Source of the DNA: Laetmonice hystrix | Lineage: Eukaryota | Direction: 5' to 3' | NCBI GenBank assembly: GCA_965235115.1 | Contig: OZ249451.1 | Location: 17,174,001 to 17,238,000 of the forward strand | DNA: 64,000 bases | Shown: one piece after another, positions 1 to 64,000 of the stretch | How positions within the stretch are numbered: position 1 is the first letter of the stretch | Layout of the letters: each line of letters opens with the position of its first letter | The notes under the pieces: model-generated | What the model saw: the letters and a program-made list of their open reading frames with translations, nothing else | Told to the model about the DNA's origin: nothing | Databases searched by the model: none | Program-made: the position numbers and the translations under genes

Positions 1-1204
1 CCACCTAGTGGTTGATGGCTGTACTTGCTCCGTTAGCAACCGTTTCCGTTCAAAGCAAACAGAACAGTGACTCAAGTTTGACTATCGGAAGATTGGTTAA
101 AGAACAGATTTACCTTCAACGAATCGAAATTAAATAGAGAGCGCGCTAATAATTACCCAATGGTACGTAGGTCAATAGAAAGTAGACTATACTTTCTGTG
201 GCCATACTTAATTGTAGTGACAATCAAGGCGAGCAAGTGATAATTCAAGTGACTGCCAATATAGGGGGACCCCAGTGACACCATGTTAAAATTTCAGGTT
301 CTAGCTATAAGCTAAAGTATTTTTAAAATAGAATGGAAAAATATCTTTGTATTGTCCTCCTTATGAGGTCGCAAATGGAATGGACCTTATGAGGCCCTGC
401 TTGACCAATAAAGCTTCCTTTTTATGAAACTGGCGGTGGCTGTGTTCTCCCTCATATTCATAGATGTCGATCTACTACATAATTTTCTTTGCTGTAAGAA
501 TGGGAATTACAAACCTGTTGTGACAGATAAGTCCGGTGCGTCCGTCTGGTAGGTAGGCTTACTGTGTTACCGTCCGTCTGTGCAGGGTTGATTCCGCTGT
601 GATACTAATTGGCCACACGGCCAGTTTGTTTACATCTTTTTTTCTCTCTCTCTCTCGCGTGATTAGCGCGAGAATCCTGTCATCATAGCACCCCTTTTTA
701 CGCTGCGAGATTTTGAGGGATGCCACGATGTCAGATTTCACCGGAATTATCATCGATTTCACTAGTTTTGTTTGGGTTTATTCACCATAATGGAACATGA
801 CAGCGCAGACAGGGCATAGCACTTACACTACAATGCATGGTAAGCGCATAGCTCCCCATAATGCGTCATGTCAGTGCGGTAAGCGGAAATTTGACACTTT
901 TCTGTGATTTCAGAACTGACACATTTCTTTTAATATGGCCAGACGTATCCAGCCCACAAAAAGCACTGAACTATATAAACACTTCGATCATCTCCAACAA
1001 TAGTTTCAACGAGTTTCTAGTCTAGGTCTACTTCAGTAACATAAAACATTTTTGTCTTTCAACACAACTTTCCTGGGATGTTGCCTTTCAAAACATCAGC
1101 TGGTTTGTTATCGGCACATAGAGTATTGTACATGTATTAGTTCACGTCATGTATTAGTTCACGTTCCTTGACATCATACCACAATTATTCCCATACAGAG
1201 GTCT

Positions 1205-1443
1205 TCAACAGTTGAGATACCACCGTCTTTCCCAATCAGTGAGGTGTTTAGCATAACTGCTCCACTCTTTCTTCTTCAGCATCACAAACGCATTTATCAC
1301 ATCCGACCCTAGGCTGGTCTTCATGTAGTCGCTCGAGTCGAGCAATCGTAACGAGTCGGAGAGGTTCTCAGGCATTCGATCGAATGCTTCCGGGTCAACT
1401 GCTGAGAGGAGGTTGACCTGTTGGTCTTGACATGGCCCGGGAC
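1205..1443 (-). CDS. GmaS-like gene exon 8 (terminal)
   Basis: PGPCQ...MPENLSDSLRLL...KKKEWSSYAKHLTDWERRWYLNC-stop, a typical GSI-family C-terminus. Confidence 0.85.
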
Positions 1444-4400
1444 CTGGGGGAAATTAAAGGGAAGGTATTAATGATTTATTCTGCCTCATACCAAGCCTTA
1501 CGCATAGTGAAAGGTTATTCATTACGTTAACATCCCTATCCATCTGAATGTTTATATTAGATTATTCAAAATATATCTCTATGTATGATATAGATGTGTG
1601 GTCAAAATCAAACTGAAACAATGAAAACCAAATGTAATGAGTTGATCTACCAAATGTTTGAGGTACGTGCGTAGTGAAATTGTGCATTTTTTCCACACTG
1701 ACTGTTAGTATAGATCGACGTTTAAAGATTTATAATTATGAAGAGTGTTACTCGTTTTGTTTTCGATTCCGTCCAGTCCGGCAGCAAGGATGGCGGCCTG
1801 AGTCAGGTATGGGTTTGATGATCCGTCAGCGAGTCGGTGCTCCACCCTGTCCAAGTTAATCCAATGATTCATCAGATGGCATTTAACGTGTGGAGAGAAT
1901 GATCATGCTACATTAGAGTTTCTTATGACATGATTGTGTGTGTGTGTGGAGTAGTGTGAAGACGACCTTATATTTCTATTTGCCCAAATGACGTACTTAC
2001 TTACTGGCATAATCACTCGTTTGGAATACAAGCTAGAGGGATTACCTGTTCTATTTGCCCAAAATGGCTTACTTACTTACTCACTGGCATAATCACTCGT
2101 TCGGAATACAAGCTAGAGAGATTACCTGTTCTATTTGCCCAAATGGATTACTTACTTACTCATTGGCATAATCGCTCGTTTGGAATACAAGCTAGAGGGA
2201 TTACCTGTTCTATTTGCCCAAATGGCTTACTCACTTACTTACTGGCATAACCACTCTTGTGAAATACAAGGTCAAGAGATTACCTGTTCGTGTCGGATAC
2301 GCGGATAAGTACTGTCCGATTGTTACCACCCCAGGTTACTGTGTTTGGGCACCAAGATCCAGAGTTCAACCTGAAAATAATATCCTTATCCTCATGAACA
2401 AATTATTCGAACAAGGATATTAGGATGCAGTGTTCTAAAAAGGTGCAGAGCTTACATTCGTTTTCAATATTTAGTAGGTAAATACGACTAAGGTAACTGG
2501 TCTAGACCAGAAATAGTAGGTTTGCATAATATTCTTGATAACAGGAACATTCTAGGTGATACAATCACCAGGGGCTAGTTGCATGACTGTCCGTTCGTTA
2601 AAATTCTCATTGAAAATACAGGAACATTCTAGGTAATACAATTACCAGGGGCCAGTTGCATGACTCTCCGTTCGTTAATTTCCCTATGTATTTTCAATGA
2701 GAATTTTAACGAACTGACAGTCATGCAACTGGCAGACAACTTACCGTTTGTAACTATTGACGGTCGGGCAGAACAATGCGCATGATTGCCGCGCATGACG
2801 TAGGAGGCCGCCAATGAAATGTCGACAGGTGGTCGAGATGCCGAGTTCTGGGTCGGCGGGTTCCGGGAACAGGTTTCTGTTAGTGTTGGGGTCCCATAAC
2901 GACACGTTGATGTGGAGACCATTGGCTGATGGGAAACGGAAATGGGCGAATACAACCCCAAAACGACGTACAAATACACAAAAAGAGAATTTACAAAACT
3001 GCCCTCTAGTTTCAGGGCTGGTCATGAACTGGACAACTCAAGTTTCAGCAAGGTTCTGACCTTGCATGTGCTGCACGCATTCTCAGCCAAACAGTGATAT
3101 CTTGCATGTGCTGCACGCATTCTCAGCCAATCAGTGATACCTTGCATGTACTGCACGCATTCTCAGCCAATCAGAGATACCTTGCATGTTCTGCACGCAT
3201 TTTCAGCGAATCAGTGATCTATCAATGTGTACGTGTACATTAGCATCATATTTAGACCTAGGTTTTTAGACGTGTCTATCGAAATTTCTAAACATAGGCC
3301 TACATAATGTTAAAAATGCGTCACTGTCATTTTAACTTCATTTCAACAATATGTTGTCTTTCACCAAAAACAACTGATGTATTTTTCGTCCCACTAAATT
3401 TACATTGGGAATTTGTACACGTGAATTCCCGCACTCTCCCAACCCTAAGCAATTCGAGTAAAATGACATGTTTACTTTTTCACAACCAGTTTTGGTTGTA
3501 GTTACCACGGCACCCATGAAGCAGATTAACATCGAGTCTCACCACATATGAGGTTGTCGAGCGGTACAGGCATGAACGTGGCTGTGTGCCCTTCCTGCTC
3601 GGACAGTTGTTTGATCATAAACTTTAGGAAGGCGAACCGATCAGCAGTACGTAGACAGTCGGTGTAGTCGAAGTTCACTTCGTACTGACAGCACGCCGCC
3701 TCGTGGTCAAGCTGTGTGAAGAGAGAACTGTGTACTCTAAAGAAGATCTGCCCCCAAGAAATGTTACAGTCTATCCGGGAAAGATATGCGTTAGTATACG
3801 CTATAGTTATAGGGTTTAATTCACTGTGTGCAGAAAGATGATGCGTTAGTAGGCTAGTTATGGGGGTTAGTTTACTGTGTTACAGAAAGATCATGCGTTA
3901 GTAGGCTAGTTATGGGGGTTAATTTAGGGCCTACTGTGTTACAGAAAGATATGCGTTAGTATACGCTATAGTTATAGGGTTTAATTCACTGTGTTACAGA
4001 AAGATCATGCGTTAGTCGGCTAGTTATGGGGGTTAGTTTACTGTGTTACAGAAAGATCATGCGTTAGTAGGCTAGTTATGGGGGTTAATTTAGGGCCTAC
4101 TGTGTTACAGAAAGATCTTGCGTTAGTAGGCTAGTTATGGGGGTTAATTTAATGTGTTACAGAAAGATCATACGTTAGTAGGCTAGTTATGGGGGTTAAT
4201 TTACTGTGTTACAGAAAGATCATGCGTTAGTAGGCTAGTTATGGGGTTTAATTCACTGTGTTACAGAAAGATCATGGGTTAGTAGGCTAGTTATAGGGTT
4301 TAATTCACTGTGTTACAGAAAGATCATGGGTTAGTAGGCTAGTTATAGGGTTTAATTCACTGTGTTACAGAAAGATCATGGGTTAGTAGGCTAGTTATAG

Positions 4401-7400
4401 GGTTTAATTCACTGTGTTACAGAAAGATCATGTGTTCGTAGGCTAGTTATGGGGGTTAATTTACTGTGTTACAGAAAGATCATGCGTTAGTAGGCTAGTT
4501 ATGGGGGTTAATTTAATGTGTTATAGAAAGATCATGCGTTAGTAGGCTAGTTATGGGGGTTAATTTACTGTGTTACAGAAAGATCATGCGTTAGTAGGCT
4601 AGTTATGGGGGTTAATTTAATGTGTTATAGAAAGATCATGCGTTAGTAGGCTAGTTATGGGGGTTAATTTACTGTGTTACAGAAAGATCATGCGTTAGTA
4701 GGCTAGTTATGGGGGTTAATTTACTGTATTATAGAAAGATCATGCGTTAGTAGGCTAGGGGTTAATTTACTGTGATACAGAACAGATCATTTTTAGTAAC
4801 TTAGGGCTACAATTTTACCCAGGGTTGGGCTCTGGTTGAGCACGATGACTATCATTTGGCATTCACGAATTCGTAGACCTAGGTAATACCATGAACGAGC
4901 TATCATAGGTCAACATGCCAGGAATATTGTTTAAGTACTGAGCCAGACCTCATAGGGCCCCCAGCCAAGGCTTTCCATGGCTTGATGAAGCGCCTTTAGT
5001 AAGGGCAGCTGACGGTAGGTGGCCATCGGGTCCTGCAGGCTCATTGGTTGTCTGTCATCCCGCCAGTCCGCCACCGCGGAGCCCGACTTATTCAGAAGGG
5101 TAAACTCCGCTGAAAAAGTCATAATTAAAGGTCAAACGTTCAAGGAAAGCTACTGTAGGCCTAACACCTGTTACAACCGATAATGTCAGAACTCTCGTCT
5201 AATGTAACTACTGCAAATTGTTACATTATCGACATCCTACATAAATGATAATGTTGCGATTTACAGGTAATCTTACAACCTTTTCTACCGGTTAATGGGA
5301 CAAGACTTTTTTTTACTGATAATGATAATGGCATTAGTAAAACTTTTTTTTTATTTACTATTAGCCAGTATGAAAGGACTCGGAAATTACCGGCTTTCCG
5401 TCTCTTCTGCTTTGAAGTTTGAGTTCCTTTCAATAAAGATGGATTACTTGGTGGCGAAGGTGTTAGTAAAGGTTAGTGAAAAGTTGTGCGTGTGACTAGG
5501 GGTTTAGGGGTGCCTACCGTCTATACCGACAGATACTTACGTTCAACACCTGACTTCATGACGATACCCATGTTTTTGGCTCTCTGACACTGCCGGATGA
5601 GCGCTCGACGGGGACATTGCTTGAAGGGTTCACCTGCCATGTAGATATTGCTGTCAAAGTAGAATAAAATGTGTTTGAACTTCAAGAGAAGCCCTTTCTC
5701 AGGTTCCTCTTTATCTTCATTACAAAGAAATAATACATGAATCATAAACATAAGGGGAAAGTAGTGAATTGCTCATGAGTATTCATGCAGTGGATCATAT
5801 CAATAGGCGGGGATCATGACCACAGGCGGGGATCATGACAGCAGACGGGCATCATGACCGCAGGCGGGGATCATGACCGCAGGCGGGCATCATGACAACG
5901 CGCGGGGATCATGACCGCAGGCGGGCATCATGATTTATAGTGGTCATAGGACAGAGTGTCTCCAAGATTTAAAAAAAATGCAAAAAGTGAAAGTTATCTA
6001 TAGGGTCTGTCTGCATGCTGTTCCACTGTAACCACCCGGGAAGCTGCCAATCAGCGGAATCCTTGGGGTATTCATTCACTGTTACAGCCGGGGAATGTGA
6101 CGACGTAAGGACATGTAACAGCCCTGAGGGTTCCCCAGTGCAGACCCCCTCCCATGCTTGTATAGCTACATGTCTTTTCTTAGCACCGGGGACACTCATC
6201 ACCAGTGCATAGTGTCTCCTCTACATGGGGAACTCACCCCCAAGGGCGACGCCTATCCCTAGGGGTCCTTGTGACACCGGCCCTACACGGTAGCATTTTG
6301 CTGAAATATCGTACCGATATCGTAGATTTTCGCTTTTTTTTTTTGGGGGGGGGGGGGGGGGGTTGAGAGTAAAGGAATAAAGGCAGGTTGCATAGGCCTA
6401 GAGAAGTCGAATATTTAAGAGTTCGGCTATAGAATCTAGAGTAGATATCTTGTTTGTGATTAGGCGCGGGGAGGATCGACCACTTCATCACCATATGGGG
6501 GGGGGGGGGGGGGGGTGATGGCCTGGATGCGCAGGCTGTGCAGGTAACGAATGGTGGCCGGATGAAGCCTCTAGGCCGGGGCCATAGGTCACCGGGATGC
6601 CGGTACACGGCTCCCAGGCCGATCGATGGAACGCCGCCCGCGAGTGTCAGAGCAATGGCTGCCAGCGGCCAGAGGACCACGTTCTAGGATTCCGCCTATA
6701 TCCAGCCGGTTTAGTAGACGCCGACCGCCGTGGCTGATTGAGAGGTGCTATTACTTCAGTAGCCCTAGGTGACCATGCAGGCCTCATTACAACAAATCCT
6801 AATACCTAGTAGCCTCCCATCCGACAAATGTTCACCCTTTGGTTCGAGCCGTAATGATTGGGAAGTACCCCGTTCCATGAGAACTGGAGCCGCGTTCTTG
6901 ATGTTTACTCTGACTGGAATTATTTATTTCAACATTAAAGCGGCATCATTAGTATCTTCGTGAATAAAACACTTAGCCTACCTGTCCCCTATAGCAACTT
7001 ATTGACATATATAGCTATGAAGACACACTGTTACTGCAATAGTGCAGTATGATGATTTTTGAATTTGCCTCCGCTCTCTGAAAGGGGCGCTGCAAATGAC
7101 GTCGAACAACATCCCATAATAGTCCTAGGTCTTCAGGTATCGCTCCACCATATTTCATCATCATATGCTTGCTTTGTAAATATGCCTCCGAGGGACGAAA
7201 GTCGATGTATGCAACAGAATCATCTACAAAGCTGAGAAAGAATGAGTTGGACAGAAGACGTGACAGTGTTCGTGGCATTGAAATAGATCGGTGGATGGCC
7301 TTGAAACCCCACGCCCCGACTAGTCCGAGCGTCACCTGAGACTGTGAGAGTCACTGAAACTCACCGTGGGAATGCCGCTGTTATACGGTTATCCAAAATT

Positions 7401-10400
7401 ACGGTTATCCAAAATGGCCAAGCGGTTCGAACGTAGAGCATTAGATTGCAACGGAGCCAGCTGAGCGTTCTCACATTAATTTTGGTTGGTCTCACTTCAA
7501 TTTATCTGAGTTTTACATGTGACACTAAGCTGATTTATATGGCAGGGTGTCGATATTACAGGTTTTAAAAACAGTGGACCTTTAAAATACGACCTCGGCT
7601 GTAACAGCACGCAGGTATTTTTTGTGAAGGCAGTATGAGATTTGTTGTTGCAGGAGTGTAATTTGTATATAATTTACTTACATCAGATAATATCTCAGGA
7701 GATCTGGAAGCCAGGTAATCCATGTAATATTGTCAGGATGTAGGCTATTGTCAATGAATTGTATACATCAGCTGGTGCTGTACTCTATATTAGTTCTCAC
7801 CTACGTCTGGCACAGTTTGAAGTGACGGAAAGGTAATCAGTAGAGGCACAGAGGGTATAGATACGACCAATTTGGTCAGGTTCCCTGGGCTTCTATGAAA
7901 TGGGTAGGGTAATGGTTGACCACCCGTTATCAGTCAGGTTGGTGGAGGGGTAGGGGTGGTATAGACATAGTGAGGACTGACGCCAACATCCATCCATAGA
8001 CAGGTGCTGTTATAGACATATAGGGAGGACTGACGCAAACATCCATCCATAGACAGGTGCTGTTATAGACATATAGGGAGGACTGACGCCAACATCCATC
8101 CATAGACAGGTTCTGTTATAGACATAGGGAGGACTGACGCCAACATCCATCCATAGACAGGTTCTGGTATAGACATAGGAAGGACTGACGCCAGCATCCA
8201 TCCATGGACTTGTTCTGGTATAGACATAGTGAGGAGTGACGCCAGCATCCATCCATGGACAGGTTCTGGTATAGACATAGGAAGGACTGACGCCAACATC
8301 CATCCATAGACAGGTGCTGTTATAGACATAGGAAGGACTGACGCTAGCATCCATCCATAGACAGGTTCTGGTATAGACATAGGAAGGACTGACGCCAGCA
8401 TCCATCCATAGACAGGTGCTGTTATAGACATAGGAAGGACTGACGCCAACATCCATCCACAGACAGGTGCTGTTATAGACATGGGAAGGACTGACGCTAG
8501 CATCCATCCATGAACAGGTGCTGTTATAGACATAGGAAGGACTGACGCCAACATCCATCCATAGACAGGTGCTGTTATAGACATGGGAAGGACTGACGCT
8601 AGCATCCATCCATGAACAGGTGCTGTTATAGACATAGGAAGGATTGACGCCAACATCCATCCATATACAGGTTCTGGTATAGACATAGTGCGGACTGACG
8701 CCAACATCCATCCATAGACAGGTTCTGTTATACACATAGGAAGGACTGACGCCAACATCCATCCATAGACAGGTTCTGTTATAGACATAGGGAGGACTGA
8801 CGCCAACATCCATCCATAGACAGGTTCTGGTATAGACATAGGAAGGACTGACGCCAGCATCCATCCATAGACAGGTTCTGGTATAGACATAGTGAGGAGT
8901 GACGCCAGCATCCATCCACAGACAGGTGCTGTTATAGACATGGGAAGGACTGACGGCAGCATCCATCCATAGACAGGTTCTGTTATAGACATAGGGAGGA
9001 CTGACGCCAACATCCATCCATAGACAGGTTCTGTTATAGACATAGGGAGGACTGACGCCAACATCCATCCATAGACAAGTTCTGTTATAGACATAGGAAG
9101 GACTGACGCCAACATCCATCCATAGACAGGTTCTGTTATAGACATAGGGAGGACTGACGCCAACATCCATCCATAGACAAGTTCTGGTATAGACACAGGA
9201 AGGACTGACGGCAGCATCCAGCCATAGGCAGGTGCTGTTATAGACATAGGGAGGACTGACGCCAACATCCAGCCATAGGCAGGTGCTGTTATAGACATGG
9301 GAAGGACTGACGCCAGCATCCATCCATAGACAGGTGCTGTTATAGACATAGGAAGGACTGACGCCAACATCCATCCATAGACAGGTTCTGGTATAGACAT
9401 AGGAAGAACTGGCGCCAACATCCATCCATAGACAGGTTCTGGTATAGACATAGGAAGGACTGGCGCCAACATCCATCCATAGACAGGTGCTGTTATAGAC
9501 ATGGGAAGGACTGACGCCAACATCCATCCATAGACAGGTTCTGGTATAGACATAGGAAGGACTGACGCCAGCATCCATCCATAGACAGGTGCTGTTATAG
9601 ACATGGGAAGGACTGACGCCAGCATCCATCCATAGACAGGAGGGACGGCAGAAGCAACTGCAGCCCTCGGCCCAAGTCCCAGGAGAGAACATAATTAGTC
9701 CGCATCCGCCTCGACGACACACGGTCCTTCACACCGCGCACCTAATTTCAATTTAATTAGACCCCAGGGACGTGTATGTCGGCCGAAGCGTCTAGGACGT
9801 AACTGTCTGTTGAAGCGTTCGGGATGTGACTGTCGGGTCTGTCGGGTGAAGCGTTCGAAACGTGACTGTCGGGTCTGTTGGGTGAAGCTTTCGAGACGTG
9901 ACTGTCGGGTGAAGCGTTGGGCACGTACCTGTCGGGTGAAGCGTTCGGGACATACCTGTTGGGTGAAGCGTTCGGGACGTGACTCAGTGGAGCAGATAAG
10001 CCGAACAATTGTGCATGTTATTTTCGACCTAGCAACCCATTCACTTCTATGTTAAATTAGCGACGTCGTTAAATAAGGACCTTTAGTAAAACCGGCCCAT
10101 ACTGGCACGCTTTGTGTGTTCCTTCAGAGCTGCATGTGTGGGAGGAATATTCTCCAGTGATCTCGACTTCTTGGAGAACAACTCCTTTCTGACTTCATTA
10201 ATTTCCAGGACGTCACTTGTCCTGTCGTCCATGAGGATTACAAACCTCTCAATTTGTGACTGTGCCTTCACAGTGAGGTTTTCCTGCATGTCAGCCAGCT
10301 CCTCAAAGGCTTCTGTTACCTCGGGGTACACGTTCCACATATCTATGATGTTGGGACCATTGAGTATCATGCTGACTAGGGCAAGAAGGGAACTTGGTAC

Positions 10401-13400
10401 AACCTCTTGTTGCCTGTTTTGGAATGACCCATTGAAGGAGTAGGCCTGGCTGAACATGGCTTTGCGAACAAACTTAGCTGCCCTTGCCAAGTGCACTGCA
10501 TCAGTGTCATGGTTACATATCTTTTTAAGGGCTGCTCCCACGTCTTCATCAAATGTTAGAAGAACATTTCTCCCTTCCGAATGTGCAGAAAGGTCAGGCA
10601 GTGCAGCCAGCAGCCTGTTTTTCAGTCTCGTTGTGTGGAGACATTCGCCAGCATTGCTAACCCCCAGCTGTTCCAGTCGCGACTGATACAGTTTGGCCAG
10701 ATCCACTTACTTAAAGACTGGTGCTATGCCTTCCTCTGAATGTGCATCTTCCAGGTACGTCACTAGTTCAGCAAAAGCAATGCCATGTAGGTGACCATCT
10801 GGCTCATCCTCCTGGCTTGGAGCCGCAGGTGAACGAATATTGAGATTTGCAAGACATTTTCGATGGTATTTTGATTCCAGAGCAATCATATGTCCAGCTG
10901 CCAGCTTAGCTAGCAGGATTGTATCTTCCAGTTCTCTGGCACATTTGCGTACCCGGAAATCAATGTCAAAAGTAGCAGCCTCATGCAGGATGGAGTTGCC
11001 AGCTGGGTGATGACAAAAGAAACAGACTGCTTCTTGATGCTTAGACTTCTGCTCCTTCCTCTGGCTTGACCGTCTTCCACCCACAGTGGGTGAGCTGGTA
11101 GATCTTTCAACGGTGGATTGCTTCCTTGCTGCCCGCTGGAGTTTTGTCTTGTTAAATCGGGCACGACATGTTTTATGCCATGCAGCATGATGGTTCATCA
11201 GTGTTTATTCAATACCACGGCCGTCATCAAGCCTGCTGAAGTCAATTGGATAGGGCATACAGTCAAATTCTCTGAACTGCTGGAAGTCTTCTGCCAATGT
11301 TTTGTACCCAACACCTTTCGTTTCTTTATTAGTACTGTTAGCTGGACACTATAGGGTTTCTCCAGTGTCTTTCTGGCAGAGTACACAGAGTCCCCAGTTA
11401 GTACTTTGGCTGCTTGGATGTGCTTGGCTCGGAAGAATCTATAAGCACGAAGCGTTTGGCCATGATGGCAAGGGAAATCTAACCAACACCAGCTAAAACG
11501 AGTTACTATTCTAAAATCAGGTGATACGAGTCCATCAGTGGATGTGTTAGTACTAGCACTGAACACTAGAGAGAGCTGTCTGCATGCAAATGGTGTCTTG
11601 TATGATCATGCATCAACACAGCAGCTAATCTGCAATATACAACACAATAATATAACATGTATAATTAAGCACAGCAGTTAAATAGAGTTAAATAGAGGAA
11701 CCACATGTTCACACTGGTCATGTCAGATTTTCTCTTGTATGTAGACAGACCAAATACAGCTTCTGAAATTGAATAGAAAATCCGATAATAACATACATGA
11801 ATTATCATCCCATCAACAGTAGCTTATCCCACAATTAATATTCTAGAACTCTTAAACCCCTGTGTGACCTTGACTTTGACTTTTCAAGGGCATTCAATGT
11901 CAAGGATATGGACACCATCTGGCATGTGGTATGACTTTATAGAGGCGTTCAATAATAAATACCGACATATCTATGAATAACGGTGCTGGAGCTGACGTGA
12001 CCTTGACCTTGATTTTTCAAGGTCACCCAAGGTCAAATTTAATACCACCATCTGAAGAGTCAATCGTGACTTTCTGTAGGTCACTGAGGGTAAAATAAAG
12101 TCTGGCTACCAGGGGAAAGTCAATAAATGCATGACAACCACACATGGTCATGACCTAGATTTTGGAGGTCGCTCAAGGTTCCACATCTGAAAATCATCTA
12201 CAGGGTCAGGAGATATTCTGTGGAAAATTTCATGCTTTTATCACAAAATGCACAATACGTCATATATATGGGCTTAACAGCTGGACTAACTGTCGGGTGA
12301 AGGGTTTGGGACACGCCTGTCGGGTCTGTCGGGTGAAGCGTTTGGGACGTGACTGTCGGGTGAAGCGTTCGGGACGTGACTGTCGGGTGAAGCGTTCGGG
12401 ACGTGACTGTCGGGTCTGTCGGGTGAAGCGTTCGAGACGTAACTGTCGTGTGAAGCGTTCGAGACGTGACTGTCGGGTGAAGCGTTCGGGATGTGCCTGT
12501 CGGGTCTGTCGGGTGAAGCGTTCGGGACGTGACTGTCGGGTGAAGCGTTCGAGACGTAACTGTCGTGTGAAGCGTTCGAGACGTAACTGTCGTGTGAAGC
12601 GTTCGAGACGTGAGTGTCGGGTGAAGCGTTCGGGACGTGACTGTCGGGTGAAGCGTTCGAGACGTGACTGTCGGGTGAAGCGTTCGAGACGTGACTGTCG
12701 GGTGAAGCGTTTATGACGTGCCTGTCAGGTCTGTCGGGTGAAGCGTTCAGGACGTGACTGTCGGGTGAAGCGTTCGGAACATGACTGTTAGGTCTGTCGG
12801 GTGAAGCATTTAGGACGTGACTGTCGGTCTGTCGGCTGAAGCGTTCAGGACGTGACTGTCAGGTCTGTCGGGTGAAGCGTTCGAGACGTGACTGTCAGGT
12901 CTGTCGGGTGAAGCGTTCAGGACGTGACTGTCGGGTGAAGCGTTCAGGACGTGACTGTTGGGTCTGTCGGCTGAAGCGTTCAGGACGTGACTGTCAGGTC
13001 TGTCGGGTGAAGCGTTCGGATGCGACATAAAAACTACCCCTGGGTATGGTAATAATCTCTGCTATTAAGATTTTCATGACACAATTGCGCATAAATTTGT
13101 AGTTTGTTTGTTGTGACGTTTCAGTGCAGATTTAAATTTGGCTTTGCTAGTATATAGCCCCTTTACTAAATGCAGGTAAACCTAACCTTTTTGGTCCAGG
13201 GATATTTGAGGACTTAGAAACCATAGAAACGATGTCAAAGTAGAAACAACGTCGCACAGAGAATGGCAGGAAGATGTATCATATAGCAAATTGATGATAT
13301 AGCACAGAATGGATGTATAATATAGCAAATGTTGGATGGCAGCTCGTCCACTATACAGTTTACGGGACTCCGAAAAGCGATTATCGCGTTTCTTCGTCCC

Positions 13401-16400
13401 TACTGTCAGCATCCTCGGGCAAACTGCACGAGCGCAGCTGTTCACCTTGACGCCCAACAAAACAACAAAGCAGTATGATAATAATTGATTATAGAACACA
13501 TGGCAGTCAACACAAGACTGGTGAAAGCCCATTGATCTTAGTGCCAGAATAAGATCCCATCACGATTATCTCTCATTTCAATGACTCATAAATGACGACA
13601 TGGGATGTTAGGTTAGATAAGGCCTTAGACTATACATAAATCAATAAATGTATGCCCACTGTCGCACAGAAGTGAAGAAATATTGTGACATTGAACATTC
13701 CAGCCGCTATCGCCCGATGAATTGCACTGGCTGTTCATAAAGATGTCAAATGTCTCCGAGCCCTGAGTGAATCAAATCAGACGTGTAATAGTCTAAACGT
13801 AACTCGCTGCCAAGGTCAAGGGTCATGTGACTTCACATCGAGGTCTTGTTCTTGTCTTCTGTTAATTATTATCTTATATATTGGATGGAATATATGGTTG
13901 TTGGCGGGACGACCAAATAAAGCTTTGTCTCATTTGAGAACCTCATTTGGCGATTTTAGACCTCATATTCGTTGTCTCGGCCCTTCATGACCTCCAAATG
14001 AGATGCAGGTCAGATCAAGGTCATACTAGGTCAGCCAAGAGTCAAATTTGGCCAAACCCTACAGGTCCGATTAAATTGAAATTGACGAGTGACTGCAGCC
14101 TTCAGGGCCGGCCCTGGGCCTGGCGCGCCCACTGAGGCTCCGGACAAGTCCACGCGGCGCTCTGGCCGACGTGGCCGACGCTATGATGCCGGTAATTCCT
14201 AGCGACTCCTCATCACTATCGATGGTTTTCCGTCTAGGTTCTAACAAATATGGTTGGAAGCTGCCAACGTTTCCCAGGAGGTCATATTCGCTACCTTCCG
14301 AGTCGCTCAACGACGTCATCTTCGTAACTGTGTAAGTTTTAGTTCCTCCCAAACTGGAGAGCAGTCGTGCTGTGATTGGTCAGACACTGTGACGTCAACA
14401 AACCCGGGTAAAACGCGATTGCATTTTTCAGCGTCCAAGCGAAGGATGGCACGTTTGCTCGCCCAGTTTCGCTATTGTTAGAAGTAAACCGAAACATAAT
14501 GAGGTAGATTGTTGTAATATGATATAGTTCTGCGCAGACAAGACAGGTTATGTCTGGAAAATTTGATGCAATTTGAGCCCTTTAAATCAAGCCGTTTCAC
14601 CGTTTCTCTTAGAATGCCGCTTTCAGATCTAGTAAAATATCTTTTCTGTCATCCAGGTTCAGGGAGTAGCCCCCATACACAATAGGCTTTCCCACGAAAT
14701 AAAGGAAATAAGCCTAAGTAATTGTGGCCTGAGCACTTTATTGGTACACGCTGAAATGTTAAGATATAATATTAAAACTTATCTAATGTTACTTGGATCA
14801 AAATTGAAATAACGTTCCAGTTTAAAGAATAAACAGCTTTTTCACAAAACGATGTAAAGAAATGGTGCAATGCTGACGATGCGGAGAGCTGTATATTATT
14901 TCATCTTGCCGCCCTGCATTCCTGCGATGCTAGATTACCTCGACGACGGATCGTCAGCCCTTCTCCTTCCCACCAAGGAGCTACAGACTGTAGCAGATCC
15001 CACCACTAGAGCTATTTGCCGCCAGAACAACTTACTGTAGAAATAAACGCCCGTCTTTTCCATGAGGACCCATGTAGTGGGGCGGATATGTGAAAGTATT
15101 GTGGGTTTGATGAAACAAGCATGAAATTTGGTACACAGGTAGATTATGCCTCAGTGGTGATTTTTAGAAATAGGGCCATCTCAGATTCTACCTGTGTCCA
15201 CGTTACCATGGCAACCAATAAACCGTCTGATTTTGCTTAGCAACCGGCACTGTATGGCTCCAATGGGAGAATGAAACACCCCTAGTGCCCATACTCCCAC
15301 CGAATCGATATCAGGGATCAGCATGGTAACATCAGCATTTTCATATTATCAGTCTGTTGCTTAGCAACAAACCTAAAATCCACATTTCCTTAGCAACCAG
15401 CTTTATATTGCTTCAACGAGCAAATACAACACCCCTACCCCCACCAAATTGATATCAGTGATCAACATGGTACCATCAGTATGTTTCTATGATCATCCTG
15501 TTGCCTAGCAACAGGAATAACATCAAATTTTCCTTAGCAACCAGCACCATATAGCTCGAATGAATGACGAAAACACCCCTACCCCCACCAAATTCATACC
15601 AGCTGTCAACATGGTACCATCAGTATTTTCATATTATCATCCTGTTGCCTAGCAACAGGGATAACATCAAATTTTCCTTAGCAACCAGAACCATACGACC
15701 CGAATGAACGACAAATACACCCCTACCCCCAGCAAATTGATACCAGGTGTCAACATGGTAACATCAGGTAGACTATACCTCAGTGTTGATTTTTAGCTAT
15801 AGGGCCATCTCAGATTCGACCTGTGACAAAAATAGCGGCAAGATGGCCGCCATCGCTTATTAGAAATTATTTCTTCTGTTTTTGTAGGTAGCAGAGGTAC
15901 ACACAATAGCTTGCAAGTCAATAGGATTGAAATTGTGTCCAAACAGTAATGAACTGTTCTCTGTGAGCCACGTCACTCAGAGCACTGTCCACCGCACTGA
16001 CAAAGAGCTGTACATTGAAGAGATGCCTTGTGACATTTGCAGCGTCCTCTGCAGCCGTTCTTGCAGCCACATCGCAAGAGTTCCCTGCAAGCTTCTGATG
16101 CTTGAACTGGTAGTGTCGTCCAGGTTATACACCATCCACCACCAGGCTTCCTGTTCCAACCCCATTCACTTGGTGACGGAAGCTCTGGAGCAGGGGTCAT
16201 CATTTGGGCCCAACAGTGACCAGCCTGGTAGGCAGCTCTCTTAGTGTGTTGGATGAGTGCAGCATGTGTAGGAGGCAGACCATCAATAGCTCTACCTTTC
16301 CTGCTGAACAGCTGTTTCCTTGCCTGGTTCACACCCTCCTCTGTGCTGGTGCGATCATACAGAAGGACCACAAATCGCTCCAGTGGTTGCATCCACTCGT

Positions 16401-19400
16401 CAATGCGTCTGGCATGGTACCCAAGGCGCAGAATGCTGGTGTGACGTCTATATAGGTGGACCAGGTGTCCCATACAGTCTTCTTGCCCCTGCCGCCAAAA
16501 CAGGACACGGTGTCACATCCAGTGAAGGTATGGAACATCGGCAAGGCCACACATTGGTCAGGACCAAGAGCTTTGGCGATCTCATGAGCAGCGATGAATC
16601 TGAAGCTCTTCCCAGCTCCAAAGGCAATCCACAGTTCAGATATGTTGAGGCGATTGGCTGATGCTATGGCCAGGACTACCACATCTGTGTCAACTGTTCG
16701 TATTGCCACTTTGCTGTATCCCTGTTGTACGGCATCCTGTAGGTGCAGGAGGATACGAGTGTCAGCCTCCTCATGAGTGCATGGCGTAGTCCCACCCACA
16801 CCCCACTAACCCCCACCCCCCGTCATGTAGTCCCACCCACACCCCACTAACCCCCACCCCCGGTCATGTAGCCCCACCCACACCCCACTAAACCCCACCC
16901 CCAGTCATGTAGCCCCACCCACACCCCACTAACCCACACCCCCAGTCATGCAGCCCCACCCACACCCCACTAACCCACACCCCCTGTCGTGTAGTCCCAC
17001 CCACACCCCACTAACCCCCACCCCCAGTCGTGTAGTCCCACCCACACCCCACTAACCCCCGCCCGCAGTCATGTAGTCCCACCCACACCCCACTAACCCC
17101 CACCCCCGGTCATGTAGCCCCACCCACACCCCACTAACCCACACCCCCGGTCATGCAGCCCCACCCACACCCCACTAAACCCCACCCCCAGTCATGTAGC
17201 CCCACCCACACCCCACTAACCCACACCCCCGGTCATGCAGCCCCACCCACACCTCACTAACCCACACCCCCGGTCATGTAGTCCCACCCACACCCCGCCC
17301 CCAGTCATGTAGTCCGTAATTTGAGCTTGTTTACTGCTGAAATGTCGCTGATACTACAGGAAGGAAGGACTTCGGACCGACTATTTGTGCCATTTGTGGC
17401 CTTGACCTTGACATTTGACCTTGGCTTTAATGTCGAATCAAAAGACGTATGCCACAGTTGGATTGCCTGCCTCTATATTGTAAGGAAACACTCCATTAAA
17501 TGTGGTTTTAGCCAACTGTCCTGGAAACCCCAGTTTTTTTGCCATTTTTGGCCTTGACCTTGATATTTGACCTTGACCTTGAATCACAAAACAAATGTCA
17601 AAAATGTTTGGGCGAAGCCCACATGGGTGACGTACGACGAGACCTGGACAAATTCCACAGAAATCTACGAATCAAATCCTTTTTTGATTTCCCCAATACA
17701 AAACCCAGGGCGACTACCTCGACCCCCAACCTCTCCACACCTACCTATTCCAGCAATTTGAATTCAGATGTGTAGAACAATATTAGGAAATCGAAAATCC
17801 TGAAACCAGACCATAAATGGACCCCCCCCTCCTTGGGACCCATTCACCTAGAAGCCTTTATTCTAGCTAACGAAATTGAACTTAACAAAACTATTGTTAG
17901 ATCACCGTTAGGCCACAACATCACCAAAGATGAGAAAAGGGCCCTGCACAGCTTATTAAACAATCACGACATAGTGATCAAACCAGCTGATAAAGGTGGT
18001 GCGATCGTCCTCCTTAACAGAGACGACTATAGTATATAGCAGAGGGAAAGAGACAACTCTCGGACCTTGGCTTCTACAAATCGTTGGATTCCGACCCTAC
18101 CGAATCCAACAACCAACAGATCAATCTCTACATTAACTCCCTGAGATTTAAGAATGAGATTACCCCCTCCCTGGAACGCAAACTTCTCACCACAGAAGCT
18201 CGCACCCCTTCCCTGTATCTCCTTCCGAAGATACATAAGAACAAAACTCCGGTCCCTTGCCGTCCCATAGTGTCAGCCAATGGCTGCCCTACAGAAAAGA
18301 TATCAGCACTTGTCGATATCTTTCTTAGACCCTACTTACCCAAGATCCCTTCGTATTTGAAGGACACTACTCATTTCCTCCACATTCTGAGGGATGTACC
18401 CCATCTCAAGCCAGGAGCCCTGCTCTGTACCTTAGATGTTGGCTCCCTTTACACCAACATACCTAACTTGGAAGGCATGCAAGCCACAGCACGCTACCTC
18501 TGCAAATACAGAACTTTGGGTCCAACACCAGAACCCAGCAACACTAGCCTGTGTTCACTCTTGAAAATGGTACTCACCATGAACAACTTCAGCTTTGATG
18601 GCAAACATTACCTTCAAATCGCAGGCACAGCCATGGGCACACGTGTTGCCCCGACCTATGCCAACATATTCATGTCAGATTTTGAATCTAAACATGTCTA
18701 TACCTACCCAGAACAGCCAACATTCTGGGGTCGATTTATCGATGACATCTTCCTCATTTGGGAACATGGCGCCGAGGCACTGGACCGTTTCATCAACCAT
18801 CTGAACAATGTCCATCAATCCATCAAATTCACTTCAGAAACTTCACTTGTTAAAGTGAACTTTTTGGACACCTGTGTTTCCATCTCCCCAGATGGCATTC
18901 TCACAACGGATCTGTACACAAAGCCGACAGATTCCAATAGCTACCTCTTGTACTCATCGGCCCATCCGACACACTGCAAAAGAGGTATCCCCTTCGGTCA
19001 ATTTCTACGACTTCGCAGAATTTGCTCCGATGATTTTGACTTTGTGAAACACTGTGTGGAAAAAGGCAAACACTTCCTACGACGAGGCTACCCATTTGAC
19101 CACTTAGTAGATAGCTTCACTAAAGCGAAAATGATCCCGAGACTGAGCTTACTTCAGAAAATAACTGACAAGTCTGACAATGAGTCACCAAACATCTTGG
19201 TTACAACTTATAACACAGGCTACTGCGGTTTAAAGTCCATTGTTACCAAAAACTAGGACATCCTTGGAAGATCTTGCTCCACCCCGGACATACATCAAAA
19301 GAAACTAATCACTGCCTTCAGAAAACCAAAAAGTTTGAGGGATATATTAGTCAAAGCGAGATTACCTACCAGGAAACCTCCCCCCACTCAAAATCTACCC

Positions 19401-22400
19401 AGCAATCCCTGCAAAACCAAAAATTGCAGATATTGCCCAAAACTTAACATAAGTACTTGTACCGCCACTAAAAGGAGCTACATGTCCAAATTTAATGTGA
19501 CATGTAAAAGCTCCAACCTCATCTATTGCATCACGTGCACCAAGTGCAAGATACAGTATGTAGGTCAAACCAAAAACCGCCAACATTGGACACAACCGGC
19601 CAATGTCAGAAATCGGTAAACATTTCAACTCCACAGACCACAAAGGTCTCGACGATGTTGAAATACACATTGTAGACTTCATCCATGCCCATCCTCATGG
19701 ACAAAAGTCTAAAAGATTAAGGGATCTAATAGAATTCAATTGGAGCCAGAGGATGCATTGCAATGCACCAACAGGTTTGAACCTGATGGACCCCTATTAG
19801 TCCATCTGTCCCTCACCTTGGGCCAGAGTCGATACAATAGCCTCGTCAAAAAAAAATTTCTATTTCTGTTTTGACTCACCCGACCCAGAGAATGGTGTAG
19901 ACTTTTCTTCACCACTCCGTTCCTGTCAACCACCCCCTACACCAGTAGCCCATCTCCACCCCCGACACCCACCACCCTTGGTAGTGCTGTCGTAGAGAAA
20001 TGATGCCCACCTTGATCATCTTTTCTCCCGCCAACTTCTCCCTACACATTGGGGAACCGCTGGATTTTCATCCATTGTGATGTCATTTATTATGATGCCT
20101 GAAGAGACACTAGTCGAAACCGTGTACTTCACCAAGCAACAAGCTTGCGGTTACGTCATACCGGGTCGTCAACCCTAACTACCCACATGACTACTTGGAC
20201 ATCCACAAGAAACTCTTGTTAACCTGATGTCACCCACCTTAACTGTTTTCAGTATCCTTGGAGATGTTGACAGGTACCTATTTAAGGCCGTTCAAACTGC
20301 CAACGGCCACATTTCCGCGGTAGCATCACAACAACTCATTCTAGCCTCGTATTATACAAAATTAATGTCAAAAATGGATTCCCCGTGTTGATATTGTATG
20401 GAAAAGTGCTATTACATATGATTCTAGGCCAAATGGTTTTCAAGTTACCTGAGCTTATGACGATTTGTTATTAATTATGCTAATTTATGCAAATTAGCTT
20501 ATAAAAAAAATTCCTCAACAGCCAACTTCGGCCAACAAAGCTGAAAATCTTCACAGAGCCTATGTGGACACAAATCAATCATAATCTCTTGCGGGTCTAA
20601 AAATTTCCGGGTTAACTGGGTTGGCTACCCGACTATTAGTTCTGTTCCCTGCTTGGGCCTAGCCTACTCAATAAGTTAGCTAAGAGTGTCATGGTTACCA
20701 TGAAAACCAATTTATTCCTTCTTATGTCTATACATGTGCTTAATATATATAAGACCTACGCTGGTAACGGTCAAAAAGGGAGGGTTATTCAAATATTCTG
20801 GTTACTATGGGAACTAAAATATCACCAATTCCCTCCAAATGGTCAAAATCAGACGCTTTATTGGTTACCATGGTAACCATATAGTGCGAACAGCTGTAAT
20901 TAATTAGCTTCCGACATGTCCAATGGGAGATCTTTCATTTAAGGTATCATACGCTCAGATTAAAGCATATTTCAGTTCTGTATGATTAAGTAAACGATTC
21001 CCTGGAAATTTCGTCACTGAATCAGTTGGCTAAGATTTTCCATGGTTACCATGGAAACCAAATTAAATAATCTTCATTTCTGATGTGCTTTATATACAAC
21101 ACATATGTACCGGTCACACTGCGTGTAAAAAGGGGAGATTTATCTAATATTCTGGTTACTATGGAAACTGAAAGGTAAGCAATTCACCCAAAATGGTCAA
21201 AATCAAACGGTTTATTGGTTACCATGGTAACCATATAGTGAGGAGAAATCTAATTTGTTTTGTTTCTGAATGTCCTCTCTGCGATCTTTCATTTGAGATA
21301 TGACATGGGGGAAGGAGTCTTTATATGGATTGCAGGAGCCCCAGGAAACCTGTTACCGAACATACTAGTCCGTTGCTAGGCAACACTTCCATTTTGGGGT
21401 CTATAGAAAAATCTAAGGAATTGTCGAAATGGCCCTATAGCCAAATATCTTCCCAAACACCTTTTTTAACTGTCTGCCAAGTTTCATGCTTGTTTCACCA
21501 AACCCACAATTCCCTCAAAATATTGCACCTATCCGCCGTACTAATGGGGCGTTGACCGATCGATTCTCCTGGACTGGATGTAATAGTGCCGCTAGTCACA
21601 CCGCTTCAATATGTAAGGCGCCGTCCGTCCCCCAACTGTGGACGGTCATGCCTTATAGTACAGGGAAACACACCGACTTTACAGCTTGCCACCTGTTGTG
21701 AGGCTGCTATTGCGTGCGTGTGTGACATAAAGACGGATGGCTGATCGAGGCACCAGGTGTAATTAGGATCATACTTAGACGAGTACATCTATGCATAGGA
21801 TATCCTTACATGAACTTTAGGATCAAATCTAACCGTTCCTGGACATAATTGGGATCAGGAGGTATCTAGAACGTAGCTTAGATCGATACTAAAACTGAGA
21901 TTCAGCAAGCAGATACACGTTCACGACGATTGCGGCAGGGAGCAGCTGTGCTTTGACTACAGCACCGAGCGACTGAATAATCCTGGCTGATAATGAGCGG
22001 CGATATCCAGCGGCTGTATAGCGCCTGTGTAGATTTCTGGCATAATTTTGTGAATGTACAGATGTGACAAATAACCAGGGCTAAGTCACACGTGTTTTGT
22101 AGTCGTATACATTAAAACCGTCGTACATCTTTAAATGGATGAAGCTGCGGCATAGTATACTGACAGTCAATGAAAACGCATCAATACATTTAACTGAAAA
22201 TTTATACTTTTAAAAAGTACCAACTGTCTTCTTTCCCACAATGATTTGTTGTAGGGGACAGGAATAACCAGATACCAGACAACTCACTTTCTTCATGCAT
22301 CAGTGATTACAGAGTCACCTGGTGTTGGTCAGGCCACATTACTGCTCTGCCATTGGGTAAAACCAATACACCAGAGCGTGAAAAGGGACTAAAGGGGGCA

Positions 22401-24229
22401 CCTAGTGGCCAAACAGAAAACAGTGTTTTAAAGTGTCCCACATGGAAACTGCCACGTTTATCGCGTGATCAATGTAACGTGAAGAATATACCCAGGACAC
22501 TTTGGTGTGTTTTCATTGACTCAGCATTTTACGGAAAGGAAATTCACAGATTGTCTGGGTAGTATTAAAGGATTTTAAAGTCAGCAGTCGTTCTGCATTT
22601 TCCTTACTATAGGGGTAGAAGATAATTTTGATTAAACAACGTTCTTCGGTTATTCATTCACCGTTACAGCCTGGGGTCAAGAGGTCAGCTGGCACTATAC
22701 CAGTGGTGAGGGTCCCCCGTGCAGGTTGTAGCCATGCTTGTACATACGCATGTATTGTTCTCCGTAGTATAGCTTAGGGGACACTCAATACGATGGCATA
22801 GTGTTCCGTGTTTCGGTTCCGTGTCCCCAGGACACTGTCCCCCAGGGCTCAGGTTCCGGAGAACCCTCAGTCCTATGTACACCGGACGTTGCGAGAAATG
22901 TTAGGTCTGGGTTTAACCACTAGCCCGCATACCGGGAACAGTTTGTCCACGTCCTCGGGAACATTCCATTCCTTGGGGGAAACACGCACAAAGCCATGCA
23001 GCCGTTTACAGGCGGCAGCAATTATTTAAAGCGCTTGTGCCTGTCGATGTGAACAAAGGCTGACCGCATGGTGCTGACAGCAACCATGGTTAACCTCACG
23101 TGAACGCTGATGGCTAAGGAGACTCAGCCGCATTGATCAACGACTAGTCGGCTCTATGGCCGTTCTGGAACAGACACGTGACGGGGATATCAGTTCCTCT
23201 TACACTCAACAAGGCAGCAGACGCTGAGGGCCTACCCAATAATGAATGCATCATTGATGGTGTGCAGTGTTTAGTGCCTTCACAAAAATGCGGAAATATC
23301 TTTAATTAAGGGTTGGCTATAATCAATAGCGTATCCAGCTAGGGCATTATTGAACAAAATAATCTTTTTCTCCACGACGGCTAAGGGGGTGGGCATGATT
23401 CGAGCGATTTGCATCCTGTTATGGTCACACATTAGACAAACCGTGCCTAAAAAGAATGTTTATGTCTATAGGCCACTCACCACCGTGAAGCTAAATACCA
23501 GGAAATACATTAATTAGCTTGCCCGCTTTTACCTCTACAGTACTGCTTAACTATCCTGAGGCAAAGGAACTGCTATTGGAACTACGTTGCCTCAGGAAGG
23601 TAACTCTTGGACTTTTTAATTGGCGTCTCGTATCTTCAGCAAAAAAGAAGTTGATAACATTTGAATATGATAACATGTGTAAGGAGAGATCAAGAAAACA
23701 GCACAATGAAAATCAGAAGAGCGATCACTTGTTGTGATCACATGTGCAGTCCACTGTCAATGGATCGTTAAGTGTCGATGTCTGGTTATGTGAGGCTTTG
23801 TGGAACACTGCAGGACACTCAGATTTTTACGGTCGACATAGTTGCCGTTTATGTCAGGGCGGCAACAATAGAGTTCAGGTTGACTGTGTCACACGAGTAT
23901 GTAATTTTCTCTTACCTGGAAAGCCACCCAATCTCTGGTTTCCATGGCAACTGGATCAGGGTGCTGGGATCTGGCAAGATCTGCATTTCGGGATCTGCGC
24001 CCGTGCAGTCAAAGAACATGGCGCCAGGGACGCCGCATCCCCGGCGTTGGACGTCGCCAATGGCGGACCGTGGGACGAGAGACGTCCGACTGTCCGTGTT
24101 TAGAGGGGAGTAGGAGACAAGGAAATACTCTATGTCGAGCTCGGCGGCCGTCTCCTGCAGGTCCAATTGGTCGGAACCTAACGGAAGAGGTGGCAGACCA
24201 CAGTCCGCGTCCGACATGTCCGCCGCCAT
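1205..24229 (-). CDS. gmaS-like: Spliced GlnT/GmaS-like glutamine-synthetase-family gamma-glutamyl:amine ligase, 8 exons, 451 aa
   Basis: Exons 24229-23916, 5650-5541, 5109-4949, 3711-3543, 2925-2745, 2370-2284, 1846-1752, 1443-1205. All introns are GT-AG with compatible phases; total 1356 nt = 451 aa + stop. Motifs PDPSTLIQLPWKPEIGWL, GVEPEF, LGWGPYELDHE..QYE, ATFMP, NGLH, PTVNSYKR, GNNRT..IR, RVEHR.ADGSSNPY, KEW..Y..HLTDWER give the GS catalytic fold with GlnT/GmaS-type signatures. Confidence 0.88.
1752..1846 (-). CDS. GmaS-like gene exon 7
   Basis: VEHRLADGSSNPYLTQAAILAAGLDGIENKT, donor |GTAAC. Confidence 0.88.
1972..2290. repeat. About 79-bp tandem repeat, about 4 copies, overlapping the exon 6 donor site
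   Basis: ATTACCTGTTC recurs at 2041, 2121, 2200 and 2279. Confidence 0.85.
2284..2370 (-). CDS. GmaS-like gene exon 6
   Basis: Acceptor TTTTCAG|, LNSGSWCPNTVTWGGNNRTVLIRVSDTN, donor |GTAATC. Confidence 0.85.
2535..2690. repeat. About 78-bp tandem duplication
   Basis: CAGGAACATTCTAGGT.ATACAAT.ACCAGGGGC.AGTTGCATGACT occurs twice. Confidence 0.7.
2745..2925 (-). CDS. GmaS-like gene exon 5
   Basis: ANGLHINVSLWD...FIGGLLRHA...PTVNSYKR, donor |GTAAGT. Confidence 0.88.
3060..3220. repeat. About 40-bp minisatellite, 4 copies
   Basis: Unit CTTGCATGT.CTGCACGCATTCTCAGCCAATCAGTGATAC. Confidence 0.85.
3543..3711 (-). CDS. GmaS-like gene exon 4
   Basis: Acceptor CACACAG|, LDHEAACCQYEVNFDYTDCLRTADRFAFLKFMIK...ATFMPVP, donor |GTGAG. 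Confidence 0.88.
3780..4790. repeat. About 52-bp minisatellite, about 19 copies
   Basis: Unit ACTGTGTTACAGAAAGATCATGCGTTAGTAGGCTAGTTATGGGGGTTAATTT. Confidence 0.92.
4949..5109 (-). CDS. GmaS-like gene exon 3
   Basis: Acceptor TTTTTCAG|, EFTLL...AMESLGWGPYE, donor |GTCTGG. Confidence 0.85.
5541..5650 (-). CDS. GmaS-like gene exon 2
   Basis: Acceptor TTTGACAG|, NIYMAGEPFKQCPRRAL...MKSGVE, donor |GTAAGT. Confidence 0.85.
5805..5935. repeat. About 19-bp minisatellite
   Basis: GCAGGCGGGGATCATGACC, about 6-7 copies. Confidence 0.85.
7957..9640. repeat. 51-bp minisatellite, about 33 copies
   Basis: Unit TATAGACATAGGAAGGACTGACGCCAACATCCATCCATAGACAGGTTCTGT; explains the 570-aa and 520-aa 17-mer-repeat ORFs. 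Confidence 0.95.
9790..9984. repeat. 27-bp satellite (left part, interrupted by the Academ insertion)
   Basis: CTGTCGGGTGAAGCGTTCGGGACGTGA units, with 9-bp CTGTCGGGT duplications. Confidence 0.85.
9985..12288 (-). mobile_element. Academ-type DNA transposon, internally deleted non-autonomous copy (2304 bp)
   Basis: 3-bp TSD ACT (9982-9984 / 12289-12291). Ends 5'-TAGTCCAGCTGTTAAGCC and (other strand) CAGTGGAGCAGATAAGCC form a degenerate TIR. Disrupted ORF about 11463-10083: the N-terminal part (HAAWHKTC, ALESKYHRKCL, HTTRLKNRLL) is joined directly to the XPG-region C-terminal part (IERFVILMDDRTS, IPPTHAALKEHTKRA). Confidence 0.78.
12289..13020. repeat. 27-bp satellite (right part)
   Basis: Same unit as 9790-9984, more than 20 copies. 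Confidence 0.92.
14100..14585 (-). mobile_element. Possible Kolobok-like transposon remnant
   Basis: Short ORF with QPYLLEP (resembles the PYxFEP N-terminal motif of KolX-like accessory proteins) and a terminus-like CCCTTTAA at about 14578-14585. The other end was not found. Confidence 0.3.
15137..15825. repeat. Non-autonomous repeat: about 60-bp direct repeats enclosing about 144-bp tandem units
   Basis: AGGTAGA.TAT.CCTCAGTG.TGATTTTTAG..ATAGGGCCATCTCAGATTC at 15137 and 15766; CCCCTACCCCCA at 15432, 15576 and 15720. Confidence 0.7.
15973..16790 (-). mobile_element. AcademX-type transposase C-terminal fragment (XPG/FEN1-like nuclease + Cys8 zinc finger), frameshifted and 5'-truncated
   Basis: HEEADTRILLH, TVDTDVVVL, H3TH-like FHTFTGCDTVSCFGGRGKKT, LPPTHAALIQHTKRAAYQ, CGCKNGCRGRCKCHKASLQCTALCQCGGQC, split over two frames. 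Confidence 0.8.
16786..17315. repeat. 41-bp C-rich minisatellite, about 13 copies
   Basis: Unit CATGTAGTCCCACCCACACCCCACTAACCCCCACCCCCGGT. Confidence 0.92.
17600..20200 (+). mobile_element. Penelope-like retroelement (RT + GIY-YIG endonuclease), Neptune-like, degenerate
   Basis: DLDKFHRNLRIK, IKPADKGGAIV, CRPIVS, LDVGSLYTNIP, GTAMGTRVAPTYANIFM, RFIDDIF, DLYTKPTD, HPTHCKRGIPFGQFLRLRRICS; Cys linker CKTKNCRYC; NLIYCITCTKCKIQYVGQT. In-frame stops at 18037-18039 and 19254-19256, plus a frameshift/deletion in the endonuclease. Confidence 0.92.
20091..20160 (+). ncRNA. Type I minimal hammerhead ribozyme in the PLE 3' region
   Basis: Stem I TATGATG/CGTCATA; core CTGAAGA (20099-20105); stem II GAC-ACTA-GTC; GAAA (20116-20119); stem III CCG/CGG followed by TTA. 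Confidence 0.72.
20685..21245. repeat. Diverged about 350-bp tandem duplication with GGTTACCATGGTAACC palindromes
   Basis: CATGGTTACCATG.AAACCAA at about 20689 and 21041; AAATGGTCAAAATCA.AC..TTTATTGGTTACCATGGTAACCATATAGTG occurs twice. Confidence 0.6.
23916..24229 (-). CDS. GmaS-like gene exon 1 (GS N-terminal beta-grasp region)
   Basis: MAADMSD...IEYFLVSY...LVPRSAI...PDPSTLIQLPWKPEIGWLS, then donor AG|GTAAG (phase 2). Confidence 0.85.
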
Positions 24230-25011
24230 CTTGCCACGGTGTACGCTATCACAGCGACTGAGGGGAGGTGGCGTGATGGAGTATTGTGACGCCGGTCGTC
24301 GGGGGGAGCCGTGCCTCCATCAACCGTCGGCGGGGGAGGGAGGAGGGGAGGGAATGAGGGGGGGGGATTGGTGGGGACAGGCAGGGACACACCGGTCCAA
24401 AATATATTCACTGGATTTTCGACAACTGCCTCGATTGGAACCAAGTGAAGAAATAGAACGAATCTGCCAAAAGTTAAAATACTCTGTACTCTGTAGTGGG
24501 TTCACTCTGTAAATCTAAATGCACGCTTACCTCATACCACACACCTATGAATTCCTATGAACGCCACTTCTTTACTAACCCAATCATGGTTATTTAGTCA
24601 CCCTTTTGCGTTTTTCCCCATTCTTTTTGCTCTTACCTAATCAGACAGGTTTTGCTCATTCATGACCAGTAGCCTAGCATGTTACTATTCAGTGTTGTTT
24701 TCAACGGCAGAGTAATATACTGTGTAAATACCTAAAATATTCAAAATCGATTCAGTGGAGATGCGTGTAACTACATCATGGCATAGTCGCGGGTAGAGAG
24801 CGACACCTAGTGTTAACATAGTTGACAATTCTTTCGGTTACCACTGACCCCTAACGGGAATAAAACGTCATCACCTCTACTGTCTCCAACATTATACCCA
24901 TTCCGTCGGCCTATTCAAAAACTTAAAGGGGCCCCGTCAATTAAAAGCCACAAAATCGACCCTTGTCATAATAAACAATCTAGATTTACCTGCAATCTCA
25001 TATTCACGACC

Positions 25012-25876
25012 TTGCGATTGACAGGTGGTGTTGGTCCAGCGGGAGAGCGGGAGACTCTGTGTGGTGCAGTCCAAGGACGACACATATTTGTTGCGATTGA
25101 CAGGTGGTGTTGGTCCAGCGGGAGAGCGGGAGAGCGGGAGAGCGGGAGACTCTGTGTGGTGCAGTCCAAGGACGACACATATTTGTTGCGATTGACAGGT
25201 GGTGTTGGTCCAGCGGGAGAGCGGGAGAGCGGGAGAGCGGGAGACTCTGTGTGGTGCAGTCCAAGGACGACACATATTTGTTGCGATTGACAGGTGGTGT
25301 TGGTCCAGCGGGAGAGCGGGAGAGCGGGAGAGCGGGAGACTCTGTGTGGTGCAGTCCAAGGACGACACATATTTGTTGCGATTGACAGGTGGTGTTGGTC
25401 CAGCGGGAGAGCGGGAGAGCGGGAGAGCGGGAGACTCTGTGTGGTGCAGTCCAAGGACGACACATATTTGTTGCGATTGACAGGTGGTGTTGGTCCAGCG
25501 GGAGAGCGGGAGAGCGGGAGAGCGGGAGACTCTGTGTGGTGCAGTCCAAGGACGACACATATTTGTTGCGATTGACAGGTGGTGTTGGTCCAGCGGGAGA
25601 GCGGGAGAGCGGGAGAGCGGGAGACTCTGTGTGGTGCAGTCCAAGGACGACACATATTTGTTGCGATTGACAGGTGGTGTTGGTCCAGCGGGAGAGCGGG
25701 AGAGCGGGAGAGCGGGAGAGCGGGAGACTCTGTGTGGTGCAGTCCAAGGACGACACATATTTGTTGCGATTGACAGGTGGTGTTGGTCCAGCGGGAGAGC
25801 GGGAGAGCGGGAGAGCGGGAGAGCGGGAGAGCGGGAGACTCTGTGTGGTGCAGTCCAAGGACGACACATATTTGTG
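25012..25876. repeat. Compound VNTR: 9 units of 79-111 bp, each with an internal (GGGAGAGC)n tract
   Basis: Unit starts at 25012, 25091, 25186, 25281, 25376, 25471, 25566, 25661, 25764; n = 1,3,3,3,3,3,3,4,5. Confidence 0.93.
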
Positions 25877-26844
25877 ACAAAGGCTCAAGTCGGGGAACTG
25901 CCGTGACGTCACCGGTAAGAATATAGAACCCCCCACGGCCGGATCACTCCCACACCACAGCGTTACGAAAAGGGAAGTCCTTCCATCGGACTATTCGGCA
26001 GCCTGCTGACTTGTGCCGTGACGAATATTGTTTTTTTTATGAACAATATATTTATCCAGGAATACCAACTTGGATATTAATGCCGTTACAAATGTACGGT
26101 CCTGCACTACGGGGGCTAACACCTTTCTCGAATATGGAGTCCTCTGTGAGACTGATGTTAAAGCAGTCTGTCCAGTTCCTGGGAAAGTAGTGTTGCAATT
26201 CTTATGATGTCTTGGGCAGTGTTTCTTGATAATCTCAATATTCATTTCTTTACTTGTTTCATACCACCATTCTGTCATGATCTTCGGACTACTGATATGC
26301 TATAGTATTCTTCAGATTTTTTTATTTCGCCCTGCTCGCTCATTATAAATCTATTTGTATAGCCCTACATACTAGCACTGCATATGATTGTACAACGGAT
26401 ATTAAAGTAATAAACATACTACTACTACTACTACTCCTACTACAACAACAACCTCTATGCACATCAATATCAATCAGTTTATGCCTACCATCATGCAATG
26501 GGGGACCGTTAGAAGATGCATTTACAATAAAATCAAGCCGAGCGTAGCGAGGCTGACAATTTTTGTAGGTGCCCCCCCCCCTCCTTTATCAAAATCCTGG
26601 ATCCCCCACTGATCATGTTAGTCGAAGCTGGAGTCGCCCGTTGAGCACTTTATAAAAGACGATGCTTACCCTTCCACAGTCTGGATCCGATATACAATCA
26701 TATCTCTGCAGAATCTACATGCGATATTTCTCAGCCAGTTTAAAAGATGCTTACGCTGCCGACCATTTAACTTTGATAGCGGGGAGATTTTCGCGACGTG
26801 TCCAATGAAGAACGTCACGAGGGTGCTTTGTCAAAGCCGTCCTG

Positions 26845-26969
26845 GGCCCGGTTCACAAACAAAGTCAAGTCAATTTAAATGACTTGAAGTCAATTTTACT
26901 TGAATCTGATTGGTTAAAATGGATTTCAAGTTAATTAAAATTGACTTGACTTTGTTTGTGAACCGGGCC
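26845..26969. mobile_element. MITE, PIF/Harbinger-like
   Basis: TIR GGCCCGGTTCACAAACAAAGTCAAGTCAATTT; 3-bp TSD CTG. Confidence 0.8.
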
Positions 26970-27548
26970 CTGATGGAGCGCACGTAGAAACAAACTTGGA
27001 AGGTTGTGTTGTAGGTTGGTGTTCACAATTGACGACATTTCAGTCACATTTTCTCCCTGATAGTCGTCAGCTGCGGGTCTTAGCGAAGCAGCCTCCTAAA
27101 CGTGCCCCTATTTTGTTGCTCCTTGAATGTATTTTTACTTGTTTCTCCGACACGCGCTGCACAAAATCTTCTGGCTCCCCTCTGTCAAAGTAAGCTGGTC
27201 GACCCCTAATGGCAACTATCCTAAGAACATTCTATTGTAGCATTACAAATGCTATATGGGTACAATTTCAACATATTCCACAATGCGTCGTTACATCGAA
27301 CCTATATTTCGATTCGAACAATACAAAAGGCATCCTCTGAAGCACATGTTCATATAAACCTATTATTTCAACAACAATGAATCTCAGCAAATCCAAACCA
27401 AACATGAACTATAGGTCAGCATCAGACGCTTCATCACTTGGCGAGGACCTCGTGCCAGTAAAGGCATCACTAGTTGGAGGCTTGAGAAAAATGGCATTTA
27501 GTGAATTATATTCCACCCAAATTCTTGTGGAGGGATAGGTGTCCCCTT

Positions 27549-30500
27549 CTAGATTCTCGTTTGGAGTGGTTGTGCCTGGCCCTGCCAAGCAGGCCAAGTA
27601 GGGGTTTCGTTAGACACAGTAGAACCAGAGTTGGACAGGTTATCAGCACGTTGAGATGTTGCGTATCGAGAGATTCCTTTTGGTGGGTTATGTTCTGTCA
27701 TGGCAGGGGATGCGACTGCTGATGTCGCGTGCTTACTACCAACGCCATGCAGAGGTGAAACGCCTGGGGTCTTACTACTAAACCGTCTGCATTGCTTGAT
27801 TATAAAAGCACTGACACGCAGAATCAGCGCTAACACTACTATGATTGCCAAGGCGATTGGAACTGCCCCCAGTAGAATCAGCTCGATAGTATCCCAAATG
27901 TAGAGTACTGTGTTGGCCGGACCTACGGGTACCTCACCGGACTGGAAATATGCTGATTTTAACAGATTCATGATACTAATCAGTAATAGAAGAGACAGAG
28001 AAATCGTTTCAATTCTGTTGCTGAGATTCAGTGCAAAGGGATGGAATCGGATTTGAAGCGTTAAAATAAAGAAACACGCCAACATTATGCCGACGTGACG
28101 ATAGAGTGCTGTCGACACCAAGGTAGCCAAAAGAACCAAGACGAGCCTGCGCAGAGCTATCATGCCCTCCCAACAAAGTCCTCTCCAAAGATCACTACGG
28201 TATGGCTCAGCCACAATTTCAACGAGAGCATCCACCATGCCACCTTCTTTGAACCCATCTTCATTCTCTTCATCTGACTGCTTTAATTTCTTATCCAAAG
28301 GCTTCTGGTCGCGCAAGAATAGATAAATCAGGAAAGGTGTGCTGAACAGCGGCAGAAGAATAGATATGATGAACGTCCTGACCTTGATAATGCGACGTTT
28401 GAGAAGGACAGGCGCCAAAGCTAATACAAGAAAGAAGGGAAAAACATAAATGGCAGCAAATACTAATACACCGTATTGCCAGGCCGTGTAGCAGTTAATG
28501 TTTCCATTTATGAATAGAACAGGTTCTGTCTGTGACGCAAGATTGACACACTTCACCAAACTAAAACTATTCTCTGCAAAGTACTGGTAAGTGTACAGGA
28601 GAAGGTTGACCAAGGCCCCCATAAACTTTGCATCAAAGTTCACTTTTGACCAGATTCGCATTTTAGTCGACGCTGGCCGGTGAGAAACAATACATTTGAT
28701 CAAAAGAAACATCAAAGCCCAGACGAAGAACAAGTACACAGTAAACCCCGACTTAATCCAGGTCTTGTGGACAGCCGTGACTCCAGTAGATAAACATGTG
28801 TTCAGATGGATTCCAAATGTATTGAAGCTGAAAATCCCTTTAATGCCATTCTGAATCCGTTCAAGAGGGCTTGCCCTATCATCCTCATAAATTATTTTCA
28901 GCTGAAGAAGAGCAGCTACTTGGATGTAGTACATGAAGATTTGTAAGTAGCCGCCATCTTTGTCAGACTCCTCTTGTTCCTCCTGTTCTGCCCCCTTGGA
29001 ACACTCTTTCTGTTCCTCACTACGGCATATTATTTTTTTGCAAGATGCCGTATGCTTCTTGAACCAGTCCATGAAATTTTGTAAGATCATTGCTAGTTCA
29101 TCCTGGAGGACGAAGAAACACACGTACCCAATGCCATACAGCGCAACCACCGCCAAGAACCAAGTAGCATACGTACATTCTCTGTCCCTAATACACTTAC
29201 TGGAGAACAAAGATTCAGAGTACCCCTTGTCGCAGTGTCCGCACATGACGCCTATACGGTTAGCGCCACACTCGTTGAAGGTTTTACAAACAGAGTCCTG
29301 ACAACAGTAATCCTCTGGGCATGTGTACATGAAGATTTCCGACTTGATGGCTTCTCCCCAAAAGTTGGCCTTGGCCTTCACGTCGTGTTTACAGTGCGCT
29401 CCATAGGGGCACGCCCTGCACGCAATTCTATTGTCGTTCTCAATGACAATCGCGTCATCACCACTTCCTAAGACAAGAGAAGAACCTTGCAGGCTGTAAT
29501 GGCCAAAGCTACAAGCTTTGCAGTAAACCAGTAACGTTGCGACAGGTTTGGAATCATTCGACTTTACGTATTCGTAGACAGCTTTGGTTTCGTATCCCTC
29601 CGGACAGGAAAGGTTGATATTTCTGGGGGTCATGTAGCTTGTATCGTGGTCGGACCTGTAGGATATAACTGACATTTCGTCTACTGCTGTCAACACCTTG
29701 AAATAGTTGTCCTTCATATCGAGGACACCTTGTGACTCCAATATGTCGCCAATCCTTGGACGAATCCCGTTTGCAACGTCGGTATTTATGAATTTGTTCC
29801 CGTCCATGATAGTCGCTACACCTGCACTAAAATGCAAAGTACCACCGTAGCTTTCAGCAGTGTTGTTGGTGAAGGTGCTATTATAAATGCCAATAATATT
29901 CCTACACATCGAACAAACAGGAATAACTGCTATAGCACCTCCGTTGCCAATAACTCTGGACATTTGAAGCTCTTCATTGTCCAACTGGTTGCTAATACTT
30001 CGTGCAATGTTATTCGTAAAATTGCAGTCAATTGCTCTGATGCCAATTGCGCCGCTAGTTTGATCAACCAGGATTGCCCCGCCGGGACCAAAGGCCTCAT
30101 TATTTGTGAACTCGGAGCCAACTATGAGCAGGTTTGCTTGGTCTGTGTCTTCTATATGTAAGTGTAATGCTCGGCCGTTACTCACAAACTTGGTGGACAA
30201 AATGTCAACGTTGAATACTGTATGCATTATGACGGTTACGGCAGCATGTGAACGGGACTTTAAACCCTTGATGACACAATCCAGTACCTCCAGACTGCTC
30301 TCTCGTAATTTGGTGGTCCGTGCCTCCGTCACTTTCTCAGATGACGCAGCAGTCCCACTGGCCAATGACCGCCGACGTCGAATGGGTTCAGACTGGTCAT
30401 TTTGAGCATCCTCCACATTTTCCTCCACATATATTCCAGAACGAAAGAGTAGCCGAGCTTCATCGTCTTCTGCTGAGGATTCAAAGATGATGTCACGTAG

Positions 30501-30996
30501 ATGAACCCATATTAATTTGGCTTGTATTCCCAATACGGTCGAGACAAAGCGACAGTGTGAGATGACAACCTCAGCGACCACGATGCCTTTATACATGATA
30601 CCATTTTCGTTATATCCTGGTTGATATGTCATAATTCTTGACCTCATTATTTCAGAATTGTCCATTGTAATGATCATCAACTGTGTATTCTCTCTTCTGT
30701 AGAAGTCTTGTTGAATGGTTGCATCTGAGAGGTTCACCGACGATAAAGCGAGTTGTCCTTGTCCAATATACACATTACCGCTAACCGAAATATGCGATAA
30801 ACTGAATTGTACATCATACCCGTTGCCGGTATCAGAAACCACCAAGTCTTTCAAGTATACCTCGATGGGTTTTACCGAAGGCTGCCCGACGATGGCCAAC
30901 TCCCGGTTAACCCAGAAGTTCGTATCCAAGACATAAGGGCCAGTGTCGTTGGCAATCTTCACGACGGCGAATCGCGATGCCCTCGACAGTGCGTAT
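27549..30996 (-). CDS. Receptor exon 10 (3448 nt): beta-helix-like repeats, Cys-rich linker, multi-TM region, cytoplasmic tail
   Basis: Long ORF with repeats FTNNEAFGPGGAI, FTNNIA...GNGGAI, FTNNTAESYGGTL; CP.DYC...C...R.GVMCG.C..GYS; about 9-10 hydrophobic segments. Confidence 0.9.
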
Positions 30997-33900
30997 CTAG
31001 TGCAGGTAAAACTTAACTTAGAAATTAATAATGTTTTTCCTCGAATTTTTAGGATTTAATTTTTTTGGTGAATTTAGCAGATTTTTATTACAATTACCTG
31101 AGAGTCTGACATGGTGAAGAATAGGATCCGCACGATGTGGAGTCGACTCCCTTGTTTCCATTCAGCCATACAGTTCGTTTTGAATGAATACCAATCTCTG
31201 CAAGTGAAAACATTCCCAGTTTACTGTGAGATATTTAGAGGTATACAGTCCTTATAATGTACACAGACTGGCCAACAGTATTGCAACATTCCCTCATTAG
31301 AAACATTCTGTAATACCAGTTCAGCGCATTTAACATTTCAGCAGTGCGGAAAGTGTCGTTAGCCAACAGGACATTTTGTTGCACTATACCAAAAGTACGA
31401 GAATTGACAAATGCAGAATGGAGAGAAATCATTTACCTCACAGAAGAGGACGTTCCCGTTTCAGAAACACCTCAATGACAGATAATTAACATCTCTCTAG
31501 TAGTTTTATCATTTATTATACATTCCCATATGTTAACAGTGGTCACAAGACCATTGCCTACATTTTCCGGGATGTATTGATATTTTGTATACGTTAGGAC
31601 ATGGTTGAGTGTGTTGCACCAGATTTATAGATGGCTTCTAACTGGGCATATTGCAAGACTTGTGGCCAATGCTTATAATACGTATGCAGTTTCGTATATA
31701 GACACGTGATACGTACCTGTTTCACATTCAGCCCCATAGAAGCCGGCCTGGCATGCACGGTAACACGTCCCAACACCATCAAAACATTTAGCTCCATTCA
31801 GGCACGACTTTCCCAAACAATCGTCGGAGATATCTGAAACTCGTGAATTCCGACATCTTCAATGATGGAACATGGTCCTGTTACGAGATAATAATGACAG
31901 CATTTTAAATCCAATATTTACTTAATTAGGGCCTAAACAGACGTCAAACCTAGCGAGGCGTTCCTTTCATCCTGTCCATATGAACATTAGAAGTTTAGTG
32001 TTTACAATCTCCTTATAAACCATCAACACCAATCTGGCTAAAAGGTCCATGCTCAATAGCTGGCCAGGTACCTGTGCAGCAGTTCTTGCCGCCCCAGCCT
32101 TGCAGGCATTGGCAGCTGAAAGTCATGGTTGACGCCATCGAGGTGCAGGTGCCACCATTCTTACAGGGCAGCTCGCTGCAGTAGTCCACTGGAACACCCA
32201 ATAGTCAGGAGTAATTATCAGGTAATAATACATGTTTGAAACTGTCATTCGGATAGCATTTGATGATGGAACAATGGAGAAAAACGTCAGCTGTGCTTCC
32301 GATTTTTAGCCCCCACAACGAGGGGCTTATAATTCGCCCTCGGTCCGCCCGTCGGTACGTCGGTGCGTCCGTCCCCTACGTACGTCCGTATGTCCGTAGA
32401 CAGCGATTTCTCAGAAGTGTATGCGTCGATTTCTTTGAAACTTCACACAATGATCAGGGATGGACAGAGGATGATGCACGTCAAACAGATTTTTGATATC
32501 ATTCAAAATGGCCGCTTGGCGGCCATCTTGGATGTAAACACATTTTGAGCAATAACTCAGCCAAAACAATCACGATTTCTTTCAAACATGGTGCAGGGAC
32601 GAGGCATAATGAGGGCCAATATGCATCACAATGAAATTTCAATTCAGATCGAAAATGGCGACATGGCGGCCATATTGTTTCTTGACCCCAACAATGACAC
32701 TGTTTTGGCTTATATCTTGAAAATGGTGAATGATAACGCCATAGTTAGTATTATTGACAGATAGGAAGTCACATATGAAGTTTCATTTGGCACCATTTTC
32801 CAAAGCTTTCCATTTTATAAAGGTCTAATAAGGTCATGCATATTTCCAATGATTTATATCTCCAAAATTATGTAAGATAAGCACATACATGTATATACTA
32901 TTGAACATGGACAGGAAGTCATATTTGGTATTTTCTGTTACCCCAACTGAAGGTCAAAGGTCATTCAAGGTCACACACCTTTTGAATGACTTGTATCTTG
33001 CATTATCATTTGCAATGGCCTGTATCCCCAAAACATTACAGATAAGCATCAATTACACAATTATCATGGGCGATCTGAGGATGATGCAAGTACAGTTATG
33101 ATATCACTCAAAATGGCGCATTGCAACCATCTTATTAGATGTAAACACATGTCAAGCAATAACATGGACAAAATAATCTCGATTTCTTTCAAACGTCAAG
33201 AGACATGAGGTGTTGTCAAGAGACATGAGGGGCACGATGCATTGCAATGTATTAGTTACTAGGATGCAGACGAAGTACATACGAAGTTTTATTTGACAAT
33301 ATTTCCTTTGCCCTTCAAAGATCAATTGAAGTCGTTTATCGTTTGTTCAAGAATCCATAGTTCTTAATGGGGGCCATACGCTTCACAAGCTTGCTAATTA
33401 TGTATAGCTAGGTAAGAGTAAACAGTCCTACCTTCGACCGACTGAAGGCATAGTTCTAACATTTGCATTGTGCTTGTTTCAACAAATGGAGCTCCTATGT
33501 TAATGGAAATAAATACTCAAGATGATGAAATGCGGATTTTTTTCTATTCAGATTTTACTGGATGGTGCTGAGAACAATATGAGCAGTATTGGACAGGCGA
33601 GCGGTTCCGAGAGGATTTGTTTGCCACGGGATTGTCTACAAGTCAACGCAAAACCGCTCGCAATTTAATACAGTTGGTAAACAGAGGAGGCTCCTTTGTT
33701 TTGCTACGACCCCAAGAAAAATATTTGAAAATCTGAAGTATTTGTCCGCCAACATGGCGCTCACTCTGTCCAAGGCGATTCCCTGCTATTGAACACTTCC
33801 GGGAATTGCCGACGTTTTCCGATTGTCCCCATCTATTTTCGGAAAAGTGGCAAGGGTCTTTTTATATACCCTGTCACACAGACATAGCTTGCCATTCAAA

Positions 33901-36900
33901 AGCCTTTGATAACTTTGATAAGTGGGGAGCACTGAACAGGATCAAGGAGAATAATTGTACTGGAAAGACAACAAATTGTATCATTTAAAGTTATTAAATC
34001 TACAAAAAGCTTTGTTTGTTTTATGTCACTCTGTCCTTACCGGAACAACCGACCTCTGGTCCCTCGTCGTCGCCACCAGGACAGTCTTCCATCCCGTTAC
34101 ACAGCGAAGTCAAGCTGACTGACACCTTCTTGTCGGCACACATGTAATGGTCTGTAAGACACGCGGTGAGCATAACCCTATTAAGAGTAATTATTAATTG
34201 GCCTTTTCACATTAAGGGTTACGGTGTCAACCATTCATGTTTTTGTTAACATTAAAGCGAAGGTTAAACCTGAAAATGTGTCGCATCTGAAAAGGAAATA
34301 TATTATGCAACAAAATCACATTAAGGATCTGAAAATGCAGAAACCTAATGAGTAATGTTTTGGACTTTTTAAACTCGGAACTTTGGAAGCAATGGACGAT
34401 GCAGCATACTAAATAAAAAGCTTACCCGCGAGGGCAGACGCCACCACCTGGCACCATATATTATATCTCAAACAATCTGCCACAGGTCAGAATTTCAATA
34501 TGAAGTTAACCACTCGGGTAAAAACAGAGTAAAAACAGACTGTTTGAAAAAAGGTAGGGACCTAGAATATCACGGCCTAAAGACATACCTTGACCAAAAT
34601 GTCTTTAAACTCAAACTCAGAGAAAAACATTCCTTTCATAAACGGGAGAGACAACAGGATTAAAGTGCTCGAAAATCTACGGATCGAGGGGGCGTCTTCC
34701 ATTTGTCACAGAGCAAGACGCCTCGTTGCTAAAGGCGATTTACCCTCCCTTTGAGAACCGCTGGTGAGCCGACGTCGGTTGAGACAAGACAAAACCAAGC
34801 GACCCGATTATCGTTTCATCATCGCTTCTGTACAAACGCCATCGCTTGTACTATCGCTTATGTGGGCCCTTGAACCTTCTCAATCGCTTATACTCACCAC
34901 ATATACTTCTATCCTCTTCCGAACAGTCAGTGCAGTCACATATACGATTGCAAACACGACATTTTCGTACCGACTGTATCTGATCCGCACAATGGAAGTA
35001 ACCTATGAAAGAAAAATTCAAAAATACAGGGTGTACCAAAAAAAAAGGTAATCCAGAAAGGATCTTCCGTTAATATGAAACATTTCAACGATGCGTCTAT
35101 ACGCGCGGTGCCTCACAAGACGAGAGGATAAAGGCACGATAAAAGACTTTACGTGCGACTTTTTTGGTGATTTTTCTGGTGTCTTTTTACTTCAAACATG
35201 CAGGAGGTTATGAGGAACCCCTGTCTGTATGTCGAGGGCCGCGGGGAGTGAAAGTCCTCACCAGTACACCCAACCTTCTCATCCTCGTCAGAACCATCGC
35301 CACAGTTGTCCTTCCCATTACACAAGTCTACTAACGCCAACTCTATTCCGTTATTACAACAGAAGGCGTCGCCAAAGAAGTCTGAGGATTCCACTGAAAA
35401 GAAAAGACACAAAGCAGGGTACATTAAGGAGGGACACTGAAGTTTATGTTAAATAAACAACAAAACAAAAAAGTGCTGAAAAAGGTGGTTGTTCTTTACT
35501 ATCATGGGCGATGATGACCCTCTGTCCAGACTTGACGCTTTGTGTAACTAGCATTCTAGCAGTCATGAATTTGAAAGTCTATTTTTCCTATATGCACGTA
35601 CACACTACCTCTTGTGAAGTTTGGCCTTCTACAGAGCGACATGGTTTCCATCCCATTGGCGTCGTATTTGGGCAGCTCGAGGCGTAGTGTGATCTCAAAG
35701 CCCTGGTATTCCACGTCAGAGTCTGATGTAAACAACAACGTCACCTTGTCCTCCCTCACAAGGATCCCGTTCAGACCTCCTGGCTTTCCTTCCCCACAGA
35801 ACCTGTAGTTTTGTTCTCAATCATTTCATGTCTATAATTCTAATTATTGAACGTCAACGAGTGGAAGATTCTGTAGTCAGCATAGGCTTAGATCTATCTA
35901 AATCTTCCTATATCAGATCTAGGGGATGTCAGAAGTTTGGGAGCCGCCAGCCAAGGAGCATCGTAATCCTTGTCTCAAGGTCTATAATCCATTTTCTAGC
36001 TCAAAGCCTTAAAGTCTTGATCGATGTGAAGCCAGGAATCCATGTGTCCGCTGTGCGTAGTGCGTAATCAAAACAATGAAAACGCGCACTACGCACAATA
36101 TGGACTCACCCCAACGTGTTTTCATTGATTTTGATGAATACGCATTACGCAGTAAGCAATACGCATCACGCCCACACTACGTACATATGGATTCCTGGCT
36201 TTCCTCTACTATTAGTGTTATTGCTTATGACATGTTTATGTCTCAATGACAATTTTTATTGTACATTTACGTTTGCTTGTGTGTAGGTCTAATGTGTGAC
36301 CCTTCCCCAGAAGAAGAAAAACCCCAAAGAACCATCAAAGATGTGCACCCACCGTGCTAAGAAGTTGTTTTCTCCTACTCGTACTTCTAACGAATCAAGA
36401 CACTGTCCGTCGTCGGTCGCTCTCTCCAATTCGAAATAGCAGAACGAGACCCGAATATTGGCCTTTCCGCCTGGCGGTGAGGTGATAATCCAGGTACAGT
36501 TGGCGTATGGCGGGTATGTGTCAATGTTAGACAGTGGGTACTGAATCATACCTTCATCGTTCTCTAGGCTAAGCTGTATGACACCGCCACAATCTGGTAC
36601 ATCACCTGAAAGAATCAATTATACTGGCTTAAAGCCAGGAATCCATGTGAACGTGGCGTGATGTGTAATGCGTACTGCGTAATGCAAAATCAGTGAAAAC
36701 AAATTGGAGTGATTGCATGTGTGCGTAGTGCTTAATGCGTGTTTTCATTGTTTTGATTACGCACTACTAACACATTGATTCCTGGCTTAATTTCTTCTGA
36801 AAATGTTCTTGGAAAAGTTACGATTACGATATTTCCCACGATGTCTTGCAATTTGTACATAACTGGGGGGAATAAGAGGAAGTTGTCTGTGAGAAGCGTC

Positions 36901-38819
36901 AGACCTTTACGAAGTCTAGTAATGTACTGTGCTGAGAACTAGGAACCAGGAGGAATTTTTCCGGTTCTGATGTTCTTCAGAGGTCACGTAAACAACATGG
37001 AGAAAGACACTCAATTTTGGAGTAACCGGTTTATCATTACAGGAAATACAAGATAATATGAAACAAAATACACTACGATGTAAATATTTTTGCCGCTAAC
37101 CCAAACGGAATAATCATAGGCCTGATAATGTATGATCCAGCTTTCAACAAATCTTTCTGCGTCACACGAATATCTTAAGCATCTTTATGAAAAGACCCTT
37201 GGGAAAGTTGAGTTACTCACGAGGCGTATTCTATTACCTCAACAGGACCCATGTACACGACAATGTAATAACTACTATTTGCTGATGTCTGCCGTGTGCG
37301 CATAGCAAGGAAGTCTCTGGCGCTAAGGGTTCGGCCATGAATGGGGCTTGTTTAACATGGATAGTACATGTCGTGAGAACTTTTCTCCCGAGTGGTCCGT
37401 AAAGAAAGAGGGATCAAGAACTTGATTGAGACCCTTGACTTGGTAAACACCAAACGTGTTGACGTTTACTTGGTATTCTCGGGGAAGGCGAACTAAACCT
37501 GAGGAGAATCAACTATATAGACAGCATGTCTCTCCCAGAAAAAAATAGAGGGGGGGGGGAGAGAAAAGAGGAAGAAAGAGGATGGGTCGGCGCCATTGGT
37601 GATAGTATACACAGTCCCTGAGATTTACAAAAGGACATTGAATACAAAAATTGTGTACGACTATAGGTCATAAACGCAAAAGACACAATCCCAGAATCCC
37701 ATGGTGCCGGAGATGATCACGGCATGAGTACGTCCAGGAGAGTTGAGGGTAGCTAAAAATGGAAAGTGACTACAAAAGTAAAACAGGGCCCGGTTCGCAA
37801 TACTAAGATATCTTGCTTAAGCTTAAGCTTAACATTTCTGATTGGCTGATTGTCACACATTTAAGCTGCCTTGCTTAAACCGGTGACAACTAGCCAATCA
37901 GTTGCATTAAGCTTAAGCTTAAGCAAGATGTCTTAGTATCGCGAACCGGGCCCTGGACTTAGTGGCGGCAGATCCAAGTCCTACCGTTTGAAGATCTGGC
38001 GTCTGGATAACACACGATAACACTTTGAGAGCCAACTGATTTGGAACCTTGCCGCAGATTGAGCCCACTGACGGGGTACGGGTTGTATTGCTACAGACAC
38101 GCCACCCTTATCGTCGAGTTACATCCTAACCTCTCCAAGTGGACTGGTGCCTCGCAGTTCTCTACAGTACGGTACTACCGTGGTGTAACTTATACATTTT
38201 GTTTATAACCACTTCCAGGTCGGGGACCAAAGAAAAGGTGTGTTTAACACCTCGAGGGGGGTTGCTAGCCTTTAGAGAGCACCGGAGCTGCTCCCAAACT
38301 TTCACAGAAAAATTGAAAGAAACGGACATTTTTCAACATTCGGAGTGCATTTTCCTGTCGACCAGGAACCTGATACTCATTACTATAATTTGCACCAAAA
38401 CTAACTGAATATCTGAATTAAACGTATGTAAAACATTTTTTTTTAAGTTGCTTCGCCTATAATGATTCATGAGCGTTTCGTTTTGGATCGATATTTTGAC
38501 ATTCATGTCGATTTATCGTAGCAAAAAACAAAATATCGTGATGCACCGATATATCGATTAATCGTTTCGGTCCTAGTATTTCACTCGTTTCTGATGGGCT
38601 AATAACATCTCCATTAATACATCTACAAGCCTCAGTCTTAATAAACAAGGAAAACATATAAAACGATTTTAGCTGATACCAGACATGAAGATAACCCATG
38701 ATTGCACTATACGTATACGTACCTGTTGACGAGTCGGCCGTGTCAATTTGTCTAATGGTCGCCAGAAGAAGGCATGACAACGGTATCAGAATCCTATATT
38801 TAACCGGCTGGCGCTGCAT
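27549..38819 (-). CDS. Multi-pass membrane receptor-like protein: SP-CUB-LDLa x3-EGF x2-beta-helix-like repeats-Cys-rich-about 9-10 TM; 10 exons, about 1557 aa
   Basis: Exons 38819-38723, 36605-36353, 35802-35609, 35393-35262, 35002-34898, 34151-34041, 32188-32072, 31833-31717, 31197-31098, 30996-27549. All GT-AG and phase-compatible; total 4674 nt = 1557 aa + stop. Confidence 0.82.
31098..31197 (-). CDS. Receptor exon 9 (cap motif of the beta-helix-like region)
   Basis: RTVWLNGNKGVDSTSCGSYSSPCQTL, donor |GTAATT. Confidence 0.75.
31717..31833 (-). CDS. Receptor exon 8 (EGF)
   Basis: DCLGKSCLNGAKCFDGVGTCYRACQAGFYGAECET, phase 1-1. Confidence 0.8.
32072..32188 (-). CDS. Receptor exon 7 (EGF)
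   Basis: YCSELPCKNGGTC...FSCQCLQGWGGKNC, phase 1-1. Confidence 0.85.
32304..32800. mobile_element. Possible Helentron-associated (HINE/DINE-like) non-autonomous element
   Basis: TTTTTAGC start, short subterminal palindrome, GTCC/CGTC-rich microsatellite, AAAATGGC..C.TGGCGGCCAT motifs. Confidence 0.4.
34041..34151 (-). CDS. Receptor exon 6 (LDLa)
   Basis: YMCADKK...LCNGMEDCPGGDDEGPEVGCS, donor |GTAAG. Confidence 0.8.
34898..35002 (-). CDS. Receptor exon 5 (LDLa)
   Basis: YFHCADQIQSVRKCRVCNRICDCTDCSEEDRSIC; acceptor TTTCATAG|, donor |GTGAGT. Confidence 0.75.
35262..35393 (-). CDS. Receptor exon 4 (LDLa)
   Basis: FCCNNG...LCNGKDNCGDGSDEDEKVGC, phase 1-1. Confidence 0.8.
35609..35802 (-). CDS. 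Receptor exon 3 (CUB, C-terminal part)
   Basis: RFCGEGKP...VTLLFTSDSDVEYQGFEIT. Confidence 0.85.
36030..36200. mobile_element. MITE (AGCCAGGAATCCAT TIR family), copy 1
   Basis: AGCCAGGAATCCAT ... ATGGATTCCTGGCT. Confidence 0.78.
36353..36605 (-). CDS. Receptor exon 2 (CUB, N-terminal part)
   Basis: CGGVIQL...YPPYANCTWII...SFCYFELE...CLDSLEVR. Confidence 0.85.
36633..36787. mobile_element. MITE (AGCCAGGAATC TIR family), copy 2, Harbinger-like
   Basis: TIR AGCCAGGAATC/GATTCCTGGCT; TSD TAA at 36630-36632 and 36788-36790. Confidence 0.8.
37787..37952. mobile_element. MITE, PIF/Harbinger-like
   Basis: TIR GGCCCGGTTCGC.ATACTAAGA.ATCTTGCTTAAGCTTAAGC, flanked by CAG/CTG. Confidence 0.8.
38723..38819 (-). 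CDS. Receptor exon 1 (signal peptide)
   Basis: MQRQPVKYRILIPLSCLLLATIRQIDTADSST, phase-1 donor |GTACGT. Confidence 0.65.
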
Positions 38820-40082
38820 GGTGCCGAGGTGTCAGGGCTGGAGGTCCAGAGATGAGTCCGTGGAAAGTGTGCAGTTCATCCTGTGTTATGTCCAGCTCTC
38901 CCGATCACTCTCATGTTGCTGTCATTCACGTAGGCGGTTCTGTGTTTGCTGTTCTCAGCGCTGAGCTGTGATTGCTCTCTCGCTCTCTGTTTGTCTCCCA
39001 AACACAGCGTACACATATAGTGGGTAACATTAAAAAACGCACAATATTGAAGTTGTTGGTAAACTGGGGTTGAACTGACACAGCATGCTACGGGTACAGC
39101 CACTCGTGAAGTTGCATAATCACCTGACAATGGCGTCCCGATTGAATGATTATGAAAAGACCCAGCCAGACAGACCCCATGGTCTGCAGTCCAAATTCCC
39201 CGACTACTCAGTCGGTCTGTCGTATGCCCCACCATGCCACTCTGAACCGGATCCGATAGGTATTGAGAGGCTACCCAGCGGGTTTTTTTTAATGAATGAA
39301 GCGACACCACTCGTTATTTGCTTTTGATCCACCTAGCGGTTTTTCTCAAATGAAATCTTGGCACCTGTAGGCCTAACTATTAACGGCACCTGTGATGGAT
39401 CTCTTCCGTGTTGTAATACCAGTTAACACATGGGCGGGGGTCATTGTAACGTTGGGTGGTTTTATCTCTGCCACTGCTTGACTTATACCCCCCACCCCAC
39501 CCCGATGCACAATTCCAGGAGCTTCAAACAGACACCCAGGGGGGTTACAGAAACCCAGCCCCCCCCCCCCCACGGCACGGCCCTGCCATTGGATTCATTA
39601 GCACCCCTGCTGGGTTTATGGCTGTTCCGTCCTTTTTATACTCCCCCTGCCCCTTTAAGTACTGAAGTGTAACACTCGCAATCTTCATATAACCTGTAAA
39701 ATATGCAGCGTCAGAGGAGATAGACCCAAACCTCTACTGTTCTTATGTTTAGAGAAGATGTAGGCCTACCACTTGCTCTGCCCACATAGATTCCAGTTCT
39801 AACGACCGCATCACCTATTTTTGGAGTTTGTCTCATGAATACAAGAGCCAAAACTCAGTTCTTGCAGGCAGGCGACCACAGCTATGAAAACGCATTGAGT
39901 GAAATGCACGGTACCGCATATTTCCATTTCCGGTCTAAATGTAGGCGTCAAATGTATTTTTCACTTTAGGCTATATCAGTTAAGTACTAAAGTGTGACAC
40001 TTCCAATCTTTAGGGAGAATCGATAACATAAGCAAAGGTGGAGTAGCCATTAACCTAATAGATAGGATTGACTAAATAAATA

Positions 40083-40164
40083 GCAGTCGTCGCCGAGTGG
40101 TTAAGGCGATTGACTCGAAATCAATTGGGCTCTGCCCGCGAAGGTTCGAATCCTATCGACTGCG
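40083..40164 (+). tRNA. tRNA-Ser: tRNA-Ser(CGA), degenerate edge copy, probable pseudogene
   Basis: 82 nt; substitutions near the A box (GTC instead of GTG) and in the T stem (GAAGG/CCTAT). Confidence 0.75.
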
Positions 40165-40420
40165 TGTATTTCTCTTTTAATTGCATTTTATTCCTTCATT
40201 CCTAACTCTTGGCTTACAGACGGGAAAGAAACGGGTGACGGGTCCTATCTAAGTTAGTCTTTCGCTTTATATTAATTAACGTGTTTTGCCTTAGGCACAC
40301 AAAACACCAACAGTATGAGGAAACGACACATACTAGATTCTATACCAGCAGCAAACTTAGAGACGGACTGGAAGGGATTTGAACGGAATATTTAGTGAAA
40401 GCCTGCTTAGCTAATTGGTG

Positions 40421-40502
40421 GCAGTCGTGGCCGAGTGGTTAAGGCGATTGACTCGAAATCAATTGGGCTCTGCCCGCGTAGGTTCGAATCCTACCGGCTG
40501 CG
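40421..40502 (+). tRNA. tRNA-Ser: tRNA-Ser(CGA)
   Basis: 82-nt cloverleaf, loop CT-CGA-AA, long variable arm. Confidence 0.93.
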
Positions 40503-41023
40503 TCATTCTTTTTAAGCTTGTTCCGAAGGCATGTCCACTAACAGATTTTGTCCAGAAATACCCCTGGAGTAGTGCGTACACATTATGATATCGATAGAGT
40601 TGTCTAAGATAAATGATATGTCTACGCGTTTCTAGCCGTCATTGTGAGCGAGTATAATAACTTGGTAGTCAATAGAGACCGAGAGTCAGGACGGAAAGCA
40701 ACGGTAACGTAAACGTCAGAGTCGATACATTTGTGTGTAGTACGTCATCACTTGCTCATTACTACAAGGGGCCTTGTAATAACATTGAGCGTACGTCCTT
40801 GACGTGTTAAAACCGAACTGTGCGTGCATGACGTACTCATAGTCTTCCTATTGGATTTCATAGCCGGTATAATGTCTAGACCATTCTGAACTGAGTAGTG
40901 TCACTGAGTGAGTGTCCAGAACCAGGCAATGTCCAGTGAGTCTGAGATCGAGGCGGGGAGCCCTCGCCTTACAATTATGGTCAATGACGTCATTGGGCTC
41001 AATATTGGTCAGGAGACAACGTA

Positions 41024-41121
41024 GCAGTCGTGGCCGAGTCACTCTGTGGCCGAGTGGTTAAGGCGATTGACTAGAAATCAATTGGGCTCTGCCCGCGTAG
41101 GTTCGAATCCTACCGACTGCG
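41024..41121 (+). tRNA. tRNA-Ser: tRNA-Ser(AGA) with a 16-nt insertion in the D arm (probable pseudogene)
   Basis: GCAGTC-GTGGCCGAGT-CACTCT-GTGGCCGAGT-GG... Confidence 0.8.
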
Positions 41122-41472
41122 TTTATTTTGTTAAAACGTTCATTTGGAAAAATTATCTTTGTTTCAATTAAGTCTGGATTTACCGTAGAAAAGGACCCGC
41201 GCCCGGCCCCTGGGCCCCACCTAGATCTGCCTCTGCAAATCCCAGTTCCTGCAGGGAGGCGACCAAAGCTATAAAAGCGCACTGAGTGAAATGCACGGGT
41301 ACCGCACATTTCCATTTCCAGTCTAAATGTAGGCGTCAAATAATGGATTTTTCACTTTAGGCTATATCAGTTAAGTACTAAAGTGTAACACTTCCAATCT
41401 TTAGGGAGAATTGATAACATAAGCAAAGGTGCAGTAGCCATTAACCTATGGGTAGAATTGCCTGCATAAATA

Positions 41473-41554
41473 GCAGTCGTGGCCGAGTGGTTAAGGCGAT
41501 TGACTAGAAATCAATTGGGCTCTGCCCGCGTAGGTTCGAATCCTACCGACTGCG
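41473..41554 (+). tRNA. tRNA-Ser: tRNA-Ser(AGA)
   Basis: 82-nt cloverleaf, loop CT-AGA-AA, discriminator G, downstream T-run. Confidence 0.95.
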
Positions 41555-41683
41555 TGTATTTTGCTTTTAATTGCATTTTATTCCTTCATTCCTAACTCTA
41601 GACTTACAGACCGAAAAGAAACAGGTTGTCAGGACGGAAAGCAGCGGTAACGTAACGTAAACAATTGGTCAACAGACAACGTA

Positions 41684-41765
41684 GCAGTCGTGGCCGAGTG
41701 GTTAAGGCGATTGACTAGAAATCAATTGGGCTCTGCCCGCGTAGGTTCGAATCCTACCGACTGCG
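41684..41765 (+). tRNA. tRNA-Ser: tRNA-Ser(AGA)
   Basis: Same 82-nt gene. Confidence 0.95.
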
Positions 41766-42023
41766 TTGCTTTTGTTCAAACGTTCATTTGGAAAAATTAT
41801 ATTTGTTTCATTTTAGTCTGGATTTACCGTAGCAAAAGCGCCGAGCTTACCTAAGTTGGTCTTTCGCTTTATATTAATTAACGTGTTTGGCCTTAGGCAC
41901 ACAAAAACGCCAACAGTATGAGGAAACGGCACATACCAGATTCTATACCAGCAGCAAACTTAGAGACGGACTGGATGGGATTTGAACGGAATATTTAGTG
42001 AAAGCCTGCTTAGCTAATCAGTG

Positions 42024-42105
42024 GCAGTCGTGGCCGAGTGGTTAAGGCGATTGACTCGAAATCAATTGGGCTCTGCCCGCGTAGGTTCGAATCCTACCGG
42101 CTGCG
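42024..42105 (+). tRNA. tRNA-Ser: tRNA-Ser(CGA)
   Basis: 82-nt gene, anticodon CGA. Confidence 0.93.
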
Positions 42106-42580
42106 TTATTCTTTTTAAGCTTGTTCCGAAGGCCTGCGCACTCACGGATTTTGTCCAGAAATACCCCTGGAGTAGTGCGGACACATTATGATATCCATAA
42201 AGTTGTCTAAGCTATATATTATAGGTTGTCAGCGAGTATAATAACTTGGTAGTCAGTAGAGACCGAGAGTCAGGGCGGACAGCAGCGATAACGTAAACGT
42301 CAGAGTCGATACATTTGTGTGTAGTACGTCATCACTTGCTCATTACTACAAGGGGCCTTGTAATAACATTGAACGTACGTCCTTGACGTGTTAAAACCGA
42401 ACTGTGCGTGCATGACGTACTCATAGTCTTCCTATTGGATTTCATAGCCGGTATAATGTCTAGACCATTCTGAACTGAGTAGTGTCACTGAGTGAGTGTC
42501 CAGTGTCTTGAGGGAGAATTGATAACATAAGCAAAGGTGCAGTAGCCATTAACCTATGGGTAGAATTGCCTGCATAAATA

Positions 42581-42662
42581 GCAGTCGTGGCCGAGTGGTT
42601 AAGGCGATTGACTAGAAATCAATTGGGCTCTGCCCGCGTAGGTTCGAATCCTACCGACTGCG
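42581..42662 (+). tRNA. tRNA-Ser: tRNA-Ser(AGA)
   Basis: 82-nt gene. Confidence 0.95.
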
Positions 42663-42791
42663 TGTATTTTGCTTTTAATTGCATTTTATTCCTTCATTCC
42701 TAACTCTAGACTTACAGACCGGAAAGAAACAGGTTGTCAGGACGGAAAGCAGCGGTAACGTAACGTAAACAATTGGTCAACAGACAACGTA

Positions 42792-42873
42792 GCAGTCGTG
42801 GCCGAGTGGTTAAGGCGATTGACTAGAAATCAATTGGGCTCTGCCCGCGTAGGTTCGAATCCTACCGACTGCG
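42792..42873 (+). tRNA. tRNA-Ser: tRNA-Ser(AGA)
   Basis: 82-nt gene. Confidence 0.95.
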
Positions 42874-43131
42874 TTGCTTTTGTTCAAACGTTCATTTGGA
42901 AAAATTATATTTGTTTCATTTTAGTCTGGATTTACCGTAGCAAAAGCGCCGAGCTTACCTAAGTTGGTCTTTCGCTTTATATTAATTAACGTGTTTGGCC
43001 TTAGGCACACAAAAACGCCAACAGTATGAGGAAACGGCACATACCAGATTCTATACCAGCAGCAAACTTAGAGACGGACTGGATGGGATTTGAACGGAAT
43101 ATTTAGTGAAAGCCTGCTTAGCTAATCAGTG

Positions 43132-43213
43132 GCAGTCGTGGCCGAGTGGTTAAGGCGATTGACTCGAAATCAATTGGGCTCTGCCCGCGTAGGTTCGAAT
43201 CCTACCGGCTGCG
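43132..43213 (+). tRNA. tRNA-Ser: tRNA-Ser(CGA)
   Basis: 82-nt gene. Confidence 0.93.
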
Positions 43214-43715
43214 TTATTCTTTTTAAGCTTGTTCCGAAGGCCTGCGCACTCACGGATTTTGTCCAGAAATACCCCTGGAGTAGTGCGGACACATTATGAT
43301 ATCCATAAAGTTGTCTAAGCTATAAATTATAGGTTGTCAGCGAGTATAATAACTTGGTAGTCAGTAGAGACCGAGAGTCAGGGCGGACAGCAGCGATAAC
43401 GTAAACGTCAGAGTCGATACATTTGTGTGTAGTACGTCATCACTTGCTCATTACTACAAGGGGCCTTGTAATAACATTGAACGTACGTCCTTGACGTGTT
43501 AAAACCGAACTGTGCGTGCATGACGTACTCATAGTCTTCCTATTGGATTTCATAGCCGGTATAATGTCTAGACCATTCTGAACTGAGTAGTGTCACTGAG
43601 TGAGTGTCCAGAACCAGGCAATGTCCAGTGAGTCTGAGATCGAGGCGGGGAGCCCTCGCCTTACAATTATGGTCAATGACGTCATTGGGCTCAATATTGG
43701 TCAGGAGACAATGTA

Positions 43716-43797
43716 GCAGTCGTGGCCGAGTGGTTAAGGCGATTGACTAGAAATCAATTGGGCTCTGCCCGCGTAGGTTCGAATCCTACCGACTGCG
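43716..43797 (+). tRNA. tRNA-Ser: tRNA-Ser(AGA)
   Basis: 82-nt gene. Confidence 0.95.
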
Positions 43798-44147
43798 TTT
43801 ATTTTGTTAAAACGTTCATTTGGAAAAATTATGTTTGTTTCAATTAAGTCTGGATTTACCGTAGAAGGGACCCGCGCCCGGCCCCTGGGCCCCACCTAGA
43901 TCTGCCTCTGCAAATCCCAGTTCCTGCAGGGAGGCGACCAAAGCTATAAAAGCGCACTGAGTGAAATGCACGGGTACCGCACATTTCCATTTCCAGTCTA
44001 AATGTAGGCGTCAAATAATGGATTTTTCATTTTAGGCTAGATCAGTTAAGTACTAAAGTGTAACACTTCCAATCTTTAGGGAGAATTGATAACATAAGCA
44101 AAGGTGCAGTAGCCATTAACCTATGGGTAGAATTGCCTGCATAAATA

Positions 44148-44229
44148 GCAGTCGTGGCCGAGTGGTTAAGGCGATTGACTAGAAATCAATTGGGCTCTGC
44201 CCGCGTAGGTTCGAATCCTACCGACTGCG
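44148..44229 (+). tRNA. tRNA-Ser: tRNA-Ser(AGA)
   Basis: 82-nt gene. Confidence 0.95.
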
Positions 44230-44358
44230 TGTATTTTGCTTTTAATTGCATTTTATTCCTTCATTCCTAACTCTAGACTTACAGACCGGAAAGAAACAGG
44301 TTGTCAGGACGGAAAGCAGCGGTAACGTAACGTAAACAATTGGTTAACAGACAACGTA

Positions 44359-44440
44359 GCAGTCGTGGCCGAGTGGTTAAGGCGATTGACTAGAAATCAA
44401 TTGGGCTCTGCCCGCGTAGGTTCGAATCCTACCGACTGCG
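44359..44440 (+). tRNA. tRNA-Ser: tRNA-Ser(AGA)
   Basis: 82-nt gene. Confidence 0.95.
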
Positions 44441-44698
44441 TTGCTTTTGTTCAAACGTTCATTTGGAAAAATTATATTTGTTTCATTTTAGTCTGGATTT
44501 ACCGTAGCAAAAGCGCCGAGCTTACCTAAGTTGGTCTTTCGCTTTATATTAATTAACGTGTTTGGCCTTAGGCACACAAAAACGCCAACAGTATGAGGAA
44601 ACGGCACATACCAGATTCTATACCAGCAGCAAACTTAGAGACGGACTGGATGGGATTTGAACGGAATATTTAGTGAGAGCCGGGTAGCTTAATCACTG

Positions 44699-44780
44699 GC
44701 AGTCGTGGCCGAGTGGTTAAGGCGATTGACTCGAAATCAATTGGGCTCTGCCCGCGTAGGTTCGAATCCTACCGGCTGCG
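44699..44780 (+). tRNA. tRNA-Ser: tRNA-Ser(CGA)
   Basis: 82-nt gene. Confidence 0.93.
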
Positions 44781-45255
44781 TTATTCTTTTTAAGCTTGTT
44801 CCGAAGGCCTGCGCACTCACGGATTTTGTCCAGAAATACCCCTGGAGTAGTGCGGACACATTATGATATCCATAAAGTTGTCTAAGCTATAAATTATAGG
44901 TTGTCAGCGAGTATAATAACTTGGTAGTCAGTAGAGACCGAGAGTCAGGGCGGACAGCAGCGATAACGTAAACGTCAGAGTCGATACATTTGTGTGTAGT
45001 ACGTCATCACTTGCTCATTACTACAAGGGGCCTTGTAATAACATTGAACGTACGTCCTTGACGTGTTAAAACCGAACTGTGCGTGCATGACGTACTCATA
45101 GTCTTCCTATTGGATTTCATAGCCGGTATAATGTCTAGACCATTCTGAACTGAGTAGTGTCACTGAGTGAGTGTCCAGTGTCTTGAGGGAGAATTGATAA
45201 CATAAGCAAAGGTGCAGTAGCCATTAACCTATGGGTAGAATTGCCTGCATAAATA

Positions 45256-45337
45256 GCAGTCGTGGCCGAGTGGTTAAGGCGATTGACTAGAAATCAATTG
45301 GGCTCTGCCCGCGTAGGTTCGAATCCTACCGACTGCG
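45256..45337 (+). tRNA. tRNA-Ser: tRNA-Ser(AGA)
   Basis: 82-nt gene. Confidence 0.95.
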
Positions 45338-45466
45338 TGTATTTTGCTTTTAATTGCATTTTATTCCTTCATTCCTAACTCTAGACTTACAGACCGGAAA
45401 GAAACAGGTTGTCAGGACGGAAAGCAGCGGTAACGTAACGTAAACAATTGGTCAACAGACAACGTA

Positions 45467-45548
45467 GCAGTCGTGGCCGAGTGGTTAAGGCGATTGACTA
45501 GAAATCAATTGGGCTCTGCCCGCGTAGGTTCGAATCCTACCGACTGCG
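45467..45548 (+). tRNA. tRNA-Ser: tRNA-Ser(AGA)
   Basis: 82-nt gene. Confidence 0.95.
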
Positions 45549-45806
45549 TTGCTTTTGTTCAAACGTTCATTTGGAAAAATTATATTTGTTTCATTTTAGT
45601 CTGGATTTACCGTAGCAAAAGCGCCGAGCTTACCTAAGTTGGTCTTTCGCTTTATATTAATTAACGTGTTTGGCCTTAGGCACACAAAAACGCCAACAGT
45701 ATGAGGAAACGGCACATACCAGATTCTATACCAGCAGCAAACTTAGAGACGGACTGGATGGGATTTGAACGGAATATTTAGTGAAAGCCTGCTTAGCTAA
45801 TCAGTG

Positions 45807-45888
45807 GCAGTCGTGGCCGAGTGGTTAAGGCGATTGACTCGAAATCAATTGGGCTCTGCCCGCGTAGGTTCGAATCCTACCGGCTGCG
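45807..45888 (+). tRNA. tRNA-Ser: tRNA-Ser(CGA)
   Basis: 82-nt gene. Confidence 0.93.
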
Positions 45889-46390
45889 TTATTCTTTTTA
45901 AGCTTGTTCCGAAGGCCTGCGCACTCACGGATTTTGTCCAGAAATACCCCTGGAGTAGTGCGGACACATTATGATATCCATAAAGTTGTCTAAGCTATAA
46001 ATTATAGGTTGTCAGCGAGTATAATAACTTGGTAGTCAGTAGAGACCGAGAGTCAGGGCGGACAGCAGCGATAACGTAAACGTCAGAGTCGATACATTTG
46101 TGTGTAGTACGTCATCACTTGCTCATTACTACAAGGGGCCTTGTAATAACATTGAACGTACGTCCTTGACGTGTTAAAACCGAACTGTGCGTGCATGACG
46201 TACTCATAGTCTTCCTATTGGATTTCATAGCCGGTATAATGTCTAGACCATTCTGAACTGAGTAGTGTCACTGAGTGAGTGTCCAGAACCAGGCAATGTC
46301 CAGTGAGTCTGAGATCGAGGCGGGGAGCCCTCGCCTTACAATTATGGCCAATGACGTCATTGGGCTCAATATTGGTCAGGAGACAATGTA

Positions 46391-46472
46391 GCAGTCGTGG
46401 CCGAGTGGTTAAGGCGATTGACTAGAAATCAATTGGGCTCTGCCCGCGTAGGTTCGAATCCTACCGACTGCG
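46391..46472 (+). tRNA. tRNA-Ser: tRNA-Ser(AGA)
   Basis: 82-nt gene. Confidence 0.95.
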
Positions 46473-46822
46473 TTTATTTTGTTAAAACGTTCATTTGGAA
46501 AAATTATGTTTGTTTCAATTAAGTCTGGATTTACCGTAGAAGGGACCCGCGCCCGGCCCCTGGGCCCCACCTAGATCTGCCTCTGCAAATCCCAGTTCCT
46601 GCAGGGAGGCGACCAAAGCTATAAAAGCGCACTGAGTGAAATGCACGGGTACCGCACATTTCCATTTCCAGTCTAAATGTAGGCGTCAAATAATGGATTT
46701 TTCATTTTAGGCTAGATCAGTTAAGTACTAAAGTGTAACACTTCCAATCTTTAGGGAGAATTGATAACATAAGCAAAGGTGCAGTAGCCATTAACCTATG
46801 GGTAGAATTGCCTGCATAAATA

Positions 46823-46904
46823 GCAGTCGTGGCCGAGTGGTTAAGGCGATTGACTAGAAATCAATTGGGCTCTGCCCGCGTAGGTTCGAATCCTACCGAC
46901 TGCG
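46823..46904 (+). tRNA. tRNA-Ser: tRNA-Ser(AGA)
   Basis: 82-nt gene. Confidence 0.95.
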
Positions 46905-47033
46905 TGTATTTTGCTTTTAATTGCATTTTATTCCTTCATTCCTAACTCTAGACTTACAGACCGGAAAGAAACAGGTTGTCAGGACGGAAAGCAGCGGTAA
47001 CGTAACGTAAACAATTGGTTAACAGACAACGTA

Positions 47034-47115
47034 GCAGTCGTGGCCGAGTGGTTAAGGCGATTGACTAGAAATCAATTGGGCTCTGCCCGCGTAGGTTCGA
47101 ATCCTACCGACTGCG
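47034..47115 (+). tRNA. tRNA-Ser: tRNA-Ser(AGA)
   Basis: 82-nt gene. Confidence 0.95.
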
Positions 47116-47373
47116 TTGCTTTTGTTCAAACGTTCATTTGGAAAAATTATATTTGTTTCATTTTAGTCTGGATTTACCGTAGCAAAAGCGCCGAGCTTAC
47201 CTAAGTTGGTCTTTCGCTTTATATTAATTAACGTGTTTGGCCTTAGGCACACAAAAACGCCAACAGTATGAGGAAACGGCACATACCAGATTCTATACCA
47301 GCAGCAAACTTAGAGACGGACTGGATGGGATTTGAACGGAATATTTAGTGAGAGCCGGGTAGCTTAATCACTG

Positions 47374-47455
47374 GCAGTCGTGGCCGAGTGGTTAAGGCGA
47401 TTGACTCGAAATCAATTGGGCTCTGCCCGCGTAGGTTCGAATCCTACCGGCTGCG
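47374..47455 (+). tRNA. tRNA-Ser: tRNA-Ser(CGA)
   Basis: 82-nt gene. Confidence 0.93.
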
Positions 47456-47978
47456 TTATTCTTTTTAAGCTTGTTCCGAAGGCCTGCCCACTCACGGATT
47501 TTGTCCAAAAATACCCCTGGAGTAGTGCGTACACATTATGATATCGATAGAGTTGTCTAAGAGAAATGATAGGTCTACGCGTTTCGAGCTGTCATTGTCA
47601 GCGAGTATAATAACTTGGTAGTCAGTATAGAGATCGGGAGTCAGGACGGAAAGCAGCGGTAACGTAAACGTCAGAGTCGATACATTTGTGTGTAGTACGT
47701 CATCACTTGCTCATTACTACAAGGGGCCTTGTAATAACATTGAGCGTACGTCCTTGACGTGTTAAAACCGAACTGTGCGTGCATGACGTACTCATAGTCT
47801 TCCTATTGGATTTCATAGCCGGTATAATGTCTAGACCATTCTGAACTGAGTAGTGTCACTGAGTGAGTGTCCAGAACCAGGCAATGTCCAGTGAGTCTGA
47901 GATCGAGGCGGGGAGCCCTCGCCTTACAATTATGGTCAATGACGTCATTGGGCTCAATATTGGTCAGGAGACAACGTA

Positions 47979-48060
47979 GCAGTCGTGGCCGAGTGGTTAA
48001 GGCGATTGACTAGAAATCAATTGGGCTCTGCCCGCGTAGGTTCGAATCCTACCGACTGCG
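47979..48060 (+). tRNA. tRNA-Ser: tRNA-Ser(AGA)
   Basis: 82-nt gene. Confidence 0.95.
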
Positions 48061-48411
48061 TTTATTTTGTTAAAACGTTCATTTGGAAAAATTATGTTTG
48101 TTTCAATTAAGTCTGGATTTACCGTAGAAAAGGACCCGCGCCCGGCCCCTTGGCCCCACCTAGATCTGCCTCTGCAAATCCCAGTTCCTGCAGGGAGGCG
48201 ACCAAAGCTATAAAAGCGCACTGAGTGAAATGCACGGGTACCGCACATTTCCATTTCCAGTCTAAATGTAGGCGTCAAATAATGGATTTTTCATTTTAGG
48301 CTAGATCAGTTAAGTACTAAAGTGTAACACTTCCAATCTTTAGGGAGAATTGATAACATAAGCAAAGGTGCAGTAGCCATTAACCTATGGGTAGAATTGC
48401 CTGCATAAATA

Positions 48412-48493
48412 GCAGTCGTGGCCGAGTGGTTAAGGCGATTGACTAGAAATCAATTGGGCTCTGCCCGCGTAGGTTCGAATCCTACCGACTGCG
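48412..48493 (+). tRNA. tRNA-Ser: tRNA-Ser(AGA)
   Basis: 82-nt gene. Confidence 0.95.
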
Positions 48494-48622
48494 TGTATTT
48501 TGCTTTTAATTGCATTTTATTCCTTCATTCCTAACTCTAGACTTACAGACCGGAAAGAAACAGGTTGTCAGGACGGAAAGCAGCGGTAACGTAACGTAAA
48601 CAATTGGTTAACAGACAACGTA

Positions 48623-48704
48623 GCAGTCGTGGCCGAGTGGTTAAGGCGATTGACTAGAAATCAATTGGGCTCTGCCCGCGTAGGTTCGAATCCTACCGAC
48701 TGCG
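48623..48704 (+). tRNA. tRNA-Ser: tRNA-Ser(AGA)
   Basis: 82-nt gene. Confidence 0.95.
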
Positions 48705-48962
48705 TTGCTTTTGTTCAAACGTTCATTTGGAAAAATTATATTTGTTTCATTTTAGTCTGGATTTACCGTAGCAAAAGCGCCGAGCTTACCTAAGTTGGTC
48801 TTTCGCTTTATATTAATTAACGTGTTTGGCCTTAGGCACACAAAAACGCCAACAGTATGAGGAAACGGCACATACCAGATTCTATACCAGCAGCAAACTT
48901 AGAGACGGACTGGATGGGATTTGAACGGAATATTTAGTGAGAGCCGGGTAGCTTAATCACTG

Positions 48963-49044
48963 GCAGTCGTGGCCGAGTGGTTAAGGCGATTGACTCGAAA
49001 TCAATTGGGCTCTGCCCGCGTAGGTTCGAATCCTACCGGCTGCG
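48963..49044 (+). tRNA. tRNA-Ser: tRNA-Ser(CGA)
   Basis: 82-nt gene. Confidence 0.93.
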
Positions 49045-49567
49045 TTATTCTTTTTAAGCTTGTTCCGAAGGCCTGCCCACTCACGGATTTTGTCCAAAAA
49101 TACCCCTGGAGTAGTGCGTACACATTATGATATCGATAGAGTTGTCTAAGAGAAATGATAGGTCTACGCGTTTCGAGCTGTCATTGTCAGCGAGTATAAT
49201 AACTTGGTAGTCAGTATAGAGATCGGGAGTCAGGACGGAAAGCAGCGGTAACGTAAACGTCAGAGTCGATACATTTGTGTGTAGTACGTCATCACTTGCT
49301 CATTACTACAAGGGGCCTTGTAATAACATTGAGCGTACGTCCTTGACGTGTTAAAACCGAACTGTGCGTGCATGACGTACTCATAGTCTTCCTATTGGAT
49401 TTCATAGCCGGTATAATGTCTAGACCATTCTGAACTGAGTAGTGTCACTGAGTGAGTGTCCAGAACCAGGCAATGTCCAGTGAGTCTGAGATCGAGGCGG
49501 GGAGCCCTCGCCTTACAATTATGGTCAATGACGTCATTGGGCTCAATATTGGTCAGGAGACAACGTA

Positions 49568-49649
49568 GCAGTCGTGGCCGAGTGGTTAAGGCGATTGACT
49601 AGAAATCAATTGGGCTCTGCCCGCGTAGGTTCGAATCCTACCGACTGCG
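49568..49649 (+). tRNA. tRNA-Ser: tRNA-Ser(AGA)
   Basis: 82-nt gene. Confidence 0.95.
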
Positions 49650-50000
49650 TTTATTTTGTTAAAACGTTCATTTGGAAAAATTATGTTTGTTTCAATTAAG
49701 TCTGGATTTACCGTAGAAAAGGACCCGCGCCCGGCCCCTTGGCCCCACCTAGATCTGCCTCTGCAAATCCCAGTTCCTGCAGGGAGGCGACCAAAGCTAT
49801 AAAAGCGCACTGAGTGAAATGCACGGGTACCGCACATTTCCATTTCCAGTCTAAATGTAGGCGTCAAATAATGGATTTTTCATTTTAGGCTAGATCAGTT
49901 AAGTACTAAAGTGTAACACTTCCAATCTTTAGGGAGAATTGATAACATAAGCAAAGGTGCAGTAGCCATTAACCTATGGGTAGAATTGCCTGCATAAATA

Positions 50001-50082
50001 GCAGTCGTGGCCGAGTGGTTAAGGCGATTGACTAGAAATCAATTGGGCTCTGCCCGCGTAGGTTCGAATCCTACCGACTGCG
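50001..50082 (+). tRNA. tRNA-Ser: tRNA-Ser(AGA)
   Basis: 82-nt gene. Confidence 0.95.
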
Positions 50083-50211
50083 TGTATTTTGCTTTTAATT
50101 GCATTTTATTCCTTCATTCCTAACTCTAGACTTACAGACCGGAAAGAAACAGGTTGTCAGGACGGAAAGCAGCGGTAACGTAACGTAAACAATTGGTTAA
50201 CAGACAACGTA

Positions 50212-50293
50212 GCAGTCGTGGCCGAGTGGTTAAGGCGATTGACTAGAAATCAATTGGGCTCTGCCCGCGTAGGTTCGAATCCTACCGACTGCG
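50212..50293 (+). tRNA. tRNA-Ser: tRNA-Ser(AGA)
   Basis: 82-nt gene. Confidence 0.95.
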
Positions 50294-50551
50294 TTGCTTT
50301 TGTTCAAACGTTCATTTGGAAAAATTATATTTGTTTCATTTTAGTCTGGATTTACCGTAGCAAAAGCGCCGAGCTTACCTAAGTTGGTCTTTCGCTTTAT
50401 ATTAATTAACGTGTTTGGCCTTAGGCACACAAAAACGCCAACAGTATGAGGAAACGGCACATACCAGATTCTATACCAGCAGCAAACTTAGAGACGGACT
50501 GGATGGGATTTGAACGGAATATTTAGTGAGAGCCGGGTAGCTTAATCACTG

Positions 50552-50633
50552 GCAGTCGTGGCCGAGTGGTTAAGGCGATTGACTCGAAATCAATTGGGCT
50601 CTGCCCGCGTAGGTTCGAATCCTACCGGCTGCG
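50552..50633 (+). tRNA. tRNA-Ser: tRNA-Ser(CGA)
   Basis: 82-nt gene. Confidence 0.93.
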
Positions 50634-51156
50634 TTATTCTTTTTAAGCTTGTTCCGAAGGCCTGCCCACTCACGGATTTTGTCCAAAAATACCCCTGGAG
50701 TAGTGCGTACACATTATGATATCGATAGAGTTGTCTAAGAGAAATGATAGGTCTACGCGTTTCGAGCTGTCATTGTCAGCGAGTATAATAACTTGGTAGT
50801 CAGTATAGAGATCGGGAGTCAGGACGGAAAGCAGCGGTAACGTAAACGTCAGAGTCGATACATTTGTGTGTAGTACGTCATCACTTGCTCATTACTACAA
50901 GGGGCCTTGTAATAACATTGAGCGTACGTCCTTGACGTGTTAAAACCGAACTGTGCGTGCATGACGTACTCATAGTCTTCCTATTGGATTTCATAGCCGG
51001 TATAATGTCTAGACCATTCTGAACTGAGTAGTGTCACTGAGTGAGTGTCCAGAACCAGGCAATGTCCAGTGAGTCTGAGATCGAGGCGGGGAGCCCTCGC
51101 CTTACAATTATGGTCAATGACGTCATTGGGCTCAATATTGGTCAGGAGACAACGTA

Positions 51157-51238
51157 GCAGTCGTGGCCGAGTGGTTAAGGCGATTGACTAGAAATCAATT
51201 GGGCTCTGCCCGCGTAGGTTCGAATCCTACCGACTGCG
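51157..51238 (+). tRNA. tRNA-Ser: tRNA-Ser(AGA)
   Basis: 82-nt gene. Confidence 0.95.
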
Positions 51239-51589
51239 TTTATTTTGTTAAAACGTTCATTTGGAAAAATTATGTTTGTTTCAATTAAGTCTGGATTTAC
51301 CGTAGAAAAGGACCCGCGCCCGGCCCCTTGGCCCCACCTAGATCTGCCTCTGCAAATCCCAGTTCCTGCAGGGAGGCGACCAAAGCTATAAAAGCGCACT
51401 GAGTGAAATGCACGGGTACCGCACATTTCCATTTCCAGTCTAAATGTAGGCGTCAAATAATGGATTTTTCATTTTAGGCTAGATCAGTTAAGTACTAAAG
51501 TGTAACACTTCCAATCTTTAGGGAGAATTGATAACATAAGCAAAGGTGCAGTAGCCATTAACCTATGGGTAGAATTGACTGCATAAATA

Positions 51590-51671
51590 GCAGTCGTGGC
51601 CGAGTGGTTAAGGCGATTGACTAGAAATCAATTGGGCTCTGCCCGCGTAGGTTCGAATCCTACCGACTGCG
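51590..51671 (+). tRNA. tRNA-Ser: tRNA-Ser(AGA)
   Basis: 82-nt gene. Confidence 0.95.
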
Positions 51672-51800
51672 TGTATTTTGCTTTTAATTGCATTTTATTC
51701 CTTCATTCCTAACTCTAGACTTACAGACCGGAAAGAAACAGGTTGTCAGGACGGAAAGCAGCGGTAACGTAACGTAAACAATTGGTTAACAGACAACGTA

Positions 51801-51882
51801 GCAGTCGTGGCCGAGTGGTTAAGGCGATTGACTAGAAATCAATTGGGCTCTGCCCGCGTAGGTTCGAATCCTACCGACTGCG
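51801..51882 (+). tRNA. tRNA-Ser: tRNA-Ser(AGA)
   Basis: 82-nt gene. Confidence 0.95.
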
Positions 51883-52140
51883 TTGCTTTTGTTCAAACGT
51901 TCATTTGGAAAAATTATATTTGTTTCATTTTAGTCTGGATTTACCGTAGCAAAAGCGCCGAGCTTACCTAAGTTGGTCTTTCGCTTTATATTAATTAACG
52001 TGTTTGGCCTTAGGCACACAAAAACGCCAACAGTATGAGGAAACGGCACATACCAGATTCTATACCAGCAGCAAACTTAGAGACGGACTGGATGGGATTT
52101 GAACGGAATATTTAGTGAGAGCCGGGTAGCTTAATCACTG

Positions 52141-52222
52141 GCAGTCGTGGCCGAGTGGTTAAGGCGATTGACTCGAAATCAATTGGGCTCTGCCCGCGTA
52201 GGTTCGAATCCTACCGGCTGCG
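52141..52222 (+). tRNA. tRNA-Ser: tRNA-Ser(CGA)
   Basis: 82-nt gene. Confidence 0.93.
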
Positions 52223-52739
52223 TCATTCTTTTTAAGCTTGTTCCGAAGGCCTGCCCACTCAAGGATTTTGTCCAGAAATACCCCTGGAGTAGTGCGTACA
52301 CATTATGATATCCATAGAGTTGTTTAAGCTAAATTGTAGGTCTACGCGTTTCTAGCCGTCATTGTGAGCGAGTATAATAACTTGGTAGTAGAGACCGAGA
52401 GTCAGGGCGGACAGCAGCGATAACGTAAACGTCAGAGTCGATACATTTGTGTGTAGTACGTCATCACTCGCTCATTACTACAAGGGGCCTTGTAATAACA
52501 TTGAGCGTACGTCCTTGACGTGTTAAAACCGAACTGTGAGTGCATGACGTACTCATAGTCTTCCTATTGGATTTCATAGCCGGTATAATGTCTAGACCAT
52601 TCTGAACTGAGTAGTGTCACTGAGTGAGTGTCCAGAACCAGGCAATGTCCAGTTAGTCTGAGATCGAGGCGGGGAGCCCTCGCCTTACAATTATGGTCAA
52701 TGACGTCATTGGGCTCAATATTGGTCAGGAGACAACGTA

Positions 52740-52821
52740 GCAGTCGTGGCCGAGTGGTTAAGGCGATTGACTAGAAATCAATTGGGCTCTGCCCGCGTAG
52801 GTTCGAATCCTACCGACTGCG
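52740..52821 (+). tRNA. tRNA-Ser: tRNA-Ser(AGA)
   Basis: 82-nt gene. Confidence 0.95.
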
Positions 52822-53172
52822 TTTATTTTGTTAAAACGTTCATTTGGAAAAATTATGTTTGTTTCAATTAAGTCTGGATTTACCGTAGAAAAGGACCCGC
52901 GCCCGGCCCCTTGGCCCCACCTAGATCTGCCTCTGCAAATCCCAGTTCCTGCAGGGAGGCGACCAAAGCTATAAAAGCGCACTGAGTGAAATGCACGGGT
53001 ACCGCACATTTCCATTTCCAGTCTAAATGTAGGCGTCAAATAATGGATTTTTCATTTTAGGCTAGATCAGTTAAGTACTAAAGTGTAACACTTCCAATCT
53101 TTAGGGAGAATTGATAACATAAGCAAAGGTGCAGTAGCCATTAACCTATGGGTAGAATTGACTGCATAAATA

Positions 53173-53254
53173 GCAGTCGTGGCCGAGTGGTTAAGGCGAT
53201 TGACTAGAAATCAATTGGGCTCTGCCCGCGTAGGTTCGAATCCTACCGACTGCG
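53173..53254 (+). tRNA. tRNA-Ser: tRNA-Ser(AGA)
   Basis: 82-nt gene. Confidence 0.95.
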
Positions 53255-53383
53255 TGTATTTTGCTTTTAATTGCATTTTATTCCTTCATTCCTAACTCTA
53301 GACTTACAGACCGGAAAGAAACAGGTTGTCAGGACGGAAAGCAGCGGTAACGTAACGTAAACAATTGGTTAACAGACAACGTA

Positions 53384-53465
53384 GCAGTCGTGGCCGAGTG
53401 GTTAAGGCGATTGACTAGAAATCAATTGGGCTCTGCCCGCGTAGGTTCGAATCCTACCGACTGCG
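53384..53465 (+). tRNA. tRNA-Ser: tRNA-Ser(AGA)
   Basis: 82-nt gene. Confidence 0.95.
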
Positions 53466-53723
53466 TTGCTTTTGTTCAAACGTTCATTTGGAAAAATTAT
53501 ATTTGTTTCATTTTAGTCTGGATTTACCGTAGCAAAAGCGCCGAGCTTACCTAAGTTGGTCTTTCGCTTTATATTAATTAACGTGTTTGGCCTTAGGCAC
53601 ACAAAAACGCCAACAGTATGAGGAAACGGCACATACCAGATTCTATACCAGCAGCAAACTTAGAGACGGACTGGATGGGATTTGAACGGAATATTTAGTG
53701 AGAGCCGGGTAGCTTAATCACTG

Positions 53724-53805
53724 GCAGTCGTGGCCGAGTGGTTAAGGCGATTGACTCGAAATCAATTGGGCTCTGCCCGCGTAGGTTCGAATCCTACCGG
53801 CTGCG
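53724..53805 (+). tRNA. tRNA-Ser: tRNA-Ser(CGA)
   Basis: 82-nt gene. Confidence 0.93.
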
Positions 53806-54244
53806 TTATTCTTTTTAAGCTTGTTCCGAAGGCCTGCGCACTCACGGATTTTGTCCAGAAATACCCCTGGAGTAGTGCGTACACATTATGATATCGATAG
53901 AGTTGTCTAAGATAAATGATAGGTCTACGCGCTTCTAGCCGTCATTGTGAGCGAGTATAATAACTTGGTAGTCAGTAGAGACCGAGAGTCAGGACGGAAA
54001 GCAACGGTAACGTAAACGTCAGAGTCGATACATTTGTGTGTAGTACGTCATCACTTGCTCATTACTACAAGGGGCCTTGTAATAACATTGAGCGTAATCT
54101 ACGTCCTTGACGTGTTAAAACCGAACTGTGAGTGCATGACGTAGATCTACTCATGGTCTTCCTGTTGGATTTCATAGCCGGTATAATGTCTAGACCATTC
54201 TGAACTGAGTAGTGTCACTGAGTGAGTGTCCAGAACCAGGCAAT

Positions 54245-54738
54245 GGGTAAGGTCAAATCTAAGAGTTAAATGGGTGTTAACGCTAGGTATTAAGAAAGTG
54301 TTCTATAAATCGAAAATTTGACCTCGTCCTGGGTGTTTACTTAACACTGAGTTAACACTGTCTCAACAACGTGTTAACACCTAAAACACACCTTGTAAAC
54401 ACCTAGATAACTCAGGTGTCCCCTTAATCTCAGTAAGGTCCCAGGTGTCTTTGGAATTACCATAGAAAACCAATACCTAAAGTGTTAACCGCCTGTGGGT
54501 TAACACCTGAGACAGGTCAAAACTCAGAGTCAAGCTTATTCCTTATTCCACTGGTAGGAGTGGCGACCAGGTGTGACTGATGTGTCAGGTAAGTGTTACC
54601 TGAGTTTTATCAAAGTGTTACCTAGGTGTTGCCAAAATGTTAACTGGAGCCTGGTGTTAAAGGTCCAGGTTAACACCTTCCTGAGATAACACCTGGATAA
54701 TCCAGGTGTATAGTTAACTCTCAGATTTGACCTCACCC
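54245..54738. mobile_element. MITE inserted in the last array spacer
   Basis: TIR GGGTAAGGTCAAATCTAAGAGTTAA / TTAACTCTCAGATTTGACCTCACCC. TSD AAT (equivalently 5-bp CAATG if the element is read as 54246-54737). The empty site CCAGGCAATGTCCAGTG is present in the other full units. Confidence 0.9.
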
Positions 54739-54832
54739 AATGTCCAGTGAGTTTAAGATCGAGGCGGGGAGCCCTCGCCTTACAATTATGGTCAATGGCG
54801 TCACTGGGCTCAATTGGTCAAGAGACAAAGTA

Positions 54833-54914
54833 GCAGTCGTGGCCGAGTGGTTAAGGCGATTGACTAGAAATCAATTGGGCTCTGCCCGCGTAGGTTCGAA
54901 TCCTACCGACTGCG
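54833..54914 (+). tRNA. tRNA-Ser: tRNA-Ser(AGA), last array copy
   Basis: Intact 82-nt gene with diverged flanks. Confidence 0.93.
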
Positions 54915-57805
54915 AATTTTCCCTTTTGGATTGGATTTTATTCCTTCATGCAACGGCGGGGTTTTTTTTTGCTAAAACGTTCATTTGGAAAAATTATGTT
55001 TGTTTCATTTTAGTCTGGATTTACCGTAACAAAAGAGCCGAGCTTAGCAAAACTCTTTGTCAGTGTGTATCGTTCACTTATTTACTAAAGTGAAACACTC
55101 GCAATCTTCATGTAACCTGTAAAATATGCAGCGTCAGAGGAGGTAGACCACAACTTCTACTGCTCTTATGTTTAGAGAAGATGTAGGCCTACCAGTTGCT
55201 CTGCCCACATAGATTAGATTCCAGTTCTAACGACCGTATCACCTATTTTTGGGTCAACTTTGTCTCATGAATTCAAGATCCAAGCCTCAGTTTCTGCAGG
55301 GAGGCGACCGTTCTGCCCTCACCTCTACAATCGTATACTTCTACTATTCTTTCAGCAATGATCTCCAGTTTGAGGGTTCATACAAAGTGTGGCACGTAGG
55401 TAGCTACCGAGACGTACGCGTTACCACGGCCCCATCCGGATCGTTGAGAGTTTGGTTTGAGAAGGTTTGGGAACCATGGCAATCATCCCTGTGTGTTGAA
55501 AGGGGCGGTTCAGCCATCCTTCATCAGAACCATGGTTGATTTTGGCACGGACTTCCGTATGTTGACACAGGGGAACATACTGTCTATAGATTCTAGACAC
55601 GAAGAGCATCCCCACTTAATTCAATCATTATTTTCGATATGTCAACCGCCGCCTCAAAGTTCTCCGTGAAGACATCGATTTCTTTATCGCATCATTCAGA
55701 CGCAACAGTTGAACAAACCGAAAGAGACTCCTTTTGCTTTGTTTGGTTTGTCGTCGCCTCTGTCCGGGCTTTCCTCCCAGGATCTTGTGAGGTACGTTTG
55801 TGAAAAACAGGAGACGCAAGGTGAGAAGGTTACGCCAAGCAGCAGAAAGAGAAACTGGGACGAGGAGGAGGAGGAGAAGGAGGAGGAGGAGGGCAAGAAA
55901 CGGGAAAGTACAGTGTGTAACCGTATATGCCGCGTATGGGACAAATTTATTCACATAACAATTACTTGACTCAATCACTACTTTGTTTTTATATTTGATG
56001 AAGAAATAAAATAAAAATGATGTTCATATAATAAATCTTGTCTGCTGAATATGTATCTATTCACCAACGGAGTTTACTATACAACTCCCGGAAAACATTA
56101 TACTATACATGTATCAAGTAAATGGCTCTGTGCCCTAATCGACTTTCATTGTAATTACAAGAATAAACAATCGGATAAAAGATTATACGTATACACAGAT
56201 ATGATCCAAGAGTTATTTTGTGGCTCTTGGAAACGCTCCATATTGCGCTCCGTTCCCCACGGAGAGAAAAATATACGATGACATCCACTTTACTTTGAAG
56301 TTTGTAAGACTGAGATTTACAGCTTAAAAACTAAGAGATAAACAATTTAAACCGATATCGAAGAGTCTAGTCGACTCGGTTCACAACACTTTACATCTGA
56401 AATGTCTATCATGGATATGGCGTATAATTCGTGTTTTCACTGGCACAGCAAAAAAATTCATGTCCAGATAATGTGTTCATCATCGGTCAACTTCAGATGG
56501 TCTCGGGTGTGAACGACGACCCGATAATTAAAATGTTTACTCCCACAACGCGAGACTCCCACAACGCAGGTCGTGCCACAAGCCAAACAAGCGATAATAC
56601 AACTTAAAAGGGGGAAAGAAAAGCTATAAAAGGAATACAGCAAACCAACAAGAGAGCGTTTAGAAGCACTCTAGCAATGGACGGAATTGGCCTGGAGCTG
56701 TCTTTTCTTGACCCTGTTAGTTGATTAAAATTCGGGTCTCTCAAATAGTCAGACAAATAGAAGGCTGTAATACATGTGCATCGATGTGAAAAGTTGCCAT
56801 CGCCGTGCTCGGAAACTTTTATTTCACAGGAGATTGTGGAGCCATTTTAAATATCTTATCAAACAACCTTTCCAAATATCAATAGACCCAGGGATGTGAT
56901 TACCTGGCAACTGAGGCAAGACAGAGTGGGACTTGAGGCAGGACATCTTACCCGGGGCGGCGGACTGGTGAGTCTGAAGAACATTGCATCAGTGAGCAGT
57001 AAAGTATACATGTACGACCGTATATTACAGAATAATTACTGTGTAGTCTTCTATTTGTATATACGGCAGTTCGACTCCGTGAAAAAATATTATCGTTTGT
57101 GTTTCTACTCGTATCTCAACAGTAACATTCATACAGAACAGATAGAGACGACATGGACACTTCCTATAATGATAATAATCACCATAGATAGATCTTTACG
57201 TCACATTCAAGGGATTTCCCATCTTACAACATTTTTACAGACTGCCTATACCAATGATGGGTCAGCTGCAATTGGCCCGTTTAAGACTGGAAACACAATC
57301 AAACTAGAATTGTTTAAATCCAGGTGAACGTTTTCCATACTTTAACACGTTGTTAGGGTGATTTAGGAATGGTCTGCCCTGTAGAGGTATCTATGGTATA
57401 TTACTTACGCGGTACCTTAATGCTTTCACATCATAATATGAAACGCCAGAAAAACTAGTCTTGTTGAAATTGACCATCCTGAATTTTATGGTCAAATATA
57501 TTCATTTTCGATCTAAGTATAGGGATGTCTAAGGAAAGGCCAGGGTTTGACCAAAGGTCGAAGGAGAAAGTTCCCAGCATTTCAATTTCGACCCAAATTA
57601 GGCATTTCTTATCGCAATTTTTTTTAGTACACAGGAAAAGGTTATCTTCTCTTCCCATGGCCCTGGTATCTTAAGTGCTCTCCACCTTGACTAATGTCAA
57701 GAGCCTTTTATTAGAACTTATTGACATTTTAAGAGCAAGTACAAAGATGGGAGTTTACTGGAACACGGGTCATAAACCACTAATGGCATATTTCAAATGT
57801 TTCTC

Positions 57806-58150
57806 CTATCTGTTGTGGAGGCTAAAGGAAAGTCCTACAGCTAAACTAATCAACACTTCAAATAAGTGCGAGAAGTTGATTCCAGTGCCACTGGTCACAA
57901 CACCCATACATTGTACATTGTTTTGTTCACAGTACTGGTGACCTGCTGTTCCGGAATACTTATAGATATATTCATCTCCCTTCCCTTTCTCAACACGGAT
58001 GTTGTCACGTGATGCCAAGGAGGGGTCCTCATCAAAATAATTGTATGGGAGCAAGAAAAATGTCATTTGGACACTTGGGGTTGTGACGATTGGAATGTCC
58101 TCTGAATGGGGAATGTGATGAGCTCCTAATGTTACCCACGCCACGAGATC
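57806..58150 (-). CDS. Amine oxidase exon 5 (terminal)
   Basis: [20 protein letters not shown]...[19 protein letters not shown]. Confidence 0.88.
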
Positions 58151-61100
58151 CTGGAATGAATATGGTTAAACGTTTTCTTTTGTCCACATTAGCATGTATG
58201 TGTGTGCGATGTATTTATGTTGGACAGAATCAATCGCCAAATTACACTAGTATCAGGTGAAACGTGAAAGTTTTTGATAACGTTCCAATGAATAAGTTTA
58301 TTTTGAGTTTCATGGACATTAGCATGTCACCAAGATTACTATTTCTTGTATACATTTCGCAAGTTTGGGTATGTTTCAAGAGCATGTGTGGTTGTGTTTG
58401 TTTGGGTGTCTGGGTCAGTTAAAGTGACTCACCTCGTCTACTATATCCTCATTGTCATCGATGTAGTCTTGTAGACTGAAGACAGGGTCAAAAGGTTCTT
58501 CAAAATTGTACATACTGGAACTGCGCTGCTCGTTATCTTTGTATTTGGTCACAGCCACCTACAGGAGCAGAATCGGAGTTATAAACATCCTGTCGATCGT
58601 TTGTAATACAAGGGCGATGACGACCAAATAGGGGAGTAAATTAGAACTAGTGTATTGATCAGGACAGGAAGTCTCAGAAACTCGTGCAGCTGTTGGGGTG
58701 GGATAGAGAAGCTGCCATTCTCTAATGTCAACCATTCTCTACTGAATATTCGAGTGATGGAGTGAGGACTTCTTTAGTGCGTCAAATTTAAAAACTGTTC
58801 CCTTGTGCTTCCGCACTCCCCTGATAGTTTGACATAGTACATAGTATAATGTAAAATAAAACATTGGAAAGCCTCAACCATGTTGTGTAGTAGTCCATTA
58901 AACTGTTGATAGCAATAGGTCTGAGTACATTTATGTTAAGAAGTCTGAAAGGCGGCCAAAAGTAGTCCAAAAACAAAAACTTTTATTTAAAAAAGTTAAT
59001 CTCACCTGGTATTTGGCCCATGCCCAGGCCCTGTTCCCGCGGTAGTCGGATGGCAGAAGAACTTTAGATGGATTAGCAGAATATATACGATAACCCCTTG
59101 CATCACCAAATTTGTTCGTCACCTTATTATTTGTGAAAACCAAATATTTGGGTGTGTCGAAATTATACTGGTATGCAGCCTCTCTCTCCTTCCTTTTTAG
59201 CCGCCTTTCTACCCTTCGGTTTAATATGGTTTTTGTTGGATTTAAAGAATCTGGTATTTCTTCAAGTTCAATATCAAGAGTTTCGAACTGGTTGATTCTC
59301 CCAGCGACATCAAGATCAACCTTGAAGTTTGCCAGATGGTGATGAATGTTTGCTAAAGCCCGATCCTCGACACGGTGACCATAGCGACGACCTTCGGTCC
59401 CCTGATAGTAGGTGGCGACGACATATCCGGTCAGCGATGTTTTCACTTCAACCTGCCCTGCCTGATGAAGCATGACGTCGATGATATAATCATAGTTATC
59501 GATTGTTGGTATGGTTCGAAAAACAAGGACATTATCTGGCATTCCTTGGAAGTGAGTGTAGCTGCCGTCATAGTCACTGGCAAAGTGACGTCTTAGCGGG
59601 ATGCCGCGGTCAAGCTCAAAGATACATATGACATTCTTGAAGGTCTTTGGTTTACCGTTGTGGTAGTGGACGGCACTGAAGAACTTAGCGTCATGGGGGC
59701 AGTCAACACCAGGAAAGATTTCTGTGTTCGAATATCCAAGTAGAGCGTCTGAATCAAAAAATACAGTGTGTGAGGAGGTCGGGTCACCACCCGAGTAAAA
59801 CACTGACAACTCCTGCATGCTCAACTCGTACGCGAGTCTTTCGCCAAGGAACCGCAAGTCGTGAATTTGGAATCCCGAAGAGGACCTCAGATTGAAGTCA
59901 AAACTCCACCCAAGCCAATCTACGTGCCGACCGCTTGTTGTAAACCGAATACCATCCGGGCTAGAAGATTCCCGTGGGCGTTGAGGGGATTTCGGTCTTG
60001 GAGTTCCTCGAAAATTCAGCGAGGATGGTAAATCCTCTTTGAGACTACTTGGCTCAGGAATATTTTGGATTTGAAGCTCCCCTCTCATATACGCGGCTTT
60101 CATTTCCTGGAAATTATTGAACATCTGTCCTTGCCACCAGACTGCGGATGTGGTCCAGTCATCTGGGTTGACATTTGCAATGTCGAGGACAAACTGCAAT
60201 CCTATAGGATGCAGAAATTTGCCCTCGATGTTTCGGATGAGATATCCAATCATTGTTCTCTTGCCAGGAACATTCTGAGCTGGTCCCCCTGGTGCCCAGG
60301 TGAGACATTTCGGCTTCGTACAGTTATTATAAGAATATCCTGAAGCTTGCACTAAAATATGATCAATGGCCATGATCTCATTTGCCACGAAAGCTGAAAT
60401 TAGAGGCATATCGTTTGGATTCAGTGGAGACCTCGACGTGTACGGAATCGGTTTCCGCCATGTTGGATTGTTGATCACTTCGTGTTGGGTTGGTGAGGGG
60501 ATCGGCCAGATGGCCAGCTCCTCGATCACGGGACGATCCAGGTTACCCCTGGTAAAGATAGTAAAACAACATCAGCTGGACATTGCGGTCACTCGTCAGG
60601 ACTGGCCTGGAGGTTAAGGCGGGTGGCCTAGAGGTTGAGACCTTGCCTAGAGGTTAGGGCGGGTGGAAGGTTTCCAACTTGTTCCAAGCTGACACTCCCC
60701 ATCAGAGGCGACCGGGAACCACCCTCACAGGAAAATTCAAAAACTTTTGTTTAAAAATGGTAAATTTTAAACACATATTTCAATTAATCTCTCCTTTGTC
60801 ATCTTATCGTTCCCTAAAATGTATGTATCGTTTTGAGATACTCGTTACAACTTACAGAGAGCAAGAGGGAGAGAGAGACAGAGAGACAGAGAGAGACAGA
60901 GACAGACAGAGACAGACAGAGAGAGAGAAATGTATAGATCGATGGATGGATAATAGGAAGGAAAACAATAGGCAGAAAGAAGCCACCAGGGCCGGGGGTT
61001 TGTTTACTTTTCCACCCTGAGCAAGGGTGAGCTGAGCTGAGCAAGGGCTAGCATGAGCATGTGAGAATGAGCTTATACACCCCCTTGCTCAGCTCAGCTC

Positions 61101-62027
61101 ACCCTTGCACAGGGTGGAAAAGTAAACCCAAAAACCGGACCCAGGTGAACTTAATAAGAGAAACGTACCGATATAAGACAGCTGTTGCCCTCCGTTCTGG
61201 AAGGCGTCCGTCTTCATCCAAGTATCGCAGAGCAGCAGACTTGGTCGGGTTCATGGCTTCCACGTAACGTATGTAAACCAGGTTGTTGACGCCTTTCCTG
61301 TATGGGGTAATGGCAAGCGACTCCTGGCTGTAGAGATAATCCAGGACCTCCTGCATTTCTGCTTCGGTTAGGTCAGCAAAGACGTCCGTTTTGTCGGAAT
61401 GGCTGAACACTGCAGGGTGAGAGAGGAAAAAGTACCCGATCACTTGTCAGTATTTAGAGGGTGTTTCAATGGAAAAGAAATCACATGCCGGGGCCAACAG
61501 TATTTGACAGGCGAGCAGTTCCGCGTAGATTTGTTTACATGAGCACTATACCCTCTTGATAAAGTATTAAGCAACATTCAATAATATCGAAGTATAAAAT
61601 ATGTTTATTTGGGACCTCGAGCATGTTTATCAACACAGGAGGGTTCATTGGTGAATTACAGGCCTACAAAGGAGCACATCATATAGCACTATATCTTCAG
61701 TCGGGGAGATAGGACTATTCACGACTGCCCAGCAACATAACTGAAAATCGGGAAGTATTTGTCCTCAAAAATGGCGATCATACTGCCCATAAAGACTCTG
61801 ACGCCCTTTCCCGTGTGGAGGGGCGCGTGGGAGAGTACACAATGGACTCTTCGCCATTCTCTCGGACCCTCCGTGACAGCCTCCGTGGCAGCCTCAGTTT
61901 CAAGGTACGGGAATATCCATGACTATGAGGATTGACTATGACCGACGCGATTCTATTGAAGCATACCTTGTGCCGTGCAGAGGATGATCAGGGCGCTGGC
62001 GATGCAGGACAAGTGACCCAGGCCCAT
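57806..62027 (-). CDS. AOC1-like: Copper-containing (TPQ) amine oxidase, AOC/diamine-oxidase family, 5 coding exons, 771 aa
   Basis: Exons 62027-61967, 61409-61169, 60548-59006, 58558-58433, 58150-57806 (2316 nt). Signal peptide [20 protein letters not shown]; [11 protein letters not shown]; catalytic Asp in FFDSD; TPQ motif IDNYDY; Cu ligands IHHHL and [14 protein letters not shown]. Confidence 0.93.
58433..58558 (-). CDS. Amine oxidase exon 4
   Basis: [18 protein letters not shown]...[10 protein letters not shown], phase 0-0. Confidence 0.88.
59006..60548 (-). CDS. Amine oxidase exon 3 (catalytic domain)
   Basis: [28 protein letters not shown]; donor CAG|GTGAG. Confidence 0.95.
60866..60930. 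repeat. (GA)n/(GACA)n microsatellite
   Basis: GAGAGAGAGACAGAGAGACAGAGA tract. Confidence 0.9.
60990..61141. mobile_element. Palindromic MITE, Harbinger-like
   Basis: Inverted arms GTTTACTTTTCCACCCTG...GCAAGGGTGAGCTGAGCTGAGCAAGGG; TSD CAG. Confidence 0.75.
61169..61409 (-). CDS. Amine oxidase exon 2
   Basis: [19 protein letters not shown]...[10 protein letters not shown]. Confidence 0.88.
61967..62027 (-). CDS. Amine oxidase exon 1 (signal peptide)
   Basis: [20 protein letters not shown], phase-1 donor |GTATG. Confidence 0.7.
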
Positions 62028-63484
62028 CGTGTACGTTCCGACAGATGTCGCTGCTGACTTCTATATAGGGGATAAAATTAGTCTTTTAGAGATATTGCCA
62101 GCACAGTTCACATTTACAGTACTGCAACAGGCGTTGTCATATCTCCACAAAAATGGAAACACCCAAATATTATGATTAAATGCGGTTTATTTTAAATATG
62201 TAGTCAGCCGTCTTAAAGTCTAGCTGACAACAGCATTTCGCCCCGTTTTATATTGAAGTTGCTTATGAAATCATAGAGACTAAACTCCGTTAATCCCACT
62301 CAACAGTATACGCGTAGGCCTACTTCTGGTAACCCAGAGCCAGAGATATGTTGTGTTTTGAGATCAGCACAAGAGCGATGGACTCTCTAGAAACAAGAAC
62401 TCATCGGAGTCACAGCCCAAACTGTGCAGGAAATAATTATCTGTGTGTATTGAATTCCTATCCACGTTACAAATAGCAAAACGTATTAGCCATTGGTAGT
62501 GTAGGTATTATAATCAATATGTTTTTGTGGTGATAGTTATGTTATCTAATTAAACACTAATTGTGAAATTGAGGAGTGTGATTCACACCAGGTGTCGCTG
62601 CCTGTATGAACTACTCATCATCCCTAGAGACAGATACCCCACCTCTGATTTTATCAGACGATCTCGGTCATGGGAGAGGAAGATAGCGCCCAGGTCCCAG
62701 GCAGCCGCCCGATTATGATCAAGATCCGGCGGCTGAAATGATAATACAACACTAGGGGGCAGCACCATACAGAAAGATGGCAGTAACAGTTATCATAGTT
62801 ACATAAAACAAGAAGCCAAATAATTGAACCCTTATAAGTATGTATTTAGTTGCCAGTCTATACATTCTGGGATAATCCCTACCCGGGTCTCTGTGAAATG
62901 GTTCCTTTCAGGCACATTTTCACCGCTTTACCTGGGGACTGTATACAGACCGCTGAAACGACCAGTTAAAATGGCCTATACGCGGCAATTCTACAGTGAT
63001 CTGGAAAACCTAGTAAGTCGAGTTTTTGTCCAATTTGAGTTAATCCCATTTTTGGACTTACTAGGTTTTGCCCTTTCGTATAGTCCTATACAAGTGATCA
63101 GAACTCTACGCAATTCATAGTTCTTGACCTGGAAAAACCTAGCGTTTCCAGCACCTTAATCCCAGGAATGGCCTGTTTTTGTAGAATTTGAGATAGAACC
63201 TACCTGCCTATAGGCCTACAGGTCACAGGTTCGACAGAGTACTACCTACAGGCCTCCTTGACATAAGGAAGCCGCGTACAACCTATATACTGAATGGCAG
63301 CTTGTAGAGCCGATACGCATGTTCCCTCCCTCATGTTCCTCACATCTGTCGGTCAAACAGGTCATTTTTCTATCTACATTCGGGCTTCGCCCGAGTAGGT
63401 TATAGGCCTACTCCGTACGACGTACGTCAACATAGGATAACTGTTAATATCCATCCGTCACGCACTGAAAATCTTTTTGACTTT

Positions 63485-63762
63485 TAAGGACCCGCCTACA
63501 CTAAGCCGATCTTTTTTACCCGACGGACCGATCTTCATCCGACCGACAAGTTCGGGCGAAGATCGGGTGGAAAGTTCGGGTGAGAATTTTCCTTGGCATA
63601 GTAGCCGAACTTTTGAACAGACAGTACAAATGGTCTACACTAATTTTCACTCGACCGAACTTCACCCGACCGAAAGTTCGGGTGAAGCTCGGGTGGAAAG
63701 TTAGAACTCCACCCGATCGCCCGATCACCAAAGTTCGGGTGAAGATCGGCTTAAGGGCTTAA
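63485..63762. mobile_element. Probable MITE/foldback remnant
   Basis: TAAGCCGATCTT ... AAGATCGGCTTA inverted ends; internal AAGTTCGGGTGAAG repeats in both orientations. Confidence 0.45.
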
Positions 63763-64000
63763 GATGTTAGTAACTAGACCCCGTCGGAGTCACAGCCCCC
63801 AACTGAGTAGGAACAAATTTTCTGTGGGTCCAGGAACTATGTGTACTTTTGGCACGCTTGTTACCCCTCATGCTTTCTGTCAGCAAGAACGAAATCCAGA
63901 AAATGTCAGAGTTATTGCTTCGAATTTCTTTATATCCAAGATGGCCACGAAGCAGCCATTTTTAATGATATTTTTGACCTGTGTCCTCCCTATAGACTGT

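Follow-up and report, generated by a model that had tools for sequence, protein, structure and literature searches.

An intron-bearing annelid gene of the bacterial type III glutamine synthetase lineage, a predicted glutamate-amine ligase of altered specificity

The window, the stretch of 64,000 nucleotides of a Laetmonice hystrix contig that was analysed, contains on its minus strand a gene of eight exons that runs from 24229 to 1205 (Table 1). The gene model was rebuilt from the sequence. All seven introns begin with GT and end with AG, and the coding sequence of 1356 nt encodes 451 amino acids followed by a TGA codon, with no internal stops. The first-pass annotation had proposed an eight-exon GT-AG model encoding an intact 451-residue protein of the glutamine synthetase (GS) fold; this model, including the junction 23916/5650, was reproduced. 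The motifs that it quoted are all found in the spliced protein: GVEPE at residues 139-143, DHE..QYE at 197-206, NGLH at 253-256, NSYKR at 308-312, NNRT at 328-331, RVEHR at 341-345 and the HLTDWER tail, as well as VPGAM (67-71) at the place where true GS has FDGSS. A search of sequencing runs with the 4.7-kb block of exons 2-8 and with exon 1 alone returned only three runs, all DNA-like and from a single study, and none of RNA.

Table 1. Coordinates of the gene and of the features in its first intron
Feature	Position	Strand	Remarks
Exon 1	23916..24229	-	ATG at 24229; N-terminal beta-grasp domain; phase-2 donor AG/GTAAGA (slash marks the splice site)
Intron 1	5651..23915	-	18,265 bp; RT-like ORF and several minisatellites inside
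RT-like ORF in intron 1	18084-19256	+	
Exon 2	5541..5650	-	ends ...SGVE, phase 1
Exon 3	4949..5109	-	Gln167 (Tyr147 equivalent), Tyr194-Glu195 (Tyr174-Gln175 equivalents)
Exon 4	3543..3711	-	LDHEAACCQYEVNFDY...TFMPVP; Asp197, Glu199, Glu206, Asn208
Exon 5	2745..2925	-	NGLHINVS ... NSYK; metal His256, Asn258 at the His237 position, Ser260
Exon 6	2284..2370	-	shortened flap loop; Trp318 = Trp300, Arg330 = Arg312, Arg335 = Arg317
Exon 7	1752..1846	-	VEHRLADGSSNPYL; metal Glu343, Arg345
Exon 8	1205..1443	-	C-terminal helices, HLTDWER tail, TGA at 1207-1205

Profile, PDB and homology searches were run exon by exon, and the spliced protein was compared in local scripts. The NCBIfam profile named in the first-pass annotation, TIGR03105 (type III GS, GlnT of rhizobia, GmaS), is the top family for all eight exons. 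Exons 1 to 4 match profile positions 2-82, 86-120, 122-176 and 178-229, and exons 5 to 8 match positions 233-291, 300-325, 328-357 and 362-434 of the 435. The matches are colinear over 2-434 and do not overlap, and eight ordered matches of this kind argue that the gene model is not due to chance. Exon 1 scores 48.5 bits; exons 1, 2, 3 and 6 match TIGR03105 only, without a match to another GS family, and the GlnA profile (TIGR00653) ranks below it on each exon. The total over the eight exons, about 324 bits, is under the equivalog cut-off of 469.6 bits, which applies to whole proteins. Full or near-full annelid homologues are also below this cut-off, at 341-388 bits against 227-247 bits for GlnA (a margin of about 100-160 bits), and bacterial members score 575-675 bits. 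A lengsin-like ORF of the same genome has no preference for TIGR03105 (223 bits vs 235 for GlnA), and the PuuA profile, NF045547, scores far lower. Along its whole length the protein shares 44-48% of its residues (380-404 bits) with bacterial type III GS/GmaS, 53-59% with the homologues of Helobdella, Capitella and Dimorphilus, and just 26-31% with lengsin-like genes and GlnA. Among solved structures, exon 1 matches the GmaS of Rhodovulum sp. 12E13 (RhGmaS, PDB 7CQL; PMC7948447), which has the fold in common with this protein, at 70 bits and all others at 17 bits or less. 7CQL is the nearest solved sequence for exons 3, 4, 6 and 8 as well; for exon 5 two glutamine synthetases score slightly above it. 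The assignment of the gene to the bacterial GlnT/GmaS type, and to neither lengsin nor GSII, is borne out by the profile scores, the PDB matches, the identities and the phylogeny.

In the maximum likelihood tree, the annelid sequences are monophyletic (support 100/100) and are joined with bacterial type III GS in a clade supported at 100/99, with a stem length of 0.97. This clade comprises 51 rows, of which 38 + 6 are bacterial-type sequences and 7 are annelid. The lengsin-like ORFs of the same genome and the lengsins of Haliotis and Helobdella form a separate clade. Lengsins and lengsin-like class I GS are likewise GS I-like proteins in animal genomes, but they are 26-32% identical to this protein, and their distinct, strongly supported clade and the scores eliminate lengsin as the identity of this gene. 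PuuA, the glutamate-isopropylamine ligase IpuC and proteins of the GlnA3/GlnA4 type perform the same two-step chemistry on an amine other than ammonia, having lost the ammonium-site residues of GS, but fall on the 'GS family protein'/lengsin side, outside the type III clade. The annelid clade branches as the sister of the bacteria sampled, without clear nesting among them. The sole outside branch is P0101 (support 71/57), the untraced source of which makes it unusable for claiming that annelids nest inside bacteria. With such a sister placement the donor cannot be named, and the direction and donor of a transfer rest on taxonomic distribution. In large homology searches the named animal homologues are from annelids only, and the ESM Atlas neighbours, among the matches listed, belong to prokaryote-dominated clusters, mostly bacterial.

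The seven intron positions are common to Helobdella and Capitella and also to paralog B of the same genome, the position at exon 2 being identical in all three. An extra intron inside exon 4 is present in Helobdella, Capitella and paralog B and is not found in this gene. Comparison with a related species, a check proposed in the first-pass annotation, gave a dN/dS of 0.175 at a dS of about 1 and 77% identity across 100 aligned residues, the neighbouring intron being unalignable; the ratio covers exon 1 only, the other exons of the relative lying beyond the 10-kb flank, and intron 1 of the relative is likewise longer than 10 kb. The common intron positions and the exon 1 ratio indicate that the gene is old, vertically inherited within annelids and constrained. 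The old bacterium-to-animal transfer of an intronised, intact gene, as claimed earlier, is consistent with the introns, age, constraint and annelid-only distribution; the expected nesting in bacteria is not clear. The gene is located on a 23.5-Mb contig, its 18-kb first intron carries retroelement debris, and its upstream neighbour is conserved in a relative. The neighbouring copper amine oxidase was considered as a second bacterial gene and rejected, as it is animal AOC1-like. The genome also contains at least 14 lengsin-like genes without introns.

The residue states of the active site were tabulated against 199 bacterial sequences using RhGmaS numbering (PMC7948447). The catalytic residues Asp177, Glu186 and Arg312 are kept as Asp197, Glu206 and Arg330, and the catalytic and metal ligands (E141, E143, D197, E199, E206, H256, R330, R335, E343 and R345) are intact, equally so in Helobdella, Capitella and Dimorphilus. 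Glu179, Asn188, Tyr174, Tyr191, His235, Ser239, Trp300 and Arg317 of RhGmaS are present too, and most of its ATP residues are kept. The methylamine pocket is formed by Tyr147, Gln175, Asp177, Glu179, Glu186, Asn188 and Lys30', four of which are retained. The other three, each invariant in all 199 bacterial sequences, are replaced: Lys30' by Ser50, Tyr147 by Gln167 and Gln175 by Glu195. Across the annelid copies these positions are Ser/Cys, Gln/His and Glu, respectively, with Gln175 retained in two. His237, an ATP (adenine) contact that is also invariant in the 199 bacterial sequences, is Asn throughout the annelid clade (Asn258 here); like this change, the replacement of Trp189 by Phe209 touches the ATP site. 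The gate loop, Lys287-Ile305 in RhGmaS, when counted between the equivalents of K287 and W300 has 12 residues in 199 of 199 bacteria and six in all seven annelid-clade sequences that cover it, in agreement with the shorter loop after NSYKR reported previously. The change of HEDANGQFE of bacterial GmaS to HEAACCQYE, also reported previously, was confirmed against the 7CQL sequence. The ammonium site of GS is absent: within VPGAM, Pro68 occupies the Ala48'/Asp50' position, matching the loss of GS Asp50' seen as Ala48' in RhGmaS, and Met71 the Ser53' position. The glutamate of the Glu-flap (GS Glu327) is replaced by Trp318, and the equivalent of GS Tyr179 is Gln167. The loss of the ammonium loop and the Trp in the flap are seen throughout the annelid copies, in which position 48' is P, A, S or H. 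In P0073, an annelid transcript, and in paralog B, Asp177 and/or Arg312/Arg317 are lost, which suggests that part of the annelid family may be non-catalytic; the 430-residue model of paralog B is without the Arg312-Arg317 strand, and its exon 6 model is not clean.

These observations are explained best, with reasonable but not high confidence, by an ancient transfer of a gene of the bacterial GlnT/GmaS lineage into annelids, where it is now predicted to encode a glutamate-amine ligase of altered specificity. The gene would have entered the annelid lineage before the split of Dimorphilus, Capitella, Helobdella and this species, and then would have gained spliceosomal introns, duplicated and been inherited vertically under purifying selection. 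The protein is expected to bind ATP and two metal ions and to make gamma-glutamyl phosphate from glutamate, as in GmaS. Asp197 (equivalent to Asp177) would deprotonate the amine, which would then attack this intermediate, and Glu206 (the Glu186 equivalent) would resolve the tetrahedral intermediate into the gamma-glutamyl amide. Since true GS has an Asp50'/Ser53' ammonium site and a Glu-flap glutamate and this protein has neither, ammonia is probably not the substrate that it prefers. The remodelled amine pocket, the change of His237 to Asn and the shorter gate loop suggest that the preferred amine probably differs from that of bacterial GmaS as well. The amine pocket carries less positive charge and is probably roomier. 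The first-pass annotation had proposed gamma-glutamylation of small amines, possibly with shifted specificity, and the shift appears to be the better-supported half of this proposal, since Lys30', Tyr147, Gln175 and His237 are replaced although they are invariant in bacteria. A more tentative extension is that an activity of bacterial origin, retargeted after the transfer by the changes in the pocket and gate, performs an annelid-specific gamma-glutamylation of some amine that is neither ammonia nor methylamine. This could be, for example, a diamine, a polyamine or a breakdown product of methylated-amine or guanidino osmolytes, and the reaction would then yield a gamma-glutamyl amide that is so far not known from animal metabolism.

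A bona fide GmaS, which would prefer methylamine or ethylamine and produce gamma-glutamylmethylamide or theanine for detoxification or nitrogen salvage, is an unlikely but serious alternative. It is consistent with the conservation of Asp177/Glu186/Arg312, Trp300, Glu179 and Asn188, with the absence of Asp50', with the first rank of TIGR03105 and with 7CQL being the nearest solved sequence for five exons (1, 3, 4, 6 and 8). However, the three pocket-lining residues that have become Ser, Gln and Glu never vary among the 199 bacterial sequences, every annelid copy lacks six residues of the gate loop, and mutations in the pocket strongly reduce the activity of RhGmaS (PMC7948447). Unlike RhGmaS, the gene has a eukaryotic host, contains introns and is without an mgs/mgd operon context, and partners of the N-methylglutamate pathway are not expected in an animal. 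The Pfam domains of mgs are common to animal GOGAT. The bacterial relatives P0316 and P0083, which are among the closest examined, adjoin a gene of the GATase/Peptidase_C26 type and not mgs. An extra glutamine synthetase using ammonia, in line with the family name 'type III glutamate--ammonia ligase' and the historical GlnT annotation, would agree with the GS fold and the complete metal and phosphate ligands. It is nevertheless very improbable given the VPGAM ammonium loop, the Trp at the Glu-flap position and the Gln at the Tyr179 equivalent; the GmaS family is reported to be without the ammonia-binding residues (PMC7948447).

Equally improbable is a non-catalytic protein recruited to a structural or binding function, for which lengsin of the vertebrate lens, as described in the Riftia genome paper citing Wyatt 2006 (PMC8789280), would be a precedent. 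The losses in P0073 and paralog B and the clade-wide Asn at His237 point in this direction, but the catalytic and metal ligands are complete here and in Helobdella, Capitella and Dimorphilus. Hardly more probable is a vertical origin, in which a GS I-like gene already present in early eukaryotes or metazoans, of the lengsin family or its sister, was lost almost everywhere else, or, alternatively, bacterial contamination of the assembly. The annelid clade is not firmly inside bacteria, and the Riftia paper reads the annelid-only pattern as secondary loss and mentions poriferan sequences (PMC8789280). Against vertical descent, branches supported at 100/99 separate the gene from lengsin-like genes of its own genome and from mollusc and leech lengsins, the identity of 44-48% to bacteria is high for a split predating eukaryotes, and large homology searches gave no other named animal. 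Bacterial contamination is ruled out by the seven spliceosomal introns, the retroelements of intron 1, the chromosome-scale contig and the conserved synteny.

The transferred-ligase reading preferred here is not wholly new in its starting observation. A supplementary note to the Riftia pachyptila genome paper of 2021 described 'prokaryote-like glutamine synthetase group I' genes, which probably belong to the family studied here, as an annelid-restricted clade grouping with prokaryotic sequences, apart from the lengsins (PMC8789280). Poriferan sequences likewise clustered with prokaryotic GS I, and the annelid pattern was interpreted as loss in other lophotrochozoans (PMC8789280). The accessible text of that paper has no identification of the GmaS/GlnT type, no active-site or intron analysis and no proposal of transfer (PMC8789280). 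A literature search for an annelid GmaS or a horizontal transfer of this gene found nothing besides that note. If the transfer is real, a whole phylum gained an ATP-dependent amine capture that other animals are without. To our knowledge, ancient, intron-bearing, phylum-wide and enzymatically interpretable functional transfers from bacteria to animals are still few. Structures, mutagenesis data and assays exist for the bacterial parent enzyme, which makes the hypothesis directly testable, and the clade-wide changes at positions invariant in bacteria mark where specificity should have shifted. The labelling of annelid genes would also be corrected, the Riftia paper using 'glutamine synthetase' group I (PMC8789280) and the Helobdella and Capitella records being named hypothetical or GS-domain proteins. 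This is relevant to nitrogen handling in tubeworms and other sediment-dwelling or symbiotic worms. The representative search with exon 1 returned mainly short first-exon fragments; one of the hits, P0001, is 2002 residues long and has 37 matched stretches.

The window gene was reconstructed from eight stop-free segments in the minus-strand translation of positions 1,000-24,400, which carry the motifs reported in the first-pass annotation. The codons around each segment yield a consistent set of splice sites. All introns begin with GT and end with AG, in most cases after a pyrimidine-rich tract; intron 1 is 18,265 bp long and the remaining six range from 308 to 1,237 bp. The spliced coding sequence of 1356 nt encodes 451 amino acids followed by TGA, with no internal stop. 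HMM family searches were run with the exons one by one, and the full spliced protein was analysed in scripts. The Pfam glutamine synthetase (GS) catalytic domain is found in six of the eight exons, and the eight exons match TIGR03105, the NCBIfam model of type III glutamate--ammonia ligase (GlnT/GmaS), at positions 2-82, 86-120, 122-176, 178-229, 233-291, 300-325, 328-357 and 362-434 of 435. Because these matches are colinear, do not overlap and span nearly the whole model, the arrangement cannot have arisen by chance. The first-pass annotation, which described an eight-exon GT-AG gene for an intact 451-residue protein, is therefore fully confirmed, down to the 23916/5650 junction.

Its designation of the protein as GlnT/GmaS-type is also borne out, by the PDB sequence matches, the model preference and the identity to bacterial type III enzymes. 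In the PDB, exon 1 matches the GmaS of Rhodovulum sp. 12E13 (RhGmaS, 7CQL) at 70 bits and everything else at 17 bits or less. 7CQL is also the top match for exons 3, 4, 6 and 8; for exon 5 two glutamine synthetases (7tdp and 7tfa) score slightly above it. Among all proteins collected in the analysis, the spliced protein is 59% identical to P0153, a transcript-like Logan contig product that is annelid according to the gene tree, 56% to its homologue in the annelid Helobdella robusta and 53% to those in the annelids Capitella teleta and Dimorphilus gyrociliatus. Identity is 39-48% to about 200 bacterial type III glutamate--ammonia/glutamate--methylamine ligases (44-48% for the best 40; alignments of about 436 residues, 328-404 bits) and 26-31% to lengsin-like proteins and GlnA. 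The annelid homologues score 341-388 bits on TIGR03105 versus 227-247 on the GlnA model, and bacterial members score 575-675 on TIGR03105. An intronless GS ORF of the same genome, at 223 versus 235 bits, has no type III preference. These scores point clearly to a family derived from the type III lineage, yet lying under the equivalog cut-off of 469.6 bits.

Coordinates of the features discussed (window positions unless a genome, contig or locus is named)
Feature	Location	Strand	Remark
Window gene, exons 1-8	24229-23916, 5650-5541, 5109-4949, 3711-3543, 2925-2745, 2370-2284, 1846-1752, 1443-1205	-	codon reading at segment edges
RT-like ORF	18084-19256	+	inside intron 1
Transposon-like ORFs	10083-11198, 15973-16799	-	inside intron 1
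Minisatellite arrays	7960-9640, 12289-13019, 16786-17296, 15288-15767		intron 1
Minisatellite array	3779-4790		intron 3
Minisatellite array	1974-2289		intron 6, extending into exon 6
Minisatellite array	25038-25875		upstream of gene
Chlamydia PMP-type repeat ORF	27549-30962	-	1137 codons; directly upstream of exon 1
Copper amine oxidase exon, animal-type	58931-60529	-	open for 532 codons; best PDB match human diamine oxidase AOC1, 316 bits
Paralog B	G000:C21:14271991-14275811 (L017-L018)	-	about 2.9 Mb from the window, same contig; nine exons, about 430 aa
Intronless GS ORFs	G000 contigs C10, C29, C7, C5, C19		loci L001-L012 and two more
Intronless GS ORF clusters	C10, 30.32-30.34 Mb; C29, 11.41-11.44 Mb		
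Liverwort type III GS/GmaS-type gene (P0351)	L026:8001-12222		Calypogeia fissa GCA_965154635.1, 41.7-Mb contig

Two other identities were considered for the gene. Bacterial contamination was rejected, as the gene lies on a chromosomal contig (at 17.17 Mb of 23.5 Mb, in an assembly of 627 Mb and 35 contigs), carries an RT-like ORF and minisatellites in intron 1 and has the same layout in a related species. In the latter (ENA assembly, 1.9-Mb contig), exon 1 is 77% identical across 100 aligned residues and is followed by an intron of more than 10 kb, as in the window gene. The large Chlam_PMP-repeat ORF found upstream of exon 1 in the window is its neighbour there too, in the same orientation (L025:1-2191), and synteny is therefore conserved. 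Lengsin was the other candidate. GS-domain ORFs that are complete and intronless number at least 14 in the genome, with open frames of 398-453 codons measured from stop to stop; this expansion resembles one reported for vestimentiferan tubeworms. For L001, the sole ORF searched, the named relatives are annotated as lengsin or lengsin-like and come from Haliotis, Biomphalaria and Helobdella. Twelve of the ORFs were extracted and share 26-32% identity with the window protein, and a maximum-likelihood tree (IQ-TREE, LG+C20+F+G4 PMSF, 72 rows, 443 columns) places all lengsin-like, 'GS family' and GlnA rows on the opposite side of the type III stem. This stem, of 0.97 substitutions per site, unites the annelid clade with 44 bacterial-type type III sequences at 100/99. 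Lengsin identity was rejected on this separation and on the low sequence identity.

In the same tree a single clade with 100/100 support comprises the window protein, the second copy of its own genome (paralog B) and five annelid sequences; its sister is the main bacterial group (82/95). A single divergent sequence, P0101, branches outside both (71/57). The phylogeny thus agrees with the first-pass annotation in separating the protein from lengsin, and does not support its nesting within a particular bacterial lineage; given the sister position and the lone outside branch, no donor can be named. Two large protein searches, one with a full-length annelid query and one with a profile of annelid sequences and the window exons, returned no named animal homologue outside annelids. 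In the profile search every animal match reached 501 bits or more, and no bacterial match exceeded 473. The listed neighbours in the ESM Atlas belong to prokaryote-dominated, mostly bacterial, clusters. One ancient bacterial-to-annelid transfer is the most economical reading, its direction resting on distribution and not on tree nesting. The evolutionary part of the earlier proposal, an old transfer followed by intron gain, is well supported.

The introns were compared by mapping the Helobdella and Capitella proteins onto their genomic loci. Their introns match all seven window introns within one residue: after ...GW(xx), within the Pro codon of G(V/I)EPEF, before (L/I/V)DHE, before NG(L/M)H, after NSYKR, before VEHR and before (D)PxP of the last exon. 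An extra intron at FM(I/V/M)(K/Q), directly after the last residue, is absent from exon 4 of the window gene (3543-3711); since Helobdella, Capitella and paralog B all retain it, it was probably lost in the lineage of the window gene. Paralog B, a divergent copy, lies at the base of the annelid clade, and its exons of 314, 110, 95 and 239 nt have the exact lengths of window exons 1, 2, 7 and 8. From the shared intron positions and this basal placement it follows that the gene and its introns existed before these annelid lineages diverged, and that it was duplicated early. Between the window gene and the related species, dN is 0.178, dS 1.02 and dN/dS 0.175 for exon 1 only; the first 400 nt of intron 1 are about 42% identical, which is taken as undetectable conservation.

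Residues of RhGmaS are numbered according to PMC7948447, a prime denoting the neighbouring subunit; the PDB chain index is this number plus 20, as confirmed at Asp177, Lys287, Trp300 and Lys30'. The window protein and six annelid sequences were aligned with 199 bacterial type III sequences. The window protein retains the metal/phosphate ligands Glu141, Glu143, His256, Glu343 and Arg345, the ATP contacts Tyr194, Tyr211, Ser260 and Arg335, and the catalytic residues Asp197 (=Asp177), Glu206 (=Glu186) and Arg330 (=Arg312), as well as Glu199, Asn208 and Trp318 (=Trp300, in place of the GS flap glutamate). From these residues we infer that the gene product would be a catalytically competent glutamate-amine ligase. 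Pro68 stands where GS has Asp50' and RhGmaS has Ala48', and the protein, like GmaS, therefore lacks the ammonium site of true GS.

Changed positions, scored across the annelid copies covering each
Position in RhGmaS	Role	Bacteria	Annelids
Lys30'	pocket, neighbouring subunit	Lys (199/199)	Ser/Cys
Tyr147	pocket	Tyr (199/199)	Gln/His (paralog B: Tyr)
Gln175	pocket and ATP phosphate	Gln (199/199)	Glu in four copies, Gln in two
His237	adenine contact	His (199/199)	Asn (paralog B: His)
Trp189		Trp (196/199)	Phe
between Lys287 and Trp300	gate loop	12 residues (199/199)	6 residues

By these substitutions the amine pocket is predicted to be less positively charged than that of GmaS and is probably larger, and for this reason the amine substrate may be shifted. 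A small-amine gamma-glutamylating function, as first proposed, is plausible, and altered specificity is a well-founded expectation. Of the closest bacterial relatives, two adjoin a class-I amidotransferase/Peptidase_C26-type gene and not N-methylglutamate genes, one together with ABC transporter genes and the other with alcohol and aldehyde dehydrogenase genes; membership in TIGR03105 is therefore no proof of methylamine use, even in bacteria.

Side branches of the annelid family may be non-catalytic. Paralog B keeps the bacterial Tyr147 and His237 and is probably non-catalytic or decaying, because it lacks Tyr174, Gln175, Asp177, Asn188 and the Arg312-Arg317 strand (its exon 6 is short). The Logan protein P0073 (L013/L014), in which Asp177 is replaced by Phe, Arg312 by Lys and Arg317 by Cys, is probably an inactive member. 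A search of sequencing runs gave no match of the window exons in any RNA run. Intron-free Logan contigs from other samples encode the annelid-clade proteins P0153 (one run, L022) and P0073 (two runs); since all genomic copies of the family have introns, these contigs hint at transcription of both relatives.

The existence of the family is already on record; the present analysis adds what the family is, how old it is, how its pocket has been remodelled and which chemistry it probably performs. A passage of the Riftia paper (PMC8789280) took the annelid pattern of prokaryote-like GS I as loss in other lophotrochozoans; sponge (poriferan) sequences are reported there to group with prokaryotic GS I as well. 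The literature searched yielded no paper that assigns the annelid group to the GmaS/GlnT type, none on its pocket or introns and none that counts it among horizontal transfers, and GS is absent from the main text of the transfer surveys of Paraescarpia, Lamellibrachia, Capitella and Enchytraeus. The liverwort gene P0351 retains all the bacterial pocket residues, is nested among bacteria in the tree, has about 12 introns at positions unlike those of annelids and adjoins an RRP7 gene, apparently an independent eukaryotic gain of the same bacterial family. As the clade had been glimpsed earlier and a liverwort also acquired a type III GS, the finding is less surprising than the first-pass annotation held; its interest lies in an ancient, phylum-wide bacterial acquisition that is open to testing.

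The minisatellites of the window include arrays of 51 bp x 33, 52 bp x 19 and 95 bp x 8. Long ORFs (570 aa) from the 51-bp array were dismissed as spurious and their XPG_N Pfam match as due to chance. The copper amine oxidase exon lies about 35 kb upstream of the GmaS-like gene on the same strand, and the adjacency of two amine-handling genes is possibly a coincidence. P0001, a protein of 2002 aa from the representative library, matches residues 30-66 of exon 1 in 37 stretches (179 bits, 28% identity) and looks like a repeat protein or an assembly oddity.

What the first reader, a model, noticed from the sequence alone, without database searches (positions are those of the whole stretch)
27549..38819. 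Unusual receptor: CUB-LDLa x3-EGF x2 ectodomain grafted on a beta-helix / Cys-rich / about 9-10-TM module
Seen: a complete about 1557-aa model. The C-terminal half has polymorphic-membrane-protein-like repeats (F.NN.A...GGAI), a Cys-rich linker (CP.DYCC...C..NR.GVMCG.C..GYS) and more hydrophobic helices than a GPCR, with motifs C......LFING...CY, PY......WEG.I.LRRL.L and HPF....N.IE..SL. Established knowledge: CUB, LDLa and EGF are ligand- or carbohydrate-binding modules. Beta-helix + Cys-rich + multi-TM proteins form large, mostly uncharacterised families in invertebrates and protists. Inference: the last helices resemble the TRP-like (FLC/Pkd2, PF06011) membrane domain. I know of no characterised protein with this full architecture; it is a candidate sensory or innate-immune receptor or channel.
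Basis: partly seen in the sequence, partly recalled or inferred. Interest (0 to 1): 0.7.

Follow-up and report, generated by a model that had tools for sequence, protein, structure and literature searches.

The report
CUB-LDLa-EGF beta-helix multi-pass surface receptor
This is a real, conserved invertebrate gene for a large cell-surface protein that joins common ligand-binding modules and a sugar-binding-type beta-helix to a nine-to-ten-helix membrane domain, whose nearest studied relatives are fungal stretch-activated calcium channels and parasite contact sensors; no family member has been studied in animals.

Summary
On the minus strand, ten exons with GT-AG introns join into one open frame of exactly 1557 aa.

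**Architecture, N to C:**
- signal peptide
- CUB
- three short LDLa-like modules
- two EGF domains
- PMP-type right-handed beta-helix
- Cys-rich stalk
- 9-10 membrane helices
- 90-aa tail

**One gene, not two.** No RNA data were available. The evidence is indirect:
- The same exon order recurs on the same strand in three loci from two other assemblies. Three short contigs show the last one or two upstream exons.
- 9 of 10 listed variants in the upstream exons are synonymous.
- The downstream part has no signal peptide of its own.

**Family.** The beta-helix/stalk/membrane cassette is a large uncharacterised eukaryotic family, with 2017 cluster representatives and at least 10 paralogs in this genome. 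The four paralogs read from their start lack the graft.

**Membrane domain.** It models confidently (pLDDT 89.5). It matches no solved structure and is not a 7TM GPCR. It does match predicted models of:
- fungal TRP-like Pkd2/Flc proteins (PF06011)
- Dictyostelium SadA
- Plasmodium CRMP2

The PF06011 HMM does not hit.

**New here.** A furin-type R-x-K/R-R site lies in a flexible loop inside the beta-helix. It aligns in all 11 close relatives that cover the loop.

**Likely role (inferred).** A convertase-cleaved contact or ligand sensor, possibly calcium-permeable.

**Verdict:** a new variant of a known but poorly understood kind.

The parts
38723..38819 (-). Exon 1: start codon at 38819 and signal-peptide-like leader (aa 1-33), phase-1 donor CAG|GTACGT
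   Evidence: The leader has a basic n-region and a hydrophobic core (ILIPLSCLLLATI). The call as a signal peptide is by eye; no predictor was available.
36353..36605 (-). Exon 2: CUB domain, first two thirds (aa 33-117)
   Evidence: Pfam CUB E 5.8e-6, profile positions 2-67. Three of four listed variants here are synonymous.
35609..35802 (-). Exon 3: CUB domain, last third, plus linker (aa 117-182)
   Evidence: Pfam CUB E 6e-3, profile 74-109. Matched in ortholog loci L013 (E 1e-3) and L016 (E 2e-5).
35262..35393 (-). Exon 4: LDLa-like module 1, with the canonical D-G-S-D-E acidic cage
   Evidence: Pfam Ldl_recept_a E 5e-3. tblastn to L013 1e-10, L016 1e-9, L025 5e-8.
34898..35002 (-). Exon 5: LDLa-like module 2, a divergent variant (C-x-C-x-D-C-S-E-E)
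   Evidence: No Pfam hit. The same odd variant sits at the same position in L013 (E 1.6e-5).
34041..34151 (-). Exon 6: LDLa-like module 3
   Evidence: Pfam Ldl_recept_a E 2.8e-5, 24.7 bits against a 24.1 cut-off. That hit was on the whole open segment 34024-34206 and starts at a Cys (about 34160) upstream of the chosen acceptor at 34151, so this exon's start is the least certain junction. L013 1e-7. All three listed variants are synonymous.
32072..32188 (-). Exon 7: EGF domain 1
   Evidence: Pfam EGF E 4e-8. L013 5e-8, L016 9e-10, L025 5e-12.
31717..31833 (-). Exon 8: EGF domain 2, with a displaced fourth Cys
   Evidence: No Pfam hit. tblastn to L013 1.5e-9, L016 8e-13, L017 4e-13, L011 2e-12, L025 3e-9. 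Both listed variants are synonymous.
31098..31197 (-). Exon 9: beta-helix cap (..G.D.TSCGS.SSPCQTL), phase-2 donor
   Evidence: Matched just upstream of the large exon in L016, L014, L017 and L011. It carries no signal peptide of its own.
29619..30996 (-). Exon 10, first part: PMP-type right-handed parallel beta-helix (model aa 409-868)
   Evidence: Pfam Chlam_PMP, 24 bits. AlphaFold2 model ma983ab0402cf has pLDDT 90.6 and pTM 0.89 and is all-beta. Foldseek PDB hits are phage tailspikes (E 4e-6), PL6 lyases and autotransporter passengers.
30300..30419 (-). Flexible acidic/basic loop interrupting the beta-helix
   Evidence: pLDDT is 52-57 here against over 90 on either side. Length and sequence are hypervariable among close relatives.
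30369..30380 (-). R-R-R-R|S proprotein-convertase (furin-type) consensus site (model aa 615-618)
   Evidence: Translation verified. An R-x-K/R-R site aligns here in all 11 close relatives that cover the loop, and several have a second site. No such site lies in the ectodomain of the four own-genome paralogs whose ORF covers this region.
29175..29606 (-). Cys-rich stalk (model aa 873-1016), TNFR/ephrin-receptor-like; this region matches Pfam DUF7630 in relatives
   Evidence: Invariant Cys columns. DUF7630 hits 48 of 81 relatives but not this protein itself. AFDB neighbours are named Ephrin_rec_like / GCC2_GCC3.
27822..29162 (-). Multi-pass membrane domain, 9-10 helices (model aa 1021-1467)
   Evidence: Hydropathy. 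AlphaFold2 model mb2451da4ba4d has pLDDT 89.5 and pTM 0.88. No PDB match. AFDB and Atlas matches to PF06011/CRMP/SadA-type proteins.
27549..27821 (-). 90-aa Ser/Thr/Pro-rich tail ending T-R-I, plus the stop codon (27549-27551)
   Evidence: The tail is not conserved among close relatives. A basic stretch follows the last helix, which suggests a cytoplasmic side (inference).

Best explanation
One gene of ten exons encodes a 1557-aa plasma-membrane receptor with its N-terminus outside the cell. Its base is an ancient eukaryotic cassette: a PMP-type right-handed beta-helix, a TNFR/ephrin-like Cys-rich stalk and a 9-10-helix membrane domain. That membrane domain belongs to the same fold superfamily as the fungal TRP-like proteins (S. 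pombe Pkd2, yeast Flc1-3; PF06011), Dictyostelium SadA and alveolate CRMPs. In this orthogroup the cassette gained a CUB, 3x LDLa-like, 2x EGF head and a flexible loop inside the beta-helix that carries a furin-type site. Shown: the gene structure, the domain identities, the conserved architecture, the fold relationships, and coding constraint on the upstream exons. Inferred: a proprotein convertase cuts the loop in the secretory pathway. The two halves then stay together because the cut lies between coils of one continuous beta-helix, much as in Notch S1 or the GAIN/GPS heterodimers of adhesion GPCRs and polycystin-1. Binding of a protein or glycan ligand, or mechanical pull on the head, would be passed through the rigid stalk to the membrane domain. 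By analogy with stretch-activated Pkd2 and with the contact-sensing CRMP complex, that domain would answer with a cation (probably Ca2+) flux or an equivalent intracellular signal.
For: **Gene model**
- All GT-AG introns, one open frame, 1557 aa.
- High-copy repeats lie only in introns.

**Single gene**
- Same-strand, same-order CUB / LDLa x3 / EGF x2 (plus the cap exon in L016) / large exon in L013 and L016, about 40% identical.
- LDLa-EGF-EGF-large exon in L025 from another assembly.
- EGF2 plus cap exon in L011 and L017, and the cap exon alone in L014, within 0.2-1.3 kb of the large exon.
- 9 of 10 listed variants in exons 2, 3, 6 and 8 are synonymous. The random expectation is 0.22 and P is about 9e-6.
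- Exon 9 and the large exon have no leader of their own, unlike paralogs L004 and L005.

**Family**
- 2017 representatives at E<=1e-3 and 631 at E<=1e-30.
- At least 10 paralogs in this genome.

**Folds**
- Beta-helix model pLDDT 90.6, with tailspike, PL6 lyase and autotransporter hits.
- Membrane model pLDDT 89.5.
- AFDB clusters at E 3e-22 to 2e-10 include TRP C-terminal domain proteins, a Tetrahymena GCC2/GCC3 protein and Plasmodium CRMP2.
- Swiss-Prot models: DDB_G0281931 7e-10, Pkd2 3e-4, SadA 3e-4, YOR365C 5e-4, Flc1 7e-4, and Flc2/3, trp663, trp1322 and Cn Flc1 at 5e-3 to 3e-2, all at probability 1.00.
- An Atlas cluster with Ephrin_rec_like plus PF06011 scores TM 0.60 over 434 residues.
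- One family member hits the PF06011 HMM at 1e-4.

**Cleavage site**
- Aligned R-x-K/R-R in 11 of 11 close relatives, inside a low-pLDDT loop.

**Function of relatives**
- Reconstituted Pkd2 passes Ca2+ on membrane stretch (PMC9727806).
- CRMPs have nine membrane helices, are N-out/C-in, and are proposed host-contact sensors that trigger rhoptry exocytosis (PMC9670195).
- SadA is a nine-TM adhesion receptor with EGF repeats (PMC2173991).

**Polar positions**
- Invariant or near-invariant polar residues lie within or beside the predicted membrane helices: Q173, N474, N491 and E519 in A1 numbering.
Against: - There is no transcript evidence. The only public runs holding this DNA are genomic, so the exon joins rest on consensus sites, conservation and polymorphism.
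- The PF06011 HMM finds nothing in this genome. TM-scores to Pkd2/Flc models are low (0.25-0.38) and both sides are predictions.
- No experimental structure or pore architecture exists for any superfamily member, so channel activity cannot be read from the model.
- The topology parity is unresolved. Ten helices in the model would put the tail outside unless one hydrophobic segment is re-entrant. That suggestion rests only on the invariant Pro at the helix break; I had no coordinates to check it.
- Cleavage at the R-R-R-R site is a motif-based inference.
- Several characterised relatives (SadA, CRMPs) have no demonstrated channel activity.
Confidence: 0.5

Rival explanations
1. Same protein, but the membrane domain conducts nothing. 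It would be an adhesion or scaffold receptor, like SadA or the CRMP complex, that works through partner proteins, the cytoskeleton or trafficking. The multi-pass domain would serve as an anchor and assembly platform.
For: SadA is genetically an adhesion receptor (PMC2173991), and SadA controls surface levels of another adhesin (PMC3279395, title and abstract as listed). CRMPs act in a multi-protein complex with no channel activity shown (PMC9670195). The ectodomain is built from adhesive or ligand-binding modules. The structurally closer AFDB neighbours are CRMP-, GCC2/GCC3- and Ephrin_rec_like-type proteins rather than Pkd2/Flc.
Against: The membrane domain is the best-conserved part of the protein: 44-51% identity against 31-42% for the beta-helix among close relatives. 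It also keeps invariant polar residues within or beside the predicted membrane helices, which is more than an anchor needs. The one reconstituted relative is Ca2+-permeable (PMC9727806).
Confidence: 0.3
2. Two adjacent genes were wrongly fused. A secreted CUB-LDLa-EGF protein (exons 1-8) would lie upstream of a separate beta-helix/multi-TM gene (exons 9-10).
For: No RNA evidence was obtainable. Automatic gene calls on orthologous contigs report only the large ORF. Most family members lack such heads.
Against: The same collinear, same-strand arrangement is kept at about 40% protein identity in L013, L016 and L025. EGF2 and the cap exon lie within 0.2-1.3 kb of the large exon in L011 and L017. 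All junctions are phase-compatible with strong GT-AG sites, and no in-frame stop follows EGF2. Exon 9 and the large exon have no start codon with a leader. The automatic calls are prokaryote-style ORF calls that cannot join exons. P0090 carries seven LDLa modules and the cassette in one uninterrupted ORF, so such fusions do exist.
Confidence: 0.07
3. An intracellular carrier or homeostasis protein of the FLC type (ER/Golgi flavin or Ca2+ handling), with the large N-terminal part facing the lumen rather than the cell exterior.
For: Yeast Flc proteins, which share the fold, are described as regulators of flavin transport and Ca2+ homeostasis (abstract of PMC9600462, as listed).
Against: A 1000-aa head of CUB, LDLa, EGF and an adhesin-type beta-helix, with a convertase site and nine N-glycosylation sequons, is typical of surface or extracellular proteins. 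Pkd2, SadA and CRMPs act at the plasma membrane (PMC9727806, PMC2173991, PMC9670195).
Confidence: 0.06
4. A divergent G-protein-coupled (adhesion-GPCR-like) receptor.
For: PANTHER calls TgCRMPa and PfCRMP1 'GPCR-like' (PMC9670195). One AFDB neighbour carries an automatic GPCR-profile name (rank 6). The large modular, cleavable ectodomain is analogous to adhesion GPCRs.
Confidence: 0.03

Closest known systems
Uncharacterised eukaryotic beta-helix (Chlam_PMP / Beta_helix) + DUF7630 + multi-TM proteins, recorded mostly from Cnidaria and Porifera
   Same: The whole large exon matches: PMP repeats, invariant Cys pattern of the stalk and all membrane helices. E-values reach 1e-267, with 2017 cluster representatives. 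Atlas clusters score 0.95 by features and TM 0.67 by structure. There are at least 10 paralogs in this genome.
   Different: Typical members are 1000-1300 aa and start with the beta-helix. This orthogroup adds CUB, LDLa x3 and EGF x2, an extra N-terminal beta-helix segment of about 200 aa, and a convertase loop. Other heads occur in the family: seven LDLa in P0090, Notch/LNR in one Atlas cluster, and LRR in another.
Fungal TRP-like proteins of Pfam PF06011: S. pombe Pkd2, S. cerevisiae Flc1-3 and YOR365C, C. neoformans Flc1
   Same: The membrane-domain fold is shared. Foldseek gives probability 1.00 and E 3e-4 to 3e-2 over roughly helices 2-10. [quoted passage not shown] Pkd2 passes Ca2+ on membrane stretch (PMC9727806).
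   Different: There is no PF06011 HMM match and no ML-like TRP_N domain. TM-scores are only 0.25-0.38. The fungal proteins lack the beta-helix and the Cys-rich stalk.
Cysteine repeat modular proteins (CRMPs) of Apicomplexa and ciliates
   Same: Both have a Cys-rich EGFR/GCC2_GCC3-type stalk directly followed by about nine membrane helices. Plasmodium CRMP2 aligns at E 2.4e-10 and TM 0.53 over the whole stalk-plus-membrane model. Both carry modular adhesive heads. N-out/C-in topology has been shown for TgCRMPa (PMC9670195).
   Different: CRMP heads are Kringle, MAR or EGFR-like, not CUB/LDLa/beta-helix. CRMPs act in regulated exocytosis of rhoptries and mucocysts in alveolates. Sequence identity is about 14%.
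Dictyostelium SadA (substrate adhesion molecule) and DDB_G0281931
   Same: Both are nine-TM proteins with EGF-type or LRR ectodomains. Foldseek gives E 3e-4 for SadA and 7e-10 (TM 0.55) for DDB_G0281931. SadA is a genetically defined adhesion receptor (PMC2173991).
   Different: The ectodomains differ, and neither has a beta-helix or a convertase loop. They are amoebozoan, not metazoan.
Cleaved mechanosensory receptors: Notch (S1 furin cut), adhesion GPCRs and polycystin-1 (GAIN/GPS). This comparison is from general knowledge and is an analogy only.
   Same: A large modular ectodomain is cut during maturation at a site inside a folded domain, so the two pieces can stay together until ligand or force acts.
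   Different: The membrane scaffold is unrelated, there is no GAIN, GPS or LNR-HD domain, and cleavage here is predicted rather than shown.
CUB + LDLa surface proteins of vertebrates (LRP3/10/12, NETO1/2, MFRP, matriptase/enteropeptidase). From general knowledge.
   Same: They combine CUB with LDLa modules as a Ca2+-dependent ligand-binding head on a membrane protein. NETO proteins are auxiliary subunits of ion channels.
   Different: Those are single-pass or protease-linked proteins. None carries a beta-helix or a multi-pass domain.

Membership tests
PMP-beta-helix / DUF7630 / multi-TM family (uncharacterised eukaryotic) | FxxN...GGA(I/L/V) PMP repeats scoring above the Pfam Chlam_PMP cut-off | tested here: met
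   24 bits against a 20.6 cut-off, E 3.8e-5.
PMP-beta-helix / DUF7630 / multi-TM family (uncharacterised eukaryotic) | Right-handed parallel beta-helix fold | tested here: met
   Model pLDDT 90.6. Foldseek hits tailspikes at 4e-6, PL6 lyases, and the autotransporters UpaB and Ag43.
PMP-beta-helix / DUF7630 / multi-TM family (uncharacterised eukaryotic) | Cys-rich stalk with the family's invariant Cys columns; DUF7630 HMM match | tested here: inconclusive
   All invariant Cys are present. The DUF7630 HMM hits 48 of 81 relatives but not this protein itself at E<=0.1.
PMP-beta-helix / DUF7630 / multi-TM family (uncharacterised eukaryotic) | Full-length sequence homology through the 9-10-helix membrane domain | tested here: met
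   phmmer E 1e-267 to 1e-55 across query residues of about 260-1070 in 150 listed representatives.
Pfam PF06011 TRP-like (FLC / S. pombe Pkd2) | Match to the PF06011 HMM at or above the 28.5-bit cut-off | tested here: not met
   No hit in the protein or anywhere in the genome (the control genomes also gave no hit, so that search is weak). One of 81 relatives reaches E 1e-4.
Pfam PF06011 TRP-like (FLC / S. pombe Pkd2) | Shared membrane-domain fold | tested here: met
   Nine reviewed PF06011 proteins at Foldseek probability 1.00, E 3e-4 to 3e-2, TM 0.29-0.38. Atlas clusters with PF06011 score TM 0.60 and 0.37, and one row reaches TM 0.71 by target. Both sides are predicted models.
Pfam PF06011 TRP-like (FLC / S. 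pombe Pkd2) | N-terminal ML-like lipid-binding domain (TRP_N) | tested here: not met
   No such Pfam hit in any exon.
Pfam PF06011 TRP-like (FLC / S. pombe Pkd2) | Stretch-activated Ca2+ permeability | not testable with these tools
   Shown only for reconstituted Pkd2 (PMC9727806).
CRMP (cysteine repeat modular proteins) | Cys-rich EGFR/GCC2_GCC3-like stalk fused to about nine membrane helices | tested here: met
   Plasmodium CRMP2 model E 2.4e-10, TM 0.53, query residues 7-537. Tetrahymena GCC2/GCC3 protein E 1.5e-10.
CRMP (cysteine repeat modular proteins) | Kringle / MAR / EGFR-type head; role in regulated exocytosis | tested here: not met
   The head here is CUB/LDLa/EGF/beta-helix. The functional role is not testable here.
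7TM GPCR / adhesion GPCR | Seven-helix core, GAIN/GPS domain | tested here: not met
   9-10 helices. No GPCR above noise in Foldseek-PDB or VIA-align. No 7tm or GPS Pfam hit.
Canonical TRP / polycystin-2 channels (6TM, tetrameric) | 6TM voltage-sensor-like plus pore-loop fold | tested here: not met
   No TRP or PKD2 structure appears among the PDB matches, and there is no Pfam ion-channel hit.

The most novel reading that the evidence does not exclude
This would be a metazoan 'tethered receptor-channel'. A convertase cut inside the beta-helix makes a non-covalent two-piece ectodomain. Ligand capture by the CUB-LDLa-EGF head, or mechanical pull, separates or strains the two pieces and so gates a PF06011/CRMP-type Ca2+-permeable membrane domain. 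That would be the logic of Notch, adhesion GPCRs and polycystin-1 rebuilt on an unrelated, structurally unsolved membrane scaffold. It would also tie animal proteins, fungal Pkd2/Flc, Dictyostelium SadA and apicomplexan CRMPs into one ancient contact-sensing channel superfamily.
Probability: 0.15. Interest if true: 0.85.

Novelty: new variant of a known kind. Interest (0 to 1): 0.58.

Why it matters
The beta-helix / Cys-rich / multi-pass cassette is one of the larger protein families of marine invertebrates and protists with no studied animal member. No paper in the searchable library mentions its Pfam stalk domains.

This gene gives the family a well-defined, conserved representative. Its head is made of well-understood ligand-binding modules, and it carries a predicted maturation cleavage site. 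Both make it approachable by experiment.

The fold links found here connect animal proteins to three groups whose membrane domains have no solved structure:
- fungal stretch-activated Pkd2/Flc proteins
- the Dictyostelium adhesion receptor SadA
- the CRMPs that Toxoplasma and Plasmodium need for invasion

Understanding any one member would therefore inform the others, including how CRMPs turn host contact into rhoptry discharge.

Tried and rejected
- **RNA evidence.** The look-up of sequencing runs returned only three runs from one sample. Laying them showed even coverage of introns, so they are genomic DNA.
- **Word-indexed protein searches.** The single-sequence search found only 3 hits. The profile search with A3 was swamped by bacterial and archaeal PMP-repeat surface proteins and said nothing about eukaryotic architectures.
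- **PF06011 HMM on the whole genome.** No hit, and none in the control genomes either, so that search is weak evidence. The DUF7630 HMM on the genome gave one borderline hit elsewhere.
- **Ortholog context.** The contigs of P0008 and P0013 gave no DNA because the files were too large.
- **Upstream DNA of paralogs.** The fetch from genomes cut my ranges to 10 kb that did not adjoin the genes, and I did not refetch. 'Paralogs lack the graft' therefore rests on their ORF starts only.
- **Organism names.** Cluster look-up gave no names or organisms.
- **Literature.** Searches for the architecture, Chlam_PMP in animals and DUF7630/7631 found nothing relevant.
- **C-terminal T-R-I as a PDZ ligand.** Not conserved in close relatives, so it is not claimed.
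- **Complex prediction.** Not used. Only a dimer of the membrane domain would fit the size limit, and that would not settle whether a pore forms.
- **Earlier findings of this scan.** Nothing related beyond this same stretch.

Full report
**What is there**

The window is eukaryotic DNA with no N runs. On the minus strand a stop-free frame of 1168 codons runs from 31055 down to 27552, with its stop at 27549-27551. Upstream on the same strand lie short open segments rich in Cys.

Pfam, run on each segment separately, gives:
- CUB in two pieces: E 5.8e-6 over profile positions 2-67, and 6e-3 over positions 74-109
- Ldl_recept_a: 2.8e-5 and 5e-3
- EGF: 4e-8
- Chlam_PMP in the large exon: 24 bits against a cut-off of 20.6
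- nothing for the membrane region

I scored all candidate donors and acceptors and joined the best ones. The result is ten exons: 38819-38723, 36605-36353, 35802-35609, 35393-35262, 35002-34898, 34151-34041, 32188-32072, 31833-31717, 31197-31098 and 30996-27552. All nine introns are GT...AG. The module exons are phase 1-1, apart from a phase-2 intron inside CUB and one before the large exon. The frame stays open for exactly 1557 aa.

**Is it one gene?**

No transcript data could be obtained. The only public runs that hold this DNA cover introns and exons alike, so they are genomic. Four indirect lines point to a single gene.

1. *Conserved collinearity.* A relative about 40% identical (P0001) lies on a 1.9-Mb contig. 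On the same strand and in the same order, upstream of its large exon, it has matches to:
   - the second CUB exon
   - LDLa-1
   - the odd LDLa-2 variant
   - LDLa-3
   - EGF-1 and EGF-2

   A second copy in that assembly (P0006, locus L016) has CUB, three LDLa, several EGF, the small beta-helix cap exon and the large exon. A contig of a different assembly (L025) has LDLa, EGF, EGF and the large exon. Three short contigs show the cap exon, and two of them (L011, L017) also EGF-2, within 0.2-1.3 kb of the large exon.
2. *Polymorphism.* Ten of the variants listed by read laying fall in predicted exons 2, 3, 6 and 8. Nine are synonymous in the predicted frame. Random changes in these exons would be synonymous 22% of the time, giving P of about 9e-6. 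The variant list was truncated by the tool, and the test ignores transition bias.
3. *No separate leader.* Exon 9 and the large exon have no start codon with a leader of their own. Paralogs L004 and L005 show a hydrophobic leader directly before the beta-helix cap.
4. *Repeats.* Very high-copy repeats lie only inside predicted introns 1, 2 and 6.

I put the two-gene alternative at about 7%.

**The family**

An exhaustive HMMER search of 1.84 billion cluster representatives finds 2017 proteins at E<=1e-3 and 631 at E<=1e-30. Most are 1000-1300 aa and align from the beta-helix through the last membrane helix. The window's own genome (627 Mb) holds at least ten paralogs, each a single long ORF.

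The four paralogs whose ORF covers the N-terminus start with the beta-helix cap. They have neither the head nor the cleavage loop within that ORF. I did not search their upstream DNA. The CUB-LDLa-EGF head therefore looks like a graft specific to one orthogroup, of which this genome has one copy.

Other grafts exist in the family:
- seven LDLa in one uninterrupted ORF, P0090
- Notch/LNR domains in one ESM-Atlas cluster
- LRR heads in a cnidarian cluster named after DUF7630

Where taxa are recorded, Atlas neighbours come from Cnidaria and Porifera. No paper in the searchable library mentions DUF7630 or DUF7631, or describes this architecture.

**The ectodomain fold**

An AlphaFold2 model of residues 20-640 of the large exon, built with 61 aligned sequences, has pLDDT 90.6 and pTM 0.89 and is all-beta. 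Foldseek against the PDB returns right-handed parallel beta-helices:
- the phage HK620, Sf6 and CBA120 tailspikes (from E 4e-6)
- PL6 alginate lyases
- chondroitinase B
- the autotransporter passengers UpaB and Ag43
- the adhesin PfbA

This is the fold of glycan-binding and adhesin proteins.

One stretch of about 40 residues (30300-30419) has pLDDT 52-57 between coils that score above 90. It contains R-R-R-R followed by S (30369-30380). In the alignment of close relatives this loop varies widely in length and sequence. Even so, an R-x-K/R-R site aligns in all 11 sequences that cover it, and several have a second site. This is the proprotein-convertase (furin) consensus.

After the helix comes a 144-aa Cys-rich stalk with invariant Cys columns. 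The DUF7630 HMM matches 48 of 81 relatives there, but not this protein itself.

**The membrane domain**

Hydropathy gives nine clear hydrophobic segments plus one amphipathic segment. An AlphaFold2 model of stalk plus membrane region, built with 81 aligned sequences, has pLDDT 89.5 and pTM 0.88.

*Predicted structures.* Here the picture is clear.
- AFDB fold clusters match at E 3e-22 to 2e-10 over the whole model. They include proteins auto-named 'TRP C-terminal domain-containing', Ephrin_rec_like and GCC2/GCC3 proteins, chytrid fusions to a solute-binding domain, and Plasmodium cysteine repeat modular protein 2.
- Among reviewed proteins the best hits are Dictyostelium DDB_G0281931 (7e-10, TM 0.55), S. 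pombe Pkd2 (3e-4), Dictyostelium SadA (3e-4), YOR365C, Flc1, Flc3, Flc2, two more S. pombe PF06011 proteins and C. neoformans Flc1. All are at probability 1.00. Unrelated multi-pass proteins sit at probability below 0.45.
- The ESM-Atlas search gives TM 0.60-0.67 over 434-453 residues to clusters with PMP, LRR, or Ephrin_rec_like plus PF06011.

*At sequence level.* The PF06011 HMM does not match this protein or anything in the genome. One family member reaches 1e-4.

My reading is a shared superfamily, not membership of PF06011.

**Topology (inference)**

Several features fit an N-out arrangement:
- The invariant Cys before helix 1 would lie outside.
- So would the invariant Cys in the loop before helix 3.
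- So would the invariant Cys in the hairpin after helix 4.
- Basic residues follow helices 1, 3 and 5 and the last helix.

Ten full crossings would put the basic tail outside. I therefore suspect that the segment with the invariant Pro (A1 position 363) is a re-entrant hairpin. That would give nine crossings and a cytoplasmic tail, as shown experimentally for TgCRMPa (PMC9670195). I had no access to the model coordinates, so this is untested.

**How it most likely works**

*Shown:*
- a conserved gene for a modular surface protein
- an adhesin or glycan-binding type beta-helix
- a Ca2+-cage-type LDLa module and a CUB domain at the tip
- a conserved convertase motif in an exposed loop
- a rigid Cys-rich stalk
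- a membrane domain that is the best-conserved part of the protein: 44-51% identity to close relatives, against 31-42% for the helix
- invariant or near-invariant polar residues within or beside the predicted membrane helices: Gln173, Asn474, Asn491 and Glu519 in A1 numbering

*From the literature on fold relatives:*
- Reconstituted S. pombe Pkd2 lets Ca2+ through when the membrane is stretched (PMC9727806).
- Toxoplasma CRMPs are nine-TM, N-out proteins proposed to sense host contact and trigger rhoptry exocytosis (PMC9670195).
- SadA is a nine-TM adhesion receptor (PMC2173991).

*Inferred:*
- The protein is cut at the R-R-R-R site during secretion.
- The halves stay together because the cut lies between coils of one beta-helix.
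- Ligand binding or pull on the head is passed through the stalk.
- The membrane domain answers with a cation (Ca2+) flux or another signal.

I give about 0.5 to the whole statement. For its parts I give:
- about 0.85 to 'surface receptor with this architecture'
- about 0.6 to cleavage
- about 0.75 to superfamily kinship with PF06011, CRMP and SadA
- about 0.25-0.3 to actual ion conduction

The main rival, at about 0.3, is an adhesion or scaffold receptor that conducts nothing.

**Novelty**

The cassette itself is in the databases as thousands of unnamed proteins, and its membrane fold is that of a known but structurally unsolved superfamily. What is new:
- the conserved CUB / LDLa-like x3 / EGF x2 head on this cassette
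- the conserved convertase loop inside the beta-helix
- the explicit fold-level link between animal proteins, fungal Pkd2/Flc, SadA and CRMPs

I class it as a new variant of a known kind, with interest 0.58.

**Limits**

- There is no RNA evidence.
- All fold comparisons are between predicted models.
- No domain-only membrane model could be made.
- The organism and its relatives are unnamed in the tools.
- The spliced protein could not be submitted to the structure or family tools as one chain, so the exons were tested separately.

Noticed in passing
window 32300-33500, 35900-36300, 36700-36900: Very high-copy repeats lie inside introns 6, 2 and 1 of the gene. Summed word depth reaches about 2,500 to 280,000, against about 25-90 in the flanking bins. 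Many rearranged joints are typical of transposable-element copies elsewhere in the genome.
   Followed up: partly
window 31717-31833 (exon 8): The second EGF domain has its fourth Cys shifted by two residues (T-C-Y-R-A-C, where orthologous exons have Y-x-C-x-C) and gets no Pfam hit. It may be a lineage-specific disulfide rearrangement.
   Followed up: partly
window 27552-27560: The protein ends in T-R-I, which fits a class I PDZ-ligand pattern. However, the cytoplasmic tails of close relatives are unrelated in sequence.
   Followed up: yes
window 30997-31097 (intron 9): Six listed variants fall within this 101-base intron in two of the three runs, against one non-synonymous variant in 1226 exonic bases laid. 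The sample is very heterozygous.
   Followed up: partly
window 8010-9722 (-): A long ORF of 570 codons has an XPG N-terminal nuclease domain hit (E 2.5e-13). It is probably an exon of an XPG/FEN-family nuclease gene.
   Followed up: no
window 18084-19256 (+): A 390-codon ORF has a weak reverse-transcriptase hit (RVT_1, E 5e-5, below the cut-off). It lies in a region of strongly negative GC skew and is probably a retroelement remnant.
   Followed up: no
window 58931-60529 (-): A 532-codon ORF encodes a copper amine oxidase catalytic domain (E 7e-80) with an N3 domain. This is a neighbouring gene.
   Followed up: no
window 24937-25936 (both strands): This is a GC-rich (0.54) stretch with overlapping open frames of about 300 codons in several frames. 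The only hit is a spurious low-complexity Pfam match, so it is probably a simple or tandem repeat.
   Followed up: no
L016:7513-7923: The second copy of the gene in the other assembly has a run of extra EGF-like repeats between EGF-1 and EGF-2, so the number of EGF modules varies within the orthogroup.
   Followed up: no
AFDB and Atlas neighbours: The same stalk-plus-membrane cassette appears under many different heads across eukaryotes: solute-binding domains in chytrids, Sushi, IPT/TIG, laminin-EGF, LRR, START and TIR. Plasmodium CRMP2 and 'TRP C-terminal domain' proteins appear side by side among the neighbours. This suggests the CRMP membrane domain belongs to the PF06011-like superfamily rather than being GPCR-like.
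   Followed up: partly
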